Below, one piece after another: positions 1 through 64,000 of a stretch of DNA of 64,000 bases. Below the pieces are notes generated by a model, which was not told the DNA's origin, made no database searches, and worked only from the letters and a program-made list of their open reading frames with translations. The stretch lies in IMG/VR virus record IMGVR_UViG_3300030328_002748, positions 1 through 64,000 of that record; one strand, 5' to 3'. The stretch is from a virus (Duplodnaviria > Caudoviricetes). A program made the translations under genes and the position numbers. Position 1 is the first letter of the stretch, and the number at the start of each line of letters is the position of its first letter.

Positions 1-195
1 AACCTTAACGGATTTAACTTCAACCAAAGTGTCGTAGATGCTAACGGTAAAGTTGTTCCTACATGGGGTGACGTTCTTAACAGAGCAAACCTTGGTATGG
101 AAGTAATGCATGAGCGTAATGCTCACAACTTCCCTCTAGATTTGGCTGCTGCTGAGTCTACTGAAGTTGCACTTATAGCACCTGCTGTAGGTTAG
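1..195 (+). CDS. psbA: Photosystem II D1 protein, C-terminal part (truncated by window start)
   Basis: Frame 1 reads [64 protein letters not shown], the D1 C-terminus. Confidence 0.98.
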
Positions 196-246
196 GCCAT
201 ATTATTTCGTTTTTTAATTCTAAAAAAGCGGTAAAAAAATCCCTGG
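196..246 (+). repeat. A/T-tract element, copy 1 (copy 2 at 15458-15507)
   Basis: GCCATATTATT..TTTTAATTC.AAAAAAGCG..AAAAAAA..CTGG begins directly after the psbA stop; a similar sequence begins directly after the g32 stop. Confidence 0.7.
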
Positions 247-265
247 CTTTTTTTAACGGCCAGGG

Positions 266-294
266 TTGACATCAAAAGGTTAATGTAATATAAT
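266..294 (+). promoter_or_regulatory. Sigma70-type promoter
   Basis: TTGACA (266-271), 17-nt spacer, TATAAT (289-294): exact consensus. Confidence 0.85.
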
Positions 295-295
295 T

Positions 296-320
296 AAGGG
301 GTCTTCGGATCCCTTTTTTT
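296..320 (+). terminator. Rho-independent terminator, probably for psbA
   Basis: AAGGGGTC-TTCG-GATCCCTT hairpin followed by a T run. Confidence 0.8.
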
Positions 321-408
321 ATGCATTTAGTATTACCAATAATTTGTATTGCCCTGATAACACTTGTTATCGTCTATTCAATTATCCAAAAGTATAATCC
401 TCATTGAT

Positions 409-738
409 ATGAGTAAAGAAGAATACACTAAGATGGATACACAGGGCATGGGAGCACCCATGTCACCTGAAGATCTTAAGAAATGGAAAGCATCACCTGA
501 GTATAAGAAGCAGCAACATAAACCTGCTATTAAAAAACCAATGCGGTTATTTACTGAGACTTATGCTAAGGAGATGAAGATACTTATTAATGAAGTATTA
601 GATGAGAGAGAACATAAGAAGAGATTAAATGGCCCATATGATAATGTTAAACCATTACCACCATCATACTTTGATACTGAACACTTCAAACATTATGTTG
701 GAGAAGAAGAACCACCTTATCAAGATTGGAGCCAATGA
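409..738 (+). CDS. Hypothetical protein
   Basis: ORF track 364..738; ATG at 409 (MSKEEY) is the more likely start. Confidence 0.65.
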   Translation: MSKEEYTKMDTQGMGAPMSPEDLKKWKASPEYKKQQHKPAIKKPMRLFTETYAKEMKILINEVLDEREHKKRLNGPYDNVKPLPPSYFDTEHFKHYVGEEEPPYQDWSQ

Positions 739-941
739 GTGAACATACATTCACATTCACTGAAGAGGAACTCTTATGTCTACAAGTATGTGTACAAAAT
801 GCACCAACACCATATGACATAGGTAGTAAGAAACCCATCAGAGAAAGTATACAAAAGATGATAGGTATTCCACCCAAGATAGAGGTAGAACCATTAAGAA
901 TGCCTAAGTATGATTTAACAAAATACGGAATAACTGATTGA
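735..941 (+). CDS. Hypothetical protein
   Basis: ATGA overlap with the previous stop; ORF track. Confidence 0.65.
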   Translation: MSEHTFTFTEEELLCLQVCVQNAPTPYDIGSKKPIRESIQKMIGIPPKIEVEPLRMPKYDLTKYGITD

Positions 942-1855
942 TTATGAATTATAAAGACTCTGGTGTTGACATAGATGCAGGTAATGCCTTTGTAGAAAGA
1001 CTCATGAAAAAGGCACCTGCTATTGGTGGGTTCGGTGGTATGTTTAGAGTACCTACGGGTTATGAGAAACCTGTATTAGTTTCTGGCACTGATGGTGTTG
1101 GTACTAAAATTAATATGTGTCATGTTTCTAGAGACTATACTACTATTGGTATAGACCTAGTTGCTATGTGTGTTAATGATGTAATTACATGTGGTGCTAA
1201 ACCATTATATTTTTTAGATTATATTTCAACTAAGAAGTTAGATGGTAGAGAAGATAAGATAATGGAAGGTATTATCAAGGGATGTGAGATTGCAGAGATA
1301 GAACTTATTGGTGGAGAGACTGCTGAACATGGTAGGTTTGCTAATGATATTGATCTTGCTGGATTTTGTACTGGTATTGTAGAAGAAAGTGAAATAATTG
1401 ATGGCCGATTAATCAAAGAAGGTGATAAGATTATAGGATTTGCTAGTAGTGGATTGCATAGTAATGGATATAGTTTGATAAATGATATGTTATGGAGACA
1501 TAAGATATACTATAAGGAAACACCTGAGTTACTTACTCCTACTACAATCTATTCTCCTTTAATTAAACAGTTATTGAATGAGGTTCCTATCCTTGGAATG
1601 TCACACATCACTGGTGGAGGACTAGTAGGAAATCTTCCAAGGTGTTTACCTAGAGGATTAAAAGCACATGTTAATTATGATTCTTGGCCAATGCCAGAAA
1701 TCTTTAGTAAGATTATGCTTGCTGGTGAGATACCAGAAGAAGAAATGAAGAAGACTTTTAATTTAGGAATAGGATTTTGTGTTATAGTTCCACCCGATGT
1801 TACTATAGATAGTGACATACCATCATGGGAAATTGGAACCGTACATGGAGGATGA
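938..1855 (+). CDS. purM: AIR synthase (phosphoribosylformylglycinamidine cyclo-ligase)
   Basis: YKDSGVDIDAG, GGFGG, TDGVGTK, DLVAMCVND, GGETAE, SSGLHSNGYS, HITGGG, TFNLGIG motifs. Confidence 0.97.
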   Translation: MIMNYKDSGVDIDAGNAFVERLMKKAPAIGGFGGMFRVPTGYEKPVLVSGTDGVGTKINMCHVSRDYTTIGIDLVAMCVNDVITCGAKPLYFLDYISTKKLDGREDKIMEGIIKGCEIAEIELIGGETAEHGRFANDIDLAGFCTGIVEESEIIDGRLIKEGDKIIGFASSGLHSNGYSLINDMLWRHKIYYKETPELLTPTTIYSPLIKQLLNEVPILGMSHITGGGLVGNLPRCLPRGLKAHVNYDSWPMPEIFSKIMLAGEIPEEEMKKTFNLGIGFCVIVPPDVTIDSDIPSWEIGTVHGG

Positions 1856-1901
1856 TTCTTATTATCAGTATCTAAAGAGGCAACATTATCTTGCAACGCA
1901 C

Positions 1902-2132
1902 ATGGAATTAACTAACAGTAACGTAATAGAAGTACTATCGGAACTTGCTCCATACATAGAAGCGGATGGTGGGTTCCTTGAGTTTGTAGAGATTGAAGAA
2001 GGATATGTTAAAGTGAGATTGGGTGGTGCATGTTCTTCATGTGCTATGAGTTCTATAACCTTGAAACAAGGTATAGAAGCTAAATTAATTCAAGAATTTC
2101 CAGATTGTAATGGAGTGATCCAAGTATTATGA
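1902..2132 (+). CDS. NifU/Nfu C-terminal domain Fe-S cluster carrier
   Basis: LAPYIEADGGFLE...VKVRLGGACSSCAMSSITLKQGIE with the Nfu CxxC motif. Confidence 0.9.
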   Translation: MELTNSNVIEVLSELAPYIEADGGFLEFVEIEEGYVKVRLGGACSSCAMSSITLKQGIEAKLIQEFPDCNGVIQVL

Positions 2133-2287
2133 GAACCCAACGTAAAGAAAACTACTACTATGTTTTCTGGACTGTTGCTATGATTGCTTTCATAGTTCCA
2201 CAGGTCTTTACTGCTTATGCATACATGAGTATTAAACATCTGTTAGACCAACCTATACAAGTTGAGTATGTGAATGAAAAAGATTGA
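2129..2287 (+). CDS. Small membrane protein (52 aa, not in ORF track)
   Basis: MRTQRKENYYYVFWTVAMIAFIVPQVFTAYAY...; ATGA overlap; hydrophobic segment. Confidence 0.6.
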   Translation: MRTQRKENYYYVFWTVAMIAFIVPQVFTAYAYMSIKHLLDQPIQVEYVNEKD

Positions 2288-2453
2288 TACAAAAGAATAC
2301 ATGCAAGATGGTTGGGATAGTTCCCCACATCTAGCAGTTCATCCATACAAACGTGGTTCACTCCATAATAAGGTGGGCATGTGGATCATGTGGACATACT
2401 ATGTGATATTTACAGCTATGGTTGTTAGATTAATTTGGGTATTAAACACATGA
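2274..2453 (+). CDS. Small membrane protein (59 aa, not in ORF track)
   Basis: MKKIDTKEYMQDGWDS...MWIMWTYYVIFTAMVVRLIWVLNT*; fills the gap between neighbours. Confidence 0.55.
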   Translation: MKKIDTKEYMQDGWDSSPHLAVHPYKRGSLHNKVGMWIMWTYYVIFTAMVVRLIWVLNT

Positions 2454-2617
2454 GATTAACTGCTGAAATAATTAAAGAGATACAGTTAGCAATGGTACAT
2501 ACCAAGAAGGATGGTACTGTTAATTGGAAAGATGGTGACGAGATAGATGTCTGTCTCGCTGGTACATTTGCTAATGATAAATTCATTACAATAATCAATC
2601 GATCTAAAGACAAATGA
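2450..2617 (+). CDS. Hypothetical protein
   Basis: MRLTAEIIKEIQLAM...; ATGA overlaps at both ends. Confidence 0.6.
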   Translation: MRLTAEIIKEIQLAMVHTKKDGTVNWKDGDEIDVCLAGTFANDKFITIINRSKDK

Positions 2618-3141
2618 GACTAGGAGTTTTATGTTCTGGGAACGGTTCTAACTTTGAAAATATAGTTCGTTCCTGTAATAAACATGAGGTTGTGTTGATG
2701 ATACACAACAAAAAAGAATGTGGGGCCGCAAAGAGGGCAAATAAATTAGGTATACCTCATTGTTATATTAGTCATAAACATGAAGATCAAATCATTCAAC
2801 TTCTGACAGCATGGAGAGTTGATCTCATAGTTTTGGCTGGATGGATGAGAGTTTTATCTTCCGATTTTATAAAATCATTTAATAAAAAGATAATAAATAT
2901 TCATCCTTCATTACTTCCTAAGTATAAAGGTCTTAATGCCATCGAAAGAGCATTTGAAAATAAGGATGATGTAACTGGATGTACAGTTCATTATGTGACA
3001 GAAGAATTAGATGGCGGTGAAATTATTATGCAAGAAGAAGTTTCTATTCTTGATGATGATACTATAGAATCTCTAACTCAACATATTCATGAGGCAGAGT
3101 ACAGAACATTACCAAAGGCTATAAATTATGTTATCAACTAA
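2614..3141 (+). CDS. purN: Phosphoribosylglycinamide formyltransferase
   Basis: SGNGSN, LAGWMRVL, NIHPSLLPKYKG, TGCTVHYV...LDGG motifs. Confidence 0.97.
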   Translation: MRLGVLCSGNGSNFENIVRSCNKHEVVLMIHNKKECGAAKRANKLGIPHCYISHKHEDQIIQLLTAWRVDLIVLAGWMRVLSSDFIKSFNKKIINIHPSLLPKYKGLNAIERAFENKDDVTGCTVHYVTEELDGGEIIMQEEVSILDDDTIESLTQHIHEAEYRTLPKAINYVIN

Positions 3142-3298
3142 GTATCGCTTGCGTTTAACGGACATATGTTGTAGAATGATAACGACTGATGGGGTAGAAG
3201 TTACTCTTGAGGAAAGAATCTGGCTGAATAAATTATGTGAACATAATTTACATGCTAAAGAGTTAAGAGATTCTTTAATGTGTCCCTACAAAATTTAA
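3128..3298 (+). CDS. Hypothetical protein (56 aa, not in ORF track)
   Basis: MLSTKYRLRLTDICCRM...VTLEERIWLNKL; fills the purN-purC gap. Confidence 0.55.
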   Translation: MLSTKYRLRLTDICCRMITTDGVEVTLEERIWLNKLCEHNLHAKELRDSLMCPYKI

Positions 3299-3300
3299 CT

Positions 3301-4062
3301 ATGAGTGGAGATTCAAAAGATCAACCAAATATTTTTTATACAAAGACAGCACCTTTATTAAATGCTGAATTTTTATTAAGTGAAGGTAAAGTTAAATCCC
3401 TTTATCGTTTAGCTGATGAACCTGAGAAAGTGTATATACATTTTCATGATAAGGTAACTGCTGGTAATGGTAAGAGAGTAGATTTTCCAGAAGGTAAAGG
3501 TAAAGTATGTTGTCTTATCTCTGCATTACTTTTTGAAATGTTAGAGAGTAGAGGCATCAAGACTCACTATCTTGGTACTCAAGGCCTTGATACATTACTT
3601 TGTAAGAAGTTAGACATTGTTCCTATAGAAGTTATCGTAAGAAACATTGCTGCTGGATCAATAGTTAGACAGACTACTTTAGAGGAAGGAACTTTATTAA
3701 ACCCACCTTTGGTAGAATATTATTTGAAAGATGATGCAAAGGATGATCCATTACTTACACCAGACCGTGTAGGATTAATGGGTGTAGATCCTACAACTAT
3801 GAGAGAAATTGCATTGGATGTAAATTTACAGTTCCAAATGTTATTCACCCTTATGGGTATAGACCTAGTAGATTTTAAATTGGAGTTTGGCTATGATTCT
3901 CACGGCAATTTATTCTTGGCTGATGAACTATCACCTGACAACATGCGACTCTGGAGGAAAGGAACAAAGGAGAAGTTTGATAAGGACTTGTTTAGAAAAG
4001 AAGAAGGTGATATAGTGAAGGCATATTCTTACATCCTTGAGGAGATGAGGAAGTTTGTATGA
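3301..4062 (+). CDS. purC: SAICAR synthetase
   Basis: EGKVKSLY, DKVTAGNG, IPIEVIVRNIAAGS-like motif, KDDAKDDP, LVDFKLEFG, LADELSPDNMRLW, DKDLFR. Confidence 0.97.
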   Translation: MSGDSKDQPNIFYTKTAPLLNAEFLLSEGKVKSLYRLADEPEKVYIHFHDKVTAGNGKRVDFPEGKGKVCCLISALLFEMLESRGIKTHYLGTQGLDTLLCKKLDIVPIEVIVRNIAAGSIVRQTTLEEGTLLNPPLVEYYLKDDAKDDPLLTPDRVGLMGVDPTTMREIALDVNLQFQMLFTLMGIDLVDFKLEFGYDSHGNLFLADELSPDNMRLWRKGTKEKFDKDLFRKEEGDIVKAYSYILEEMRKFV

Positions 4063-4235
4063 ACGAACAGATGTTAAAAGATATTCCTAACTGGGAAAAG
4101 GAATATCTTAGGATGGCTACTTCTCTGAATGAGAGGGAGAAGCAACTGCTCAATGGTGCAGAGATTAAATCCCATGAAGGTATGGTTTATGGCCGTATGT
4201 ACGCAGATTGGAAGAGACGAAAAGATTATGAATGA
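4059..4235 (+). CDS. Hypothetical protein (58 aa, not in ORF track)
   Basis: MNEQMLKDIPNWEKEYL...IKSHEGMVYGRMYADWK; ATGA overlap with purC. Confidence 0.6.
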   Translation: MNEQMLKDIPNWEKEYLRMATSLNEREKQLLNGAEIKSHEGMVYGRMYADWKRRKDYE

Positions 4236-4764
4236 TGTTTGGAAGTTTTCTGTAAAGTCCCATGAGGATTTAAAGGAAAAAATTACACCAATAATTGATG
4301 GGTGTAAGTTTGATGTTCAGGATAATGGTACGGATCATTGTCTTGTTACAGATCATAAAGACGCTAACCATCCCAAACCATACTTCAAAGATTTCTATGA
4401 GACGTTAATTAATGATAGGTTCTTTGATGAAGTGGGTGATAGATATCTTTCTAGTGATATTAGGATAAGTCATATCTGGTTTCAAAAGTATCATAAGGAT
4501 GGTGGTCATAGATGGCATACTCATGCATCATCTAATTTTTCTGCGGTATATTTTTTACAATTGTCACAAGAGGGTGACACCACAGAATTTTTTGATATAA
4601 TTGATAGGAAACCATTTAGACCTAGTGCTAAGGAAGGGGATATTTTTGTGTTCCCATCTTACATACCACATAGGTCAAGACTTATTGATACCAATAGGCC
4701 TAAAACTATTATTAGTTTTAATATGGATGTTATAGAGATCGATCTTGAAAAAATAATCTCATGA
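4228..4764 (+). CDS. 2OG-Fe(II) oxygenase family protein
   Basis: WFQKY..GGHRWHTH..FSAVYFL..EGDIFVFPSYIPH..ISFN motifs. Confidence 0.8.
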   Translation: MNDVWKFSVKSHEDLKEKITPIIDGCKFDVQDNGTDHCLVTDHKDANHPKPYFKDFYETLINDRFFDEVGDRYLSSDIRISHIWFQKYHKDGGHRWHTHASSNFSAVYFLQLSQEGDTTEFFDIIDRKPFRPSAKEGDIFVFPSYIPHRSRLIDTNRPKTIISFNMDVIEIDLEKIIS

Positions 4765-5342
4765 GAAAAGATTTAGATTTACTTGATGGGCCAGATCCTA
4801 GTTCTGTTGAGGATGAACCCACTGTCAAGGTAGATATAACCAAGTGTTTTCAAGTTCCTGTAGTTGTTGGAAGTTTATTTGGTTCATATGAACTTGATGT
4901 TCTTAGACAACACATCTTAAACAATAAGGATGTTGAGTATGATGAAGAAAATTATCATACCTATAGTGAAGACACTCCACTACCAGATCATCCAGCGGTG
5001 GATGATATTATCAATAAGATAATGGATGTTATCTATGCTATAGATGGAAGTCCTAGTTTAGGATTGGAGTGTACTAGAAAGTGGGCTCATATACATGAAA
5101 GAAATATGAGTACAGAACTTCATGACCATGAAGAAACATTTGGTGTTGCCTATTATGTTTCTGTTCCTGAAGGATCTGGAGATCTGGTTTTTAAAAGACC
5201 ACATCAGGAACCATTTGTAGTACCACCTAAAGAAGGACAGTTTGTTATTTTTCCTGGCTGGTTAGAACATAAGGTTACAAGACATCATTCAGATGATTTA
5301 AGAATATCCTTGTCTTTTAATTTGAAGGCACATGTGATATAA
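4761..5342 (+). CDS. 2OG-Fe(II) oxygenase family protein
   Basis: HDH..VAYYV..GSGDLVF..EGQFVIFPGWLEHKV..RISLSFN. Confidence 0.85.
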   Translation: MRKDLDLLDGPDPSSVEDEPTVKVDITKCFQVPVVVGSLFGSYELDVLRQHILNNKDVEYDEENYHTYSEDTPLPDHPAVDDIINKIMDVIYAIDGSPSLGLECTRKWAHIHERNMSTELHDHEETFGVAYYVSVPEGSGDLVFKRPHQEPFVVPPKEGQFVIFPGWLEHKVTRHHSDDLRISLSFNLKAHVI

Positions 5343-5365
5343 TTAGTACATAATATACAAATGTA

Positions 5366-6046
5366 ATGGATTTAGCCAAACAATTGAAGGAGGGAACTAA
5401 GAAGTCTCACTCCGCAGCTGAAAATACTAAGTTTGTATCTTCTTTTCTTAAGGGAGTACTTAGTGAAGACAATTATAAACAACTAGTCTCTGATTTCTAT
5501 TTCGTTTATCGTGCGATGGAGGAAGAGGTTAGTAAGTTGGATGATGATAGAGTTGTTGGGCCTATTAATTTTAAAGAATTGTATAGAGTAAATGCTCTTG
5601 AAAGGGATTTGAGATATTATTATGGCCCTATTTGGAGAACTCATATAACCCCTACCGAATCATGTCAACAGTATGTGAATCGCATACGTGAGGTAGCTAA
5701 GAACGATCCTTATCTGTTAGTTGGTCATCACTACACAAGATACCTTGGTGACTTGTCTGGTGGACAGATACTTAAAGGTATTGCTGAGAAGGCATTGGAT
5801 CTTCCTAAAGGAGAGGGGTTATATTTTTATGACTTTGAACATATAGATAATACTAAACAGTTCAAAACAAAATACAGGAATCGATTGGATTCATTACCTG
5901 TTGATCAATCAATGGCTAATGCCATTGTCACGGAGGCCAATTATGCTTTCCGTTTAAACATGTATATGTTTGATGAGATTCAGGGGGATGGTAATAAAGC
6001 TTTCTGGCATTTAATTGTAGGATTTATTAAGGACTTATTTTCATGA
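5366..6046 (+). CDS. ho1: Heme oxygenase
   Basis: LKEGTKKSHSAAENT, HHYTRYLGDLSGGQIL, EANYAFRLNMYMF. Confidence 0.97.
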   Translation: MDLAKQLKEGTKKSHSAAENTKFVSSFLKGVLSEDNYKQLVSDFYFVYRAMEEEVSKLDDDRVVGPINFKELYRVNALERDLRYYYGPIWRTHITPTESCQQYVNRIREVAKNDPYLLVGHHYTRYLGDLSGGQILKGIAEKALDLPKGEGLYFYDFEHIDNTKQFKTKYRNRLDSLPVDQSMANAIVTEANYAFRLNMYMFDEIQGDGNKAFWHLIVGFIKDLFS

Positions 6047-6243
6047 GAGAACAACTAATTAAAGCACTCCTTGCTCATGCTCAGGGAGACATTGCAAAAC
6101 ATAAAGCAAATGTTGAGGTGTACTTGACTAATCCTGTTGGAATTGGCGAACACTCCAACATAGTTGAAGCAATAGAAGAAGAATTAAATATGATTGCTAA
6201 GTATCAAGATCAGATAGATGTTATCCAAAAGTATTTTAAATAA
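6043..6243 (+). CDS. Conserved phage hypothetical protein
   Basis: NVEVYLTNPVGIGEH motif; ATGA overlap. Confidence 0.75.
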   Translation: MREQLIKALLAHAQGDIAKHKANVEVYLTNPVGIGEHSNIVEAIEEELNMIAKYQDQIDVIQKYFK

Positions 6244-6244
6244 C

Positions 6245-6415
6245 ATGGAAGAAAATCCTTATTGGGGTGAACCTACACCCACTGATCTTTGGGATGACAT
6301 GAAAAAATTAGATGACCTCTATGAAAAACTTGATTGGGATCATAGAGATCTATTAGAGTTTAAAGTAGAAGGTAATCATATTACAATTAGAAACAGATCG
6401 AGAGAGGGCAGATGA
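6245..6415 (+). CDS. Hypothetical protein
   Basis: MEENPYWGEPTPTDLW...; ORF track. Confidence 0.65.
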   Translation: MEENPYWGEPTPTDLWDDMKKLDDLYEKLDWDHRDLLEFKVEGNHITIRNRSREGR

Positions 6416-7044
6416 TTTTTAATGATGTATGGAGTGATTACATTAATGTTCTAAGAGATAGGTTGGGTCTATTAGATGGAGAGTCATCTAACTGGGCCAG
6501 ATGGACGGGCAAGAACATTGAATTAGAGGCAACGATTCATACCCCCAAATACTGTCTTAAGTCCCGTGAGGTGACGATATGGAACACTAAAGGGACTTGC
6601 ATTTATAATAATATCATTTACCCTAAGACAGGGGCCAATTTGCCATGTTTTGGGGTGGATCTGATGATGTTCTTTCCGAAGAAAGTAGTTCTTACTTTTG
6701 ACTTCCAACATCCGAAAGAGAACTATCCTTTTTCAGTGGAAGGATTGCCTAAATGTGAAGGTGATATTAGATTCTTTGAGCCTGGTAATCACTTTTCTGA
6801 TAACTTATATGTACGGAAATGTACTATGGAAGGGATCAATGATTATCTAGAAGATTTTACAAAATATGTCGAAACCTTTGCAGATATGTTGTACTGTAAA
6901 AAACCTGAAGGACTAGATACAACTGAATATACTGATTTTGATCAGTACATGACTAAGTTAGATCCAGTTGCCGGTTATTTGGCCAACAATTTCGGAAAAG
7001 AAAAATCTGAAAAGTTTGTAAATGAATTTTTATTCTCTTATTGA
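6412..7044 (+). CDS. pebS: Phycoerythrobilin synthase (ferredoxin-dependent bilin reductase)
   Basis: IYPKTGANLPCFGVDL, FDFQHP, RFFEPGNHFS, FDQYMTKLDPV match recalled cyanophage PebS; near ho1. Confidence 0.9.
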   Translation: MIFNDVWSDYINVLRDRLGLLDGESSNWARWTGKNIELEATIHTPKYCLKSREVTIWNTKGTCIYNNIIYPKTGANLPCFGVDLMMFFPKKVVLTFDFQHPKENYPFSVEGLPKCEGDIRFFEPGNHFSDNLYVRKCTMEGINDYLEDFTKYVETFADMLYCKKPEGLDTTEYTDFDQYMTKLDPVAGYLANNFGKEKSEKFVNEFLFSY

Positions 7045-7045
7045 C

Positions 7046-7282
7046 ATGAACTTTACTGTCTATTCTAAGGATGGATGTCCTTATTGTGAGATGATAAAAC
7101 AGATCTTTGTTGGTAAAGATCTTCAGTTTATAGAATATAAATTAGAACAAAACTTTACAAAACAACAATTCTACGATGAGTTTGGTGAAGGGGCCACCTT
7201 CCCACAAATAACTTTGGATGGTGAGAAACTTGGAGGATGTACTGATACAGTTCAGCACCTACGAGAAAAAAAAGTTATCTAG
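7046..7282 (+). CDS. nrdC: Glutaredoxin
   Basis: YSKDGCPYC, TFPQI, GGCTD. Confidence 0.93.
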   Translation: MNFTVYSKDGCPYCEMIKQIFVGKDLQFIEYKLEQNFTKQQFYDEFGEGATFPQITLDGEKLGGCTDTVQHLREKKVI

Positions 7283-7284
7283 AA

Positions 7285-7656
7285 ATGGAAATAGCCCTCT
7301 CCTATATTGTTGAGGATGCTTTGGATGATGCCTTTACTAGAGATGTTTACACCTTGAATATGTACCACCTTCTTAAGTCACAGAAGGTTACAAAGGCAGA
7401 ATTGTTAGAACTTCAAGAGTCCTCAACTATTTCAGAAATCTCTTCAGTCATAGAAGAGTTAGAATTATATCTTGAAGGAGGTGACGATAACGAACACAAA
7501 CAAATTAGAGAAGGTTACGGTCACTTAGGTAAACCGAAAGCCCGAAAGATAAAAAACTATTTGTGTGGTATAATAGATGATGTGTTACAGTATGAACAAG
7601 ACAAAAAACCTGGCAGAAAGAAAGGTTCAAAGAATCGGCCTAAACTTTCTAAATAA
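7285..7656 (+). CDS. Conserved cyanophage hypothetical protein
   Basis: QIREGYGHLGKPKARKIKNYL; ORF track. Confidence 0.75.
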   Translation: MEIALSYIVEDALDDAFTRDVYTLNMYHLLKSQKVTKAELLELQESSTISEISSVIEELELYLEGGDDNEHKQIREGYGHLGKPKARKIKNYLCGIIDDVLQYEQDKKPGRKKGSKNRPKLSK

Positions 7657-7680
7657 ATTCAGCGCCATCGGAGCTTTAAG

Positions 7681-7917
7681 ATGTTAGCAATCTCTTTAAC
7701 TTTCGGTGCCCTCTTTGCAATAGGAGGCACTATTCTTGGTTTTATGTTAGGATGGTTTCTTAATGATAAGTATTCTTCTTATCTGGAATTGAAACACGCA
7801 CAGGTTGCCACTCATCCAGAAATGTATGATACTGAAGGTAACTTAATAACCCAAGAATTAACAGCGGTCAAGGTTGTTCTTGATACGCATGATTACTTAT
7901 TTGACGATGAAGATTAA
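7681..7917 (+). CDS. Hypothetical membrane protein
   Basis: N-terminal TM helix; HPEMYD motif. Confidence 0.75.
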   Translation: MLAISLTFGALFAIGGTILGFMLGWFLNDKYSSYLELKHAQVATHPEMYDTEGNLITQELTAVKVVLDTHDYLFDDED

Positions 7918-7922
7918 TTACT

Positions 7923-8399
7923 ATGCCTGCAACTAAATCAAAGACAACTACTAATACTAAATTACCACCCAATCCTCTGTTAACAGAGGTATTGGCTCAT
8001 GTTTCTAAACAGAGAACTAGGGCCAAGAAAATTGAGGTGCTGAAAGAATATCGTACTGATGCATTACTTGCTATTCTAGTATGGAATTTTGAAGCAGTAA
8101 GTATGTTACCTGATGGACAAGTACCATACACTCCTAATGAGGCACCTGCTGGTACACAACATCAACAACTCTCTCAAGAGTATAAAAAATTATATCACTT
8201 TGTTAAAGGTGGTAATGATGCATTGAAACCTTTACGTAGAGAGAGTATGTTTATTCAACTCCTTGAAGGCCTTCATATGGATGAAGCGAATCTTTTATGT
8301 CTAGTTAAGGATAGAAGGTTAGCAGAACAGTATCCTAAAATCAAATTGGATATAGTTAAGGAAGCCTATCCTGATGTTAAATGGGGTTGGCGCCAATGA
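7923..8399 (+). CDS. Conserved T4-like hypothetical protein
   Basis: LPDGQVPY..RRESMFIQLLEGLHMDEA motif. Confidence 0.8.
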   Translation: MPATKSKTTTNTKLPPNPLLTEVLAHVSKQRTRAKKIEVLKEYRTDALLAILVWNFEAVSMLPDGQVPYTPNEAPAGTQHQQLSQEYKKLYHFVKGGNDALKPLRRESMFIQLLEGLHMDEANLLCLVKDRRLAEQYPKIKLDIVKEAYPDVKWGWRQ

Positions 8400-8740
8400 C
8401 GGACGATAAGGAAAAGAAAGAAGATAATCAGGCAGTAAAAGTTAAACCTCCCGTATCTCAAGAACAAGTTGAGAAGATAGAGTCGTATGGTTTAAGAGTA
8501 ATTCATACTAATTGCAAACCTGAAACGGCACAAGACGGAACCCTACCAACTGACAGTCAGCTTTTGACATTAAAGAAAGATGACACAGTTTGGTATGATA
8601 TTGTGAAGGGGTTTAGATCAAATATATTTGATGCCTATTATGATACAATGGGTGGAGTCATACAAAAGATGGACTTCACTAATGGTAAAATAAGTGCCAA
8701 ACTCTGGGGTTCAGTTCCTAAAAAACCAAAAAGAAAATGA
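8396..8740 (+). CDS. Hypothetical protein
   Basis: ATGA overlap; IFDAYYD motif. Confidence 0.7.
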   Translation: MTDDKEKKEDNQAVKVKPPVSQEQVEKIESYGLRVIHTNCKPETAQDGTLPTDSQLLTLKKDDTVWYDIVKGFRSNIFDAYYDTMGGVIQKMDFTNGKISAKLWGSVPKKPKRK

Positions 8741-9099
8741 CAGAAGAACAAGAAGAATTTGAAATCAAAGACCTCGCTTCAGAAGAATTTGATTATCTAG
8801 AACCTGAAGGAAAAGGAATGGTGGGAGATGTCTCTAAAGATGAGGCTTCCACTGGTTCTAAGAGTAAGAACTGGACACATAAGACTGCTGAGTATGGGCC
8901 TTCTGCTAAGACTAAAGAAGAACTGGAGGCAGAACATTCTTTAACTACTGAACAGAAACAGGAAATAGTACAGACAGTTGCTAAACAGTATAAAAAACTA
9001 AAGAAATATAAGAAATCAAACATGAGAATTATCAATCAACTCAGTGGTAAGAAGGATATAATTGACAGATTGATAGACGAATATAAAACTGTATCATAA
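8737..9099 (+). CDS. Hypothetical protein
   Basis: ORF track; ATGA overlap. Confidence 0.7.
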   Translation: MTEEQEEFEIKDLASEEFDYLEPEGKGMVGDVSKDEASTGSKSKNWTHKTAEYGPSAKTKEELEAEHSLTTEQKQEIVQTVAKQYKKLKKYKKSNMRIINQLSGKKDIIDRLIDEYKTVS

Positions 9100-9104
9100 A
9101 TTAC
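9091..9104. promoter_or_regulatory. Putative NtcA box
   Basis: GTA-TCATAAAT-TAC (GTA-N8-TAC), upstream of TTGCCT-N17-TACTAT (9113-9141) and a glutamine riboswitch. Confidence 0.55.
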
Positions 9105-9150
9105 AAAACTACTTGCCTATATAATGAAAGTGTGTTACTATACACACATA

Positions 9151-9190
9151 CGTTCAACCTCTTCGGAGGTCGCAAGTAAGTCACGGAACG
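9151..9190 (+). ncRNA. Glutamine riboswitch aptamer (glnA motif), copy 1
   Basis: CGTTC-A-ACCTC-TTCG-GAGGT-CGCAAGTAAGTCAC-GGAACG; CGTTC/GAACG closing stem; DUF4278 gene downstream. Confidence 0.75.
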
Positions 9191-9195
9191 CATTT

Positions 9196-9371
9196 CGTTC
9201 ATCCTATGATCCATTTAGCTTTAATCGCTACTACTCTAACTTGTCCTGAGGCTTATAAACTTGTCGAATCGATGAGTGAATATAGAATCGAGGAAGAAAC
9301 ACGAACTGAAATGATTCAGATCGTTAAGGAAGAGACAGAGGGTTGTTGGGACGGAAATGACTAAAGGAACG
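9196..9371 (+). ncRNA. Second glnA-like aptamer interrupted by an ORF
   Basis: 5' half CGTTCATCC at 9196; 3' half GGGACGGAAATGACTAAAGGAACG at 9348-9371. Confidence 0.55.
9206..9364 (+). CDS. 52-aa ORF inside the second aptamer
   Basis: MIHLALIATTLTCPEAYKLVESMSEYRIEEETRTEMIQIVKEETEGCWDGND*; open frame, hydrophobic N-terminus. Confidence 0.6.
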   Translation: MIHLALIATTLTCPEAYKLVESMSEYRIEEETRTEMIQIVKEETEGCWDGND

Positions 9372-9406
9372 GAGCTAAAATTCCAACTACTTTAGGAGTA
9401 AACACA

Positions 9407-9535
9407 ATGGCACAAGTCATCTACAGGGGTGTCTCTTATGACACCAATGACAAGAAATCTTGTCAAAAAGAAGCAACTGTATTAACTTACAGAGGCATCA
9501 AGCATACAGAGTCAAGAACTGTGTGTGCGAAGTGA
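9407..9535 (+). CDS. DUF4278-family small protein
   Basis: MAQVIYRGVSYDT...LTYRGIKH with two YRG motifs; AGGAG RBS; downstream of riboswitch. Confidence 0.85.
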   Translation: MAQVIYRGVSYDTNDKKSCQKEATVLTYRGIKHTESRTVCAK

Positions 9536-9558
9536 ATTAAGTCTTACTTAAGAGGTGT

Positions 9559-9588
9559 AGGGGGGTATTTTTACCCCCTCTTTTTTTA
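9559..9588 (+). terminator. Rho-independent terminator
   Basis: GGGGGTA-TTTT-TACCCCC hairpin followed by a T run. Confidence 0.8.
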
Positions 9589-9712
9589 AATTTGGTTAAG
9601 TACCTAGTACTTTTTCAGTGTTTCAACACATAAATAGTGGTAGAATTGGGGAACAAGATGTAACCAAACCTCTTCTTGGTTATGGAGTTCAATTAACAGA
9701 ATGGAGACTATT

Positions 9713-9859
9713 ATGCACAACCTAGTATCATATAATCAATTAGCAGGTTCATACGAGGATGAACAAGACACCTTACTCACAGAATACTACGAGTGTCTAA
9801 TTGAATGTGATGAAGATCAACCTAGTTGTAAGAGAATTTGTAAAGAACTACTAGTTTAG
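9713..9859 (+). CDS. 48-aa four-cysteine small protein
   Basis: MHNLVSYNQLAG...YYECLIECDEDQPSCKRICKELLV*; GGAG RBS. Confidence 0.75.
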   Translation: MHNLVSYNQLAGSYEDEQDTLLTEYYECLIECDEDQPSCKRICKELLV

Positions 9860-9883
9860 AGGTAACATGAATGAAATAATCGA

Positions 9884-9912
9884 AAAGGGGGCCTAAGGGT
9901 CTCCTTTTTTTT
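9884..9912 (+). terminator. Rho-independent terminator
   Basis: AAAAGGGGGCC-TAAG-GGTCTCCTTTT followed by a T run. Confidence 0.75.
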
Positions 9913-9916
9913 AGCC

Positions 9917-9945
9917 TTGACAATCATGCAAATCCTACATATAAT
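9917..9945 (+). promoter_or_regulatory. Sigma70-type promoter
   Basis: TTGACA-N17-TATAAT exact consensus. Confidence 0.85.
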
Positions 9946-9963
9946 AATAAAAATGGAGGGTTT

Positions 9964-10116
9964 ATGAACAAAGGTAAACTTAAGGTTTTAATAATGGCCT
10001 TAAAGGAAGTTGTTGAGGAGTTAGAGTCTGAGATATATGCTGATGTAAGTTCATACACCCAAACCAAGGAAGAAGAACTACCAGCCCTACCAGATTATGA
10101 AGAGGTATTTGAGTAA
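9964..10116 (+). CDS. Hypothetical protein (50 aa, not in ORF track)
   Basis: MNKGKLKVLIMALKEVVEELESEIYAD...DYEEVFE*; GGAGG RBS after the promoter. Confidence 0.75.
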   Translation: MNKGKLKVLIMALKEVVEELESEIYADVSSYTQTKEEELPALPDYEEVFE

Positions 10117-10355
10117 TGAGTAATGATCTAACAGAAGAGAAGTTGAAGTTGAGACAAGATGCATTGAAGATCTTATTCAGAGAATTGAATACAAAGAATA
10201 TAAATAGTCTTGAAAATAATGTTAACAGAGCAGTCTACGAGTGTGCCGACGAGTGGTGTAAGAGACAAGTCACTACCGCCGGCCTTGTTAAATATTTTCA
10301 CGCTTATTTTGGATCAAGGTTAAATGTTGGACGAGGAACACAAGAAGGGCCATAA
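10116..10355 (+). CDS. Hypothetical protein
   Basis: ORF track; TAATG overlap. Confidence 0.7.
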   Translation: MSNDLTEEKLKLRQDALKILFRELNTKNINSLENNVNRAVYECADEWCKRQVTTAGLVKYFHAYFGSRLNVGRGTQEGP

Positions 10356-10512
10356 GAGTGACAAAAAATTGGTGAAGAAGATTATTAAGGCTGCAAAGAA
10401 ACATCCCGACTGGTACACGCCAGAAGAGGTAAAGTATGTTAAACTATTCAAGAAATACCATAAGAAGAAACGAAAGCATGATCAAAAGCGAATCGAAGGT
10501 AACTCTAGTTAG
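10324..10512 (+). CDS. Basic hypothetical protein
   Basis: KKHPDWYTPEEVKY motif; Lys-rich. Confidence 0.6.
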   Translation: MLDEEHKKGHKSDKKLVKKIIKAAKKHPDWYTPEEVKYVKLFKKYHKKKRKHDQKRIEGNSS

Positions 10513-11134
10513 TGTTACCCCTGATGCAGAAAAAACAATGGCGTACATCGCCAGAGTTTCTAACCCATCAAATCAAGATAATGAAAAATTTTCAGGCCTT
10601 CTAAAATATTGCATCACACACCACCACTGGTCAGTATTTGAACAGTCATCAATGACGTTACAGATTGATACTACTCGTGCTATTGCAGCACAGATCTTAC
10701 GTCATAGATCATTTACTTTCCAAGAGTTCTCACAACGCTACGCAGACAGTACTCAACTTGGGAATATACCCATACCAGAATTAAGAAGACAAGATACAAA
10801 GAATAGACAAAATAGTATTGATGATTTGGATGAGTTTACAATTCAAACATTAGAGTTGCAGATACAAACTCTGTTTACTTCGGCCGTTTCTTTATATGAA
10901 TCAATGCTTGAGTCTGGAGTTGCTAAAGAGTGTGCTAGAATGGTACTACCACTCGCAACACCTACCAAGATCTACATGACTGGTTCATGTCGTTCATGGA
11001 TTCATTATATCAATCTGCGTTCCGCACATGGAACACAGAAAGAACACATGGAGATTGCAGAAGCATGTAGAGATGTTTTTGTAGAACAGTTTCCTGTGGT
11101 GAGTGAGGCTTTAGGATGGCAGATTTCAAAATAA
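10478..11134 (+). CDS. thyX: Flavin-dependent thymidylate synthase
   Basis: HWSVFEQ, QILRHRSFTFQEFSQRY, AKECARMVLP, QKEH. Confidence 0.97.
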   Translation: MIKSESKVTLVSVTPDAEKTMAYIARVSNPSNQDNEKFSGLLKYCITHHHWSVFEQSSMTLQIDTTRAIAAQILRHRSFTFQEFSQRYADSTQLGNIPIPELRRQDTKNRQNSIDDLDEFTIQTLELQIQTLFTSAVSLYESMLESGVAKECARMVLPLATPTKIYMTGSCRSWIHYINLRSAHGTQKEHMEIAEACRDVFVEQFPVVSEALGWQISK

Positions 11135-11622
11135 TAGAGAACTGGCTTCCAAAAGATATATTTGATAAAGTACAATCAGATATTGTATGGAATCCAGAGT
11201 TCCCTGTTACTTTAAGTAACCGTGTCGTTAGAGAGGAAGAAAAGGAATCTAACTGGTATGCAACACATCTATTCTATGATATGGACATACCATGTTCTCA
11301 TTATTGGACAGTTATAGATGAATTCTTTCTCGGTAAGTTTAGACAGATGAATATATGTAGATCTTTTATTAGAGCTAAACTTAATTTCTATCCTAACACT
11401 GGTGATATGATAGAACATCCACAACATATTGATTATGACTTTGAACATACTGCTGCTATCTTTTCATTGAATACGTGTAATGGCTTTACAAGATTGGATG
11501 ATGGTACTAAGATAGATAGTGTTGCAAATAGAATCTTCTTTTTTAATGGTTCTACAATGCATAACTCTACTACTTGTACAGATGAACCTGCAAGGTTCAA
11601 TATAAATTTTAATTTTTTATGA
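11116..11622 (+). CDS. 2OG-Fe(II) oxygenase-like protein
   Basis: HID..AIFSLNTCNGFT..SVANR..FNGSTMH..RFNINFN (HxD...H...R pattern). Confidence 0.75.
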   Translation: MADFKIIENWLPKDIFDKVQSDIVWNPEFPVTLSNRVVREEEKESNWYATHLFYDMDIPCSHYWTVIDEFFLGKFRQMNICRSFIRAKLNFYPNTGDMIEHPQHIDYDFEHTAAIFSLNTCNGFTRLDDGTKIDSVANRIFFFNGSTMHNSTTCTDEPARFNINFNFL

Positions 11623-11626
11623 TATT

Positions 11627-11875
11627 ATGCCAACATATCCAGTAATTAATCTAAAAACTAAAGAGAAAAAGGAACTGTTAATGACAATGGCCGCTTATGA
11701 TGAGTGGAGAAAAGATCCTGAAAATGCTGATTGGGATAAAGATTGGCAAGCAGGTGCTGGTGGTCTATGTGAAGTAGGAGATTGGAGGAATAGATTAGAT
11801 GGAGGATGGAATGAGGTACTAGATAGAGCCTCTCAACAACCCGGCGCAAACGTTCGTAAGTACAACAACTACTAG
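11627..11875 (+). CDS. Conserved T4-like hypothetical protein upstream of phoH
   Basis: MPTYPV...GWNEVL motif; typical position. Confidence 0.75.
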   Translation: MPTYPVINLKTKEKKELLMTMAAYDEWRKDPENADWDKDWQAGAGGLCEVGDWRNRLDGGWNEVLDRASQQPGANVRKYNNY

Positions 11876-11876
11876 T

Positions 11877-12629
11877 ATGCCTAGAAAGAAAAAGACTTCT
11901 CAAGTTGGAGTTGGTATGACGGCCAAACAATTGAAAAGAAAAAAACCAATTAATACTGATTTTCTTCTTGATATTGAACCATTAACTAGCAATCAAACAA
12001 AATTCTTTGATGCATACAAAGAAGGTAAAAACATCTTTGCTTTTGGTGCGGCTGGTACAGGTAAAACTTTCATTGCATTGTATAATGCTTTGAAGGATGT
12101 CTTAAGTGAGTTCACTCCTTATAAAAAAATCTATGTCATAAGATCTTTAGTTGCAACTAGAGAGATTGGTTTCTTGCCTGGTGATGCTGAGGATAAGTCA
12201 TTACTTTATCAGGTTCCTTATAAGAACATGGTTAAGTATATGTTTCAGATGCCTTCTGATGCTGACTTTGATATGTTATGGAGTAACTTAAAAGGACAGG
12301 AGACAGTTTCATTTTGGTCTACCTCATTCATACGTGGTACTACATTCGACGATTCTATATTGTTAATAGATGAATCACAGAACTTGAATTTTCATGAATT
12401 AGATAGTATAATAACTCGTGTAGGTGACAACTGTAAGATTCTCTTTTGTGGAGATGCAAGACAATCTGATCTAGTCAAAACCAACGAGAGAAATGGTATA
12501 TTAGATTTCATGAGAATCCTAGAACAGATGGAGGATTCTGTATCAATGGTTGAATTTGGTATAGAAGACATCATTCGTTCAGGACTTGTGAAAGAATATA
12601 TCATTAAGAAAACTGTTCTTAACCTGTAA
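11877..12629 (+). CDS. phoH: PhoH family ATPase
   Basis: GAAGTGKT, IGFLPG, FIRGTT, IDESQN, GDARQSDL. Confidence 0.96.
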   Translation: MPRKKKTSQVGVGMTAKQLKRKKPINTDFLLDIEPLTSNQTKFFDAYKEGKNIFAFGAAGTGKTFIALYNALKDVLSEFTPYKKIYVIRSLVATREIGFLPGDAEDKSLLYQVPYKNMVKYMFQMPSDADFDMLWSNLKGQETVSFWSTSFIRGTTFDDSILLIDESQNLNFHELDSIITRVGDNCKILFCGDARQSDLVKTNERNGILDFMRILEQMEDSVSMVEFGIEDIIRSGLVKEYIIKKTVLNL

Positions 12630-13303
12630 TGCAACGTACATTTGTCAATCATTTAGGTGATATTGAATTAGAAAAGAAAGAGACGCCGGGTTGTCGTCTC
12701 TATCAATTACCTAATGGTGAGTGGGTTCCTTCTATTACTTCCATCACTTCCTTTTATAATAGAGAAAAATTTATTAAATGGAGAAAGAAAATTGGTGAAG
12801 AGAAGGCGAATCAAATCACTAGAAGAGCTACGACGCTCGGCACGGACTTCCACGAGGTGGCCCAGAATTACCTTGAAGGAAAGCAACTTGACTGGGAGAG
12901 TCATCTTCCCGCATCGAAGTTCATGTTCCACCACTGCCAACCAGTCCTTGATAGGATTGATAACATCCATGCTATCGAAAGGACTCTCTTTAGTGAGTTT
13001 CTTGGCATTGCAGGCCGTGTGGACTGCATTGCGGAGTTTGACGGTGAACTTGCGGTCATTGACTTTAAGACTTCACAGTACATTAAACCAGAAGAGTGGT
13101 TAGAAAATTATTTTGTTCAAGAAACTTTTTATGCATGTGCATATTATGAGATGACTGGTGTTCCTGTAAAAAAACTCATCACTATTATGCAAACACCTAA
13201 CGGTGAGAACCATGTATTTGACAAACGGAACAAAGACGAGTATATTAAGTTGTTAGTAAAATATATCAAGAAATTTGTTAACTCTAAACTTTCCAATGCC
13301 TGA
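12629..13303 (+). CDS. PD-(D/E)XK exonuclease (phage exonuclease A type)
   Basis: PSITS, GTDFH, AGRVDCIAEFDGELAVIDFKTS, YFVQ..Y. Confidence 0.9.
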   Translation: MQRTFVNHLGDIELEKKETPGCRLYQLPNGEWVPSITSITSFYNREKFIKWRKKIGEEKANQITRRATTLGTDFHEVAQNYLEGKQLDWESHLPASKFMFHHCQPVLDRIDNIHAIERTLFSEFLGIAGRVDCIAEFDGELAVIDFKTSQYIKPEEWLENYFVQETFYACAYYEMTGVPVKKLITIMQTPNGENHVFDKRNKDEYIKLLVKYIKKFVNSKLSNA

Positions 13304-13556
13304 TAAAAACCTAGACAAGGTTCTGAAAGACAAGTTTCTTTGTCAAACTAAGTTTACAAAAGACATAGAAACATTAGTCAAGAATGATCCAGACTTTAAT
13401 TACATAGATGCAATAGTATACTATTGTGAAGAGAATAAGATTGAAATGGAATCTGTTGCAAAGCTTCTCTCGAAACCATTGAAAGAGAAACTTAAGGCCG
13501 AAGCAATGGAACTTAATTTTTTAAAACGTACATCCCGAGCTCGTTTACCCTTGTGA
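13296..13556 (+). CDS. g33: Late transcription coactivator gp33
   Basis: YIDAIVYYCEEN...LSKPLKEKLKAEAMELNFL; synteny with g59 and g32. Confidence 0.92.
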   Translation: MPDKNLDKVLKDKFLCQTKFTKDIETLVKNDPDFNYIDAIVYYCEENKIEMESVAKLLSKPLKEKLKAEAMELNFLKRTSRARLPL

Positions 13557-14146
13557 AAGTGACACCTTTTGAAGTCTACACTACCTATCTTGGAATGAAG
13601 AATCATTTTACAAGAGATAAGTATGACTATCTTAAGTACTCTGGTAAGACCAGAGCTTCTGTTGCTTCATTTAACAAACGCAAGGATAGATATTTCTTTG
13701 AAAGAATATCTAGAAAGAAAAACGATGAAGAGATAATCAAATATTTCATTGCGAATTTTACTTCACATGATGACCCAGGCAAAGTTTGGATAGGAGAGAT
13801 TATTCAGAATGGAGAAACTAATTTCAAAGAATGGCAAAAGAGAAGTCAATCACTCTCTTACATATTCTCAAATGAAGTTGAACGAATCTTTACAAGAGAT
13901 AATTTTGACAGTTACTTCCATACTGAAGGACAACATCCAAAGATATTAAAATCTTATTTTAAAAAAGAGATTAGTTTAGAGACTCTTGTTATACTTGATA
14001 AAATTCTAGGATTTAGAATTAATTTTGATAAAAAATTAGAAGATCCTATTTGGGCCACAGTTTCTTTAAAGATAAAGAAGTATAGCCCTTTCATAAATAT
14101 TAATGTACATAAATTTAAACAGATCATTAAGGAGAAACTACTATGA
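13553..14146 (+). CDS. g59: Helicase loader gp59
   Basis: YLGMKNHF..YDY.KY.GK, FNKRKDRYFF, ISLETLVIL. Confidence 0.93.
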   Translation: MKVTPFEVYTTYLGMKNHFTRDKYDYLKYSGKTRASVASFNKRKDRYFFERISRKKNDEEIIKYFIANFTSHDDPGKVWIGEIIQNGETNFKEWQKRSQSLSYIFSNEVERIFTRDNFDSYFHTEGQHPKILKSYFKKEISLETLVILDKILGFRINFDKKLEDPIWATVSLKIKKYSPFININVHKFKQIIKEKLL

Positions 14147-14493
14147 GTTTTCTTGAAAGCGAATATGTTCGTGCATCATTAGTAGAAATTAATGAGCTTC
14201 AAGAAGGCATCTTTCCTGATCTCATGAAATTTCCTTATCTTTCTCCCGAAAGAAAGTTGAAACATATTAAAGATCTTGAGAAACTTTTGGAGAAACAAAA
14301 AATAATGTACACGAGAGTGTGCCTTAGTAAAGATCCAGAAGCACTTCAGATCAAGGAAAACATTGAACAAACAGCTCAAATGCTAGGAGCTGGTAAAACA
14401 AAAGTAGATCCTGCTGCTCTGTTTGATCAGATGTATCAAACGATTGCAAATCTCAGACAAATGCTTGAAGGTCAAGAAACACTTGACAAATGA
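14143..14493 (+). CDS. DUF1825-like conserved protein
   Basis: LLEKQKIMYTRVCLSKDPEA; usual position between g59 and g32. Confidence 0.75.
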   Translation: MSFLESEYVRASLVEINELQEGIFPDLMKFPYLSPERKLKHIKDLEKLLEKQKIMYTRVCLSKDPEALQIKENIEQTAQMLGAGKTKVDPAALFDQMYQTIANLRQMLEGQETLDK

Positions 14494-14511
14494 TCATGAC
14501 TCTGGTATTGT
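14483..14511 (+). promoter_or_regulatory. Sigma70-type promoter for g32
   Basis: TTGACA-N17-TATTGT with TG upstream. Confidence 0.6.
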
Positions 14512-14560
14512 AATACTAAGCCAACAAAAGGCCAAATCCAATTAAATCCGATTAAATCTT

Positions 14561-15457
14561 ATGTCTTTTTCAGACCTTAAAAAACAATCCAAATTGGGTT
14601 CTCTAACATCTAAATTGGTTAGAGAAGTCGAGAAGATGAACAATACTGGTGGAGGTGGTGATGACCGTCTCTGGAAACCAGAGGTAGATAAATCAGGTAA
14701 CGGTTATGCTGTTATTCGTTTCCTACCAGCACCAAACAACGAAGATATTCCTTGGGTAAAATTATACAAACATGCTTTCCAAGGCCCTGGCGGTTGGTAC
14801 ATAGAGAACTCTTTGACCACTCTTGGTCAGAAAGATCCTGTTTCAGAGTACAATACTACTCTATGGAACAATGGTACTGATGCAGGTAAAGAAACTGCAC
14901 GTAAACAGAAACGTAAGTTAGAGTATTATGCCAACATCTATGTTGTAAAAGATCCTACTAACCCTGAGAATGAGGGTGGTGTATTCCTTTACAGATTTGG
15001 TAAGAAAATCTTTGACAAGGTTATGGCAGCAATGCAACCAGAGTTTGAGGATGAGGAAGCGATCAATCCTTTTGACTTCTGGCAGGGTGCAGACTTCAAG
15101 ATTAAGATCAAGAAGGTTGCTGGATTCTGGAACTATGATAGTTCTGAGTTTGCTTCCCCATCACAAGTTTTAGATGGTGATGATGATGCTCTTGAAGCTC
15201 TTTGGAAGAAAGAGTATTCTCTTCAAGAACTCATTGCACCAGAAAAGTTCAAGTCTTATGATGAGTTGAAGACTCGTCTTAATGCTGTTCTTGCTACACG
15301 ACCAGTTCGTGAGAGTGAAGACTTGGAGAATGAAAGTGAAGGTCGTGGTTCTTATGAGCCTGAAGTCAATCTTAAAGAGAAGGTTTCTGCACCAGCAGCA
15401 TCCGACTCCGATGAAGATGAAGCTTTAAGTTACTTCCAAAAACTTGCTGAAGTCTAA
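14561..15457 (+). CDS. g32: Single-stranded DNA binding protein gp32
   Basis: DDRLWK..DKSGNGYAVIRFLP, WYIENS, FGKKIFDK, NYDSSEF, acidic C-terminal tail. Confidence 0.97.
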   Translation: MSFSDLKKQSKLGSLTSKLVREVEKMNNTGGGGDDRLWKPEVDKSGNGYAVIRFLPAPNNEDIPWVKLYKHAFQGPGGWYIENSLTTLGQKDPVSEYNTTLWNNGTDAGKETARKQKRKLEYYANIYVVKDPTNPENEGGVFLYRFGKKIFDKVMAAMQPEFEDEEAINPFDFWQGADFKIKIKKVAGFWNYDSSEFASPSQVLDGDDDALEALWKKEYSLQELIAPEKFKSYDELKTRLNAVLATRPVRESEDLENESEGRGSYEPEVNLKEKVSAPAASDSDEDEALSYFQKLAEV

Positions 15458-15507
15458 GCCATATTATTCCGGCTTTTAATTCAAAAAAAGCGCAAAAAAA
15501 AGTCTGG
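15458..15507 (+). repeat. A/T-tract element, copy 2
   Basis: GCCATATTATTCCGGCTTTTAATTCAAAAAAAGCGCAAAAAAAAGTCTGG; similar to 196-246. Confidence 0.7.
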
Positions 15508-15543
15508 AGGCTTTTGACCCGTCAGGGTCGGCCTCCTTTTTTT
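15506..15543 (+). terminator. Terminator between convergent g32 and g53
   Basis: GGAGGC..GACCC-GTCA-GGGTC..GCCTCC followed by a T run. Confidence 0.8.
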
Positions 15544-15546
15544 GTG

Positions 15547-16200
15547 TCAACTTGTAATTCTTATATTTTCGGTCTTTTTGAGGGTTTTGCTAATATAGTT
15601 GGAATTCTTGTTATAACGCATAATATTCTTTAAATCAGTTATTACGTTATCTAATAAATCTACACGAATTAGTTGAATATTCCTTTTATCCTCATTTAGT
15701 TTAATTTCTTGTTCCCACACTGTAACTGGTCTTTGAGGTGTAACCTTCTCTAATTGACCACCTTTAACATATGTTAATTGGTAATCTTCATCCACCCATA
15801 ATCCAGCTGGGACTAATAGTTGATTTTTATAATCTCTCCACTCTATTGTTTCCCAATGATGGACAGATCCTAATTCTTTTTCAGTATATTTTTCATTAAC
15901 AAATACACTAAAGTCATATTGTGATAATGGCCATTCATTACGTATATCAATAATATTATTCGATACTAAAACAATCCAATCATAGTCTGCACTACCATAG
16001 TATTTTTCTGCAACTTGATCGGGTCTGTCATCACCAACAATCTGATATTTTTCAAATACTGAAATAATACTTTGAAAATCATCACGTAATTTTGCCCGTC
16101 TGAACATATTCTTTACTTGAACGGTAGATGTATTACTACTCTTATCGTTAAGTAAAGAACTATATTCTAAATTTGGTAATTGGCTAAAATAATTTGACAT
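15547..16200 (-). CDS. g53: Baseplate wedge protein gp53
   Basis: YFSQLPNLEY, RPDQVAEKYYGS..DWIVL..NNI..EWPL. Confidence 0.92.
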   Translation of the reverse strand: MSNYFSQLPNLEYSSLLNDKSSNTSTVQVKNMFRRAKLRDDFQSIISVFEKYQIVGDDRPDQVAEKYYGSADYDWIVLVSNNIIDIRNEWPLSQYDFSVFVNEKYTEKELGSVHHWETIEWRDYKNQLLVPAGLWVDEDYQLTYVKGGQLEKVTPQRPVTVWEQEIKLNEDKRNIQLIRVDLLDNVITDLKNIMRYNKNSNYISKTLKKTENIRITS

Positions 16201-16201
16201 T

Positions 16202-17668
16202 TTAGAATCCTACATCGTCTGGTTCAAAACCACCATCACGATAATCTCTATCGTATAGAGGTGTAAGTTCACTAAAGCTCATTGTTACGATAGTGGATAT
16301 TGGTTGTGAATCATCACCATAAGATTGCCATCTTCCAGTACCACCTGTGTAATCAACGTTGAGATTTGTCATTGCACAAGTCTTAAATTTATTTAATCCT
16401 TTTATTTCTTCATTCCTTGTTGAACCTCTTCTATATTGAATTCTCCATACACATGGACTACCTAATAACATATTTGATCCACCTTTAAAGTTTCCTACTT
16501 GTGGTGGGGCCTTTCTCACAGCCATTCGTTCTTTTAATGTACGAACGATAGATCTTACTATTTTTGCTTCATCTGTATTTCTTGGACTAAAACGTACTTG
16601 GAAATTGAATATTCTTAAGCCAGGGCCAGTGAATAGTAGTTCTAAGTTAGTATTTTCTATAAATCCAGTGGTTCTAGTAATAACAGCACCAACATCTACA
16701 TTTAGACCAACAACACTAGCTGCACCAGCTGCAGCTCCTAATAATAATCTTCTTCTAATAAAAGTAGATCCTGCTGTATTTCCAAAAGCTTTACCTAACT
16801 CACCAACATAACCCAAACTACTCTTTAAGAAATTTTGATTAGTTAAATCTTGTAAAGAAGCTGTTTTCTCTTTATCATTAAATTTATCACCTGCCAAAAG
16901 CCTCTCAGATGTGGGATTAAAGAGTTCACCAGCAACACTACTAAAACTATTAGCTCCCCAGTTTACACTATTTTGATCCGCAATCTGGTTAGGCATTGGG
17001 ATTATAATAGTTTCAAGTAATTTTGAATTATTTGTTCGTGACCATTGAGGCCGATCATAATCTTTATCAACTTTTGGAAGATTTTTAGCAGGTTCGTATC
17101 GTGCAGCAGTTATAGCTAAATGATCTTGTACTTTAAGATCCATATCAATTGGATACTTAAGGACTGAATAATTTGCATAACCACCTCCTACTGGGCCTGG
17201 GCCACCACCCTTGGCTCCTGTATATTCACTATTAGGAGTAGTTACCCCTGTAGTAACTTCTGATGTTCCTTCACTTTTATCATCGACATCATTGCCGGAA
17301 TTAAAATATTTCTTGTAAATTATACTAGATTTAGGCCATTTTTCTATTATATCTAAATCATTCTTATGAAAATCTAAACTAAGATCTACTGCTTCATTTC
17401 TATAAAAGCTAATTTGTTCAAGTGGATTATCACCACTAAAATATTGGTTAATCTCTGTATCACTAAAATTAAAATCAGTATCCCAAACGTTATATTGCAA
17501 TTCTGATACAGGAGATTCCGAATACAATAAAGTTCCTGTATTAGTTCTATATTCGTTTATATTTTCAATAGAATATACCTTATACAAGTCTAAGTCTGTA
17601 TCAAGAATTACAAATGTGTTATTATTAGCTAATAAATTACCTTTTATTTCCATTATCCTACCCTCCAT
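16202..17668 (-). CDS. g48: Baseplate tail tube cap gp48
   Basis: LELLFTGPGLRIFNF..FSPRN..EA, CAMTNLNVDYT, MSFSELTP. Confidence 0.85.
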   Translation of the reverse strand: MEGRIMEIKGNLLANNNTFVILDTDLDLYKVYSIENINEYRTNTGTLLYSESPVSELQYNVWDTDFNFSDTEINQYFSGDNPLEQISFYRNEAVDLSLDFHKNDLDIIEKWPKSSIIYKKYFNSGNDVDDKSEGTSEVTTGVTTPNSEYTGAKGGGPGPVGGGYANYSVLKYPIDMDLKVQDHLAITAARYEPAKNLPKVDKDYDRPQWSRTNNSKLLETIIIPMPNQIADQNSVNWGANSFSSVAGELFNPTSERLLAGDKFNDKEKTASLQDLTNQNFLKSSLGYVGELGKAFGNTAGSTFIRRRLLLGAAAGAASVVGLNVDVGAVITRTTGFIENTNLELLFTGPGLRIFNFQVRFSPRNTDEAKIVRSIVRTLKERMAVRKAPPQVGNFKGGSNMLLGSPCVWRIQYRRGSTRNEEIKGLNKFKTCAMTNLNVDYTGGTGRWQSYGDDSQPISTIVTMSFSELTPLYDRDYRDGGFEPDDVGF

Positions 17669-18162
17669 ACTTTATAGGAAGGATATTGAGTACCAATTTT
17701 GGTATCTATAAATTCTTCGACAGGTAACATTGATACGTCAGCCATTTCTGATTCTGGAACTTTCATAATCTGACTTTGTACCCCCTCAAAATAATATCTA
17801 TGAATAGTAGAATTGGGTACAATTACACCATCGGCATTATTTATCAAGCTAGATGCAACAGCTTCTCTTAACTTTGGTTTTAGGTAATGCATATTTGCAC
17901 CCATAAAACCATCCTTATTAACACTAGTTATATAAGTTAATGGGTATATGTCATAATATTTAAGTTTTTCTGGTTTAGTAGCTTGATATGAAAAGAAATA
18001 CATATCACCAGCATCTACACCATTAGATACTTCACCAAATGAGGCCGAATCATCATATTCAGGTTCTTGATATTCTCCTAGTATAGAGAATAATGCATCA
18101 CGATATTTTCTTTTAGGTGCTTTTTGACCTACTTGATCATAAATGTTTTGTAGTATGCTCAT
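17653..18162 (-). CDS. g2: DNA end protector gp2-like protein
   Basis: GDMYFFSY..YYDIYPL..GFMGANMHYL..LPVEEF. Confidence 0.8.
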   Translation of the reverse strand: MSILQNIYDQVGQKAPKRKYRDALFSILGEYQEPEYDDSASFGEVSNGVDAGDMYFFSYQATKPEKLKYYDIYPLTYITSVNKDGFMGANMHYLKPKLREAVASSLINNADGVIVPNSTIHRYYFEGVQSQIMKVPESEMADVSMLPVEEFIDTKIGTQYPSYKVWRVG

Positions 18163-18599
18163 TTGATACCCAGTTCTTTTTCAGTAAAGATTTTAAATTC
18201 CCATGATCTATCATCACAGAAGTTCTTTGCAGCTTCCCATTTAGCTTGATTCACACCCCATGTATAAACCTCATTTAACCAAGTCTTTGTTTTCTTAGTT
18301 GGGTTTACTTTGGGTTGTTTACATTGTTTTGCTGGTTTTACCTCAACCATCATCTTTCGTAATTTTCCAGATGAATCTTTATACTTTATGGTAAAATCGG
18401 GGAAGTATCGATGCCATCGACCATCTACAGGAGATTTATATGGAATTGCAATTTCTTCACTTGCCCATTGTAATACAGTACTTTGTGTATCACAGTAGAC
18501 CATAAATTTACGTTCCCACAGAGAACGATATACAATACCCGTGGGATCTCCTTTGTATTTCTTTGGATTTGATGGTTTAAAACGACCAGAATAAGCCAT
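18159..18599 (-). CDS. g4: Head completion protein gp4
   Basis: YSGRFKPSNPKKYKGD, YRSLWE, WASEE, HRYFPDF, VEVKP, NQAKWEAA. Confidence 0.95.
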   Translation of the reverse strand: MAYSGRFKPSNPKKYKGDPTGIVYRSLWERKFMVYCDTQSTVLQWASEEIAIPYKSPVDGRWHRYFPDFTIKYKDSSGKLRKMMVEVKPAKQCKQPKVNPTKKTKTWLNEVYTWGVNQAKWEAAKNFCDDRSWEFKIFTEKELGIK

Positions 18600-18640
18600 C
18601 TAAATAAAACATAACAAGCCTTTTAATATTTAGAGCCATC

Positions 18641-19567
18641 ATGGCAGATAAAAGATTTACAGGTGGTGCTTATCAAATTGATGATTTGAGAGGTAGGTTC
18701 CAAACAGTAGCTACTGACGATCAGTATCAAGTATTTTTTAATATGAAAGGTGCTTTGGTTGATATAGCTAAAGACCTTGGTATGGATTATAGATTTTTGA
18801 TAGAAGACTTAGGATTATATGTTGCGGATGCGGTATTGCCTGGATCATCATTTGCCGATGTAGAAATTTCTGGAGATAGACAAGGTATTACAGAAAGAAA
18901 TCCTTTTCAAAGAATATATGATGATGTAACTTTCAGTTTTTATGTTGATAGAAATTATCAAGTTTTAAGATTCTTTGAATCATGGATTCAGTATATTAAT
19001 CCTTTGGTTAGTAATACAAGGGGAATTGCTGCTAATCAGGTGATGAGATTTAGTTATCCTGATAATTATAAAGGTGAAATGATAATAACTAAGTTCAATA
19101 AAGATTTAACTGCAAGAAGTAAAAACTATGGATTTGGTAATTCTTTAGTGGATTATCTGGATCAATTAAGTTATAGATTCTTCCGTGTATGGCCTTATTC
19201 TTTGGCATCAACTCCTGTAAGTTATCAAGGACAAAGTTTATTGAGAGTTAACGTAACCTTTAGATATGATCGATATATTGTTAGTGAAGTAACTAGGCCA
19301 GTTCAACCTCCTCGTGGAGGCAGAATAAGATATTCTGCATATGGTACAGAAGATTATAGTTTTGGATCTCAGAAGGATAATAATACTACTACGAGTAATA
19401 ATACTATAGCTGGTACTAATGTAGATGATATGGGTAAAGGTTTCTATAATGTTAATACCCAAAAAGGAGATGGGTGGAGTTGGAGTAACTTGAATCCTTG
19501 GAATTGGAATTGGAAATTTGAAAAACCTAGTAATTGGAACATCAAGGACAGTACTAAACCAAAATAA
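18641..19567 (+). CDS. Tail tube-like protein (gp19/gp54 family)
   Basis: LPGSSF, YDDVTFSFYVD, FFESW, VTFRYD; divergent from g4 with CTAAATA late-type elements in the gap. Confidence 0.75.
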   Translation: MADKRFTGGAYQIDDLRGRFQTVATDDQYQVFFNMKGALVDIAKDLGMDYRFLIEDLGLYVADAVLPGSSFADVEISGDRQGITERNPFQRIYDDVTFSFYVDRNYQVLRFFESWIQYINPLVSNTRGIAANQVMRFSYPDNYKGEMIITKFNKDLTARSKNYGFGNSLVDYLDQLSYRFFRVWPYSLASTPVSYQGQSLLRVNVTFRYDRYIVSEVTRPVQPPRGGRIRYSAYGTEDYSFGSQKDNNTTTSNNTIAGTNVDDMGKGFYNVNTQKGDGWSWSNLNPWNWNWKFEKPSNWNIKDSTKPK

Positions 19568-19597
19568 CCCACCTATATAAAATACTGAAAAAATATT

Positions 19598-20305
19598 ATG
19601 CCTTTACCAACAATTGCAACTCCTACGTTTGAACTGACGTTACCATCAAACGGAAAAAAAATTAAATACAGGCCTTTCTTAGTAAAGGAGGAAAAACTTC
19701 TTATTTTAGCTCTTGAGAGTCAAGACACTAAAGATATTACTCGGGCTATAAAGGATACTTTAAAAAAATGTATTCTTACAAGAGGTATTAAAGTAGATCA
19801 GTTGCCTACTTTCGATATTGAATATATTTTCTTGAATATAAGAGGAAGATCTGTTGGTGAAACTTTGAATCTTAATATTATTTGTCCTGATGATGGAAAG
19901 ACAACAGTTCCCGTAGCTTTGGGTGTTGATGAAATCCAAGTTGTTAAAAATGACGAACATACTCTTGACATTGATATTGATGGAAAATATAAAATAAGAA
20001 TGAAATATCCTACTTTGGATCAATTCATTACAAATAATTTTAATTTTCTTGATGAAAAGGCTGATGTCTTTAAGATAGTTTCTCAGTGTGTTGATCTTGT
20101 ATATGATGATGAGACTGCTTATGAAGATTTCAATGAAAAGGAGATGATTAAATTCCTTGAACAGTTTAGTTCTCAACAGTTCAAGAATATTGAAAATTTC
20201 TTTGTAACTATGCCTAAATTATCTCATACTCTTGAGGTTATTAACCCAAATACTAAGAAGAAAAATACTATATTATTGGAGGGCCTATCCGCTTTTTTCG
20301 GGTAG
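19598..20305 (+). CDS. g26: Baseplate hub subunit gp26
   Basis: MPLPTI.TP, YRPFLVKEEK, FDIEYIFLNIRGRSVGE, MKYP, LEGLSAFF. Confidence 0.95.
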   Translation: MPLPTIATPTFELTLPSNGKKIKYRPFLVKEEKLLILALESQDTKDITRAIKDTLKKCILTRGIKVDQLPTFDIEYIFLNIRGRSVGETLNLNIICPDDGKTTVPVALGVDEIQVVKNDEHTLDIDIDGKYKIRMKYPTLDQFITNNFNFLDEKADVFKIVSQCVDLVYDDETAYEDFNEKEMIKFLEQFSSQQFKNIENFFVTMPKLSHTLEVINPNTKKKNTILLEGLSAFFG

Positions 20306-20307
20306 GT

Positions 20308-20490
20308 ATGGCTTACATCTCCGCTGAGTCATACTATAATTTAAACTTCTCATTGATGCAATACCATAAATATTCTTTGACGGAGATTGAGAATATGATG
20401 CCCTTTGAAAGGGATATATATGTTTCCTTACTTAAGAATTATCTTGAGGCTGAGAAACTCAAACATCAACAAGAACACGGATTAAGTTAA
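20308..20490 (+). CDS. g51: Baseplate hub assembly catalyst gp51
   Basis: NFSLMQYHKYSLTEIENMMPFERDIY. Confidence 0.93.
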   Translation: MAYISAESYYNLNFSLMQYHKYSLTEIENMMPFERDIYVSLLKNYLEAEKLKHQQEHGLS

Positions 20491-21932
20491 TGGGAGGAGC
20501 ATTATCAATTGGCGCATGGATGACCAAGACCCTTAAGGGCCTTGGATGGGCTATGGTTGCCGACAAGGCAGTGGATTGGACTACAAATTTTTTTAAAGGT
20601 AAAGCCCAAGATGCTAAGGATGCTTTTACTGGAAAGAAAACTGATCCTGATAAGGCAAAAAGTTTTATTTCAGGAGAGCCTTTAAGAGATAGTAATATTA
20701 AAGATACGGAACCAGATATTCAAGCAGTTGATAAACTTGGAGAACCACTTTTAATGGTTCCTCCTCAAGCACCTACTGTTCCAAATTTACTGCCGCCAGG
20801 AGCTCCACTTGGCATTACTACTGGTGAAGATACGACTATAGATTTTATAGTAAGAGAAATTAATAATATTAATTATAATGTGCAACAAATTGCCTGGGCA
20901 ATGGCACAAAATTCTGCGATTGATGCAGAGTTTAGGGAGTATCTTATACAAGAACAAAAGAGAGTATTAGCTGATAGGGGTAAAGAGGCTTCAAAACAGA
21001 AATCAAAGACTTCTAGAAAATTTGCTCAACAGATGAAACAGGCCACTGTTGATCCAATAAGAAGAAATTTACAATCAGCAGCAACACAGTTGGGAGGTGG
21101 TTTACTTGGTTATGCTGCATTGGTTGGTATTAGTGGTGTTCAACAATTAATGGATAATATAACTGGGAAGAATAAGAAAACTAATCAAGAAACTTTATTA
21201 AATGCCTTTAAAGATCAACCTCAAGCTATTAAATTGTTGGGTAGAATAAGGAAAGGTGAATCTGGTAATCAGTATGATGCAATATTTGATAGAGGTAATT
21301 TAAAAGATTTTGCTGAGGCCGAGGGTAAAGATATTACTAAAATGACTATAGATCAGGTAATAAAATTACAAAATGACTATAAAGAACATCAAAGAAAAAA
21401 AGGTGTGCCAGAAGAGGAAATTCGTGCTGGTATGGGTGCCTATCAGTTTAATGATGTTGCTACCGCTTTAGAAGGTACTAATATTAGTGGTAATCAGATG
21501 TTTGATACAAACGTTCAAGATGCTCTTGCTACTAATATGCTTAAAAATGCTGGATTAAAAGATTTTGCTGAAGGAAATCTATCAGTAGAAGAATTTGCGA
21601 ATAATTTGGCTAAAACCTTCCCTTCTATTAAGGGTGCTGATGGTAGTGGTATGTTTGAAGATATTGGTTTAAAAGGAACAAAAAATATCTTAGATGTACT
21701 TCAGAAATGGAATGAGACATTAAACTTGGAAGATGATACTGGTAACGAGGGTCTTAAAAGGTTACTAGACTTTTCTGAGACAGCAATATTACCAACTATA
21801 ACGAATGATATGAGAGATAAGAAGGATTTGAATCAAGAGAATTCTGGTGGTGTTGGTGGTAATGATTCTCCAGATCCTTTGGATCCAAATCCTATAGGAT
21901 CGCCATGGAAATCACTTTTAGGAGTTGATTGA
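20490..21932 (+). CDS. Baseplate/tail protein with a lysozyme-like (muramidase) domain
   Basis: GESGNQYDAIF..ITKMTIDQVI..GAYQF..FDTNVQD resembles lambda-lysozyme-like muramidases. Confidence 0.6.
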   Translation: MGGALSIGAWMTKTLKGLGWAMVADKAVDWTTNFFKGKAQDAKDAFTGKKTDPDKAKSFISGEPLRDSNIKDTEPDIQAVDKLGEPLLMVPPQAPTVPNLLPPGAPLGITTGEDTTIDFIVREINNINYNVQQIAWAMAQNSAIDAEFREYLIQEQKRVLADRGKEASKQKSKTSRKFAQQMKQATVDPIRRNLQSAATQLGGGLLGYAALVGISGVQQLMDNITGKNKKTNQETLLNAFKDQPQAIKLLGRIRKGESGNQYDAIFDRGNLKDFAEAEGKDITKMTIDQVIKLQNDYKEHQRKKGVPEEEIRAGMGAYQFNDVATALEGTNISGNQMFDTNVQDALATNMLKNAGLKDFAEGNLSVEEFANNLAKTFPSIKGADGSGMFEDIGLKGTKNILDVLQKWNETLNLEDDTGNEGLKRLLDFSETAILPTITNDMRDKKDLNQENSGGVGGNDSPDPLDPNPIGSPWKSLLGVD

Positions 21933-23133
21933 TATGGCTAGATCTCAAAAGGAAACCGATCTTATTTTTGATACTTTAGCACAATCTTTAGCTAAAACTA
22001 ATAAGGATACTAATAGTATTATAAACATAATAAAGAGAGATATAGAAACAAGAACATCATCTTTAACTCAAATTAAAGATCTTAACTATAGATTGGCCAG
22101 ATATGGTGCAATGATTGCTGGTGAGATTGGATCTGCTGGTGCAAGATTTGGTGCAGGTGTTGAATGGGGTCTTTTATTTCCAGCAGGCGCAGTAAAAGAT
22201 CAACCGTGGATACCTCCTAAATCTGGCAAACCTCCTTTAGGTCAGGAACAAGAAGCATGGTCGATGGAAAATGTCTGGCAGATGGATCTTTCAAAGGTAT
22301 TTGGTAAAGTACCTGAATGGATTCCCAATCCCGAAGATGGAACGGTTTGGGATGAGGGTATTGATACACAACTAGGAGGCTTTCCTGTCCCAGAGGAAGG
22401 ATGGTTAGATGAGACTATAAAAAAACGAGATGAAAAACCTGAGATTAAAACGGGAACGGAACCATTTCCAGGCACCTCAACAGTAATTGAGAAGGAAGTA
22501 ACTGAGGAAAAATTTGAACCACAATATGTATTTTCTTCTCAATTAGAACAGTCAGTTGCAGCTATACAGAAGATGGATATAAATCAATTGAGTACTAAGG
22601 CTGCAGACCTTGATTCAATGTATAAAGATTTAATGGTAAGTAGGAGTAGTACTGAAAATCACAGGGCCTATGCTGCTATAACAAAAAGATTAGAGGAAAC
22701 TTTAATACAATTAGCTGCTGTTCAGGAACGACTAAAATCTTTAAACGCTATTACACCTACTGTTGATGGTGGTGTCACTATTACTGAATCACCAGAGATA
22801 AATTTTGAACAAGTAAAGGATGTTTTTACTATAACTCAAGTGTTACTTGATATTGCTGCTTTATTGGGTGTAACTGCTGGTGCTGCAGAACCAGGCTCAA
22901 CTGCTGCAGGTTTAACTCGTCTTGGTTTGCGTTTTCCAGCGTATCAAAGATTATTTCAAAGATTTTCGACTGGAAATCTCTTATCAAATGCATCTAATAC
23001 AAACTCAAATTCATTAGGTGGTGTGCCAATAGCCTTAAATAATAGTACAGGAGATCTTAATAATACGATAACTGACATTCAACAAACTGCTTCTGAACGG
23101 ATCTTTATTCAACCAGTACATACAATAACATGA
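21925..23133 (+). CDS. Putative virion structural protein
   Basis: 402-aa ORF inside the baseplate operon. Confidence 0.6.
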   Translation: MIDMARSQKETDLIFDTLAQSLAKTNKDTNSIINIIKRDIETRTSSLTQIKDLNYRLARYGAMIAGEIGSAGARFGAGVEWGLLFPAGAVKDQPWIPPKSGKPPLGQEQEAWSMENVWQMDLSKVFGKVPEWIPNPEDGTVWDEGIDTQLGGFPVPEEGWLDETIKKRDEKPEIKTGTEPFPGTSTVIEKEVTEEKFEPQYVFSSQLEQSVAAIQKMDINQLSTKAADLDSMYKDLMVSRSSTENHRAYAAITKRLEETLIQLAAVQERLKSLNAITPTVDGGVTITESPEINFEQVKDVFTITQVLLDIAALLGVTAGAAEPGSTAAGLTRLGLRFPAYQRLFQRFSTGNLLSNASNTNSNSLGGVPIALNNSTGDLNNTITDIQQTASERIFIQPVHTIT

Positions 23134-24470
23134 GTTATATAAAAGATATACGAATTAAAGATTTTGCAATTACCGCAATTAATGGTGATAGTATAGGAGT
23201 AGGGTTTCATCTTAGAAATGGTAAACCCGTTGATGGTAGTGGTATTAGTGGTATTGTAAGATTTGATTATTTTGAAAGTATATTTAATCCTAATGTTGCT
23301 GCTAGTATAGTTCTTACAGCTACCAGTCAAATAATTTCAGATCTTCCCATAAGAGGTACAGAAAAAGTAGAATTTACTTTAACACATCCTAGTGGTGAGC
23401 CTATTGAATTTAAAGAAGAATTGGGAACTCATTGGGTTGTAGATGGTATAGAAGAACCATCAACCAGTTCAACACAGGAGATGATTTTACTTAGATTGAC
23501 TACATCAGAGAATATTAGACAAGAATTAGTAGATAATAGATTAACACTTAGATATGATCCATCAGTTGCTATTAATGTACATGTTAATAGTATATTAAGT
23601 AATTTGGGAACCTTAAAAGAGTTTGATATTGAGAAGACTGCTAATTCATATGGTTTTTATGGTAATTATTGGAGGCCCTTTAAGGCAATATATTGGTTAG
23701 CTAAGAGAGCTACTGCTACTGGGGGTGGAGATAGAGCTGGATTTTTATTCTGGGAAACTAAATCAGGATACCATTTTAAGAGTATTGATACTATTGCTGC
23801 AACAGCAAAAGAGTCTGTTGTTCAGACATTTAAACAAAAAGAATCTGCAGCGGAGAATGAGGATTCAAATGATTATAATATATTCAATCCATTTGTAGAA
23901 ATTAATCAGAATATTGTTGGTCAACTAAGAAAACGTGGATATGGTCATAATACAAAATATTTTAATCCATATGAGATGCCTCAGACTTTCCAACCAGAGG
24001 AGACTATAAAATTATCACAGACATTTGAGAAGTCTGATTCTTTTGGTACTGATGATTATGATAAAAAAGATCTTGGAGTCGGTGATAACCCTACAAGTGT
24101 AGATGTTCAACCATATGTTAGTGGTACAATGACCCAAGATGGTACTGTTGATCCTTCTTCTGATAGTGGAGATCCTCAAAAATGGGGAATACAATCTAAT
24201 ATAAAATACCAACAAATTTTATCACAATCCCATAGATTAACAGTTCCAATGAATTTTGATCTTGAGGCTGGATTACCAATTAACCTTGAGTTAATAGCTC
24301 CTAACACAGGCCTTGACAGTTCTGAAAGTGGAGTGTATCTTATAAAAGACCTTCGACATGCAATATCCTTTGAACAAGGAACTGCTGAGTGTACCACCCA
24401 TATGCGTTGTATTCGTGATAATTATGGGAATGAAGGTATAAACACGAATATTACTTTATTAAATAGTTAA
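23130..24470 (+). CDS. Baseplate hub protein (gp27-like)
   Basis: FDYFESIF, LPIRGTE, PFKAIYWLA, FLFWETKSGYHFKSID, SGVYLIKDLRH. Confidence 0.75.
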   Translation: MSYIKDIRIKDFAITAINGDSIGVGFHLRNGKPVDGSGISGIVRFDYFESIFNPNVAASIVLTATSQIISDLPIRGTEKVEFTLTHPSGEPIEFKEELGTHWVVDGIEEPSTSSTQEMILLRLTTSENIRQELVDNRLTLRYDPSVAINVHVNSILSNLGTLKEFDIEKTANSYGFYGNYWRPFKAIYWLAKRATATGGGDRAGFLFWETKSGYHFKSIDTIAATAKESVVQTFKQKESAAENEDSNDYNIFNPFVEINQNIVGQLRKRGYGHNTKYFNPYEMPQTFQPEETIKLSQTFEKSDSFGTDDYDKKDLGVGDNPTSVDVQPYVSGTMTQDGTVDPSSDSGDPQKWGIQSNIKYQQILSQSHRLTVPMNFDLEAGLPINLELIAPNTGLDSSESGVYLIKDLRHAISFEQGTAECTTHMRCIRDNYGNEGINTNITLLNS

Positions 24471-24488
24471 AGAGTTTGAGAAAAACTT

Positions 24489-24716
24489 ATGGAAACCATA
24501 GAACAACACATAGAAAAAGATAAAGAGATCTTAGATGATCCAACAACAAATCCTGCTGCAAGAAGGCATATCAAGGATGAGTTACATGATTTGATAGAAT
24601 ATGAAGAGCATCATCACGAAGAAATTGTAGCAGGAGATCACCATGATCCAAATGCACTTGAACTCTTTTGTGACCAGCATCCAGACGAGCCAGAGTGTTT
24701 AGTATATGATGACTAA
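24489..24716 (+). CDS. cp12: CP12 Calvin cycle inhibitor
   Basis: ARRH..ELHDL..LELFCDQHPDEPECLVYDD C-terminus. Confidence 0.95.
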   Translation: METIEQHIEKDKEILDDPTTNPAARRHIKDELHDLIEYEEHHHEEIVAGDHHDPNALELFCDQHPDEPECLVYDD

Positions 24717-24742
24717 ATAAATTATACTATCTTTATCATTGA

Positions 24743-26941
24743 ATGTTAGAGAATGACGTATTAGGAAGGCCAGGCAGTTTAGGGTCTGATGGTTTAAAAT
24801 GGTGGATCGGGAGAGTTGCTCCTAGATCCTCTTGGGCCCCTTATGCCACGTTGGTTAATGATAAGGATGTTGGATTAACGGATGCAGATTCACAGGCGGA
24901 TGTTTATTATAATAGGGTGAAGGTCAGTGTAGTAGGTTATCATGAACATATAACCAATCCATATGATTTGCCGTGGGCTCATATAATGGCCACTCCAATG
25001 TTGCCTACTGGCTATGGATTCCAAGAACACACTCATTATCTTGAAGGTGGTGAGAGTGTTTTTGGTTTTTGGATGGATGGTGATGATGAACAAAAACCTG
25101 TTGTTTTAGGTGTCTTTTATAGACATAAAATGGCGGATGATCAAAGAACACCAGTTAAAGGATCGCCAAGTGTTTCATCTTCTCAAGGTAAAGGTTGCAC
25201 AACGAAGAAAGAAAAACAAGAGGGTGTTGACAGTGGAGCAAAAAAGGTATCCACTGGTAAGTATGTTCCAAAGGAAACATATAAATCTGGAAAGAGAGTA
25301 TATGATCGATCAACAGGAACAATAAAAGGAACTTGCCCAGAGAGATATCCTGTAAGTGATGAAGGTGGTTCTAAAGGTGTATCTGGTGCCGTTCTTGAAC
25401 ATCATTTCAATCTTAAAAGAAATACTAGTAGACCTAGTTGTAAGAGAGATAATACTATTGCACAAATAACTGGATATCTTGGTGATTTTGCTGAGGCTTT
25501 AATAGGAATAGAACAATATGCTGATTTCTATGTTGATGAGATTACTGGTGTTGTAAGAGATATTCAAGGTGATTTGAAAAGTATATCTAAAAAGATAGCT
25601 GGAGTTATAACGGGTAATATTAATAAAGTTCGAGATATGATTTTCGCCTTTATTGGTGATAAGATATCTGGTTTCTTAAATGCATTACTACCAGAGGAAT
25701 TGAAACCAATTCTTGGCCAAGGTATTAAGGGTGCAATGGATGTTATATATTGTCTCTTTGAAAATGTTATCGCATCTATATTCAATGTTATATTTGATTT
25801 GCTTGGTGGTTTAGTAGGTCAGTTTATTAATGCACCTCTTTGTGCTGCAGAAGAATTTGTTGGTGCTCTTCTTGGAACTGTTAATGGTTTTATTGATGAT
25901 TTAATCAGTCCTATCTTAAATACTCTTAGTGGAACTCTTGGTGGTATTCTTGGTAGTATTTCAAATTTCGTTAGTAAGGCTTTAAACGTTGTTGGTTTGA
26001 TTTATAGTTTCATCGGATGTGATGAATTCAAATGTCCTCTTCCTTCAAGATATGATACAGCATATGGCCCACAACAAGGATTAAGGAATCGTGTAGATAA
26101 GATTACAAATAAATTTGATATTGTACCTGATATGAAATATGATAAGGATGGTAATGCTATTGGTACTGGTAACAAATTCTATGACAATATCGATAAGAAT
26201 TTTGGAAATATTTTCAACCTAAAAGAATTAACACCAGAACAACAGCAAAATGCTGAAGATATTGCAGCTGTTGTTGGTGGATGTCAAACGGGCCTACTTA
26301 GATGTGGGCCTCCACAGATAGAAATTTTTGGTGGAGATGGTATCGGAGGGGCTGCCAATGCTGTTGTTAGTGAATTTGGTCAAATCATTGGTGCTGATTT
26401 AGTAGATAAAGGGAGTGGATATACTGTTCCTCCATATGTTAGATTTAAAGATGCTTGTGGTAATGGTAAAGGTGGTCGTGGTAGAGTTGTTATAAATGAT
26501 GATGGTGAAATTGATAGAATTATAATAGATTATCAGGGATATGGGTATTATAATGATTTCAGAGAAATTAAAACCATCTATGGTGACATAGTTCAAGATG
26601 AGGTTATTCCACCACCTACTAGTGATGGTGAAACTGTTATCGGTGAAATTGAGGATATTTCAATTGATCATAGTGGTAGTTCTTATGATGAAGACACAAC
26701 TGTAGTTGCTGTACCTGATAATGGTTCTATATTGGAACCTATCATTGTTAATGGTCATATCATGGGTGTTAATATAGTAGATCCTGGCAAAGGATTTACT
26801 ACCATTCCTGAGATAGAAATAAATAGCAGTACGGGAAATGACGCTGATTTAACAGCGTCTCTCAAATTTAAGTCTGTCACTGAGGCAGATGCTATTGATC
26901 CTGACAAGGTTCTATTCGTTGTAAATTGTGTTGGTAGATAA
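24743..26941 (+). CDS. g5: Baseplate hub gp5-like protein (N-terminal OB fold)
   Basis: WWIGRV, RVKVSVVGYH, LPWAH, VFGFWMDG..QKPVVLG. Confidence 0.85.
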   Translation: MLENDVLGRPGSLGSDGLKWWIGRVAPRSSWAPYATLVNDKDVGLTDADSQADVYYNRVKVSVVGYHEHITNPYDLPWAHIMATPMLPTGYGFQEHTHYLEGGESVFGFWMDGDDEQKPVVLGVFYRHKMADDQRTPVKGSPSVSSSQGKGCTTKKEKQEGVDSGAKKVSTGKYVPKETYKSGKRVYDRSTGTIKGTCPERYPVSDEGGSKGVSGAVLEHHFNLKRNTSRPSCKRDNTIAQITGYLGDFAEALIGIEQYADFYVDEITGVVRDIQGDLKSISKKIAGVITGNINKVRDMIFAFIGDKISGFLNALLPEELKPILGQGIKGAMDVIYCLFENVIASIFNVIFDLLGGLVGQFINAPLCAAEEFVGALLGTVNGFIDDLISPILNTLSGTLGGILGSISNFVSKALNVVGLIYSFIGCDEFKCPLPSRYDTAYGPQQGLRNRVDKITNKFDIVPDMKYDKDGNAIGTGNKFYDNIDKNFGNIFNLKELTPEQQQNAEDIAAVVGGCQTGLLRCGPPQIEIFGGDGIGGAANAVVSEFGQIIGADLVDKGSGYTVPPYVRFKDACGNGKGGRGRVVINDDGEIDRIIIDYQGYGYYNDFREIKTIYGDIVQDEVIPPPTSDGETVIGEIEDISIDHSGSSYDEDTTVVAVPDNGSILEPIIVNGHIMGVNIVDPGKGFTTIPEIEINSSTGNDADLTASLKFKSVTEADAIDPDKVLFVVNCVGR

Positions 26942-27528
26942 TGGCAACAACTAAAGCTGATTTTGATCTTTCAATAAAACGTCATTACCGTGAGGAGGGT
27001 GGTCAAAATTCTCCTTATGGTAAGGTGATGTATCGTGTCCTTAGTAATCGTGGTAATGGCCATGGTTGGTATTGGAACAAGAAATCTGAAGATCATTACT
27101 TATCTGCAACTGGTGGTTCTTATGAATGTTTAGGTGGTAATATTCCAAAGGAAAGAACTAAGGGTAGTGATCCTCTTTATTGTGCAAAATTAATTCATTG
27201 TAAAAATGGAGATATTGTACTTGATGCTGAAAATGGTGATATTATCTTAAAAGGTGATAATATACTTATGGAAGCCAATGGAATAAAGAATAGTGGTGAT
27301 GGTAACATATTACTTGAAGCTAATAATGAAATAAGATTGGATTCTGCTCAGGTCAAATGTGAATCAACAGATATTAGAGTTTGTGCTTCTAAGGATCTGA
27401 CTCTTGTTGGTAAGGTTTATGCTGAACTTATTGGTGGTACGTGTGCTGTGACACAAGCTGCTGACTTCGGTGCTTCAACTATAATAGGTAAAATCACAGC
27501 AATCGCAAAATCATTCGGATTTATGTAA
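26941..27528 (+). CDS. gp5 C-terminal-like beta-helix protein
   Basis: Repeated NGDIVL/NGDIIL/DGNILL beta-strand units; follows g5. Confidence 0.6.
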   Translation: MATTKADFDLSIKRHYREEGGQNSPYGKVMYRVLSNRGNGHGWYWNKKSEDHYLSATGGSYECLGGNIPKERTKGSDPLYCAKLIHCKNGDIVLDAENGDIILKGDNILMEANGIKNSGDGNILLEANNEIRLDSAQVKCESTDIRVCASKDLTLVGKVYAELIGGTCAVTQAADFGASTIIGKITAIAKSFGFM

Positions 27529-28457
27529 TGGCTAATTTTGGTGTAGCATTTGCAACTAAACTTGTAGTAGGAAGTGAGATAGGCGCTGGAGTCTTTGCTC
27601 AAAAAATTCCCTATGAAAATTCCATAAGTGGTGGTCTAACTGTTATAAACGGCCCTGCTATATTTGGTATTCAACCAGCTTTCCCTGGCATGGGAGTAGT
27701 CAATATTGGCCCGTCAGTACCTACATCAGGTATACCTGCTACGATGGGGTTGATGCTTATTCACCCTGCGATTGGAATGAATGTAGCTGCTCCAATTGCT
27801 GCTAATTTTACTGGAATTGTTAATACATTTGGCCCTAAAAATAATTTTGGCCCAAATTTAACATTTGGTCTAAAACAAACTCTTGGAATTTTTAGTAAAA
27901 TTGGAAAGGGTGTTGAGGTTGGAGGAACAGTAAAAGCAGAACCAAAGATGTGTGAGGTAGCACCTATAAGGAAAACTGCTGGTGTGTGGAACCATAGTGG
28001 ACTGTTTAATTTAACTGGTGTAGGTAATGTTGCTATTGCGATTAATAGTAAGAAAGGATTTGATATAGAACATCCAACCAAGAAAGGATGGAGACTTTCT
28101 CATATTTGTCCAGAGGCACCAACTGCCGATGTTTATTTTAGAGGTAAACATGAAGGGTCTGATCCATTATATCTTCCAGAATATTGGAATGGATTAGTTG
28201 ATCCTGAATCTATTACAGTACAATTAACTCCAGTTGGAAGTTATCAAGAATTATTTGTAGAGAAGGTAGTATGGGGTAAACAAGTTATTATTAAAAATAA
28301 TGTTGCTGGCCCTATTAAGTGTCACTATATTGTTCACGGAGAAAGAATTGATACTGAGAAAAATATTCATGAATATGAAGGAACTTGGGATGATTATCCA
28401 GGCGATAATGCCACCAGATCCGTTGTTGGTAAAGATTATGATAGGAGAGCTGCTTAA
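27528..28457 (+). CDS. Virion structural protein with C-terminal chaperone-like domain
   Basis: Gly/Pro-rich N-terminus; FDIEHPTK..RLSH.C.E.P..VYFRG..LPEYW..LVD..ITVQLTP. Confidence 0.65.
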   Translation: MANFGVAFATKLVVGSEIGAGVFAQKIPYENSISGGLTVINGPAIFGIQPAFPGMGVVNIGPSVPTSGIPATMGLMLIHPAIGMNVAAPIAANFTGIVNTFGPKNNFGPNLTFGLKQTLGIFSKIGKGVEVGGTVKAEPKMCEVAPIRKTAGVWNHSGLFNLTGVGNVAIAINSKKGFDIEHPTKKGWRLSHICPEAPTADVYFRGKHEGSDPLYLPEYWNGLVDPESITVQLTPVGSYQELFVEKVVWGKQVIIKNNVAGPIKCHYIVHGERIDTEKNIHEYEGTWDDYPGDNATRSVVGKDYDRRAA

Positions 28458-29269
28458 TGGATAACAATGCAAAAACCCAATACATTATTACTGATGTACA
28501 AGAACGTATAGTACGTGAGGAGGATCTTATTGGAGTTGGTACTCCATCTGCGATTCAAAATAGATTGGATCATGTAGATACATGTATGGAAGCTTATAAT
28601 CCATCTATTAAAGGTATCGATTCTAAAGTTATTGGTATTGGTCAATCCATTAATAAGATAAAAGATGAGATAATAACTTTATATACTAATGCTGTAATGA
28701 CAGGTAATTCCGCTACTAGTTGTGGAACATATAATGCTGGGGCTGGTTGTTCTTATGTGGATGCATCTGAATTTCAAGCTGCTGGTGGATTTAGTGGTTG
28801 GGGATTAAGTACCTGTTTTACTGGTTATGGTCAGAAAAATTATGATGTAGTAACTGCACATATTTGGCCTTTCGATCCAACTACAGATGATCCTTTTACT
28901 CCAGCTACTACTGAAGTTATTAATACTGCAAGTACAACATATACTGCTGGAGTAGGTACATTTGTTAGTCATACTCCAGATGGAGGAGGTGTTGTAGGTA
29001 ATACCGTAACTCTTAATTCTAATAGTGGATGTTCTGCAACAGCTACTGAAATTACTAGAAAAGAAGCTGAGATAACTGCACTTAGATCAGAACTTGCTGA
29101 TTATAGAGGTATTGTAAATGATATACGTACAGATAGATTAGATTATCAATTGGAAGAATGGGGTTCAAAAAATGCTATAGAAGAAGCAAAGGCTAAAAAA
29201 GATAGATTGTCTGGTATTTTAACAGCTTTTAGTGATTCAAGATATAATAGTCTGTTCCTAAAAACCTAG
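28457..29269 (+). CDS. Putative virion structural protein
   Basis: 270-aa ORF with coiled-coil ends; late operon. Confidence 0.6.
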   Translation: MDNNAKTQYIITDVQERIVREEDLIGVGTPSAIQNRLDHVDTCMEAYNPSIKGIDSKVIGIGQSINKIKDEIITLYTNAVMTGNSATSCGTYNAGAGCSYVDASEFQAAGGFSGWGLSTCFTGYGQKNYDVVTAHIWPFDPTTDDPFTPATTEVINTASTTYTAGVGTFVSHTPDGGGVVGNTVTLNSNSGCSATATEITRKEAEITALRSELADYRGIVNDIRTDRLDYQLEEWGSKNAIEEAKAKKDRLSGILTAFSDSRYNSLFLKT

Positions 29270-29272
29270 CCC

Positions 29273-29301
29273 TTGCCAAGGTGGGTATGTAGTGGTATTA
29301 T
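29273..29301 (+). promoter_or_regulatory. Sigma70-type promoter
   Basis: TTGCCA-N17-TATTAT. Confidence 0.6.
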
Positions 29302-29328
29302 AGTTCAGTAACAAAGGTCAGGTGCCTA

Positions 29329-29535
29329 ATGAAAAGAGAAGACGAGTATCTAACAACCGTTGTTATCAATGTTCAAGAAAAGTCGTTTCGTCTTCTTTCT
29401 GATGAAGGAGTTGAACAAAGTATCACATGTGATACAATGTCACAATTCATGGATTTACTTGAGATGGTTAAGTGTTCAGAGGAATTTGGTGTAGAAATTC
29501 GGTACGTTGAACCGAAGACTGCGGGAGTAGTTTAA
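29329..29535 (+). CDS. Hypothetical protein
   Basis: ORF track; last codons overlap the tRNA. Confidence 0.7.
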   Translation: MKREDEYLTTVVINVQEKSFRLLSDEGVEQSITCDTMSQFMDLLEMVKCSEEFGVEIRYVEPKTAGVV

Positions 29536-29591
29536 TGGTAGAATCTGAGTGTTCCACACTCCAGCTGTAGGTTCGATTCCTACCTCCCGCT
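29521..29591 (+). tRNA. tRNA-Gly (TCC)
   Basis: Acceptor GCGGGAG/CTCCCGC, D-arm GTTT-AATGGTA-GAAT, anticodon loop GTTCCAC, T-arm GTAGG-TTCGATT-CCTAC, T discriminator, no encoded CCA. Confidence 0.88.
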
Positions 29592-29592
29592 T

Positions 29593-29742
29593 ATGACTTT
29601 AAGAGACTATATAGAAAGACCAAAAAAAGAATGGACTGATAAGGATTGGTTGAAAGAAGCTCACATCATGGTTCATTCGCCATGGATTGATGATGAAGAA
29701 CGAGAATACTGGAGAGATAAAATAAAAGAATTACAAAAATGA
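29593..29742 (+). CDS. Hypothetical protein (49 aa, not in ORF track)
   Basis: MTLRDYIERPKKEWTDKDWL...EYWRDKIKELQK*; ATGA overlap with the next gene. Confidence 0.6.
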   Translation: MTLRDYIERPKKEWTDKDWLKEAHIMVHSPWIDDEEREYWRDKIKELQK

Positions 29743-30353
29743 CTTATAAAGTTCCTTTTATTATAGAAGATGATTTTCTTCCACAAAATGAATTGGAAGA
29801 TGTATGGACAGAAACTAAAAGTCTTTATAAAGATCTTAGGCCTGGATGGACTAGTAATCCAGCTACTAAAGATGGAGAGGTTTTAAAACAAAATTCTCAT
29901 TTATTTTATCATGAATTTTATGGAGATGCATATAATGAGTCAATTACATCAGAGATACTTATAAAGAGGATTATACACGATAAATTCTTAGATAAATTTG
30001 AAGATAGACTTGTAAGAGATTTAGCACAGAACATTAACTGGCAAGGATTAATGTTGTCATATTATGATGATGGTGATAGTTATAAACCACATCATGATCA
30101 GGCTATGTTTACTATTCTTTATTGGTTACATAAACAACCTAAAAAGTTTAGTGGTGGTAAATTACACCTATATAATGATACGACTAGTTCAAATCCTGAA
30201 GCCTTTATTCCGTTTGAACCTAGACATAATAGAATATTAATATTTCCCTCACCTTATATGCATGAAGTAACCCCAGTTACTTTGAATAAGGAAGATAGAA
30301 AAAAAGGATTAGGTAGATACTGCATTACTATGTTCTGCGGAATTCAACCATAG
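29739..30353 (+). CDS. 2OG-Fe(II) oxygenase (prolyl-hydroxylase-like fold)
   Basis: YYDDGDSYKPHHD, FSGGKL, NRILIFPS..HEVTPV, GRY. Confidence 0.88.
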   Translation: MTYKVPFIIEDDFLPQNELEDVWTETKSLYKDLRPGWTSNPATKDGEVLKQNSHLFYHEFYGDAYNESITSEILIKRIIHDKFLDKFEDRLVRDLAQNINWQGLMLSYYDDGDSYKPHHDQAMFTILYWLHKQPKKFSGGKLHLYNDTTSSNPEAFIPFEPRHNRILIFPSPYMHEVTPVTLNKEDRKKGLGRYCITMFCGIQP

Positions 30354-30417
30354 TCTTTCATATCTTCCTTGTCTAAATATAAGGAGAAGAAATCTTGTTA
30401 ATCTCAGGATAAGCGAA

Positions 30418-33400
30418 ATGCCTTTAAGTAGACTAGAGAATTTCCTAAAGAATGTTGAAGGTAACATTTTATATGTAAACCCGACAGATCTGGACGCAAC
30501 TGACAGTATTGAAAATCAAGGTAATTCACTTACCCGACCATTCAAATCGATTCAAAGAGCGTTATTAGAAGCTGCTAGGTTTTCATATCAGATAGGACAA
30601 AATAACGATAAGTTTAATAGAACAACGATATTACTATATCCTGGCGTTCATGAAGTTGATAACAGGCCTGGTTATAACGTAATTAACTCCTCTGGAGCAG
30701 CTCTTTATAGAGATAGGAACGGTGTAATTAAAGCACTTGAACAATTAACTGATGAGAGTAATTATAATATAAATGATCCCACTAACGAACTTTATAAGTA
30801 TAACTCAACTGAGGGTGGTGTTATTATCCCTCGTGGTACTTCTATTGTTGGTTTAGATTTACGTAAAACAAATATAAGACCTAAGTTTGTTCCCGATCCT
30901 ACAAACGACGGTGTTCTTAGATCAGCTATATTCCGTGTAACTGGTGGATGTTATTTCTGGCAATTCACTATATTTGATGGAGATCCTAATAGTTCTGTTT
31001 ATAGAGATTATACAACAAATAGATATACTCCTAGATTTTCACACCATAAACTAACTGTATTTGAATATGCAGATGGTGTAAACGGTGTTGGTATTGGTAC
31101 TTCTACCAGTTCAACTGACCTTCAGATGTATTATCATAAGGTTCAGAAAGCCTATGGTGATAGTTCTGGTCGTGCGATTGGTGACTTCCCATCTACTTCT
31201 GACATGCAACCTAAGTTGCCTGAATATGAGATGGTTGGCCCTGTTGCGGCAAGTAATATTGGTATTACCAGTATGAGGGCTGGTGCTGGATCCCTATCTA
31301 ATACTTCAACCACAGTTACAGTAGATTGTAAGACAGCTCATAGCCTTGTTGTAGATAGTTCTGTTCGTATATCAGGTGTTAATACATATCCAAACATTTA
31401 TAATGGTAATTTCGTTGTAACAGGTATATCTTCTGATCGGATATTTACATATCGAACCAGTTCCCCACCTCTTGATGGTCTACCAGCAATGGATGGTGAT
31501 GAACAAGTTATTGCTGATACCGATACTATTACAGGTACTTCTCCATATATCTTCAACTGTTCTCTACGTTCAGTTTATGGTATGTGTGGTATGCACGCTG
31601 ATGGTAGCAAATCGACTGGATTTAAGTCGATGGTTGTTGCTCAGTACACTGGTGTAGGTCTGCAAAAAGATAATGATGCTTTCTTATTATACAATAGTAG
31701 TACGTCCCAATATGATACTAATGCCACAGTTTCCGATAGTGAAAAACCATTATATCTGAATAGTGATGCCATTTATAGGCCTTCTTATGAGAACTATCAT
31801 GTTAAATGTTCTAATAAGGCGGTTATTCAGATTGTATCTGTGTTTGCTATTGGTTATGCCCAACAATTCTTGGCTGAATCTGGTGGAGACCAATCAATAA
31901 CAAACTCTAACTCTAACTTTGGTTCAAAGGCATTAAAAGCTTCTGGTTTCCAAGATCAGGCATTTGTTAGAGATGATAAAGGATATGTTACTCATATTAT
32001 TCCACCACAGAGACTTGAGAAGGCTAATAAATCTGTAGAATGGGGTGCTATTAATGTTGGATTAACTACAGCTCCTGTTGGTGTTGGTACTACAGCTAAG
32101 ATATTCTTAGATGGATTTACTGATCCAGATATTCCACCCGCAGTTATTATTGAAGGATTTAGAATTGGTGCAAAGAGAACCTTTGATCCTCAAAACTTAT
32201 GCACTAATCCAGACCTTCTAAAAGTTAATGTTGCTGGTGTTGGTACATATTCTGCACCCATTACGATGATTAATTCGGATGGTAGTGAAGGCCCGACAGC
32301 TTTAAAAGAATATGTTGTAGGATTTGTTGGTGCTGCTAACAGTATTACAAGTAGTACATTAACTCTTAGACAAGATCATCAACTATTTGCAGGTGAAAGT
32401 ATTAGGGTTATAGCTGATGATGGTGCTTTACCAGATGGAGTTGATTCAGGAAAGATATATTATGCTGTAACTAATGATTCTCAGAATGAAACTCTAAATG
32501 CAAATCAGATTAAACTTGCTAAGACTGAGAATGAGGCTATACTAGGTGGTTCTGGTAACTTTATTGTCATTAGTAATGATAAAGGTGGTAGAATACGAAT
32601 TAATTCTAGGGTAACTGATAAATTACCAGGCGATTTTGCTCATCCAGTTCAATATGATACTACCAATAAGAACTGGTATGTACGTTGTTCCATTGATCCA
32701 GCTATTAATACAGTTTGGAGTGGTATTACAACTAACCAAGATGCTCTTGGGCCTAGAACTAATAAGACATTCTTTGAAAGAAGAGAGGATACAAGATCTT
32801 TAGGTAATAGGATCTATAAGTTACGTTATGTTATTCCTAAAGAGGAACAGGATGCTAGACCACCTATTCCTGGCTATGTTGTCCAAGAATCTAGTACTAC
32901 TGGTGTAAGTACTGCAACTGATTTCACTGATAATATTCCTAACGCTACTGTTCTAAGGAATGTACGTATTATAAACACCGTTAATAGGGATTCAAATAGT
33001 GGTATTACTACAATTTGTACTGAGAAACCTCATGATTTGATGGTTGGTGATAGAGTACTGTTTAAAAATGTAAGAAGTACTGCAAATACAGTTGGTGCTG
33101 CTAATACTGGATATAATACTATTAGAAATGTTGTTGGTGTTACTAGTTCTAAGGGATTTGAGGTTTCTTATGGATATGCGCCAGGAAACTTTATTACTAA
33201 CGTTTCTACTAGAAATTCAAGTCTACCTACATTCTCTAAACAACAAGCAAAAGGAACCTTTGTTGTTTATCGTGTAGAGACTCTTAAAGAACAACAGTAT
33301 AACAAACAAGATGGTGTTTATCATCTAATATGTGTTGATAGTAGTATTCGTCCAACTGTTAACGAATTTAATAATAGGAAGTATACTCAAGCTATTGAGA

Positions 33401-36400
33401 ATTTATATCCACAATTTGATGGTGATAACTTTGTAATGGATGCCTCTGCTGCATCCAGTTATGCTATTAATGATCCAGTTGGTAAGGTTGTAACTAACAG
33501 TTTACAGTATAGTATCACTAGAGAATTTGCTAACAGATATATTAGATCATTTGGCCCAGGCATTGCGGTCACATATGCTGCTGGTTCTACTGCTGGTGTT
33601 AGTACCATCTATACAGATCGTGAACATAATCTGAATCAGATAACTGCTGTAAGTATTGGTAATAGTGGTGTTAATTATGGTGCTGGTATTTCAACCACTC
33701 TTTATAACGCAACTCTATCATACGTTGGAGTAAGTACTGGTGAAGGTGCTACTGCAAATATAACCATTGATGCTCTTGGTGGTATTACTGCTATCTCAAT
33801 TGTTGATGGTGGATCTGCATACGGTGTTGGACATACTCTTGAAGTTGTTGGTGTTCAGACTGCTGGAAGTCATACTCGTGGATGGGTTAATGTTACTAAG
33901 ATTGCTAATAATATAGGTGATGCAATTGAAATAGTTGGTGTTGGTACTTCACTTGGTCGTTATACCAGTGGATATTGTGGAATCCATACTATTGTATCTC
34001 TAAAACCAAAAGAGGTTACTTATAATAACGGGTTCAATCCAGGCGTTTATGATGTAAACACTGTTGGAATGGCTTCAGGCTTCATGTTATATGCAGGCTC
34101 TGTACCTCCAGTATCTACTATTTCATACTCTAGTGCTGCAACTGGAATTGCAACAGTTACTACTTCTGGGCCTCATGGATTAAATGTTAACAACCCATTT
34201 AAGATAGTGGGTGTTGCTCAGACAATTTATAATACAGAATCTATAGTTAATGAGAGAATAAGTACAACTCAGTTTAACTTCAAGTTTACTGATAAGGCTA
34301 TTCCAGCAACTTATACTGCTGGTGGTAGTGTTATACCAATTAACTATGGCCCTCGTGGTGGTAAGACTGAATCTGGTAATGAAAGGATTGCTCAGAGACT
34401 TGTTCCTTTCAGAACTGGTATTCAAACTTCAATGAGTGCCGCCTCAATTAACTCAACAACTACTACTCTTACTTTGGGTGATAGTTCTGGTTTCTATAAA
34501 GGTGATTACGTTCAGATTGATGGTGAGGTTATTCGTATCTCCTCAGATTTCTCTTCTAATCAGGCAACAGTAATAAGAGGTCAACTTGGTTCTCGTTCTG
34601 CTGCACATGATGCTAGTTCTTTAGTTAAGAAGATTCGTATTATTGCTTCTGAGAAGAGAAGACACTCAATTCTACGTGCTTCTGGTCATACATTTGAATA
34701 TGTTGGATATGGGCCAGGTAACTACTCAACTGGTTTACCACAGAAACAAGATAGGATTCTATCAAAAGAAGAACAGTTCCTTTCTCAGTCACAAAACCCC
34801 GATGGTGGTGCCGTAGTTTATACTGGTGTTAATGATGCTGGTGACTTCTACATTGGTAACAAAGTTATTAACTCTAAGGATGGTACTGAGTCTACATTCA
34901 ATATTCCAATTCCAACTGTAACTGGTGCTGATGAGGATGCTGCAGGAGCTGCTACAAGATTAGATGCTATCTTTGACAGTGTAACTGTCAGGGAAGGATT
35001 ATCCGTTGATGGAGATAATAATACAACAGTTAAGTTAAATGCTCCTACCACAATTACTGAGAAATTAACAACAACATCTGCTGATGGTGCTGAATTTGTT
35101 AAGATAACAATTAATGGTGGTTTACCAGAGAATAGAACATTTACTTATTCTCCAACCAAACCAACAGGTACAGGAACTCTTGGAGATTTAACCTTTAATT
35201 CTAGTCCAAACTTTGGCGAATATCTTGGATGGACATATACCAACCAAGGATGGAAGAGATTTGGTCTTATTTCTACTGAGGATGATTCAACAAAACTAAG
35301 TCTTGGTACTGTTGGTGTTGGTTCTACCAGTGCTAATCGTATTGGTAATCAAAATGGTATTGATGTAAGAGGTACGATTGTTGCTGATGCCTTTGTTTGT
35401 GCTGGAATTTGTACTTTCTCTGGTTCAACAACATTCGCTTCTATTACCTTTAGTGAATTAACTGTTGGTGTTGCTACTGTTACTGGTAGATTGGATATTA
35501 ATGGTGACTTTGATTGTGGAATTGCATCAGTTACTTCACTGAAATTAGCCAATAGTGATAAGATTTTGATGGGAGATAGTGGTTTCCTTGAGATATATCA
35601 TGACGGCAGTGATGCTTACTTCAAGAATACTGGTGGTACTGGTGGTCGTACTTATATTCAAGGCCCATCCAGTAGTGGTCAAGAGATGCGTCTACAGGCC
35701 AAGGCTGGAGAGGATGGTATCGTCATAAATGATGGTGGTTCTATTACAATCGGTCATGCTGGTAGTACCAAGATCGAGACAAGTGCAACAGGTATTACTG
35801 TAACTGGTACAATTAATGGTTCTATTGAGTACTCTAATGGTGTACTTACAGATACAAATAGTGCTAATACTGATTATCAGGTAGGTTTTGTTACTGCTGC
35901 TTCTGGTACTTACAATAGACTCTTTATTGATTCTCAATCTTCGGCATTTACCTATAATCCAAGTTCAAATACATTGAGTGCTGGAACATTTAATGGATCT
36001 GGTGCAAGTTTAACTAATATTCCAAATAGTGCAACGACAGCTACAGATAGCAACAACGGTAACACTATTGTTGGTAGAGATGCTTCTGGTAACTTCTCTG
36101 CTGGTACTATTACCGCAACATTGAGTGGTAATGCATCTTCTGCTAGTTTGGTTGATGTTAATGCTAATAATACTACCAATGAAACTGTTTATCCAGTATT
36201 TGTAGATTCAACTGGTAGTGCTGTTCAGTTAGAAAGAGATACAGGATTGACTTATAATCCAAGTACTCAGATTCTAACTTGTACTACGGTTAGTGCTGGA
36301 TTGAATGGTATTGCAAGTGATGCTGATCAAATTAGAGTAAGAAATGCCAGCAACTCTCCTAATAGTGATTGTCATATTACCTTCAGAAAGAATGATAATA

Positions 36401-36762
36401 CTGATTCATATGATGATCTATGGACGGATGATTATCTGGTTTATAATCCAAGTGGAAACGTTTTTGCTATTAACTCAGATGAAAAACTGAAAGATAATAT
36501 TGAGGTCATTCCTAATGCTCTTGATAAGGTAAAACAGATCCGAGGAGTTACATTTAATTGGAAGAGAGACGGAGTTAAATCTACTGGTGTTATTGCTCAG
36601 GATGTTGAGAAGGCATTCCCTGTTCTGGTTAGTGAAAGAGAAAAAAGTGGAGACAAATCAGTTGCATATCAGAACATGGTTGGTCTTTTAGTTGAGGCTA
36701 TTAAAGAACAACAAATTCAAATTGAAGATCTTAAGGCCAAGGTGGAAGACTTGTCTAAATAG
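30418..36762 (+). CDS. Large virion/tail fibre protein (2114 aa) with C-terminal S74 intramolecular chaperone
   Basis: MPLSRLENFLKN start typical of cyanophage structural proteins; [40 protein letters not shown]; CTAAATA at 30373. Confidence 0.85.
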   Translation: MPLSRLENFLKNVEGNILYVNPTDLDATDSIENQGNSLTRPFKSIQRALLEAARFSYQIGQNNDKFNRTTILLYPGVHEVDNRPGYNVINSSGAALYRDRNGVIKALEQLTDESNYNINDPTNELYKYNSTEGGVIIPRGTSIVGLDLRKTNIRPKFVPDPTNDGVLRSAIFRVTGGCYFWQFTIFDGDPNSSVYRDYTTNRYTPRFSHHKLTVFEYADGVNGVGIGTSTSSTDLQMYYHKVQKAYGDSSGRAIGDFPSTSDMQPKLPEYEMVGPVAASNIGITSMRAGAGSLSNTSTTVTVDCKTAHSLVVDSSVRISGVNTYPNIYNGNFVVTGISSDRIFTYRTSSPPLDGLPAMDGDEQVIADTDTITGTSPYIFNCSLRSVYGMCGMHADGSKSTGFKSMVVAQYTGVGLQKDNDAFLLYNSSTSQYDTNATVSDSEKPLYLNSDAIYRPSYENYHVKCSNKAVIQIVSVFAIGYAQQFLAESGGDQSITNSNSNFGSKALKASGFQDQAFVRDDKGYVTHIIPPQRLEKANKSVEWGAINVGLTTAPVGVGTTAKIFLDGFTDPDIPPAVIIEGFRIGAKRTFDPQNLCTNPDLLKVNVAGVGTYSAPITMINSDGSEGPTALKEYVVGFVGAANSITSSTLTLRQDHQLFAGESIRVIADDGALPDGVDSGKIYYAVTNDSQNETLNANQIKLAKTENEAILGGSGNFIVISNDKGGRIRINSRVTDKLPGDFAHPVQYDTTNKNWYVRCSIDPAINTVWSGITTNQDALGPRTNKTFFERREDTRSLGNRIYKLRYVIPKEEQDARPPIPGYVVQESSTTGVSTATDFTDNIPNATVLRNVRIINTVNRDSNSGITTICTEKPHDLMVGDRVLFKNVRSTANTVGAANTGYNTIRNVVGVTSSKGFEVSYGYAPGNFITNVSTRNSSLPTFSKQQAKGTFVVYRVETLKEQQYNKQDGVYHLICVDSSIRPTVNEFNNRKYTQAIENLYPQFDGDNFVMDASAASSYAINDPVGKVVTNSLQYSITREFANRYIRSFGPGIAVTYAAGSTAGVSTIYTDREHNLNQITAVSIGNSGVNYGAGISTTLYNATLSYVGVSTGEGATANITIDALGGITAISIVDGGSAYGVGHTLEVVGVQTAGSHTRGWVNVTKIANNIGDAIEIVGVGTSLGRYTSGYCGIHTIVSLKPKEVTYNNGFNPGVYDVNTVGMASGFMLYAGSVPPVSTISYSSAATGIATVTTSGPHGLNVNNPFKIVGVAQTIYNTESIVNERISTTQFNFKFTDKAIPATYTAGGSVIPINYGPRGGKTESGNERIAQRLVPFRTGIQTSMSAASINSTTTTLTLGDSSGFYKGDYVQIDGEVIRISSDFSSNQATVIRGQLGSRSAAHDASSLVKKIRIIASEKRRHSILRASGHTFEYVGYGPGNYSTGLPQKQDRILSKEEQFLSQSQNPDGGAVVYTGVNDAGDFYIGNKVINSKDGTESTFNIPIPTVTGADEDAAGAATRLDAIFDSVTVREGLSVDGDNNTTVKLNAPTTITEKLTTTSADGAEFVKITINGGLPENRTFTYSPTKPTGTGTLGDLTFNSSPNFGEYLGWTYTNQGWKRFGLISTEDDSTKLSLGTVGVGSTSANRIGNQNGIDVRGTIVADAFVCAGICTFSGSTTFASITFSELTVGVATVTGRLDINGDFDCGIASVTSLKLANSDKILMGDSGFLEIYHDGSDAYFKNTGGTGGRTYIQGPSSSGQEMRLQAKAGEDGIVINDGGSITIGHAGSTKIETSATGITVTGTINGSIEYSNGVLTDTNSANTDYQVGFVTAASGTYNRLFIDSQSSAFTYNPSSNTLSAGTFNGSGASLTNIPNSATTATDSNNGNTIVGRDASGNFSAGTITATLSGNASSASLVDVNANNTTNETVYPVFVDSTGSAVQLERDTGLTYNPSTQILTCTTVSAGLNGIASDADQIRVRNASNSPNSDCHITFRKNDNTDSYDDLWTDDYLVYNPSGNVFAINSDEKLKDNIEVIPNALDKVKQIRGVTFNWKRDGVKSTGVIAQDVEKAFPVLVSEREKSGDKSVAYQNMVGLLVEAIKEQQIQIEDLKAKVEDLSK

Positions 36763-36814
36763 ATCAGACCGATCTTTATCGGTGACTAGGTAGATACCGT
36801 TATTAGAGCGCCAA

Positions 36815-39800
36815 ATGGCATCAAATATTCGTTTTAAAAGATCCTCTGTTACTGGAAAATCTCCATCAGCAGCACAATTACCAATAGGTGAGATAGCAAT
36901 GAACACCAAGGATGGTGTTCTGTGGATGCAAGAAGAAGGTGCTAGGATTTTAAATATTCGGGCTGGTTCCGCTCTAACGGCTGGTAGATTTATATACGTG
37001 TCTCCGCACGGTGACGATACTAATAACGACGGTAGTGATAGATTAAAGGCAAAGAAAACAGTTTCAGGTGCTGTAGCAATCAGTACCTCTGGTGATACAA
37101 TTGAAGTAGCATCAGGTACATATGTAGAATCAAACCCAATAGTTGTTCCTCCTGGCGTTGCATTGCAAGGAGAGGATTTACGATCAACCGTTCTTGTTCC
37201 GCAAACGCAGAATAAGGACTTTTTTCATGTCAACAATGGGGTTCACTTTACGAACTTTAGTTTTGTAGGATCTGCAAGTACTGGTGCAGTTATTTCATTT
37301 GATCCAAATAGAGTAGGTGTTGTAACTCAGTCACCATATGTTCGTAACTGTACTAATTTCATTCCTAATAGTATAGGATTGAGAATTGATGGTAATTTGA
37401 GAAGTGGTAATAATGGTGTTAACGGCTCTATGGTTGTTGACTCATTTACACAATACAACTTGAATGGTATAGGTGTTTCGATTACGAATAAGGCCTATGC
37501 TCAGTTAGTTTCTATATTCACAATTAACTCTGGAACCAGTATTTTCTGTGAATCTGGTGGACAGTGTGATATTACTAACTCTAACTCATCCTTTGGTGAA
37601 TATGGTCTTGTTGCTGACAATGTTAGTTTACTTCAATACACAGGTATTACCTCAACTGCCTCTGGTATTGCTAGTGACCGTCTTCAGATTCAATTCCCAG
37701 TTAAGAATGTTCAGATTACTAACTTTGAATATGATAATGTAACTGGTTACTCTACAGTAACTACAGAAGAGGATCATAATCTTAAAGTTGGTTATGGTGC
37801 TAGTCTACAAGGTATTGGATTCACATGTGCTGCTGGTTATGGCCAGACACATGCAGTTAGTGGTTTCATTTATAATGAAGCTACTGGTATTTCAACTATA
37901 ACAACAGCTACCAATCACGGAGTAATTGGTGGTGATCATGTTAAATTATCTGGAATTGCATTTACTTGTTCTGGTTATGCTGGTGTAAGTACACATATAT
38001 TCCCAGATGGTACAAACGGATATCAATTTAAAGTTGACTCTATATTGAGTAATACTCAATTTACAGTTAATGTTGGAACTTCTACGATTGCTCATACTTA
38101 TTTGGAGAATGGTATTGTTAGAACTGGTATAACCACTGACATTTACCCAAATCCAATTGGTGAGCCTGGAAAATCAGGTAATGTATATGATGTCATAGAC
38201 ATCCCTGGCGGTAATTACACTCACAAGTTTGTTTCCGCTGATGCAGGTGCAGTAACAATTAAAACTGGAGCTGCTGCAGGTGCTGCTGTAACTGTTACTA
38301 ATGCAACATATATTCCTGCTACTGGAGTATTGACATTAGACTTTGTAGCTGCTCATGGAATGTCAACTGCTGATCAGATTACTATATCTGAGGAATCAAT
38401 ATCATTTACATGTGCCAAAGATAATTACAAACATCCACAAGCTTATCCACGGCCAGGATTTGCACATACATTTGTAAGTGGCGTTACTAATGCTATTACG
38501 AAGAGTATTGGTGGAACAATTACTGCGGAAGCTGGTACTGTTTATGACGGTGCAGCTGGTATTATGACAGTGACTTCTGCTGGTCATGGTTTATCAAATG
38601 GTAACACTGTTACCCTTGCAAATGATGCTGTTAAATTCACTTGTTCCAAGGATGTACATGCAACTCAACATGATTATCCAAGAAACGGGATTGATCCTAT
38701 TGCTGGAGTAGCAACAGTTGTTTCTAATTCACAGACTAATACATTTGAGATTTTTGTTGGTAAGTCTGGAATAGCTGATCCTATTTGTGGGGTCGGAACT
38801 ACTGTTAATGTAACAAGTACAACTCAGTTAACCGTTAATTGTGGTGCTACACTACTTGATGCTAGAAAGTTTAATATCTATTCTGGTATTAGTACTGTTC
38901 CACATACATTTGTTCAAGCTGGAATAAGAACGGTTTCGGGATTTGTTCACGATCATCTTACTGGTTTAACTACTATTACAACCAGTCAACCACATCATTT
39001 GGCCGCTAAAAATTATGTAAGACTTGCTGGTATTGCTTTAACATGTACTGCTGGTATTAAAACATATCCAGACGGTAATTCTAGATTTGGTAGTGTCTTT
39101 GAAGTAACTGGTATTACTACTAATACCTTTACTCTTGATGTAGGTATCTCAACTCTGGCCCACACATATGTGAGTGGTGGTACAGTAAGAAGAGCCGCAG
39201 CTTCAAAACTTTATGCTAACCGTCCTTATGATGGTCAAGTAGTTTATCTTGATACATTATATAAACAGTTAGATAAAATCGATGTAACATCGCCTGGTAG
39301 TGGATATGCTTCACAGCCAACTATTACTATTAGTGCCCCAGAAGGGGATAATGGTACAACTGCTACTGCTGAGGCCGTTCTTGAAAATGGAGCTATTAAG
39401 GAGATTAATGTAACCAATAATGGTTCACAATACGTTAATAATCCTTCTATAACACTTACTGGTGGAAGTCCTTCGGTTTCTGCTGGTACAACTACTGGTA
39501 TGCGTCCTCTGTATTATACAGTACAAGAGGCAACACAACCTGACAAATACACTGGTATATCAACCGTTGTATTTGACCAAGTTCTTAATAATGCTATTGG
39601 TATAGGATCTACAGCGTTCTTCTACCAAACAAGTCTCATCTTGGCCTCATCACACTCATTTGAGTGGATTGGTTCAGGTGGAGATATGGCTGGTTCAAGA
39701 CCTAGACTTGGTGGTGTTGGTATTCAGTCCGCTGAAATTGTTAATCGAGATGGTGGAATAGTAGTTTACACCTCTACAGACCAATCTGGTAACTTCAGAA

Positions 39801-39910
39801 TTGGTAATGATGTTGCGATTAACCAAGTAACAGGTACTATCTCAGGTAGAGCCTTCAATCAAAGTCTGTTAAATACAGTAACACCTCTAATCATAGCACT
39901 AGAAGATTAA
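36815..39910 (+). CDS. Tail fibre protein with internal repeats
   Basis: IRFKRSS..GEIAMN N-terminus, beta-helix region, repeated Y..TG..T.TT...H....G..V.L.GI.FTC units; CTAAATA at 36755. Confidence 0.8.
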   Translation: MASNIRFKRSSVTGKSPSAAQLPIGEIAMNTKDGVLWMQEEGARILNIRAGSALTAGRFIYVSPHGDDTNNDGSDRLKAKKTVSGAVAISTSGDTIEVASGTYVESNPIVVPPGVALQGEDLRSTVLVPQTQNKDFFHVNNGVHFTNFSFVGSASTGAVISFDPNRVGVVTQSPYVRNCTNFIPNSIGLRIDGNLRSGNNGVNGSMVVDSFTQYNLNGIGVSITNKAYAQLVSIFTINSGTSIFCESGGQCDITNSNSSFGEYGLVADNVSLLQYTGITSTASGIASDRLQIQFPVKNVQITNFEYDNVTGYSTVTTEEDHNLKVGYGASLQGIGFTCAAGYGQTHAVSGFIYNEATGISTITTATNHGVIGGDHVKLSGIAFTCSGYAGVSTHIFPDGTNGYQFKVDSILSNTQFTVNVGTSTIAHTYLENGIVRTGITTDIYPNPIGEPGKSGNVYDVIDIPGGNYTHKFVSADAGAVTIKTGAAAGAAVTVTNATYIPATGVLTLDFVAAHGMSTADQITISEESISFTCAKDNYKHPQAYPRPGFAHTFVSGVTNAITKSIGGTITAEAGTVYDGAAGIMTVTSAGHGLSNGNTVTLANDAVKFTCSKDVHATQHDYPRNGIDPIAGVATVVSNSQTNTFEIFVGKSGIADPICGVGTTVNVTSTTQLTVNCGATLLDARKFNIYSGISTVPHTFVQAGIRTVSGFVHDHLTGLTTITTSQPHHLAAKNYVRLAGIALTCTAGIKTYPDGNSRFGSVFEVTGITTNTFTLDVGISTLAHTYVSGGTVRRAAASKLYANRPYDGQVVYLDTLYKQLDKIDVTSPGSGYASQPTITISAPEGDNGTTATAEAVLENGAIKEINVTNNGSQYVNNPSITLTGGSPSVSAGTTTGMRPLYYTVQEATQPDKYTGISTVVFDQVLNNAIGIGSTAFFYQTSLILASSHSFEWIGSGGDMAGSRPRLGGVGIQSAEIVNRDGGIVVYTSTDQSGNFRIGNDVAINQVTGTISGRAFNQSLLNTVTPLIIALED

Positions 39911-39916
39911 AGAAAA

Positions 39917-40264
39917 ATGGCGATTACCCCGTTAAATGTTTTTAAGGCGGTTAGACATGATGTAACCACCGCCTCAGTCGGCATCTATACTGCCCCTGCT
40001 AACGTAGCATCTATTATATTGGGTGCATACGCTGCTAATGTATCATCTGGTATTGCTACTATAACTGCCGTTCATAATAGAACTGGTGGAGATGGTTATG
40101 GTGACGTTGCCATTGTCAATGGGATTAAAATTCCTAAGAATGATACTCTCTCTATGATTGATGGTAAATTAATTCTGGAAACAGGTGACATTTTTAAAAT
40201 AAGTGCTACAGAAAATAGTACTGTAGAACTTACTCTTAACATCTTGGAAACTGCTAAACAGTAA
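39917..40264 (+). CDS. Small virion structural protein
   Basis: IYTAP..IP.NDTL..GKLILETGD motif seen in fibre loci. Confidence 0.7.
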   Translation: MAITPLNVFKAVRHDVTTASVGIYTAPANVASIILGAYAANVSSGIATITAVHNRTGGDGYGDVAIVNGIKIPKNDTLSMIDGKLILETGDIFKISATENSTVELTLNILETAKQ

Positions 40265-40271
40265 ATAAACG

Positions 40272-43200
40272 ATGCCTAAGTACATTTCAGGTAGAGTACC
40301 AGTTAATGCTCCTGGCGACGCCGGACTCTCTACAGACAGACACACTTTTCTAGGATTAGAGGATGCAGAACCTAATCTAGGATTGGCTAGTGCAAATCAA
40401 TCTGTTATCATAAGTGATACTACAGGCACAAGAGGATTTTCAGATACACCTACTGTAACTGGTGCTAATGTAACAGGAATAATTACTGCAACTACAGGAA
40501 TAATTACTACAGTCAATGCGGAAACGCTTGATGCTGGAGCGAATCTATATGCCCTTGCTGGTGTTGTAACCACCCTAACTGTTACAGATACAGTAGCTAC
40601 GGCCTCTACTGCCACTAATCTTACTGTATCAGGAATCACATCTGTTAAGGATATTGTAGGTACATCTGGTACTATCACTAACTTAACATCCACTGACACT
40701 AATGTTAGTGGTGCTTTAACATCTGTTGATGCCACATTTACTCGACTAACTCCTGAAGATACAGTCGGTACTGCTGCAACATTTACAGATCTTAACGCTA
40801 CAAGATTTACTCCCACGGATACTGTAGGTACTGCTGCAACCTTTACTAATCTTTCACTTACCAATCTTGATGGTGGAGATGGTACTCTTAATATTCGTGC
40901 GAATATACTTGATACTCAGACTTTATATGGTGTAACTGGTGTTGTTACTACCTTAACTGTTGCTAACCGTGTTGTTGTTAGTGGTGGTGCAACAGTTTCA
41001 GGGGCAATGACCGTCACTGGAAATACTCAATTCTGGGGTGGTATAAGAGATAAAGATGGACAAATAGGTGATGCAGGCCAAGTTCTTCAATCAACAGGAA
41101 GTCAGGTTAACTGGGTAAACACTCCTGCTGGTGGTATTACAATTAAGGATGAAGGTGCTACTGTAGGTACTGCTGGTAGTGTTGTTATTGTCAACTTTGT
41201 TGGAACTGGAGTTACTGCTTCTGCTAGTGGTTTAGGTGCTACTATTACAGTAGATCAACTCGATAAGGCTAATGGTTTAGATAGTCAGGTTCAATATAAT
41301 AATAGTGGTACATTAGGTGGTGCAACTGGATTTGTCTTTACAGATTCCAATAACTATGTTGGTATCGGAAGTACAAACCCACAAAGACAGGTAACTATCG
41401 GTGGAGATGGTACTGTTCATGGTAAGTGGTACACACAAAGAACATATACAACTACCAATATTCCACTTGATGCTTTAGAATATGTTCCTAAGTCATATGT
41501 TGATGCTGTTCAGGCTGGTATCGTTGTTAAGGCTGCCGTATCTATGGCATCCACAGAGGCCATCAGTGCTTACACATACAATAATGGATTATCTGGTGTT
41601 GGTGCAAAGATTTGGAAGAATACTAATGGTTTAGGTGCTATTGATGGTGTTGACTTTACAGTTCAAGCTCGTGTTCTAATTAAAGATCAAGGTGCTTCTG
41701 GTGTAGGTAATACATTTGAGAATGGATTCTATGAGGTTACTAGGACTGGATCTGGATCAACTTCATGGGAGTTGCAAAGAACCAATGATATGGACGAACC
41801 AGACGAAATGGTTTCTGGTGCGTTCGCTTTCGTTCTTGAAGGTGTTAGAAACAGTGGTAATGGTTTCGTTCAGTTAACGAAAGAACCAGTTGCGATTGGT
41901 ACTACTGCATTAGAATATACCCAGTTTACGGCGCCTGGACAGGTAGAGGCTGGTGATGGTTTACAGAAGACTGCCAATACTATTGATGTTGTTAGTGCTG
42001 ATACTAATGCAATCTATATTACTCCTGATAATATTAATTTAAAGGCTATTAACCCGTCGCAAAGTTATGTTTCAACGGGATCGACGCAATTTGTACAGGC
42101 TATTAGTATCGATTCATATGGTCGGGTTACGGGTGTTGTAACGACGAATGAATATACTAAGGCCACCCAAGTAACTCATGGTGTCGTTAGGATACCAGCA
42201 GAGGCAAGTAGTGGATTAACGATCAGTAGTGGTGAACTAGGTCTAACGAATTGGCCAACATTCACGAACTTAAAAGTAACGGGTATTACAACTAATGTAG
42301 TAACCTCAGCTACTTCTAATACTACATCATCTCTTACTGTTACTGGTGTTACTACTCATACTGGGGCTTCTAGATGGAGTGATAGTACTAAACTTCTTAT
42401 CGGTTCAGATAACGACCTTCAAGTATATCATACAGGATCAATAGGATATATTGATAATAATACAGGTAATTTATTTGTTAGAAATAATGTTGATAATGAT
42501 GATGGTGGTAATATAGTAATTCAGGCTAAGTCTGGTGAAAATTCTATTGTCGCTAATGATGATGGTTCAGTTGATTTACATTATGATGGTGGTGATGCCA
42601 AACTCCAGACAATTGGATATGGTATTACTGTAAATGGAACTGCCTGGCTTGATGCAACTCAAGTTGGTGGTGCAGCCACGATTGGTGCTACTTTAGAACT
42701 ACAGTCATTCCTGAAAGACTACTATAATCAAGTTGGTGCTGCAACATCAGTTCTTATTGGTGATGCTAATGGTACTAAGTGGGAGTCTATTGCGACTGCT
42801 GCATTACAAGGGCCTAAAGGACAGAAAGGAGAAGTAGGTGATAAAGGACAGAAGGGAGAAAAAGGAGAGAAGGGACAGAAAGGTGAGAAAGGTGAAAAGG
42901 GACAGAAGGGAGAAAAGGGTGAAAAAGGTCAGAAGGGTGTTGATGGTGTAGATGGCCCAACAGGGCCCACCGGCCCAACTGGGCCTACAGGCCCAACCGG
43001 CCCAACTGGCCCTAAAGGTCAAAAGGGTGAACAAGGTGCAACTGGCCCGACTGGCCCAACAGGCCCCACTGGCCCTAAAGGACAGAAAGGTGCTCAGGGT
43101 GCAACTGGCCCAACAGGGCCAACTGGCCCAACCGGCCCTCAAGGTTCCAAAGGACAGAAGGGTGCTCAAGGATCTACTGGCCCAACAGGGCCAACCGGCC

Positions 43201-44114
43201 CTACCGGCCCAACTGGCCCAACAGGTCAGAAAGGTCAGAAGGGTGCAACTGGTAGTACTGGCCCAACAGGCCCTACAGGCCCTGCCGGCCCCAACAATCC
43301 ATCATCTGTTCAGATAACAGGTAGTGGTAATGATGTTCTTAACTTTACTGCAAACTCATCTAATGACAACAGAGGTATGTCGTTCAACTCTAGAACGGCT
43401 GTTACCGCTGACTATAATGATGGTTGGTTGAGAGTTAATAATGAGAATGAGTTTGGTAATGGTGTTTATTCACCAGAGAAATTCCGTGGTGATTCAGGTA
43501 TGTATGTATCTGGTTCCAGATATATTGATGATAACTTAGGTGACTACGGAACAATTCGTTGTGGTGGTAATGGTGCTGGTAACTGGGAAGGATTCTCTAT
43601 TGATGGTCGTGAAGTATTCATGCACGATGGTGGTAACGCTACTGGTTTATACAATGATGTGAACAATGAGTGGATGGTTTATTGTCAGAATAACTCATAT
43701 GTTCAGTTGAGACATAATAACACTACTAGATTAGAGACATCTAACAATGGTGTTAGTATTAATAACATCATGACTTGTAACTCTGACAAACGATTGAAGG
43801 AGAACGTCACTAATCTTGACGGATCTTTGGATAAAGTTTTGAAGATGAGAGGTGTTTCCTTCAACTGGATAAATGAGAAGGATGATAGAGATGATGGACA
43901 ACCGACTATAGGTTTCCTTGCACAAGAGATGCAAGAAGTTGAACCTAGTTTGGTTTATAACTCTAATACAGCTGCAGATGGAACTCAATATCTAGGAGTT
44001 GCATATCAAAACTTATCTGCACACTTGGTTGAGGCCATTAAGGAACAGAATGATGTCATAAATAACTTGAGAGCACGAATCGAAGTCTTGGAGAAACACA
44101 ATGGCATTGAGTAA
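40272..44114 (+). CDS. Tail fibre with collagen triple-helix segment and C-terminal S74 chaperone
   Basis: 54 Gly-X-Y triplets; [38 protein letters not shown]. Confidence 0.9.
42810..43295 (+). repeat. Collagen-coding repeat, (Gly-X-Y)54
   Basis: [18 protein letters not shown] ... [12 protein letters not shown] with no interruption; 9-nt periodicity. Confidence 0.97.
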
Positions 44115-44475
44115 GGATTATGAAATTCCAAATACAGGTGTAACTGTACCTAATGCCTACTTCGTTATTAGGGAAGTTAGGTTGGAAAAGAGATTAGCTG
44201 ATTACCCATACCCAGGCGAAACATATACAGATTCAGAAAGGGTTTCTCTGGGGGAACCACTTGTTAACTTTAAAGCTGGACGTATTGCCTGGATCACACT
44301 TTCGGTGTATGCTAGCCAAACAGCCAGAAATAATGGATCGAAACATGTTGGAGTAGTTGGTAAAGACAACTCTAAAGATTATCGATGTTTTATAGATGGT
44401 GATAGTGATATTTCTGCACAGATTTATACCTATTTAAAAACTACAACATATTTTAGTGACGCTGTAGACGTTTAA
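44101..44475 (+). CDS. Fibre-associated small protein
   Basis: MAL...GVTVPNAY...QIYTYLKT...DAVDV pattern; overlaps the fibre stop. Confidence 0.65.
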
Positions 44476-44479
44476 TTAA

Positions 44480-45169
44480 TTGGACAATTTTATTCGTGAA
44501 TACTTCATCAGGGATCCTGAGATCTGTGATGGAGTAATTGATGCACTTGAAAAGTTGAAGGCAGCTGGTCATGGTAGGCCTGGCGTGTCTTATATGCCTG
44601 ATGCTCCAGATGATTTTGATTTCAAGTCAGTTAAAGATAGTTGGGATCTAGTACCTCCTGATTTTGCTAGGATGTATCCTAATGGCCCTAAGGAATTAAG
44701 ACTTGATGAGATTGCAGATGAGATGAATAATGAGTTATTTCCAAGATATTATAAGGAGATAGAGTTACATTTTAGAGGAGAATTATTCTCTATAAGACCA
44801 CCTCAGTTTCAGATGTATGAACCTGGCGGTGGTTATAAAGTATGGCATTGTGATGCCCAAGGTGTTATGATACATAGAATGTTTGTTTATATTCTATATC
44901 TTAATGATGTACCTGATGGAGGTACAGAATTCAAACATCAAAATGTAAGAGTTACAGCTGAGAAAGGGAAGGTACTCATGTTCCCTGCTAACTTTTGTTA
45001 TATTCATAGGAGTGAAGTATCCCATACCAGTAAGAAGTATATTATGACTGGATGGATGGATACAGATCTTGTTGAGATGTTGACAGAAGAAAGTAGAAAA
45101 AAACCCGAAGATAAGTATGATGCTTACACACAACTAGCAAAACAACAATATAATGAGAATAAAAAATGA
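44480..45169 (+). CDS. 2OG-Fe(II) oxygenase (prolyl-hydroxylase-like fold)
   Basis: QMYEPGGGYKVWHCD, YLNDVPDGGTEF, KGKVLMFP..YIHR, KYIMTGW. Confidence 0.9.
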   Translation: MDNFIREYFIRDPEICDGVIDALEKLKAAGHGRPGVSYMPDAPDDFDFKSVKDSWDLVPPDFARMYPNGPKELRLDEIADEMNNELFPRYYKEIELHFRGELFSIRPPQFQMYEPGGGYKVWHCDAQGVMIHRMFVYILYLNDVPDGGTEFKHQNVRVTAEKGKVLMFPANFCYIHRSEVSHTSKKYIMTGWMDTDLVEMLTEESRKKPEDKYDAYTQLAKQQYNENKK

Positions 45170-45897
45170 TTTCATTGGTAACTGGTGGGTTTGATCCCGT
45201 ACATTCTGGACATATAGCTCTCTTTAAAGGTGCTAGGTCTGTATCTGATAGATTAATAGTTGGTGTTAATTCTGATCAATGGCTTATTAGAAAGAAAGGT
45301 AAATATTTTATGCCTATTGAGGAGAGAATCAATATCCTCAAAAATCTTTCAATGGTAGATGAAGTAATAACATTTAATGATGAAGATGATACAGCATGTG
45401 ATGCAATAGAAAGATTGTTACCTAGTAATGATGATATTGTATTCTGTAATGGTGGTGATAGAGGTAATAATAATACTCCTGAATTATTCAAGTATGTGGA
45501 TAAGGTTACTTTTGCATGGGGTGTTGGTGGTGTTGATAAAAAGAATAGTAGTAGTTGGTTATTAGCCGATTGGAGTGCTCCTAAGACAAAAAGAGCTTGG
45601 GGTCATTATAAGGTATTGTATGAAGGAAAAGGATTTAAAGTCAAAGAATTAGTAATTAATCCTAAGAGTTCATTGTCAATGCAAAGACATAAGAATCGTA
45701 GTGAAACATGGAATATTGTTACTGGTAATGCACATGTTATAGTAGGTGATGATATGTATAAATTATCTACTGAGAAGGGTGTTTATATACCACCTAACAC
45801 ATGGCATAAAGGTATTAATGAATCAGATGAAGAGGCACATATAATAGAAGTATGGAGAGGAGATATTTTAACTGAGGAGGATATTGAAAGACAATGA
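45166..45897 (+). CDS. HIGH-family nucleotidyltransferase fused to a ManC-type cupin (sugar isomerase-like)
   Basis: TGGFDPVHSGH, GVNSD, NGGDR, KKNSSS; then RAWGHY..LSMQRH..RSETW..IEV..G..EEDIER. Confidence 0.85.
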   Translation: MISLVTGGFDPVHSGHIALFKGARSVSDRLIVGVNSDQWLIRKKGKYFMPIEERINILKNLSMVDEVITFNDEDDTACDAIERLLPSNDDIVFCNGGDRGNNNTPELFKYVDKVTFAWGVGGVDKKNSSSWLLADWSAPKTKRAWGHYKVLYEGKGFKVKELVINPKSSLSMQRHKNRSETWNIVTGNAHVIVGDDMYKLSTEKGVYIPPNTWHKGINESDEEAHIIEVWRGDILTEEDIERQ

Positions 45898-46445
45898 ATG
45901 GTGAATGGGCTATATGGAAAAGGGCATTTACAAAAGAGGAATGTCATGATATAATAGAACGAGGCCAAAAACTTGAAGTTGAAGAGGCCGATTTGGGAGC
46001 TCATGGTGATAATAAGAATAAAGAATATCGTAGGAGTGAAGTCAGATGGATGAATGAGGATCTATTTGAGGATATTTTTGATAAGATGTGGAAAATGACT
46101 ATTAAGGCTAATACCCAATGGTTTGGTTTTCATATTGATGAATTAAGATATATGCAATTCACTGAGTACCATGAAAGTTATAAGGGAGAATATAAGAAAC
46201 ACCATGATGTTTTTTGGACTGAACCAAAACATAGAAAGTTATCTGTGGTATTACAACTAACTGACCCAGATACATATGAAGGGGGAGATCTCCATCTTAC
46301 AGTTCAAGGAGAAAGACCGGCCTTTTATAAAGATCAAGGAACTGTGATCTGGTTTCCATCATGGACTCCACACTGGGTAACTCCAGTTACAAAAGGTATT
46401 CGTAATAGTGTTGTTTGTTGGTTTGAGGGGCCACATTGGAAATGA
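45894..46445 (+). CDS. 2OG-Fe(II) oxygenase
   Basis: QFTEY..YKKHHD, RKLSVVLQL, YEGGDL, FPSWTPHWVTPVTKGIRNSVVCW. Confidence 0.92.
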   Translation: MNGEWAIWKRAFTKEECHDIIERGQKLEVEEADLGAHGDNKNKEYRRSEVRWMNEDLFEDIFDKMWKMTIKANTQWFGFHIDELRYMQFTEYHESYKGEYKKHHDVFWTEPKHRKLSVVLQLTDPDTYEGGDLHLTVQGERPAFYKDQGTVIWFPSWTPHWVTPVTKGIRNSVVCWFEGPHWK

Positions 46446-48322
46446 AAAAATTCTGTATTTCACTACCAGAAAGAGAAGATCGTAAGAGATGGTTCTATGA
46501 CCAGAACTCTGATAAGATAGACTATGAAATATTTAAGGCCATTGATGGTCGTAAGTTTGATTATAGTTTTCTATATGCTTCGGGTTTTGATACCTATAAA
46601 AATTGGCGTGACCCAATTAATCATACACATATCACAGGTGGAGAGATAGGATGTTTTCTTTCTCACTATTCTTTATGGATGAAATGTGTTGAACTCGATG
46701 AACCCATAATGATATTTGAGGATGATGCTAATATTACAGATGAATGGGATGAATCAGAAATTAATAAACTCATAGAAGAATATAATTTTATCTATCTTGG
46801 TTGGCTTGAGATGGGTAAATCTAAATCAGTCAAAAAGAAAAAGAAATTAGTTGTTCCTGAATATCCATACTGGACACTTTCATACGTTATAACTCCTGAA
46901 GCTGCAAAAATTTTAACTGAAGGCAATCCACAGAAAGAAATTATACCTGTAGATGAATATCTACCTGCACAATTACATAGACTCAATGTAGTTGGATATA
47001 AAGAGAATGTTGTTATCCCTGCTGGTAGAGAGATATTTGGTACAGATGTAGATCCTCATAATAGATATGATTATTTCCTAGACTTTAGAACACATGCTGT
47101 AACTATTGGTGATGATGATTCAAAATGTTGGAGGTTACATGAATCTGCACATGGTAAGAACTTTAGAGTAAAGAATCTATGTATTGGTCAAGATATTAAA
47201 TGGACAGGATCAGATATGAGTGGGCCTGGAGGAGGTCAAAAGGTTAATATTTTACGGGACTACATTTATTGTCTACCAGACCATGATGTAGTATTATTTG
47301 CTGATGGATTTGATACGTTTGCAATATCAGATTTAGAAGAGATAACACGTAGATTTCTTGAGTTTAAATGTAAGGTATTATTTGCAGCTGAAGAACATCT
47401 ATGGCCCGATAAAGACTTAGAGTTTCCTGAATGTGAAACTAAGTATAGGTATTTGAATAGTGGATTGTTTATTGGTAGAGTTGATGAACTCAAAAGAATA
47501 ATGAATGCTGGGATAAAGAATGAGGAAGACGATCAACTTTATTATCAGAAGGCATATTTGAATGGTGATTCAACTGCTCCTGAGTCTGAAAGATTAGATA
47601 TAAAATTGGATCATGAATGTTATGTCTTTCAGTGTCATGAAGAGAATTTAAAGATAGAAAGAGGAACATTATTTAATAATGAGACTAGATGTTATCCTTG
47701 TTTCTATCATGGTAATGGGGATGGGTCTGCAAAGAAACATTTCCAGAGTGTATTTGATAGATTCTTTGGTGGTGGAATAGTATATACCCAAACAGACCAA
47801 TATGAATTACTTGGGCCTGACATGATTCTTGTTGATTATATGTCACCAAATATGTGTCATGAAATGATTCGTAGAGCTGATGAATATGGTCAATGGGGTA
47901 GTCTTTCATATGATAAATTCCCTGCTCAAGAGATTAGATTAAAAAAAATAAGTCTATGGGAAGAGATGGCAGAACATTGGCAAGATATATTAAATCCAAT
48001 CATTGAACGATTCTGGCATCCTATGGAGATGTATGGTATGAGAGATGCTTTTGTTATGAGATATGCTATGAATACACAAACAAATTTGGCCTTACATAAT
48101 GATGCCTCTTTGGTGACTGGATCTGTTAAACTAAATGATAACTATCAAGGTGCAGATCTAGAGTTCCCTAGACAGAAATTCAGTAATAAGGATATACCTG
48201 TTGGTAAGTGTATATTATTTCCAGGCCAAGTTTCACATGGACATACTTGCACCGAGTTAAAATCAGGTGTTAAATATAGCTTAACCATGTGGTCTAAACG
48301 ATTCCATAAAGATGAGGTGTAA
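46436..48322 (+). CDS. Three-domain collagen-modifying enzyme: GT25 (COLGALT-like), PLOD-type glycosyltransferase, lysyl hydroxylase
   Basis: GEIGCFLSH, FEDD, YWTLSY, PVDEYLP; GGGQKV, FADGFD, LFAAE..WP, YLNSG.FIG, EDDQLYY, HGNG; YGQW, FVMRY, HND..SHGH. Confidence 0.88.
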   Translation: MEMKKFCISLPEREDRKRWFYDQNSDKIDYEIFKAIDGRKFDYSFLYASGFDTYKNWRDPINHTHITGGEIGCFLSHYSLWMKCVELDEPIMIFEDDANITDEWDESEINKLIEEYNFIYLGWLEMGKSKSVKKKKKLVVPEYPYWTLSYVITPEAAKILTEGNPQKEIIPVDEYLPAQLHRLNVVGYKENVVIPAGREIFGTDVDPHNRYDYFLDFRTHAVTIGDDDSKCWRLHESAHGKNFRVKNLCIGQDIKWTGSDMSGPGGGQKVNILRDYIYCLPDHDVVLFADGFDTFAISDLEEITRRFLEFKCKVLFAAEEHLWPDKDLEFPECETKYRYLNSGLFIGRVDELKRIMNAGIKNEEDDQLYYQKAYLNGDSTAPESERLDIKLDHECYVFQCHEENLKIERGTLFNNETRCYPCFYHGNGDGSAKKHFQSVFDRFFGGGIVYTQTDQYELLGPDMILVDYMSPNMCHEMIRRADEYGQWGSLSYDKFPAQEIRLKKISLWEEMAEHWQDILNPIIERFWHPMEMYGMRDAFVMRYAMNTQTNLALHNDASLVTGSVKLNDNYQGADLEFPRQKFSNKDIPVGKCILFPGQVSHGHTCTELKSGVKYSLTMWSKRFHKDEV

Positions 48323-48324
48323 TC

Positions 48325-48525
48325 ATGAACGGTAAACTACAGACACTAAAGGCATACTTATTGGATAGATATGAAACAGATGATATGATTTCGATTAATG
48401 AATTAGTTGGAGCAATTGATGATTTAGATTATGACCATGACGATTTAAACGAGGAAATCTCTAATGTTTTTATGAATTTAGTGACCGAACACATTGCTGA
48501 GAAGGGGCTTGACAAGGAAAAGTAA
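48325..48525 (+). CDS. Hypothetical protein
   Basis: ORF track. Confidence 0.6.
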   Translation: MNGKLQTLKAYLLDRYETDDMISINELVGAIDDLDYDHDDLNEEISNVFMNLVTEHIAEKGLDKEK

Positions 48526-48537
48526 TATACATATACT
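48509..48537 (+). promoter_or_regulatory. Sigma70-type promoter
   Basis: TTGACA-N17-TATACT. Confidence 0.75.
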
Positions 48538-48562
48538 AGGCTAGTACTCAATCCTCAGGCCG

Positions 48563-48763
48563 ATGACTTATCTCGCCATGCAGAAACGTCGTTACCGTAT
48601 TGTCTTAGATTTAGAATTAATGGATGATGGTAGTCATCCTGACAATTTTGAATGGAATAAGATGTTTGAGATTGGGGATGGAGAGGATGTAGAAATCATC
48701 AGTGTTGCTGAAGAGGAATATGATGATGGAATCCCAGAGAGTTACTGGTGGGAAGCACAATAG
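48563..48763 (+). CDS. Acidic hypothetical protein
   Basis: ORF track; follows the promoter. Confidence 0.7.
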   Translation: MTYLAMQKRRYRIVLDLELMDDGSHPDNFEWNKMFEIGDGEDVEIISVAEEEYDDGIPESYWWEAQ

Positions 48764-48771
48764 GTTTCCTA

Positions 48772-48779
48772 TATAAATA
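48772..48779 (+). promoter_or_regulatory. T4-type late promoter
   Basis: TATAAATA exact match upstream of the 48809 ORF. Confidence 0.75.
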
Positions 48780-48808
48780 TATTAGGTCAACATTTATATT
48801 GGTAAAAA

Positions 48809-49147
48809 ATGAGTACCGTCAGAGCTGACAATTATCGCCAGGCCAATGGTCAGAATACCAGTGCGGCCCAGTTATCACGTTATGATACTAACTTCCGTGT
48901 AAGTTATGGAACCAATAACGGAGATAGTAGTAATGTTAACCCTCCTAGTGGATATAACATTGGTAACTTGAGAGGATTCATTCCAAGTAGGAGACAAGGT
49001 TTCTTTTCTGGTGGTGTGGATGGAAACGATAACCTGTATTGCCGTTACAACGTACAGAATGGTAACAACAGGGTAAACGTATTCTGCCGTCTCCAAGAAC
49101 AGAGACAAACACCCAGTAACAACTGGATCGCAATCTGGAGGAAGTAA
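48809..49147 (+). CDS. Small late protein, possibly fibre tip or adhesin
   Basis: Gly/Asn-rich, ends in WIAIW; late promoter; precedes a fibre chaperone. Confidence 0.6.
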   Translation: MSTVRADNYRQANGQNTSAAQLSRYDTNFRVSYGTNNGDSSNVNPPSGYNIGNLRGFIPSRRQGFFSGGVDGNDNLYCRYNVQNGNNRVNVFCRLQEQRQTPSNNWIAIWRK

Positions 49148-49149
49148 TC

Positions 49150-49614
49150 ATGCCAACTTATGACGCCGACGGTTTTGAAGTAGAAGAGTTTTGGATATTA
49201 ACTAAACTTGATACAGGTCTAGTTTTTAGCCAAATGAGTTATGAACCTGATTTAACAGGTGATCCTGATGCTGCTACCTATGGTAAGTATCAGATTAGTC
49301 AAGCAGATTTTGAGAATCTTCAGCAAGATTGGTTATATAAATGGGATGATAGTGCAAAAGCTGTAAGGGTAAAGAATGATTCTGAATTAACAGAACAGAA
49401 GAAAGAAGCATTTAAGGCAAAGAGAAATAATTATCTTGCTCAGTCAGATTTTTATCTTCTTGATGATGCACCTGTTACAGCTGCAAAGAAAGCAGAATGG
49501 CAAACATATCGTGCAGCACTGAGAGATTTACCAGCTAATACTACAGATGCTCAGATTTTAGCAGATACTATTAACTGGCCTACACTGCCTGGATCAATTA
49601 ATGCTGCAACTTAA
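49150..49614 (+). CDS. Tail fibre assembly chaperone
   Basis: RNNYLAQSD...D.P...EWQTYRAALRDLP...WPTLP. Confidence 0.85.
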   Translation: MPTYDADGFEVEEFWILTKLDTGLVFSQMSYEPDLTGDPDAATYGKYQISQADFENLQQDWLYKWDDSAKAVRVKNDSELTEQKKEAFKAKRNNYLAQSDFYLLDDAPVTAAKKAEWQTYRAALRDLPANTTDAQILADTINWPTLPGSINAAT

Positions 49615-49678
49615 CAGCATATCTACTGTGTACGCAGTATTTTTACTGCGATTTTTTTAATTTACTGCGAATTTAATC

Positions 49679-50389
49679 ATGGAAATACCAGCAAAGTTTT
49701 TAGGTGGAATTAGTGGAGAACTCTCTGCGGAAGAAGTAGAACCATATATTAATAACCTCTTAGGTAGTAATGGGGAAGAAGTACATTTAGATCATGAGGA
49801 AGATTGGGTAGTAGATAGACTACTACACCATAGTATTACTGATGTATGGCAGAAGAAAATTAATAAGGTTGTTAGGGATAACAATCTGAAAGATGTGGCT
49901 GGAGATACATCTTGCCGAGGAAATATTAAACAATTTTGCTTATATGAAAATAAAGAACATCAACCAAATGTTAGCGAAACTCTGAAGCTTTTGGATGATG
50001 ATATTATTAATTTCGTAAAATTACAGATAAAAGATATAACAATTAAGAACAAAATCATAGACTATGACTATGATTTAGAGATGACATATGCTTGGACTTG
50101 TATAGGTCAGAAGGGAAGCTTTCATGTTCCTCATACACATTCAAGAGATTATCCTACGGATGTTTTAAGCACAACGATATATTTACAGACCAAGCCATTA
50201 CCTAAAGATAAGATAGATTCTGGCCTATTTTATTATATTTGGCGAGATGATCGTAGTAAGATTGAATATATTGAACCTGAAGATGGCATGATGTTGCTGT
50301 TTCCAAATTGGTTAGCTCATGGTACAATACCACAACATACTGGTAAACGTCAGACGTTTAATTTATCATTCAAGGTAGTTAAAAAATGA
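49679..50389 (+). CDS. 2OG-Fe(II) oxygenase family protein
   Basis: FHVPHTH, STTIYL, DGMMLLFPNWLAH, RQTFN. Confidence 0.8.
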   Translation: MEIPAKFLGGISGELSAEEVEPYINNLLGSNGEEVHLDHEEDWVVDRLLHHSITDVWQKKINKVVRDNNLKDVAGDTSCRGNIKQFCLYENKEHQPNVSETLKLLDDDIINFVKLQIKDITIKNKIIDYDYDLEMTYAWTCIGQKGSFHVPHTHSRDYPTDVLSTTIYLQTKPLPKDKIDSGLFYYIWRDDRSKIEYIEPEDGMMLLFPNWLAHGTIPQHTGKRQTFNLSFKVVKK

Positions 50390-50459
50390 ATATGTGGTAT
50401 ATTATAGTCTGGACTGCAATTACTATGTTTGTATTAGTTCAAATTGGAGTTCTTAAAAA

Positions 50460-50648
50460 ATGAAATTAGGTAAAAAGGTATTAGAGACAATATTCAATGA
50501 TGAATTAACGATAGATGAGATAGATGCTATAATTACAGCATTACATTTACTATCTCAGGAAGATCAAATTAGACAAGAAGCCTTTTATAGTGTTAGTTAC
50601 AAAGAAGTATTAGGTAAACTAAATGACTATAGGAAGAGGATTGACTGA
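50460..50648 (+). CDS. Hypothetical protein
   Basis: ORF track; preceded by a 25-aa hydrophobic ORF at 50386-50463. Confidence 0.6.
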   Translation: MKLGKKVLETIFNDELTIDEIDAIITALHLLSQEDQIRQEAFYSVSYKEVLGKLNDYRKRID

Positions 50649-50676
50649 TAAATATCCATACTTACCTTAGAGGATT

Positions 50677-51138
50677 ATGGGAGCAATGGTTCCACCTAGC
50701 AGAAAGAGCTGCTACAACTTTCGAGTAACGGAGATTAATCGTGTTCTTGACGGCGATACTATTGATGTCACCATTGATCTTGGGTTTGACTTATTCAAGA
50801 AAGAAAGAGTTAGAATTGCTGGAGTTGATACGCCAGAAAAAAGAACAAGAAATTTAGAGGAAAAGGCTCTTGGTATTGATGCAACGAACTGGCTTAAAGA
50901 AAAACTGGAAGGTGCTATTAGTGGTGATGATGATCTTGTTATCCGTACTGAGCTCGAGGGCGGAGTCGGGAAATATGGGCGTCTTCTTGGCTGGTGTTAT
51001 ATTGGGGATGCTACTACCAGTCTCAATGAACAAATGATTACTGAAGGATATGCTCATGCTTATGATGGCGGAACTAAAGATATGAACCTTGAAAAGCTAC
51101 GTGAAATTCGTAGATCATTTGGCACATTAGTGGAGTAA
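50677..51138 (+). CDS. Thermonuclease (SNase-like) family protein
   Basis: VLDGDTIDV, RVRIAGVDTPE, GKYGRLLG, NEQMITEGYA..YDGG. Confidence 0.92.
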   Translation: MGAMVPPSRKSCYNFRVTEINRVLDGDTIDVTIDLGFDLFKKERVRIAGVDTPEKRTRNLEEKALGIDATNWLKEKLEGAISGDDDLVIRTELEGGVGKYGRLLGWCYIGDATTSLNEQMITEGYAHAYDGGTKDMNLEKLREIRRSFGTLVE

Positions 51139-51142
51139 AACT

Positions 51143-51313
51143 ATGAAAACTTGGATTGATAAGGCTAAAGAACTGGATGGATTTGACGTAATTGTTTTAC
51201 CTTTAGTCTTCTTTGAGGCTTTAGTAGTAAATTTTCTGATGAACGCAGGTCTTAAAGTCCCAGATCGTGTGTCACTCAACAAACTGGCACAAGCTAACGA
51301 GACAAACGGTTGA
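51143..51313 (+). CDS. Hypothetical protein (56 aa, not in ORF track)
   Basis: MKTWIDKAKELDGFDVIVLPLVFFE...; GGAG RBS. Confidence 0.5.
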   Translation: MKTWIDKAKELDGFDVIVLPLVFFEALVVNFLMNAGLKVPDRVSLNKLAQANETNG

Positions 51314-51334
51314 AATAGACTATTATAGCCATGG

Positions 51335-51421
51335 GGAAACAAACCTACCAACATAAGACTTTCAAGGTTGCGTTCAATCGCATTTAAGTCGAACTTAAGC
51401 AGTTGGTTATGTTTTGTTTCC
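51335..51421 (+). ncRNA. Predicted long hairpin in the helicase leader
   Basis: GGAAACAAA/TTTGTTTCC, ACCAAC/GTTGGT, TAAG-ACTT/AAGT-CGAA-CTTA, TGCG/CGCA pairings. Confidence 0.55.
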
Positions 51422-51444
51422 TCTCGTCCTATTTCTATTATTAA

Positions 51445-52686
51445 ATGAGGCCAAGACCCTATCAACAGTTGGTAATTGATTCAATGCTGTCTAGGGACAA
51501 AGGCCAATTAATAGTACCTACTGGAGGCGGTAAGACTTTTTGCATGATTCAAGATGCAAAGAGACTTATTGAAAATTCTAGTGAAGCTACTATTATTATT
51601 GTTGCTCCTCGTATCCTATTAGCACAACAATTATCAGCAGAATTCCTTGAACATTTGGGTGAAAAACATATTCATCCTCAATTAAATGTTCTTCATGTTC
51701 ATAGTGGAGATACATGCCACTATAGTACAACTAAGACGGATGAGATTAAAGAATGGATCAATAAAACACCAAGTAATAAGTTAATCTTTACCACATATCA
51801 TTCTTTACATAGAGTATCCGATTCTGATATTGAAGTTGATACAATATATTTTGATGAAGCCCATAATAGTGTTCAGAAGAATTTTATAGAGTCAGTCGAT
51901 TATTTTTCATTAGTAGCTAGACGTTCTTACTTCTTTACTGCTACACCTAAACATAGTTTAACACCTATGAAGGCAGGGATGAATGATCCTGATATATTTG
52001 GTGAGGTTCTAGTTTCAGTTAAGGCTAGAGATCTCATTGATTATGGTGCTATTTGTTCTCCTAAAGTAACAGCCCATGAGTTACAAGTCTGTGGAGTTAC
52101 TAACATACATGAAAGGGATTGTAAGTATCTCTTGAATGTTTTGGATAAACAAGCTCACATGGAGAGAGTGTTAGTCACTGCTAAGAGAACTAAGGATATT
52201 AACAATTTAATGAAACATTCTTCATTCTTTGTTAAGGCCATGAAACGTGACTATGCTGTAATGCACATTACTTCTAAGTATGGTGCATACATTAACAATA
52301 AAAAAGTAGATCGTCAAACATTCTTTGAAACTCTTAGAGAATGGGGATCTGATGTAAACAAGAAATTCATTTGTTTCCATCATTCTATTCTATCTGAGGG
52401 CATTAATGTCAATGGATTAACTTCTTGTATCCTGATGAGAAATATGGATTATATTTCTATGGCTCAGACAATAGGTAGAGTCATTAGGATTGACCCTCGT
52501 GACCGAGCCAGAATGTCCTCAGGCGAGTTAAAAGCGGGTGACATACCTTCTTATACTAAAGGCGTGGGATTACTCTGTGTTCCTATTCTAGGTAAGGTTG
52601 GCATTTCTACTCATCGTAGGCTACAGACTGTAGTAGATACTATCTTTGAGAAGGGAGAACCAGCAATTTCAGTGGTCAGCCGATAA
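51445..52686 (+). CDS. Superfamily 2 DExH helicase (ResIII-like)
   Basis: RPYQ, PTGGGKT, APR..LAQQ, TTYHS, DEAH, FTATP, LSEGIN, QTIGRVIR. Confidence 0.92.
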   Translation: MRPRPYQQLVIDSMLSRDKGQLIVPTGGGKTFCMIQDAKRLIENSSEATIIIVAPRILLAQQLSAEFLEHLGEKHIHPQLNVLHVHSGDTCHYSTTKTDEIKEWINKTPSNKLIFTTYHSLHRVSDSDIEVDTIYFDEAHNSVQKNFIESVDYFSLVARRSYFFTATPKHSLTPMKAGMNDPDIFGEVLVSVKARDLIDYGAICSPKVTAHELQVCGVTNIHERDCKYLLNVLDKQAHMERVLVTAKRTKDINNLMKHSSFFVKAMKRDYAVMHITSKYGAYINNKKVDRQTFFETLREWGSDVNKKFICFHHSILSEGINVNGLTSCILMRNMDYISMAQTIGRVIRIDPRDRARMSSGELKAGDIPSYTKGVGLLCVPILGKVGISTHRRLQTVVDTIFEKGEPAISVVSR

Positions 52687-52758
52687 ACTGGCCACTTTTC
52701 ATTGAAATCCACTTCTGTGGTACTATAATGGCCATGTAACCAAAAGGAAACACCCCTT

Positions 52759-53262
52759 ATGACAACTTCTTATCAAACAAGGGAAATTCCTACAATCGCA
52801 GTTTTCCCTGACGAAAAATTGACTCTCGATCAAAAGGTTGAGAAGTGGACATGGCAGTTATGCCGTGCTTTAGAACAGAATTATTTTGATTATCATAAAA
52901 GAATGATAATGAACAATTCTGAGAGATTCTCAGCAAATGGAGAATTATCAGCCTATGCTAACAAACAGTTAGCAGAGATTGAGAATGGCACTGCTAAACT
53001 TATGAGATTCCGTATGGAATTTGGCAGAAAATACATTAAAATCATTCAACAAGATTACGATACATTTCAAGATCGTAATGAATATAGAGATGGCAGTGTT
53101 CATGCTTTTGTTGACAAGAAAACTGGTGAGGTTTACAAACCAGCCTCTTGGAAGTCTCCAGCTAAGTACGTTAGATATGATATGAGAATCATTAGAGAGC
53201 GTGAATTCATCCATAACCCTGCTAATTGCGGCTGGGCTGGTGGTTATCTTTACATGAGGTGA
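52759..53262 (+). CDS. Conserved phage early hypothetical protein
   Basis: GRKYIKI...SVHAFVDKKTGEVYKPASWKSPAK.VRY motif. Confidence 0.8.
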   Translation: MTTSYQTREIPTIAVFPDEKLTLDQKVEKWTWQLCRALEQNYFDYHKRMIMNNSERFSANGELSAYANKQLAEIENGTAKLMRFRMEFGRKYIKIIQQDYDTFQDRNEYRDGSVHAFVDKKTGEVYKPASWKSPAKYVRYDMRIIREREFIHNPANCGWAGGYLYMR

Positions 53263-53267
53263 TTGAA

Positions 53268-53984
53268 ATGGCTATTGAACACAAAGAACTATTAACTGAG
53301 GCCGTTTACGCCTACTTGGATGATAATGAAAGTCCTGTATCCTTTTATGAGGATCTCAGGGCTATTCTAGAGAGTCGTATTGATTATCACAATCGCCAAA
53401 AAAGTCAGGTGAGTGATATACTAAAGATGGTTAATGGACATCGGCCATTAACAATGGAAACTGATTTGCCAGAGGATGTAATGGAGTATAGAAGTATAAT
53501 ACCAGCGAGGTATTGAAATGAAACTAACAAAAAAACAACGCCATCAGGTTAAATCTAGATGGTACTACATCTTCTGGGGAGCTGCAACTATTTCAGTATT
53601 TGCTGGACAAATGTATGTTGGCTCTGGTTATCGTAGGATGGCTGAATCTTTCGATAAAATACTAAATGGTATTATTGTTAATGTGATTGAAGACGATTTT
53701 CGTAGAGATTTTCGTAGAGATCACACAGGCACTTATTATCATTAATGGATAAAAAAGAACTAAAATCTATAGCACGATTCTATAAGGATTGTGAACACGG
53801 TTTTGCTACTAATGATGGGTACTATGGTGTGCCTGTCATGGGCAGTAAAACAAAACTGGCCATTGTCCACGATGGCATAATACTACATTATGCTAGAAAT
53901 GAACAGTCGGCCCGTAATTTTATTACCAAACACAAGGCCAGTCTACGAACTGGCCAAAAGAGGGTTGCAAGGGGTCAGAAATAG
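53268..53984 (+). other. Three small early hypothetical CDSs (53268-53516, 53518-53745, 53745-53984)
   Basis: ORF track; tightly packed on the + strand. Confidence 0.65.
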
Positions 53985-54059
53985 ACTATACTGGCCACAT
54001 AGAGGAAAGGGTTCGCCTCCACCAAAGTTACCCGCCTCCGTACTTCGTTTTTTTTAAAA

Positions 54060-54167
54060 ATGTCTGAAGCAATCGTTTCAACTCCTGACTATGTAAACTG
54101 GCTATTTGAAGATTGCCTAACAGGCAGTGAGATTCTAGCTAGACTTGAGGAGATTGCTGGAGAGTAA
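54060..54167 (+). CDS. 35-aa acidic peptide (not in ORF track)
   Basis: MSEAIVSTPDYVNWLFEDCLTGSEILARLEEIAGE*; follows an early promoter. Confidence 0.5.
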   Translation: MSEAIVSTPDYVNWLFEDCLTGSEILARLEEIAGE

Positions 54168-54258
54168 CAAAAACCGCCCCTCTATACCTTATGCTAACTA
54201 GGGCGAGGTTAATGCGAAAATAGAGGGGCTCTCTATTCACACTAATTTCTTTTTTCAA

Positions 54259-54687
54259 ATGGCTACACGTTCTCGAATCGGGTTAAGATTAGCAGATGAT
54301 TCTATTCTATCTGTTTATCATCATTGGGATGGTTATCCTGAGTGGTTAGGTGTTACTTTAAAATCAAAGTTTAACACTAGAGACAAAGTAGCTGAGTTAA
54401 TCGATGGTGGCAATATGTCATCATGTGATTCAGATAATGTCTATGATTATGAAAAGAAAGAGTTTGTAAAACGTGCTCCACAAGTTGAGTATTATGGTGG
54501 AGCTGATGAAGCACCACGTTTAGATGTAAATGAGTACAATTATTTCAAAAATAATGAGGAATATGCCTACATTTTTGAAAATGATGATTGGACTTGTTAT
54601 AAAATAGATGGTGGTTATAGTGATGTTGGCTTACAAATTAGAAAAGTTAATATTCCTGAGCCAGAACTTGAATCAGTAGCAGCGTAA
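54259..54687 (+). CDS. Conserved phage early hypothetical protein
   Basis: MATRSRIG...SVYHHWDGYP..LG..L...EEYAYIF..W motif. Confidence 0.8.
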   Translation: MATRSRIGLRLADDSILSVYHHWDGYPEWLGVTLKSKFNTRDKVAELIDGGNMSSCDSDNVYDYEKKEFVKRAPQVEYYGGADEAPRLDVNEYNYFKNNEEYAYIFENDDWTCYKIDGGYSDVGLQIRKVNIPEPELESVAA

Positions 54688-55406
54688 TGATCGAACAGAG
54701 AGTTTTAATAACTGGACATAAGGGTTTTATAGGTCGGCATGTATATGCCGACTTTAAAGATTCTCATGGTGACGCCAATGTTATGGGTATTGATTTACCT
54801 GATAACATTGGCGATTTTACTATGGGTAATTATGATCTTGTTATACATTTGGCAGCCTTTGCCGATATTAGAGAGAGTTTAGATAACCCAAGAAAATACT
54901 ACGAAAATAATGTACTTAAGGCCAAACCATTATTTGACTGGTGTGCTAAGACTGATACAAGATTAGTATATGCCTCATCTAGTGCAGTTTTATGTAAGTA
55001 TTGGGAGAATCCTTATGCTATGAGTAAATGGATTAATGAACAAATGGCTCCGCCTAATAGTGTAGGATTGAGGCTAACTACGGTTTATAGTGAAATGAAT
55101 AGTCGCCCAGATATGTTATACCGTAGACTGGAGAATAAGACAGCCACATATCTAACAAATCATAAAAGAGATTGGATACATGTAGAGGATGTATGTAGAG
55201 CAATACGTTACCTTGCTGATAGTAATATAAGGGGGCCTATATCGGTTGGCACAGGCGAAAGTGTTAAGGTAATAGATTTAGCGCATAAGATGGGTATGGC
55301 GCACTTGCCGCTGAAGGAACATACGCCTGGCGAGGCACAAGACAATAAGGCAGATATATCATTACTACTCACAACTGGCTGGTATCCTACTCATTCAGTA
55401 TTATGA
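54687..55406 (+). CDS. NAD-dependent nucleotide-sugar epimerase/dehydratase
   Basis: TGHKGFIG, VIHLAA, YASSS, PYAMSK (YxxxK), RDWIHVEDV. Confidence 0.92.
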   Translation: MIEQRVLITGHKGFIGRHVYADFKDSHGDANVMGIDLPDNIGDFTMGNYDLVIHLAAFADIRESLDNPRKYYENNVLKAKPLFDWCAKTDTRLVYASSSAVLCKYWENPYAMSKWINEQMAPPNSVGLRLTTVYSEMNSRPDMLYRRLENKTATYLTNHKRDWIHVEDVCRAIRYLADSNIRGPISVGTGESVKVIDLAHKMGMAHLPLKEHTPGEAQDNKADISLLLTTGWYPTHSVL

Positions 55407-55780
55407 CAATACTTAAAGAAGGCACTTATGTTATTGGCGATCCTAAGAACTTGTTAAAGGAAGGCGTGGAACCAGATTTAGCCTTAAAGGTTGAAAATGG
55501 ACGTTACTTAGATCAATATAAGAGCTCTTATGTCATAGAGAGTGGAATAATGGCCATTGTGAGTAAGAAAATGGTAAAACATCCGCACTTGTTTACTAAT
55601 GTAATTAATCTCAATAGTGGATGTTGCAATAAGGGAGTACAGGGCGATAATTGGGTACTAGGATGGACTAGACAGTTTACGGTTTTAGTGTCATATACTG
55701 ACTTTGAAGTTAGCCAAGATAACATAATAGAGATCGGGCCACTCAGGATCAAGGCCAGAGAAAATAGTGTCACAAGGTAG
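55403..55780 (+). CDS. Hypothetical protein
   Basis: GTYVIGDP..ESG motif; ATGA overlap. Confidence 0.65.
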   Translation: MTILKEGTYVIGDPKNLLKEGVEPDLALKVENGRYLDQYKSSYVIESGIMAIVSKKMVKHPHLFTNVINLNSGCCNKGVQGDNWVLGWTRQFTVLVSYTDFEVSQDNIIEIGPLRIKARENSVTR

Positions 55781-55835
55781 GATGATTTTTACCTGAGAGG
55801 CTCTATAATGGCTATGTAAACAACACAGCAGTCTT

Positions 55836-55997
55836 ATGAGGTATTCAGTTCATTGCCCATCTGCACCATTTGAGAATTCCTCATTTGTTGACCTAGATGA
55901 TTGCTGGGGTCTATGCCTTGACCTATCCGAGGAATATGGATATGCCGAGGTCAGACATGGTAATTCTGTACTAGGTTCTTATACAGATGGACGGTAA
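55836..55997 (+). CDS. Hypothetical protein (53 aa, not in ORF track)
   Basis: MRYSVHCPSAPFEN...CWGLCLDLSEEYGYAEVR; follows an early promoter. Confidence 0.65.
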   Translation: MRYSVHCPSAPFENSSFVDLDDCWGLCLDLSEEYGYAEVRHGNSVLGSYTDGR

Positions 55998-56075
55998 AGA
56001 AACTGTCACTAGATGCCCCTAATAGGGGCATTTTTGCCCTATAATGGCTATGTAAACACCAAAGGAGTTTATTCC

Positions 56076-58175
56076 ATGCAACTTAAATCAGGTGGAAAGG
56101 GCTCCATGAAAATCGATTTCTATCCAACAAAGTATTGGAGTGGAGAGCCTTCTGATAAATTCCTTAAGGTTTTGACCTTAGAGGGATTTGGAACACAATC
56201 CAAGCGGGTTGTGGATATTGTTGAAATGAATCAGATTGTCAAAGACCGTCTTGATTTTGGTTATGAGGTTACAGGCTTCAATACCAGTCCTCAATTCATA
56301 CAAAGAAACCGTATGACTAAGGAGGGCTACAATGGAAAGTAATGAATTACAACTTGCTTTAGATTGTGTGGCATTTACATTAGATAATGCCCCAGATTTA
56401 GAGCAAGAAGATATTCTTGAGTTAAGAAGTTTGAATTCAAGATTATTCAGAGAATGGGAGCGTAGTTTATAATGGCATTACAAGAAATCACATTCACAGC
56501 CCGTATAATGGTTGATGAAAATGATGACATAAATGGTGAACATTTATGTGAAGAAATTCAGGCCTATTTGAATAGTGCTTATTACTATGATGAGCCTGAT
56601 GATGTTGAAAGAGCAGAAGTTACTGGATGGAATATATGTAATCCTTTTAAATTTAATTCATTTATCTCTAAAGAGGTCTACTAATGCCAAAACTCAATCC
56701 AGCTCAATTTGATTCTATTGCCGAACAATTCACAGAAATGATTGTTGACGGTATGGATTATAAAACAATGGAACAATATGTTTATGATAATTTAATAGAT
56801 TATTATTATAATCTATCTGAACCAGAGCTTCAAGAAATGGTTGATAACCATGATGAGGAATTATGGGAAGAGTTAGTTGATAATGTAAAGGATGTAAAAA
56901 CAAATAATGTTGCTGATAATGTAGCCAAATGTATTGTTGATACTAATGGTGCTTATGCTGAATGTATCGATCAACTTGTTAATACAATGGAGAAGGGCTA
57001 ATGACAGTATCAGAACTAATAGAAACTCTATCAAACTATGATGGGGATGATAGTATTACTTTTTACTATCTTAAGAATGATAATCTCACTAACTGTCAAT
57101 TAGAGAGTACCTGTTGGTATCCTGATATGGGAATTGAATTTACTATTCAAGATACAAGTGAAGTCATGGAGGAAGTGTTATGAGCCAATTACAACAAAGA
57201 AAAGATTTAATTACTGATCTCATGTATGCTATTAAACAAGAAGATGATAAGTTTTTGGAATCAATTATAGATGACTTTGTTTATCATTTAAGTGATAAAG
57301 AAGTAGCTGAATATGAGGTATTAGTTGGTACTGTATTTGGCGAGGTTGATCCATATGAAAGTTAAATTGATATTAACACTTCTCATTGCCTGGCTTACAT
57401 TTTTAGTATATAATGCAACTAAAGTCGGCAACAAAGCAATCGAACTTAAACAAGATCGATATGCTGAATTATGTAAAATTGACCCATCCATTTGCTCTAA
57501 CAACTAATGCACGATTCTACTCTTGATCTATTCTGTAATCACGAACAAAGTGAGCCTAATGTTGATCCTTATACAAAGGCACAGATTGATGCTTCAATCG
57601 AACAATTTTGGAAAGAATGTGAAGCTGAGGCCGCTGAATTAGAAATAACAGTTGATTATTATGTGTCGGAGTTTATGATATGATGACTACATACAACAGT
57701 CACATTTATCAAGAAATTGTGGAGTATTTTAAATGGCATCAGAAACACTCATACGGCTCAGATCAGCACTTGATAGAATCATCGAAGTTGAGGAACTCGT
57801 CTTTGAGAATAGACAACAATCGATGCTTCATAGACACTTAAGTCATGTAAAAACTGAATTACGCCGACAAATAAGAATAGAATCTGAGGAGGAATTGGCA
57901 CCATTGCTTGATGCTTTATGAAGGCCAAAGATTTTAAACAAGGCCTAATCATCAGTTATAAAAGTGATATTGATGTATGGGAAGGTTATGTTAATTTTAT
58001 TAGTAAACAATACATAACTATTTGTTTACATGAATGGGACACTCCTCACACAATGCACGGCTATTCACAATGTAACTTGTTAGTCTATCCTGATTATTAT
58101 CAACATTGCAGTTCAAATGAAACATACCACGATAGGACTATTTCCACAGCCTTTAACAAAGATCGAATTGAATAA
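56076..58175 (+). other. Run of small, mostly acidic early CDSs (56076-56342, 56332-56472, 56472-56684, 56684-57001, 57001-57183, 57180-57365, 57355-57507, 57507-57683, 57733-57921, 57918-58175)
   Basis: Abutting or overlapping start/stop codons on the + strand; no recognisable domains. Confidence 0.65.
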
Positions 58176-58764
58176 AGATCTTTGTACTTTGGCTGCGGAG
58201 ATATTTGATAAGAAGGTAAGGGAAGAAGTAGAAGCATTAAAGGAGGATGATGGCGAACAATTAAAACATTTTCACAATCACGAAAATGTATTTGATTTAT
58301 ATTCAGAATTACAGCCACTCCATGACACTTTATTGGAGATGGCTGATTTTGTTTATTGTGATGTAATGAACTATGAATATGGTATGCGATTCACTCAAGC
58401 TTGGTATAATGAATGTCAAGTAGGAGGACGGCAGAAAGCTCATTCACATTGTAATTGCACAATATCAGGAACATTATATTTGAGAACTGATGAAAATAGT
58501 ATTCTTAATTTCTTTAATGATGGAAATAATAATGAAAAGAGTCCAGCCATCTTTGATGAACCAAGTAAGAAGAATAACAAGTTTGGATATATGTTCCATG
58601 CAAATAGTGTTACAGCTCCAGTAAATACAGGAGATGCTTTATTTTGGCCGTCATATATTAATCATGGTTATCCTGATAATAAAACACCAAATAGATTATC
58701 GTTAAGTTTTAATTTAATGCCAACAGCTTTAAATTCATTATATGGAAACATAGGAGTACAATGA
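58117..58764 (+). CDS. 2OG-Fe(II) oxygenase family protein
   Basis: LFP, AWYN, QKAHSHCN..ISGTLYL, GDALFWPSYINH, RLSLSFN. Confidence 0.85.
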   Translation: MKHTTIGLFPQPLTKIELNKDLCTLAAEIFDKKVREEVEALKEDDGEQLKHFHNHENVFDLYSELQPLHDTLLEMADFVYCDVMNYEYGMRFTQAWYNECQVGGRQKAHSHCNCTISGTLYLRTDENSILNFFNDGNNNEKSPAIFDEPSKKNNKFGYMFHANSVTAPVNTGDALFWPSYINHGYPDNKTPNRLSLSFNLMPTALNSLYGNIGVQ

Positions 58765-59336
58765 CAATGACAATACCTACATTTATTGGCCAATATGATG
58801 ATGTACTATCACAAGAAGATTGTGATATATTAATTGATGAATTTGAAAAACATCCTAATAAGATAGAAGGATATGTATGGACTGAAGAAGGCACAAGTTA
58901 TCATCCTGAGAGAAAGAAAGCCAGAGAATTACATAGACAATCATTAACTGAGGATAATATAATTAATAAGATTGTATTAAAAGGTTTAAATCCATGTATG
59001 AAATTATATGATGAAGAATTTGAACAATTACAATACAATGGTAATTGGGGAATAGATCGATGGTTTAATTTTCAAAAGTATGAGGATGAAACTGATGGAT
59101 TTAAAATATGGCATTGTGAACATGGTATGGGCAATTCCTCATATAGAATATTAGCATGGATGATCTATTTGAATGATGCAATATCAGGAACAGAATTTCA
59201 GATGTATCCAACAGTAGAAGCCAAACGAGGAAGATGTTTAATATGGCCGTCACAATTCACTCATACTCATCGATCAGAAATACCTAATCAAGGACTAAAG
59301 TATTTGGTAACAGGCTGGGTAAGTTTAATGCCGTAA
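58761..59336 (+). CDS. 2OG-Fe(II) oxygenase (prolyl-hydroxylase-like fold)
   Basis: QKY..GFKIWHCE, RILAWMIYLND..GTEF, IWP..THTHR, KYLVTGW. Confidence 0.88.
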   Translation: MTMTIPTFIGQYDDVLSQEDCDILIDEFEKHPNKIEGYVWTEEGTSYHPERKKARELHRQSLTEDNIINKIVLKGLNPCMKLYDEEFEQLQYNGNWGIDRWFNFQKYEDETDGFKIWHCEHGMGNSSYRILAWMIYLNDAISGTEFQMYPTVEAKRGRCLIWPSQFTHTHRSEIPNQGLKYLVTGWVSLMP

Positions 59337-59348
59337 TGCCTGACGGCC

Positions 59349-60098
59349 TTAATTAATCTGCCGACTAAATCTTTTATTATCATCATCTACAACAGTCTCC
59401 ATAAACTGAACATTACCAGAAATAGAAATACGAGGTTTATCTGATGTATAGAATGGATAAACCTGATGACTTAATTCACTAGGAAAGAAACATCCCCAAC
59501 CATTCATATTAGGCGTCATAGGTATAACTTCATTACTAATACCTCTACCATCAGCATAGGTAAAAACAAAATTGCCGATATAATCATTAATACTGCCACG
59601 TGCTATATCTAACTTACGCTCATCATAATGTGAATAAGGTATATCAATCCATATAACAAAGGAATAAATTCCATGATGATTATGTAATGGATTAAATTCA
59701 TGTTTATATTGCCAATTAGCCCATAATGCAGAAAGATAAGGTTCTAAGTTATGACCAGTATCTACATGGCCAGGAAATATCTTTTTATATGCCTCAGTAA
59801 TCTCCTTATCCATTAACTCTACAGTAAAAGGATCATTCTCAGGTGAATGTAATAAATCAATGAACATGCCATGTATAAGCATATTCTCAGGATCTTCTAA
59901 TTTAAGTGAACGTGATATATTACCAGCAAGGTTATCTTTCCAATCAATATTATTATCTTCTGCTATCTTTATTCTATTAAGTAAGTAAGTATAGATGTTA
60001 TCAGGTAGTTTAAACAGATGAGCTACAGTCTGTTTAGTTAATAGAATAGGTTTAATTTCAGGCCTTTTATATGTTGAATAAGGGGTGGGATTAGACAT
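59349..60098 (-). CDS. 2OG-Fe(II) oxygenase family protein
   Basis: WANWQYKHEFNPLHNH..SFVIW, FFPSELSHQVYPF, RISISGN. Confidence 0.85.
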   Translation of the reverse strand: MSNPTPYSTYKRPEIKPILLTKQTVAHLFKLPDNIYTYLLNRIKIAEDNNIDWKDNLAGNISRSLKLEDPENMLIHGMFIDLLHSPENDPFTVELMDKEITEAYKKIFPGHVDTGHNLEPYLSALWANWQYKHEFNPLHNHHGIYSFVIWIDIPYSHYDERKLDIARGSINDYIGNFVFTYADGRGISNEVIPMTPNMNGWGCFFPSELSHQVYPFYTSDKPRISISGNVQFMETVVDDDNKRFSRQIN

Positions 60099-60241
60099 AA
60101 TAAATAATTGGTTTTAAAATAAAAGCCTTTTTTTAATTAAGCTGTGTTTTTTATGTAGTTTATAATCTGTACGGAATATGTGTAGATTGAGTATAGATTA
60201 TGTGTTGATAATTTATGGGCCTTATAGTCATCTTGGCGCTC

Positions 60242-60621
60242 AGCTTATCATAAAATCTCTAAGAAGTCAACATAAAACTCTGAAATTCTCACAAAACTTT
60301 ATGGGAGGGGTCTTATGTTGCGAAGTATTGCGATGTTTATGACAGCTCTCAAAGTGTCACACAGCATATTGACTTCGCAGTAGCCTGCGTGTAGCCTGAA
60401 GGGGTGCAGGGGAGGGCGCAGTAGATATACTTCGCACGAAGCATAAGGCCTGCGGGCACAGCATAAGGCCTGCGTCCATCCGCAGCACATATAATGCGTA
60501 ACGCAGGCAATAAACTGCACGGGCCCACCAACCCGCCTGCCCACGTAACGCAGGGGCCAGCTTAACATGTGTCTGCGCCTTATGTCAAGCGCTTGCCTTT
60601 TGGGCGCGGAGGCCTTATAAT
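60242..60621. promoter_or_regulatory. GC-rich non-coding control region with four opposed sigma70-like promoters
   Basis: Minus TTGACT-N17-TAAGCT (60270-60242); plus TTGACT-N17-TAGCCT (60369-60397); minus TTGACA-N18-TAAGCT (60588-60559); plus TTGCCT-N17-TATAAT (60593-60621). Confidence 0.55.
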
Positions 60622-60937
60622 AGGTACAACTGGGAGCCCGAGAGCAGACGCGGCCCCAGCCAACCACTGTGACACCTCGGCGACTGGGCTGGGGCTTGTG
60701 ACAGTCAGGGAACTGGCCGCTCTTTTGGTGTGGGGTCGGTCAGTTTCAGAAGTGTCACAGTGGTTCGTGTTGGGGTCATATCGGATGGATAGACCAGTTA
60801 TATAATTGTCACAAGGGCCTTCGCAGTCCGGCCAGAGGCCGGTTGCGAAAGTGTCCTTTTCTGTTAAGTTTTTGTTGTAAATATTCCTATAGGGTCGGGT
60901 GAGATTTTATAATGAGGGAGTACCAAACCAATTCGTG

Positions 60938-61105
60938 ATGAATCAACTTGAAACTGTGAAGTCATTTTTCACGGACACTCAATGGGATTTGATTGACTCC
61001 GCACTTTCGGAATATCAAGACCATGATGAGGAATATCTCAAAGAGGTTTTTGACGATGAGAATATTCTCAGGTCAACCCAAAAACGTCTTAATGAACTTT
61101 TCTAA
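60938..61105 (+). CDS. 55-aa early protein, paralog A
   Basis: MNQLETVKSFFTDTQWDLIDSALSEYQDH...; after TATAAT at 60908. Confidence 0.7.
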   Translation: MNQLETVKSFFTDTQWDLIDSALSEYQDHDEEYLKEVFDDENILRSTQKRLNELF

Positions 61106-61107
61106 TC

Positions 61108-61257
61108 ATGAAACAATTTTCAATTCATATGGATACCGACCAATGGAGGACTGTTCTTGATGCACTTCTTGACAAGTACCCCGATTGTGATGTAGTTGAC
61201 CTAATCATTGAAACTATTCCAAATTGCAAGGAGTATTATTATCAGAGAGGGTTTTAA
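61108..61257 (+). CDS. 49-aa early protein
   Basis: MKQFSIHMDTDQWRTVLDALL...; overlapped at its end by the terminator AGAGGGTT-TT-AACCCTCT and a T run. Confidence 0.6.
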   Translation: MKQFSIHMDTDQWRTVLDALLDKYPDCDVVDLIIETIPNCKEYYYQRGF

Positions 61258-61385
61258 CCCTCTTTTTTTCTGACAGGTCGGCCGAAGCCGGTCTGTCAAT
61301 TGTCACAAAGAGGTTTAATATTCTTTTAACAAGTTTTGTATCATGGTGAACTACGTGTTCCCTGAGATTCCTATACAATAAAAAT

Positions 61386-61553
61386 ATGAATAACACACCT
61401 TCAAAAACAGTGCGTGATTTTTTCACTTCCGAAGAGTGGGACGCAATCGACTCCGCACTATGCGATTTCCAAGACTACGGTGAAAAGGAATCTGACCTTG
61501 CAAATTCCGTAGGTAACAAAATCTACAATCTTTTTAAGGAGGATCTAAAATGA
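61386..61553 (+). CDS. 55-aa early protein, paralog B
   Basis: MNNTPSKTVRDFFTSEEWDAIDSALCDFQDY... Confidence 0.7.
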   Translation: MNNTPSKTVRDFFTSEEWDAIDSALCDFQDYGEKESDLANSVGNKIYNLFKEDLK

Positions 61554-61717
61554 GTTTAATCAAAGAATTTTATTCTGGACTCCTTGACAAGGGTTACACT
61601 GAACGAGAAATCCGAGAGTCTTGTAAGAAACACCAGACCCGAACCGCACCCGATTGGTTCAACGGATCATACGAGGATTATCTGGAATCAATGCACGATT
61701 TTCTGAACGGTCTCTAA
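61550..61717 (+). CDS. 55-aa early protein
   Basis: MSLIKEFYSGLLDKGYTERE...; AGGAGG RBS; terminator at its end. Confidence 0.65.
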   Translation: MSLIKEFYSGLLDKGYTEREIRESCKKHQTRTAPDWFNGSYEDYLESMHDFLNGL

Positions 61718-61871
61718 GACCGTTCTTTTTTTATGTGTGACGGTTAGCGAAGCGGCCAAGGCCGAAGGCCAGTTGGGAAACTGGACTTTTTTGTTTCAAA
61801 CCCGTTACAATCGATTTACGAGGCAACCCCTTACCGTTTATAATTTGGGAGTAACAAACGCACCACGTTTT

Positions 61872-62282
61872 ATGCCTCGTAAGTCAACCGCATCCAAGTC
61901 AACCGCAACTGCTCCAAAAGCACCACGTAAGACAAGGACTCGTAAGACTACACCCGCTGCAATCAAGACCGTAACAAGTCCAGCAGTAACCAAAGAGAAA
62001 ATTGAGCAGTGCATTAATGCACCTGTTAGAACTCTCAAACCAGTTGAACCAAAGGCAACGACTGTAACCACTTTCAAAGCAGGTAAGGTCGTTTCTAAAG
62101 AGTTGATGAGACCAACAGCACCACTAATCCAATTAAAGGATTATCGCCGAGACATCATCAACCGCTGGAACATTCATAATTATGAAATCCAGCAACTAGG
62201 TAAAGACTTTCAAAAGTTCTTTAACTTCGTTCAACCCTTACATTCAGACCTAGTTAACCGCATAAAAACGGTTGAACTCTAA
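61872..62282 (+). CDS. Basic early protein with Lys/Thr/Ala/Pro-rich N-terminus
   Basis: MPRKSTASKSTATAPKAPRKTRTRKTTPAAIK...; TATAAT at 61839; terminator at about 62290-62316. Confidence 0.7.
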   Translation: MPRKSTASKSTATAPKAPRKTRTRKTTPAAIKTVTSPAVTKEKIEQCINAPVRTLKPVEPKATTVTTFKAGKVVSKELMRPTAPLIQLKDYRRDIINRWNIHNYEIQQLGKDFQKFFNFVQPLHSDLVNRIKTVEL

Positions 62283-62523
62283 ACCCCAAGACCCCGCCGC
62301 AAGGTGGGGTTTTTTTATTGCTCAACTGAGAAGGCCAGCTGGCCAGTCAAAAAACTGTCACAAGTGTAGGTAGACAGGTTCCCAAAATCGACTATAATTT
62401 AAAATGTAAGGGACATGAGAGACACGGACATGGGATTCGTTTCTAGACCGTTTCCAGACATGTATACCCTCTGAACTCTGGAGTTCCTTACAACAAAAAT
62501 TTCACACCAAAGGAGTTTTAAAA

Positions 62524-62652
62524 ATGTCAGTTCTACATCATGCGGAAATTCAAGAGACCTTATTAGATGAGGTTTGCGAAGAGTTCCCAAATATGTCCTA
62601 CGACACTCAAATTGAAATTGCAATGCAACGTTTTGAGGATCTCTGTCAGTAG
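62524..62652 (+). CDS. 42-aa early protein (not in ORF track)
   Basis: MSVLHHAEIQETLLDEV...RFEDLCQ*; AAGGAG RBS. Confidence 0.7.
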   Translation: MSVLHHAEIQETLLDEVCEEFPNMSYDTQIEIAMQRFEDLCQ

Positions 62653-62753
62653 GTAACGAATTATTACAGACCCCTTCTCAGGGGTCTTTCCTTTTGTATA
62701 ATAAAGGAGTGGGAGAGAAACCCACAAATCACACCCCACGATTTTTTTCTAAC

Positions 62754-63095
62754 ATGCGTAAAATTGAAAGACAAATGAACTTCGCAATTTCCAACAAAGG
62801 GAATTGGTCACTTTCCAACACCTCAGTCGAGTACAACGAAAGTACAAACTGTTCAAACGTTTTTCTACATGGTCACAACATCGCAACTGTAGACCACGGA
62901 ACCAATTCTGTAAAATTGAGTTCATGCGGATGGGAAACCGTAACGACCAAATCAAGACTGAACGCAATTTTGCAAGAGGTCAAAACTGGTTTTTCAGTTT
63001 TCCAAAAACAGTTCGAGTGGTTTCTAAATGGTCAAGGTCAGACGGTTGATTTTATTGACGGAATGATTTTACTTGATTCGGGTGAGGTCGTTTAA
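62754..63095 (+). CDS. Conserved cyanophage early hypothetical protein
   Basis: MRKIERQMN..VFLHGHNIA..GW.T.TTKSRLNA..VFQKQFEWF. Confidence 0.8.
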   Translation: MRKIERQMNFAISNKGNWSLSNTSVEYNESTNCSNVFLHGHNIATVDHGTNSVKLSSCGWETVTTKSRLNAILQEVKTGFSVFQKQFEWFLNGQGQTVDFIDGMILLDSGEVV

Positions 63096-63727
63096 ATGTA
63101 CGACGGAATCACACCTTGGCAAATACCCGTCTATTCTGACGGGTATCGCCCCGCCGACGATGACGAATTAATGAACGTATTCTACGACGACATTAAGGAA
63201 GACATCGACCCCGAAACCCAAAAACTTTTAAACAACTTTTAAATGCCATCATTCGCTAACACCACTGTCCGCTATTGGATGCCCCATGATCAGAAATGCC
63301 GTTACATTTCTTTCAGCACTTATCTCAAGGCATTAGAAATGCAAAAATGGTATAGCGATATTGCCGGGTTCAAAGCAGAGATAGTCGTATGACACCCAAG
63401 GAACTGGCCAGCTGGCCGGTTCCTTTTTTCATGCCATCGCCTATAATGACTATAGGACACACACCCCGCTTCGTCTTCACTATGACTCTTTCTGAATTAG
63501 GATCTTGCTCAAAGTTAGATCTACTCATCGCCGAAACACAGGGCAAATGCTGCGTTACAAGATTGAAAACCAGAAAACCCCGTAAGGGTGAACTGGTTAT
63601 GAGCATGACCAAGGGGAGCAGAACTAACACAAATCGCAGGGGGCAGGCATACTCCGCCCACGCACTGCGACCTGAAACCAACGTTATCTCCGCCCCTGCC
63701 TCATCGTATTTCAAGACCAGCGGATAA
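63096..63727 (+). other. Three small early CDSs (63096-63242, 63243-63392, 63482-63727)
   Basis: Translated by hand; abutting starts and stops; the last follows the promoter at 63403-63447 and precedes a hairpin at 63736-63764. Confidence 0.6.
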
Positions 63728-64000
63728 TCACACCTTGCCCCTGAGCGCTTCGTGTTCAGGGGCAGTTAATTGGGGGGTTTATAAAAAAAGCGAACTTCCC
63801 TAACCTACAAAAGTCTGCTTTCGCTATAAAATACAAAACGCATAAGTGTTTTCCGTGGCATACAAAAAATTTTGGTGGCCTAGAAATTTCCCACAGGATG
63901 TGTTATAATTAGAAGTGAAGCCACTCAAAGGATCTATGAGCGACTTAAGGTTCCATGTTTATGGGAGGAAGAACAAAGTTAAAGCAATCAATATATCGCA

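Follow-up and report, generated by a model that had tools for sequence, protein, structure and literature searches.

Virulent phages avoid restriction-site palindromes, and cyanophages lacking host AvaII-type sites are among them. The marine cyanomyovirus S-TIM5 is reported to have both A-C and G-C methylated, a mark presumed to protect it from nucleases. Burke et al. (2021, PNAS, PMC8256090) report phage C5-methyltransferases (C5-MTs) of clades I and II as specific for GpC[C/T], describe metavirome hypermodification clusters in which a C5-MT is paired with a TET enzyme and a glycosyltransferase, and name M.CviPI, the GpC methyltransferase of a chlorella virus. M.CviPI methylates every GpC. 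Mom of phage Mu (PF25680, PDB 8bv8; PMC13219725) has a GNAT fold and attaches glycine, donated by Gly-tRNAGly, to an exocyclic amine of DNA, the N6 of adenine. It acts on double-stranded DNA once this has been replicated, recognises a short degenerate motif and makes the DNA resistant to many restriction enzymes.

The DNA analysed here, called the window, is the first 64,000 nucleotides of a contig of 116,397 bp that is about 59% complete. To judge from its proteins, it comes from a T4-like cyanomyovirus (Kyanoviridae) that has not been cultured and whose closest relatives are S-CAM9, S-8S5x and S-PRM1. Its portal protein is 87% identical to the homologues of these phages, the next best match being 66.6%, and gp32 served as the marker placing the contig among T4-like cyanomyoviruses. 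The clamp-loader region is absent from the 116-kb contig and belongs to the 41% of the genome that is missing. The contig and its relatives are rich in 2OG-Fe(II) oxygenases and glycosyltransferases.

14561-15457, + strand: gp32 single-strand DNA-binding protein (PF08804, 171.8 bits)

A sequence-only reading of the window had claimed that every CCGG and CCWGG overlaps a GpC and that GGACC and GGTCC are missing. Exact counts bore this out: a G directly 5' or a C directly 3' accompanied 19/19 CCGG and 47/47 CCWGG, and GGWCC was at 0; CCSGG was flanked in 3/3, and GGSCC and GGCC numbered 83 and 184. The example sites were all where that reading had placed them (CCWGG at 6781, 12177, 33181, 30640 and 22891; CCGG at 6971, 17295, 15469 and 46317). 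The codon-preserving comparison it had proposed, made with 200 synonymous-codon shuffles of the window, gave 0 unflanked HCCGGD against 30.6 ± 4.6 expected (lowest shuffle 18), 0 HCCWGGD against 39.2 ± 3.7 (lowest 31) and 0 GGWCC against 56.9 ± 3.7 (lowest 47). The same shuffles gave 0 HCTGCAGD against 8.5 ± 2.6, 0 GGTACC against 9.7 ± 2.9 and 0 TTCGAA against 11.7 ± 3.3 expected, with GGCC above expectation (184 against 95.6 ± 6.8).

1-64000, no strand: window-wide footprint; CCGG, CCWGG, CCSGG, CTGCAG and CCATGG always flanked by a 5' G or a 3' C; GGWCC, GGTACC and TTCGAA at 0
6971-6974, no strand: CCGG retained after a G (tGCCGGtt), one of the 19 CCGG listed with their flanks
16729-16734, no strand: retained CTGCAG (cagCTGCAGctc), where the 5' G gives a GCT step; the 9 sites of the window are all flanked
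21903-21908, no strand: retained CCATGG (tcgCCATGGaaa); the 4 sites of the window are all flanked
22891-22895, no strand: retained CCWGG rescued on the bottom strand only (aACCAGGCt)

The pattern extended over the whole contig, for which 300 synonymous-codon shuffles over 125 greedy ORFs served as the null. Flanked sites made up 32/32 CCGG (HCCGGD 0 against 56.7 ± 6.4 expected), 112/112 CCWGG (HCCWGGD 0 against 89.7 ± 5.5), 13/13 CTGCAG (unflanked 0 against 18.9 ± 4.1), 6/6 CCATGG (unflanked 0 against 8.3 ± 2.3) and 3/3 CCSGG (unflanked 0 against 10.2), so that these 166 sites of at least five unrelated recognition sequences showed no exception. GGWCC was at 0 against 81.7 ± 4.9 expected, and 17 hexamer palindromes had a count of 0, among them GGTACC (20.8 expected), TTCGAA (28.6) and GTGCAC (6.8). 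GGCC was over-represented 2.1-fold (294 against 136.7). Total CCWGG was near expectation (112 against 123.6) and the flanked form reached 112 against 33.5, which puts the G-flanked form about 3-fold above expectation, more than a mere residue. CCNNGG did not follow the flank rule (40/94 unflanked in the contig), and the effect is thus site-specific.

Gly-Pro pairs are written with GGC or GGG, as the sequence-only reading had noticed, in 57/57 cases in the window genes and 78/78 in the contig, the overall Gly codons being GGT 1634, GGA 866, GGC 308 and GGG 142. A collagen-like repeat in a fibre gene invariably has GGC-CCN or GGG-CCN at Gly-Pro, thereby avoiding GGWCC, and GGSCC is densely clustered at 42954-43287.

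42810-43295, + strand: collagen-like Gly-X-Y repeat of a 1280-aa fibre gene (40272-44114) with Collagen and Peptidase_S74 domains

Many Type II sites have been cleared by synonymous changes, and C-initial sites persist only with a G before the outer C on one strand or both. A single flanked strand suffices: 102 of the 112 CCWGG in the contig are flanked on one side alone and 10 on both. The sites of HpaII/MspI, EcoRII/ScrFI and AvaII/Sau96I type are cleared except where one of their cytosines comes after a G, just as had been claimed, and such a purge, with a single strand sufficing, has the logic of protection by modification. Sites preceded by A had seemed not to be exempt, in agreement with the counts of 0 for HCCWGGD and HCCGGD, and all four bases occur before the flanking G. 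The rescuing step is GCC in CCGG, CCWGG and CCATGG and GCT in CTGCAG; because GCTGCAG also rescues (13/13), the sparing step is 5'-GC[C/T] and wider than GCC alone. GCA gave no visible rescue, either at the inner GCA of CTGCAG or in GTGCAC, although the enzymes concerned might be insensitive at that position; GTGCAC was at 0 against 16.7 expected in S-CAM9 and 0 against 24.6 in a 239-kb IMG/VR genome. This argues, though tentatively, against indiscriminate, M.CviPI-type GpC modification. The earlier proposal of a modified C in GC or GCC context is supported in part, for the G-C context and the rescue by GCC; modification of GpC at large seems less likely, and GCT has to be added.

The same rule was found in six complete genomes from several genera: S-CAM9, S-PRM1, S-8S55, S-SSM7, S-SCSM2R and the 239-kb IMG/VR genome. 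CCGG was flanked in 37/37 sites of S-CAM9 (115.6 unflanked expected), 32/32 of S-PRM1 (111.1), 22/22 of S-8S55 (135.3) and 14/14 of S-SCSM2R (200.8), and in 23/23 of the 239-kb genome. S-SSM7 had 196/206 CCWGG flanked (10 unflanked against 199.3 expected) and 27/27 CTGCAG flanked (unflanked 0 against 47.1). It has no CCGG at all, about 55 expected flanked copies included, which indicates that the mark would not protect against every enzyme. CAATTG is at 0 there as well, against 93.4 expected, and its G-flanked copies are gone too, a further case in which GCA gives no rescue. As controls, IMG/VR loci of related cyanomyoviruses collected by gp32 had 695/848 CCWGG and 133/194 CCGG unflanked, and a second set 186/251 CCGG unflanked. 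In two genomes without a DruA-like gene (see below) and with equally strong CCGG selection, flanked CCGG numbered 1 against about 32 expected (DSL-LC03) and 0 against about 19 (P-TIM68). CCGG was at 0 in the 200 of 252 kb of P-SSM2 analysed, a raw count without shuffle expectation, and small all-flanked sets occur in DruA-negative genomes (CTCGAG 3/3 in ACG-2014f, CCATGG 3/3 in P-SSM2).

We searched for a writer. In line with the claim that the window holds no methyltransferase gene, profile searches with PF00145, PF01555 and PF02086 were empty across the contig, and no ORF of the contig carried a C5 or amino-methylase catalytic motif. The PCQ-type catalytic motif was present in no ORF of S-CAM9 or the contig. 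PF00145 exceeded its cut-off in 0/19 cyanomyovirus records, the six complete rule genomes included, and Tet_JBP (PF12851) in 0/20, contig included. PF01555 matched 4/19 records, all DruA-negative and none of them a rule genome, and PF02086 gave no match in S-CAM9, S-PRM1 and the 239-kb genome, the three rule genomes searched with it. An M.CviPI-like cytosine methyltransferase, the writer suggested by the sequence-only reading, has poor support, with no PF00145 match over the cut-off in the 19 records and no visible protection by GCA steps.

Phyletic profiling of 399 ORFs of S-CAM9, done without annotation, retained only two separate genes present in 6/6 rule genomes and 0/6 DruA-negative ones, a DruA-like gene and an unrelated PTOX/AOX oxidase gene. 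The latter is missing from this contig, which does cover its region. The DruA-like gene matches PF14236 over the cut-off (27 bits) in 6/6 rule genomes (gp115 of S-CAM9 38.6 bits, 239-kb genome 37.4; the low-GC locus L223 scores 38.7). In relatives it sits within the sliding-clamp/clamp-loader operon, in the order gp45, gp44, DoxX, DruA-like, denV, gp62. No DruA-like gene or PF14236 match was found in the 116-kb contig, which is without the clamp-loader region, and by analogy with relatives the gene would lie in the missing part of this phage. Druantia type I partners (druB-E, DruE helicase) are not annotated around the phage DruA-like gene.

At 80 gp44-anchored IMG/VR loci the DruA-like gene was present in 5/5 with the signature of this window and in 0/49 without it. 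The 55 IMG/VR loci whose DruA protein is at least 79% identical to that of S-CAM9 hold 26 CCGG, none unflanked; a low-GC subgroup of 22 loci holds 109 CCWGG with 10 unflanked, and 6 GGWCC. Three DruA-positive genomes do not follow the rule: S-SM2, SynMITS9220M01 and Sf-CH5 have 74, 45 and 118 CCGG with 27, 16 and 36 flanked. They show no strong avoidance of CCGG, and identity of their DruA proteins is down to 46-51%. Four IMG/VR loci with DruA homologues at 65-68% (L247, L248, L249 and L253) have 6 of 7 CCGG unflanked. The association between DruA and the rule ignores kinship and covers few independent lineages.

The model of the DruA-like protein (pLDDT 70.6) gave structural matches almost exclusively to GNAT-superfamily acyltransferases at Z 6.0-7.6, all below Z 8, a range graded possibly generic by the tool. 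FemA scored Z 7.5, and Mu Mom (8bv8_B) Z 6.7 with an rmsd of 4.4 over 166 aligned residues, tied with many other GNATs. The Mom family PF25680 had no match in the records tried (contig and S-SCSM2R), and a profile of the DruA-like alignment run against PDB sequences did not find Mom 8bv8. The contig encodes a single tRNA, which circumstantially might supply a co-substrate if the writer were Mom-like. tRNA-Gly(TCC) occurs in 11/11 DruA-positive genomes examined and in 2/6 DruA-negative ones, four of these six being covered only in part.

29521-29591, + strand: tRNA-Gly(TCC), sole tRNA of the 116-kb contig

From the pattern of retained and lost sites, the virion DNA likely carries a post-replicative base modification in a 5'-GCY-3' / 5'-RGC-3' context; the modified base may be either the cytosine of GCY or, on the opposite strand, the guanine of RGC. 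An ordinary methylase is probably not the source of this putative protective mark at G-C-C/T. Such a modification would block the relevant host endonucleases even with one strand modified; flanked sites would then be neutral, and GGWCC, GGTACC, TTCGAA and GTGCAC, which never hold the step at the critical base, would have had to be removed completely. That the writer is a DruA-family (PF14236) protein of GNAT fold and not a SAM methyltransferase seems to us about an even chance; it would be encoded in the clamp-loader operon, in the missing 41%. As the analogy with Mom would suggest, the mark may be an acyl or aminoacyl-derived group, not a methyl, placed on the N4 of cytosine or on its partner G, and the phage tRNA-Gly(TCC) might provide the donor. 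The explanation as a whole, a protective GCY-context modification by a DruA-family GNAT rather than a SAM methyltransferase, we hold with moderate confidence. Its extension to many T4-like cyanophages, in which a clamp-loader-operon DruA GNAT would write a non-methyl acyl or aminoacyl mark on C (N4) or the paired G in GC[C/T], possibly glycine-derived, fed by tRNA-Gly and coupled to replication, is offered tentatively and is rather doubtful.

Canonical C5 methylation at GpC or GpC[C/T], with or without TET oxidation and glycosylation, by a methyltransferase in the missing 41% would account for the exact match of GC[C/T] with the specificity reported for clades I/II (PMC8256090). The contig is just 59% complete and, like its relatives, rich in 2OG-Fe(II) oxygenases and glycosyltransferases. 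This alternative is nevertheless unlikely, given the results for PF00145 and Tet_JBP, the lack of the PCQ-type motif in S-CAM9 and the contig, and a phyletic profile that would have flagged an unrecognised methylase of the same distribution and found none.

The mark could also be made by the host, through an orphan or restriction-modification methylase at GCY: GGCC and other cytosine methylases are common in cyanobacteria, and no writer was found in 116 kb. The rule tracks a phage gene, however, and phages of one host differ (CCGG flanked 32/32 in S-PRM1 and 14/14 in S-SCSM2R against 38/126 in S-SKS1 for WH7803; S-SSM7 obeying the rule against 38/122 in Bellamy for WH8109; 22/22 in S-8S55 against 36/118 in Sf-CH5 for WH8102), which makes a host enzyme very improbable. 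Finally, there might be no modification, host endonucleases cleaving poorly beside G/C, or a mutational or codon-pair bias favouring GCC and GGC. Flanking sequence does alter the cleavage rates of some Type II enzymes, and GGCC is in excess in the contig. Neither version would readily give the same G-flank exemption in unrelated recognition sequences with no exception, the purge of flanked copies too in CCGG-avoiding DruA-negative phages, or CCNNGG without flank effect; unflanked sites are plentiful in most related cyanomyoviruses (gp32 set), which speaks against a general compositional bias. We regard this alternative as improbable, too.

Such a modification would matter since Kyanoviridae rank with the most abundant viruses infecting the main primary producers of the ocean. 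A short-context mark able to neutralise whole classes of restriction enzymes would shape which hosts they can infect and how their arms race with picocyanobacteria runs. The footprint would serve as a sequence-only predictor of modified phages, their motif and the host endonuclease specificities they face, and the presence of the rule in the cultured S-CAM9, S-PRM1, S-8S55, S-SSM7 and S-SCSM2R makes direct testing possible. If the DruA-like gene is the writer, it offers a way into what DruA does in Druantia and possibly a new motif-specific DNA-marking enzyme. The DruA family, which also contributes a component to type I Druantia, would thereby gain its first biochemical function, and the GCY mark, hitherto known from C5-methyltransferases alone, a second, independent enzymatic route.

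Compared with known systems, the proposed mark shares with C5-MT/TET/glycosyltransferase hypermodification a GC[C/T] context in which GCA is disfavoured, and would likewise be phage-made, post-replicative and presumably nuclease-protective; that system (PMC8256090) is defined by PF00145 with a TET/JBP dioxygenase, neither of which was detected in the contig or the six complete rule relatives. It has the dinucleotide-level G-C context of M.CviPI, but GCA steps show no visible protection and no C5-MT gene was found. As in S-TIM5, a marine cyanomyovirus would carry a short-context cytosine modification; unlike in S-TIM5, which is itself not T4-like as this contig is, a preceding A does not spare a site, and the base that follows C seems to matter. 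The candidate writer of the relatives resembles Mom in its predicted GNAT fold, with Mom among the structural matches, but it matches PF14236 (DruA) and not PF25680, and its motif would be GCY. The complete loss of GGWCC, GGTACC, TTCGAA, GTGCAC and 13 other palindromes resembles ordinary palindrome avoidance. The latter removes sites whatever their flanks, whereas five recognition sites of this phage are retained, and indeed enriched, when flanked in one particular way.

In the window (36.5% G+C), all 19 CCGG, 47 CCWGG and 3 CCSGG sites were flanked, that is, had a G immediately 5' or a C immediately 3', and GGWCC was absent (0, versus 83 GGSCC and 184 GGCC). These exact counts confirm what the sequence-only reading had noticed by eye, namely that CCGG and CCWGG occur only in flanked form and that GGWCC is missing, and all the coordinates quoted there were correct. 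In the whole 116,397-bp IMG/VR record (the contig), 32/32 CCGG and 112/112 CCWGG sites were flanked and GGWCC was 0, with no exception. The comparison with codon-preserving shuffles proposed in that reading was then carried out. Over 200 shuffles of the window, 30.6 HCCGGD, 39.2 HCCWGGD (the unflanked forms) and 56.9 GGWCC were expected, with lowest single shuffles of 18, 31 and 47, against 0 observed for each. For the contig, synonymous codons were shuffled 300 times within each of 125 greedily called ORFs (92% of the contig). HCCGGD (0 versus 56.7±6.4), HCCWGGD (0 versus 89.7±5.5) and GGWCC (0 versus 81.7±4.9) were lost, and GGCC (294 versus 136.7±8.5) and GGSCC (120 versus 44.1±5.7) exceeded expectation. 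Total CCWGG was near expectation (112 versus 123.6) with an about three-fold enrichment of the G-flanked form (112 versus 33.5), so that this form is enriched and more than a leftover. The Gly-Pro codon choice was also as described: 78/78 pairs used GGC or GGG, despite GGT and GGA making up 85% of Gly codons. CCNNGG, unflanked at 40 of 94 sites in the contig, was free of the flank rule.

Every 4-, 5- and 6-base palindrome of the contig was then divided by flank. Unflanked copies were missing for CTGCAG (13 sites; unflanked 0 versus 18.9±4.1), CCATGG (6 sites; 0 versus 8.3±2.3) and CCSGG (3 sites; 0 versus 10.2±3.2), and CCTAGG, CTCGAG and CACGTG each had one flanked copy. Since GCTGCAG contains a GCT step, the sparing context is wider than GCC; the inner GCA of CTGCAG gave no protection and GTGCAC was absent (0 versus 6.8), so GC[C/T] fits better than any GpC. 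A single flank was enough, 102 of the 112 CCWGG sites being flanked on one side only. The idea of a base modification in G-C context is probably right, as judged from site counts, with its proposed target narrowed from any GpC to GC[C/T]. An extra motif constraint at position -2 was ruled out, all four bases occurring before the G. Seventeen hexamer palindromes had a count of 0 in the contig, including GGTACC (0 versus 20.4) and TTCGAA (0 versus 28.6); CAGCTG, CATATG, CAATTG, CTTAAG and CTATAG were frequent and showed no flank rule.

The contig is rated as linear and as 59% complete, has the window as its first 64 kb, and belongs to a T4-like cyanomyovirus encoding gp32, long tail fibres, a collagen-like fibre, UvsW, terminase, sheath, portal, prohead protease and scaffold. 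It ends inside gp23, as judged from translation of the last bases, and synteny with S-CAM9 indicates that the uncovered stretch extends from gp23 to psbA and includes the replication module. Portal proteins of S-CAM9, S-8S53/55/56 and S-PRM1 share 87% identity with that of the contig; beyond these, the best match was 66.6%. Searching viral_contigs and metagenome_contigs for an exact copy of a 49-nt word at the end of the contig gave no match, and nearest-neighbour DNA searches found no cultured close relative of L003 and L040, two IMG/VR loci with the same signature. DNA nearly identical to window positions 20000-29999 was found in public metagenomes of 11 studies (20 runs, possibly including the source), and 15 of the 20 runs contained half or more of the sampled words; this indicates a real, widespread phage of marine and aquatic samples. 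All 20 runs are kept as contigs and so carry no modification signal. Two features of the window are the following.
46436-48322: protein of 628 aa with GT25 and PLOD-GT domains, adjoining the collagen-like fibre gene
29521-29591: tRNA-Gly(TCC), the sole tRNA of the 116-kb contig (S-CAM9 encodes 8, at two sites)

The window's signature was uncommon, with 4/80 gp32-anchored and 1/80 portal-anchored IMG/VR loci, plus one locus with only two CCWGG. Unflanked sites made up 695/848 CCWGG in the gp32-anchored set and 759/931 in the portal-anchored set, which rules out base composition as the cause. The rule was found in cultured relatives and in one 239-kb IMG/VR genome rated 100% complete.

CCGG sites in genomes with the flank rule
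S-CAM9 (closest cultured relative): 37/37 flanked; unflanked 0 versus 115.6±8.6 expected; flanked expected 59.7
S-PRM1: 32/32 flanked; unflanked expected 111.1; flanked expected ~57
S-8S55: 22/22 flanked; unflanked expected 135.3; flanked expected ~75
S-SCSM2R: 14/14 flanked; unflanked expected 200.8; flanked expected ~52
239-kb genome: 23/23 flanked; total expected 245; flanked expected 60

The sixth rule genome, S-SSM7, had no CCGG, with 196/206 CCWGG flanked (unflanked 10 versus 199.3), CTGCAG flanked at 27/27 sites (unflanked 0 versus 47.1) and CTCGAG at 5/5. In S-T4, 11 of 13 CCGG sites were flanked. Phages with the rule span Kanaloavirus, Makelovirus, Lipsvirus, Tamkungvirus and unclassified members. 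The list of purged sites varies by phage, S-CAM9 retaining GGWCC and unflanked CCWGG, as would be expected if the phages shared the mark and the host enzymes differed. The forbidden-site list is particular to each phage. TTCGAA, missing from the contig, was 0 versus 82.6 in the 239-kb genome and 2 versus 54.9 in S-CAM9; full purges in single phages were CAATTG in S-SSM7 (0 versus 93.4) and CTAG and CCTAGG in S-SM2 (both 0). GGTACC was nearly missing from cyanomyovirus loci, with 3 in 698 kb (L001-L080), 6 in 757 kb (L085-L164) and 1 in 689 kb (L176-L255).

We searched for the writer of such a mark among methylases, in the families PF00145, PF01555 and PF02086. None matched in the contig as covered (59% complete), which extends the earlier statement that the window holds no methyltransferase gene, nor in S-CAM9, S-PRM1, two partial IMG/VR contigs or the 239-kb genome. 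No ORF of S-CAM9 or the contig carried a C5 or amino-methylase catalytic motif. By the families and records searched, no rule-obeying record has a canonical DNA methylase, and the M.CviPI-like cytosine methyltransferase put forward as writer is poorly supported, PF00145 being over cut-off in 0/19 records; Tet_JBP was over cut-off in 0/20. PF01555 was present only in P-SSM2, P-TIM68, S-SKS1 and S-CAM7, all four without a DruA-like gene, that is, in 4/8 records without a PF14236 match and 0/11 with a DruA-like match. This complementary distribution looks like two alternative anti-restriction strategies.

Gene distribution points to a DruA-family (PF14236) GNAT gene as the leading candidate for the writer; it would lie in the missing replication module. 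In S-CAM9 this gene, gp115 (383 aa; 38.6 bits, cut-off 27), stands between two clamp-loader genes. PF14236 was over cut-off in 10/19 records, including all six rule genomes, and S-T4 had a weak match. When 399 S-CAM9 ORFs were compared, without profiles, against 16 other sequences, only two separate genes were present in 6/6 rule genomes and 0/6 DruA-negative genomes (four of the latter covered only in part): the DruA-like gene and one for a PTOX/AOX. The PTOX gene was not found in the contig, though its region is covered. Among 80 gp44-anchored loci, a DruA-like gene was present in 5/5 with the window's signature, and the signature occurred in 0/49 without the gene. The 55 IMG/VR loci with a DruA protein at least 79% identical to that of S-CAM9 had 26 CCGG, unflanked 0; their low-GC subgroup (22 loci, 168 kb) had 109 CCWGG, 10 of them unflanked, and 6 GGWCC. 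DruA-positive genomes with unflanked CCGG nearly or wholly gone and any CCGG kept (n=5) retained 27-62% of the expected flanked copies; DruA-negative CCGG-purged genomes kept almost none (DSL-LC03 1 versus ~32, P-TIM68 0 versus ~19). Two loci from relatives are given below.
S-CAM9 record 88176-88679 (L171 8176-8679): PTOX/alternative-oxidase gene, with the DruA-like phyletic pattern among 17 sequences
Low-GC IMG/VR locus L223, 6903-12078: gp45, gp44, DoxX, DruA-like gene (38.7 bits), denV, gp62
In L223, the DruA-like gene thus shares the interval from gp44 to gp62, within the clamp-loader operon, with genes for a membrane protein of the DoxX family and for denV, a pyrimidine-dimer glycosylase. 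Genes of the DruA-like kind are frequent neighbours of gp44, 31 of 80 gp44-anchored loci (a set including L256-L332) matching the profile; they form several deep clades of 46-68% identity, whose footprints, if any, differ from GCY.

An AlphaFold model of the DruA-like protein was made with an alignment of 29 sequences as input (mean pLDDT 70.6); its Foldseek matches were all weak (best E 7e-3) and were GNAT acetyltransferases. Exhaustive structural comparison listed almost exclusively GNAT-superfamily acyltransferases at Z 6.0-7.6, including FemA (Z 7.5) and the Mu DNA-modification enzyme Mom (8bv8_B; Z 6.7, rmsd 4.4, 166 aligned); as Z below 8 can be generic, the predicted fold is likely GNAT, with any specific kinship to Mom tentative. 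Mom moves glycine from Gly-tRNAGly onto adenine N6 of dsDNA (PMC13219725). The tRNA-Gly(TCC) gene was present in 11/11 DruA-positive and 2/6 DruA-negative genomes examined; GGA being a common codon here, translation alone could explain it. The Mom profile PF25680 had no match in the contig or in S-SCSM2R. The authors of S-SCSM2R describe a mom homologue (PMC12801897), which may be its PF14236 gene.

The proposal of a DruA-family writer, a candidate drawn from site counts, gene distribution and predicted fold, has to be weighed with several points against it. The gene was not found on the contig, the clamp-loader/replication part lying outside the 59% covered. The rule was absent from three DruA-positive genomes (S-SM2, SynMITS9220M01 and Sf-CH5), whose DruA is 46-51% identical and where CCGG is not strongly avoided, and in four IMG/VR loci with 65-68% homologues 6/7 CCGG were unflanked. 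S-SSM7 has lost even G-flanked CCGG, and small all-flanked site sets occur in DruA-negative genomes too. The rule was found in 6/9 DruA-positive and 0/6 DruA-negative genomes, a difference (one-sided Fisher p ~0.017) that ignores kinship and carries little weight; as the rule lineages are related, the association is not many-fold independent evidence. Enzymes known to be of GpC[C/T] specificity are C5-methyltransferases only (PMC8256090).

The footprint differs from that of cyanophage S-TIM5, in which A-C is reportedly also modified: as the sequence-only reading had remarked, A-preceded sites are not exempt here, HCCGGD and HCCWGGD both being 0. In the literature searched, we found no report of a GC-flank pattern in cyanophages and no paper joining cyanophage and DUF4338. 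Among the matches listed for DruA, Druantia and DUF4338, the papers dealt, by title and abstract, with Druantia (mainly its type III form, DruH-DruE) or with other aspects of defence. The defining genes of the GpC[C/T] C5-methyltransferase/TET system were not found here (PF00145 0/19, Tet_JBP 0/20) and the Mom profile was unmatched; both systems resemble the present footprint in being short-motif, post-replicative, anti-restriction marks.

Follow-up and report, generated by a model that had tools for sequence, protein, structure and literature searches.

A three-domain protein resembling collagen-lysine modifying enzymes, encoded downstream of a collagen-like tail fibre in a T4-like cyanomyovirus

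Why does a tailed phage carry, shortly after a collagen-like tail-fibre gene, a single gene whose product resembles the enzymes that hydroxylate and glycosylate the lysines of collagen? The question is raised by a 64,000-nucleotide stretch of the IMG/VR record IMGVR_UViG_3300030328_002748, hereafter the window, which comes from a T4-like cyanomyovirus, a marine cyanophage. A preliminary description of this DNA had proposed that one polypeptide unites COLGALT-like, PLOD-GT-like and lysyl hydroxylase domains, and profile, sequence and structure searches now concur on this point. The reading frame is open over 46436..48322 on the + strand and encodes 628 aa when counted from a TTG at 46436. Translation likely begins at an ATG at 46442, the TTG being a less likely alternative; this ATG overlaps the TGA stop of the preceding gene as ATGA and a GAGGGG stretch lies 5' of it. 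A database protein, P0001, is identical over its 626 aa.

46442..48322, + strand: three-domain enzyme gene, GT25 - PLOD-GT - lysyl hydroxylase; 626 aa, stop codon included
46442..47011, + strand: domain 1 (D1), aa 1-190, GT25/COLGALT1-like inverting hexosyltransferase (Pfam, PDB sequence search, Foldseek)
47012..47086, + strand: D1-D2 linker, aa 191-215 (model secondary structure; the COLGALT1 alignment stops at query aa 188)
47087..47776, + strand: domain 2 (D2), aa 216-445, PLOD-type retaining glucosyltransferase, GGT-like (Pfam, PDB search, Foldseek)
47783..48319, + strand: domain 3 (D3), aa 448-626, Fe(II)/2-oxoglutarate lysyl hydroxylase, double-stranded beta-helix (PDB search, Foldseek)

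The AlphaFold2 model of the 626-residue enzyme is confident throughout (mean pLDDT 93, pTM 0.75, no residue below pLDDT 50), and in Foldseek its D1, D2 and D3 found their best matches in COLGALT1, LH3-GT/R699 and L230-LH, respectively. When the whole enzyme was compared with the PDB by phmmer, LH3/PLOD3 was matched (E 1.1e-32) in two stretches, residues 232-431 against its GT domain and 461-616 against its LH domain, and further matches were obtained with mimivirus R699 (3.3e-31), COLGALT1 (4e-25) and the LH domain of mimivirus L230 (5.6e-8). D2 and D3, for which the preliminary description had still allowed a lack of specific PLOD similarity, are thus matched specifically by PLOD3, R699 and L230. 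The middle accessory domain of PLOD is absent, as had been suspected: D2 ends at about residue 445, D3 starts at about 448-455, and the model shows at this junction a helix (428-442), a short loop (443-454) and a strand (455-458), and nothing more. Since D2 and D3 lie together without the accessory domain and a GT25 domain stands in front, the enzyme is a relative of PLOD and not a canonical PLOD. Twelve residues, E93, D95, D171, K267, D288, D291, E317, D363, H423, H552, D554 and H601, are found in all sequences of a 47-sequence alignment. Residues matching this conserved set matter by mutagenesis or structures in COLGALT1 and in LH3, according to the accessible text of PMC12987934 and PMC6082870 respectively; judged by alignment, the mapped published catalytic residues are retained in all three domains, with the exception of the D1 acceptor site K470.

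D1 belongs to Pfam PF01755, Glyco_transf_25 (E 7.7e-29, 101.4 bits, cut-off 24), and the motifs quoted for it earlier (WRDP...ITGGEIGCFLSHYSLW, FEDD, YWTLSYVI, IIPVDEYLP) are present in the translation. The bacterial LOS GT25 beta-1,4-galactosyltransferases (8xlz/8xc8), with which it had been considered that D1 might group instead, have in common with it the Pfam family, the GT-A fold, the EDD motif and (P)xDE. However, D1 scores 94.8 bits (E 5.9e-26) against the COLGALT1 catalytic domain and 36 bits against 8xlz, and in Foldseek the bacterial enzymes (E 1.4e-9, rmsd 9.6) are far weaker matches than 9evk (E 1.3e-17, rmsd 3.0 over 217 columns), 9evj giving E 6.0e-18. These bacterial proteins are single-domain, act on a sugar acceptor and do not conserve the YW clamp, the solved example having WG where D1 and COLGALT1 have YW. 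By alignment, R11 and R14 of D1 correspond to COLGALT1 R351 and R354, and E93-D94-D95 to the EDD metal motif at 435-437 (numbering of PMC12987934), kept in 47, 46 and 47 of the 47 relatives. D171-E172 (47/47 and 44/47) take the place of DE 522-523, of which Asp522 is the catalytic base and Glu523 anchors the Hyl amino group in the accessible part of the same report, while the hydroxylysine clamp YW 494-495 corresponds to Y143-W144, the Tyr being kept in 41 and the Trp in only 28 of the 47. K470, which lies in the acceptor cleft of COLGALT1, is replaced by Leu in D1 and is R/K in 26 of the 47 relatives. An equivalent of the COLGALT1 lid loop (His560, Tyr561-Glu580), described in available passages of PMC12987934 as becoming ordered upon UDP binding, may lie in the linker at residues 191-215. 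From these comparisons D1 is predicted to convert hydroxylysine to hexosyl-hydroxylysine using a UDP-sugar.

D2 is recognised by Pfam PF25342, GT_PLOD (E 1.3e-44, 152.7 bits, cut-off 27), and by the GT stretch of LH3 (phmmer i-E 8.7e-22), and it contains the motifs GGGQKV, FADGFD, LFAAEEHLWP, YLNSGLFIG and EEDDQLYY that had been read from the sequence before. Foldseek matched it with 6wfv (TMt 0.83, rmsd 2.3) and 9dyt (rmsd 2.5, 32% identity). Its closest solved relative is R699 (32% identity, rmsd 2.5 over 237 columns) which, unlike the phage enzyme, is a stand-alone GT with an accessory domain and has neither GT25 nor hydroxylase, as far as the accessible text of PMC12279948 describes it. 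LH3 W75, D112, D115, W145, D190, D191 and H253 correspond to W254, D288, D291, W321, D363, D364 and H423 of D2. The set of Mn2+ ligands, a non-canonical DxxD and a His (His253 in LH3), is complete here, D288, D291 and H423 each being found in 47/47 relatives; Asp112 and Asp115 of LH3 are described as such DxxD ligands in the part of PMC6082870 available. The UDP-stacking Trp75 is W254 (46/47) and the gating Trp145 is W321 (45/47), Asp190/Asp191 are D363 (47/47) and D364 (46/47), and the position of Tyr114 holds F290 here and Tyr in 40 of the 47 relatives. D2 is predicted to add the second sugar.

The best structural match of D3 is 6ax6, the LH domain of L230 (Foldseek TMt 0.76, rmsd 2.2), and the LH domain of LH3 is matched with an i-E of 1.2e-7. 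Its reported motifs, MCHEMIRRADEYGQW, FVMRY, HND and SHGH, could all be located in the translation, and the iron triad H552, D554, H601 (LH3 His667, Asp669, His719) is invariant in the 213 relatives with a D3 match. In the 2-oxoglutarate pocket, where PLOD enzymes have Arg729, Cys691 and Tyr656, D3 retains only the last, as Y541. The Lys that the preliminary description had placed at the 2-oxoglutarate-binding Arg does align with Arg729 of LH3 (K611 in the 626 numbering, Lys613 in the 628 numbering) and is found in 149 of 157 compact forms, whereas long forms have Arg in 31 of 35. L573 occupies the place of Cys691, a position that is Leu in 153 of the 157 compact sequences and mostly Cys, Val or Thr in the long ones. 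With these two replacements, cofactor handling or specificity of D3 may differ from PLOD. Lys at the Arg729-equivalent position is known in prolyl 4-hydroxylases, so that activity of D3 stays plausible. The predicted homodimer scored 0.72 vs 0.00 for the best control, with runs agreeing in 100% of contacts and pLDDT of at least 89, a pass that may reflect prior exposure of the predictor to similar dimers, which are already solved; 20 of 30 solved same-chain pairs reached this mark, as did 1 of 23 single chains. PLOD enzymes dimerise tail-to-tail through the LH domain, and the interface predicted here includes residues 594-598, V597 aligning with LH3 Leu715, and on this model the enzyme probably works as a dimer via its hydroxylase domains.

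The surroundings of the gene point to a substrate. The enzyme gene lies 2.3 kb downstream of the fibre gene, in a co-directional cluster.

40272..44114, + strand: tail-fibre gene, 1280 aa (Pfam Collagen E 6.2e-24; Peptidase_S74 E 1.1e-15)
42810..43295, + strand: collagen-like stalk of the fibre, aa 847-1008 (54 uninterrupted Gly-X-Y triplets, script count)
44480..45169, + strand: second small 2OG-Fe(II) oxygenase, 229 aa (Pfam 2OG-FeII_Oxy_3 E 4.8e-9; same co-directional cluster)
45166..45897, + strand: nucleotidyltransferase-cupin fusion, 243 aa (Pfam CTP_transf_like, with MannoseP_isomer C-terminal/Cupin_2)
45894..46445, + strand: small 2OG-Fe(II) oxygenase, 183 aa (Pfam 2OG-FeII_Oxy_3 E 2.3e-14; translationally coupled to the enzyme gene)

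The fibre ORF matches PHROG tail-fibre families (phrog_8745, E 0), its C-terminal part is a Peptidase_S74 intramolecular chaperone (aa 1171-1228), and it is the sole ORF with a run of at least 5 Gly-X-Y triplets in the 116,397-base record. Within the 54 triplets of the stalk, Lys occurs 21 times at Y and never at X, Pro 25 times at X and Thr 24 times at Y. The collagen ORFs of two control loci (L243, L244) likewise have their Lys at Y and none at X, so that this bias is not specific evidence for hydroxylation and may simply reflect triple-helix electrostatics.

The linkage of the enzyme with Gly-X-Lys fibres is recurrent. Among related IMG/VR loci, a same-strand upstream collagen ORF was found in 31 of the 35 whose upstream flank reaches 6 kb or more, in 9 of 15 with 3-6 kb and in 8 of 30 with less than 3 kb, the median gap to the enzyme being 1441 nt; in 3 of the 4 long-flank exceptions a collagen ORF lies farther off in the record, and in one exception record (71% complete) a collagen gene is absent throughout. 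Collagen runs of at least 10 triplets were present in 47 of 80 enzyme loci vs 3 of 80 g32 control loci and 0 of 75 loci of a stand-alone hydroxylase-like gene. None of these linkage counts are independent, the 80 enzyme loci being related to one another with only 64 distinct enzyme 5' ends. The same linkage occurs in Synechococcus phage S-CAM9, Roseobacter phage CRP-6 and three MAG contigs. The collagen stalk of the tail fibre, which the preliminary description had not named in this role, is the most likely substrate of the enzyme. A homologue of the 183-aa oxygenase, which matches the PKHD-type hydroxylase 3dkq (E 2e-5), is encoded by a small + strand ORF of its own in 33 of 80 related loci and, among the 12 matches listed, lies 5' of the enzyme gene, mostly directly next to it; this protein is a candidate second hydroxylase of the cassette, perhaps prolyl. 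Homologues of the 229-aa oxygenase were found in 8 of the 80 loci, and those of the lineage-specific nucleotidyltransferase-cupin fusion, for which NCBIfam rfaE_dom_II and GMP_PMI both scored below cut-off, in 4; the fusion may have a role in sugar-nucleotide metabolism.

The compact phage form was recovered from at least 469 IMG/VR contigs, with 1256 proteins at E <= 1e-5, and the order D1+D2+D3 was found in 193 of 269 stored relatives; split forms (D1+D2, D2+D3) also occur in databases, as do phage variants with GT25 and oxygenase only or PLOD-GT and oxygenase only. Eleven GenBank phage records span at least 94% of the enzyme in one piece, and GenBank homologues are annotated 'hypothetical protein' or '2OG-Fe(II) oxygenase'. 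A search of 185,579 prokaryotic species genomes showed few full-length copies: of 114 relatives, 80 loci were kept, and 5 of these carry one, each on a MAG contig. In a 99-row FastTree, unrooted and without named animal sequences, a single branch with support of 100 splits the compact from the long (~880-900 aa) forms, and the ESM Atlas taxonomy assigns the compact forms to Uroviricota and the long GT25 plus full-PLOD forms to Nucleocytoviricota. The compact phage enzymes form an abundant clade of their own, of which a published description was not found. The 689-position PHROG profile phrog_61 matches residues 1-624 (E 9.3e-182), so that the phage family already exists as a cluster in a public resource, where it is named for the oxygenase only ('2OG-Fe(II) oxygenase') and filed under 'moron, auxiliary metabolic gene and host takeover'.

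Human LH3/PLOD3 and COLGALT1 (GLT25D1) hold the same three catalytic modules as the phage enzyme and have in common with it the Mn2+ ligands and catalytic residues of the transferases and the His-x-Asp...His iron triad; their target motif, X-Lys-Gly at Y positions, is also the one proposed for the phage enzyme. In contrast, the human modules form two proteins with extra non-catalytic GT-like domains (the LH3 accessory and the COLGALT1 N-terminal one), both missing from the phage enzyme, identity is only ~16-30%, and the setting is the ER rather than the bacterial cytoplasm. The earlier idea of a Rosetta-stone fusion of enzymes that are separate in animals fits the solved human LH3/ColGalT1 complex 8zgc, which is among the structure matches. 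It is less new than it might seem on two counts: PLOD-GT and lysyl hydroxylase are already found on one chain in animals, and the L230 fusion was known (PMC9614988, accessible text).

A fusion of GT25 with lysyl hydroxylase is thus already known in kind, and the compact phage form is a short cousin of the giant-virus enzyme. According to the same portion of PMC9614988, L230 is a characterised protein with a GT25/GLT25D1-like domain and a lysyl hydroxylase on one chain, which hydroxylates and glucosylates viral collagen; like the phage enzyme, it begins with GT25 and ends with LH on a single chain and comes from a virus that also encodes a collagen-like protein. Long relatives of the L230 type consist of GT25 and a full PLOD (P0253 aligns with LH3 15-712 in one stretch), and a Megavirus homologue of 889 aa matches the whole phage model (E 7e-39). 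The phage form differs in lacking, between D2 and D3, an accessory region of ~250-350 residues, the middle region of L230 being judged here from its long relatives. Unlike the giant-virus forms, it is found in tailed phages of bacteria and adjoins a tail-fibre gene.

The reading that we favour is that this T4-like cyanomyovirus probably has in the protein a compact enzyme with three activities in collagen-lysine modification, and that the fibre stalk is its most likely substrate; we infer the existence of all three activities, their order, the sugars and the substrate as follows. The C-terminal Fe(II)/2-oxoglutarate domain would convert the Y-position Lys of Gly-X-Lys to 5-hydroxylysine. The N-terminal GT25 domain would then move a hexose from a UDP-sugar onto the new hydroxyl by an inverting mechanism, with Mn2+ bound by E93-D94-D95 and D171 acting as base, and the PLOD-type middle domain, with Mn2+ on D288/D291/H423, would attach a second hexose. 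The stalk would be modified in the infected cell, before or during trimerisation.

It is rather unlikely, in our view, that the enzyme is only partly active on collagen, hydroxylating Lys and adding one hexose as L230 does, one transferase domain being structural or serving another acceptor (Thr at Y, in Gly-Pro-Thr). Such a restriction would agree with the product of L230, glucosyl-hydroxylysine only in the accessible text of PMC9614988, with a clamp Trp (W144) that is poorly kept and a K470 that is replaced, with the 24 Thr at Y in the stalk, and with the phage variants carrying one transferase, which imply that two are not obligatory. A dead domain is nevertheless hard to square with metal-binding and catalytic sets that are full for both transferases in 46-47 of the 47 relatives, and the solved protein nearest to D2, R699, works as a glucosyltransferase with glycosylated hydroxylysine as its acceptor (available text of PMC9546862 and PMC12279948). 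As the GT25 of L230 adds glucose and not galactose (PMC9614988), the glycan of the phage is not predictable.

We give distinctly less credit to a host-directed auxiliary gene, which would remodel a host surface glycan or a host protein, the phage fibre not being involved. Pfam and several other sources do label GT25 'LPS biosynthesis', PHROGs puts phrog_61 under host takeover, and cyanophages hold many 2OG oxygenases without a known role, as stated in an accessible passage of PMC2938197. Against this, the gene recurs, tightly placed, right behind genes for collagen-like fibres in phages of unrelated types (among them a myovirus and the 45-kb Roseobacter phage), D1 is far nearer to COLGALT1 than to the bacterial GT25 of known structure, the NCBIfam bacterial families gave zero matches, and full-length copies are rare in prokaryotic genomes. 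That separate genes were merged into the three-domain frame by a fault of assembly or gene calling is scarcely credible: no support was found for it, though split forms exist, and it is contradicted by the recurrent domain order, by the uninterrupted GenBank copies and by a fold model confident over its whole length.

To our knowledge, the glycosylation of hydroxylysine in collagen counts as a trait of animals, giant viruses being the sole characterised exception. Ordinary tailed phages are now found to carry all three catalytic modules in compact form, in a family that is abundant at sea, and a third viral lineage joins the history of PLOD and COLGALT. That the accessory-free layout is ancestral to the giant-virus and animal enzymes seems doubtful to us. 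Somewhat short of an even chance, we would say, is the full claim that marine tailed phages carry out the whole pathway from Lys to hydroxylysine, hexosyl- and dihexosyl-hydroxylysine in the bacterial cell with one 626-residue protein. If true, it would provide a self-sufficient, bacterially folded tool for glycosylated recombinant collagen, a single gene evolved for the bacterial cytoplasm; this step is still missing in bacterial collagen production, according to workers on the mimiviral enzymes (PMC9546862, accessible part). The tail fibres would then carry hydroxylysine-linked disaccharides, a kind of glycosylation that would be without precedent outside eukaryotes and giant viruses. For phage biology, the favoured reading of a trifunctional enzyme implies that the host-recognition apparatus would bear a post-translational modification that has gone unrecognised and that could alter the stability, protease resistance or adsorption of the fibre.

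The frame 46436..48322 on the plus strand is a genuine open frame, and all the motifs quoted in the preliminary description were found in its translation. The enzyme is likely to start at ATG 46442, a choice favoured by the ATGA overlap with the TGA of the preceding gene and by a GAGGGG stretch upstream, and a database protein identical to it has 626 aa. Residue numbers refer to this 626-aa form; adding 2 gives the 628-aa frame of the preliminary description. The window has a G+C content of about 35%, carries nearly all its genes on the plus strand and matches T4-like Synechococcus and Prochlorococcus myoviruses, the source record being a virus contig of 116,397 bases with an estimated completeness of 59%. 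The enzyme gene belongs to a tight co-directional cluster extending from 40272 to 49614.

Genes of the cluster
40272-44114, + strand: tail fibre, 1280 aa
44101-44475, + strand: 124-aa ORF
44480-45169, + strand: 2OG oxygenase
45166-45897, + strand: nucleotidyltransferase-cupin
45894-46445, + strand: 2OG oxygenase (small, directly upstream of the enzyme)
46442-48322, + strand: the enzyme
49150-49614, + strand: tail-fibre assembly protein

Pfam searches identified Glyco_transf_25 (E 7.7e-29) and GT_PLOD (E 1.3e-44) in the enzyme and left its C-terminal third without any match. A sequence search of the PDB recovered human LH3/PLOD3 (E 1.1e-32) over two stretches, the glucosyltransferase (GT; i-E 8.7e-22) and the lysyl hydroxylase (LH; i-E 1.2e-7), together with mimivirus R699 (E 3.3e-31), the COLGALT1 catalytic domain (E 4e-25) and the hydroxylase domain of mimivirus L230 (E 5.6e-8). 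An AlphaFold2 model built with 47 relatives reached a mean pLDDT of 93 and a pTM of 0.75, and its top Foldseek match in the PDB was full-length LH3 (E 1.2e-28). Individually, the N-terminal GT25 domain (D1) matched COLGALT1 (rmsd 3.0, 28% identity), the PLOD-type transferase domain (D2) matched R699 (rmsd 2.5, 32% identity) and the LH3 GT domain (TMt 0.83), and the hydroxylase domain (D3) matched the L230 LH domain (TMt 0.76, rmsd about 2). The presence of COLGALT-like, PLOD-GT-like and lysyl hydroxylase domains in one chain, as initially described for 46436-48322, is confirmed by the PDB sequence search and Foldseek, and for D1 and D2 by Pfam as well. Model and domain mapping place the end of D2 at about residue 445 and the start of D3 at 448-455; the middle accessory domain of PLOD is therefore absent, as had been claimed.

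A homodimer of D3 was predicted with a score of 0.72, against 0.00 for the best control; among reference cases, 20 of 30 solved one-chain pairs attained this mark, as did 1 of 23 single chains. Three runs shared 100% of contacts, with pLDDT of at least 89, and the interface includes residues 594-598, among which V597 aligns with LH3 Leu715. Since L230 and LH3 dimers of similar kind have already been solved, the prediction represents a likeness and not a proof.

The preliminary description had considered that D1 might group with LOS-type GT25 enzymes instead of collagen transferases. The solved bacterial GT25 beta-1,4-galactosyltransferase does have the EDD and the DE pair in common with D1, but the positions that hold Tyr-Trp in COLGALT1 and in the phage protein are Trp-Gly in the bacterial enzyme. 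Searched alone, D1 scored 94.8 bits with COLGALT1, 36 bits with the bacterial enzyme and 22.7 bits with mimivirus R655, and Foldseek gave E 6e-18 (9evj) and 1.3e-17 (9evk, rmsd 3.0) for COLGALT1 versus 1.4e-9 (rmsd 9.6) for the bacterial GT25 enzyme. No NCBIfam model matched the enzyme. Bit scores, structural matches, the Tyr-Trp pair and the NCBIfam result all argue for a collagen-type D1 and against the LOS-type grouping that would have refuted the preliminary description, in a comparison by scores, fold and motifs rather than by a tree with named LgtB or Lex2B enzymes.

Published active-site residues were placed on the enzyme by counting along printed alignments. From the COLGALT1 residues described in PMC12987934, Arg351/Arg354 correspond to R11/R14, the Mn2+-binding EDD 435-437 to E93-D94-D95, the hydroxylysine clamp Tyr494-Trp495 to Y143-W144 and the catalytic base Asp522 with Glu523 to D171-E172; the position of Lys470 is occupied by Leu, and the lid loop falls past the aligned part of D1. 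The residues described for the GT domain of LH3 (PMC6082870), namely Trp75, Asp112/Asp115, Tyr114, Trp145 and Asp190/191, correspond in D2 to W254, D288/D291, F290, W321 and D363/D364. In D3, H552/D554/H601 align with LH3 His667/Asp669/His719 and Y541 with Tyr656. H423 of D2 is the counterpart of LH3 His253. E93, D95, D171, K267, D288, D291, E317, D363, H423, H552, D554 and H601 are invariant across a 47-row alignment, in which W144 is retained in just 28 rows. D3 departs from LH3 by L573 at Cys691 and by K611 at Arg729, so the Lys previously noted at the 2OG-binding Arg site of PLOD is indeed there (Lys in 39 of the 47 rows, Arg in 8). In prolyl 4-hydroxylases a Lys ten residues past the second iron-binding His binds 2-oxoglutarate, and K611 is thus no argument for a dead enzyme.

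The nearest characterised relative of the phage enzyme is mimivirus L230, which is described as combining an N-terminal GLT25D1-like transferase with a C-terminal PLOD-like hydroxylase, both activities having been shown, with viral collagen as the substrate (PMC9614988). The phage enzyme resembles L230 in predicted function but belongs to another clade, has no accessory region and differs in its 2OG pocket. Two features that define canonical PLOD, the layout GT-AC-LH and a pocket with Arg729 and Cys691, are also missing from it, which makes it a PLOD relative and not a canonical PLOD. The interpretation of the enzyme as a fusion is supported; given the L230 precedent, the fusion is less new than had been thought.

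Of 5707 candidates in a word-indexed protein search, 1256 reached E <= 1e-5; both Pfam domains were present in all of the best 120, most of which measure 614-673 aa and three 942-956 aa. In an exhaustive search of 50%-identity representatives, 4090 proteins passed E <= 1e-3, of which 191 also passed E <= 1e-30. When the three query domains were mapped onto 269 stored proteins, the order D1+D2+D3 was found in 193, D1+D2 in 39, D2+D3 in 13 and other combinations in 24. Three-domain proteins comprised a compact class, with fewer than 100 residues between D2 and D3 (n=157), and a long class of about 830-1190 aa (n=35). One long protein, P0253, has an N-terminal GT25 followed by a single stretch aligned to LH3 residues 15-712, which by alignment reads as a GT25 joined to a complete PLOD. 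The classes also differ in pocket signature: compact proteins carry Lys at the Arg729 site (149/157) and Leu at the Cys691 site (153/157), long ones Arg at the former (31/35) and Cys, Val or Thr at the latter. On a FastTree phylogeny of joined D1+D2+D3 segments (99 rows, every fourth close relative kept), compact and long forms were separated by one state change with a branch support of 100; on this unrooted tree the split fits either loss or gain of the accessory domain.

In the ESM Atlas, the long cluster (92 members) and four compact clusters (77, 262, 172 and 52 members) are all viral, Nucleocytoviricota being commonest in the former and Uroviricota in the latter. Matches in BFVD include a viral homologue of 610 aa (E 1e-81), a Megavirus 'procollagen-lysine 5-dioxygenase' of 889 aa aligned along the whole model (E 7e-39) and an uncultured Caudovirales protein of 493 aa to which the name 'procollagen-lysine 5-dioxygenase' was given automatically; the giant-virus origin of the long forms is based on automatic Atlas taxa and one BFVD match. 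Other arrangements were also seen. In P0030 (942 aa) PLOD-GT and oxygenase are preceded by two stretches of GT25, P0129 (875 aa) carries a TylF-like O-methyltransferase at its N-terminus, and P0240 (753 aa) has a permuted order of PLOD-GT, GT25 and a HalD-like halogenase domain, and some Atlas phage clusters have GT25 plus oxygenase only or PLOD-GT plus oxygenase only.

The enzyme was found on at least 469 IMG/VR contigs and in 11 GenBank phage records, which comprise nine from Synechococcus phages (S-CAM9, S-PRM1, S-8S53/55/56), one marine single-cell virus and Roseobacter phage CRP-6. Prokaryotes were scanned using one genome per species (185,579 species) and a 16-row alignment, with patterns taken from D3, so that the counts are biased to D3-bearing genes and do not cover D1+D2-only forms. 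From 114 confirmed relatives, 80 were kept. Only five of these are full length, each located on a MAG contig (2.5-61 kb); a Prochlorococcus single-cell assembly contributed one partial copy, and the other 74 are stand-alone hydroxylase-like genes from Actinomycetota, Acidimicrobiia among them. The latter lie on 74 contigs (L097-L170; Acidimicrobiia/Ilumatobacteraceae and other Actinomycetota), some of them megabases long, and encode proteins 34-44% identical to the hydroxylase domain (residues about 455-617); no collagen-like ORF was found within 8 kb of these genes.

The tail fibre, the sole collagen-like ORF of the 116,397-base record, contains one run of 54 Gly-X-Y triplets (residues 847-1008) and ends in a Peptidase_S74 chaperone. 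Lys occurs 21 times at Y and never at X, Pro 25 times at X and Thr 24 times at Y. Two large structural ORFs, 30418-36762 (2114 aa) and 36815-39910 (1031 aa), stand before the fibre; the former also ends in a Peptidase_S74 chaperone, and Gly-X-Y runs were found in neither. The collagen lysyl hydroxylase site is X-Lys-Gly, with Lys at Y (PMC9546862), and the same site is described for COLGALT1 (PMC12987934). The collagen stalk of the fibre is likely to be the substrate of the enzyme.

Linkage was scored as an upstream same-strand collagen ORF in 80 IMG/VR loci. Such an ORF was present in 31/35 loci with at least 6 kb of upstream sequence, 9/15 with 3-6 kb and 8/30 with less than 3 kb, at a median gap of 1441 nt from the enzyme. 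Three of the four long-flank exceptions come from records carrying a collagen ORF 13-15 kb off; none was found in the fourth record (71% complete). The gene order of S-CAM9 matches (fibre, hypothetical, oxygenase, oxygenase, enzyme), and in CRP-6 two tail-fibre genes precede the enzyme, one having 97 triplets with 26 Lys at Y. An upstream collagen ORF likewise accompanies three of the five full-length MAG copies, the remaining two flanks being shorter than 1.2 kb. Compared for runs of at least 10 triplets, 47/80 enzyme loci had a collagen run (36/45 at >= 12 kb), versus 3/80 loci of the unrelated core gene g32 (1/15 at >= 12 kb) and 0/75 stand-alone hydroxylase-like loci (0/36 at >= 12 kb); the 80 enzyme loci are related, with just 64 distinct 5' ends. 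All collagen ORFs of loci L001-L082 taken together have Lys 1913 times at Y and never at X. Since the control collagens too have Lys at Y only, this placement alone is no pointer to hydroxylation. Two short cyanophage contigs of the g32 set, L243 and L244, carry collagen ORFs with Lys, at Y only, in 7/49 and 44/79 triplets.

In the mechanism we propose, D3 would hydroxylate Lys, the GT25 domain would then attach a first hexose by an inverting transfer, and a second would be added by the PLOD-type domain. Hydroxylation would be the initial step, since each transferase depends on either the hydroxyl or the first sugar, and lysine hydroxylation before glycosylation is the established animal order (PMC9546862, PMC12987934). 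As for the sugars, the donor described for COLGALT1 is UDP-galactose only (PMC12987934), L230 is reviewed as transferring glucose (PMC9614988) and R699 may prefer glucosyl-hydroxylysine (PMC12279948).

The two small neighbouring oxygenases were considered as D3 paralogues, as suggested by the protein family phrog_61. In direct BLASTP they matched at just E 0.002 and 0.003, along 30-57 residues, and are therefore distant superfamily members only. A PF13640 search of the source record pointed to four other places and to neither neighbour; Pfam hmmscan, the result relied on here, matches both. A homologue of the small oxygenase at 45894-46445 occurs in 23/29 loci where 10% or more of the collagen triplets have Pro at X and in 1/18 with almost no Pro at X, an association that on the enzyme tree amounts to 3-4 independent contrasts only (sign test p >= 0.5). 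This suggests, as a lead only, a prolyl hydroxylase for Gly-Pro-Y triplets. Between the small oxygenases, the 243-aa product of 45166-45897 fuses a cytidylyl/adenylyltransferase-like domain, similar to RfaE domain II, to a cupin resembling type II phosphomannose isomerases; homologues occur in just 4/80 related loci, and the protein may provide or modify a sugar nucleotide.

Within a literature search covering few of the subscription journals, no paper was found that deals with a lysyl hydroxylase or a collagen glycosyltransferase from a tailed phage. The nearest in print is a 2010 survey that describes cyanophage arrays of dioxygenases and makes the general prediction that bacterial collagen-like proteins are hydroxylated (PMC2938197). 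The compact family is already clustered in public resources (phrog_61, ESM Atlas); what is new here is that the compact phage forms make up a clade of their own, that this clade is abundant and that it is consistently paired with Gly-X-Lys tail fibres. GenBank homologues are labelled 'hypothetical protein' or '2OG-Fe(II) oxygenase', and phrog_61, which spans the whole three-domain protein, is named '2OG-Fe(II) oxygenase' only, so that the annotation has a gap which could now be filled.
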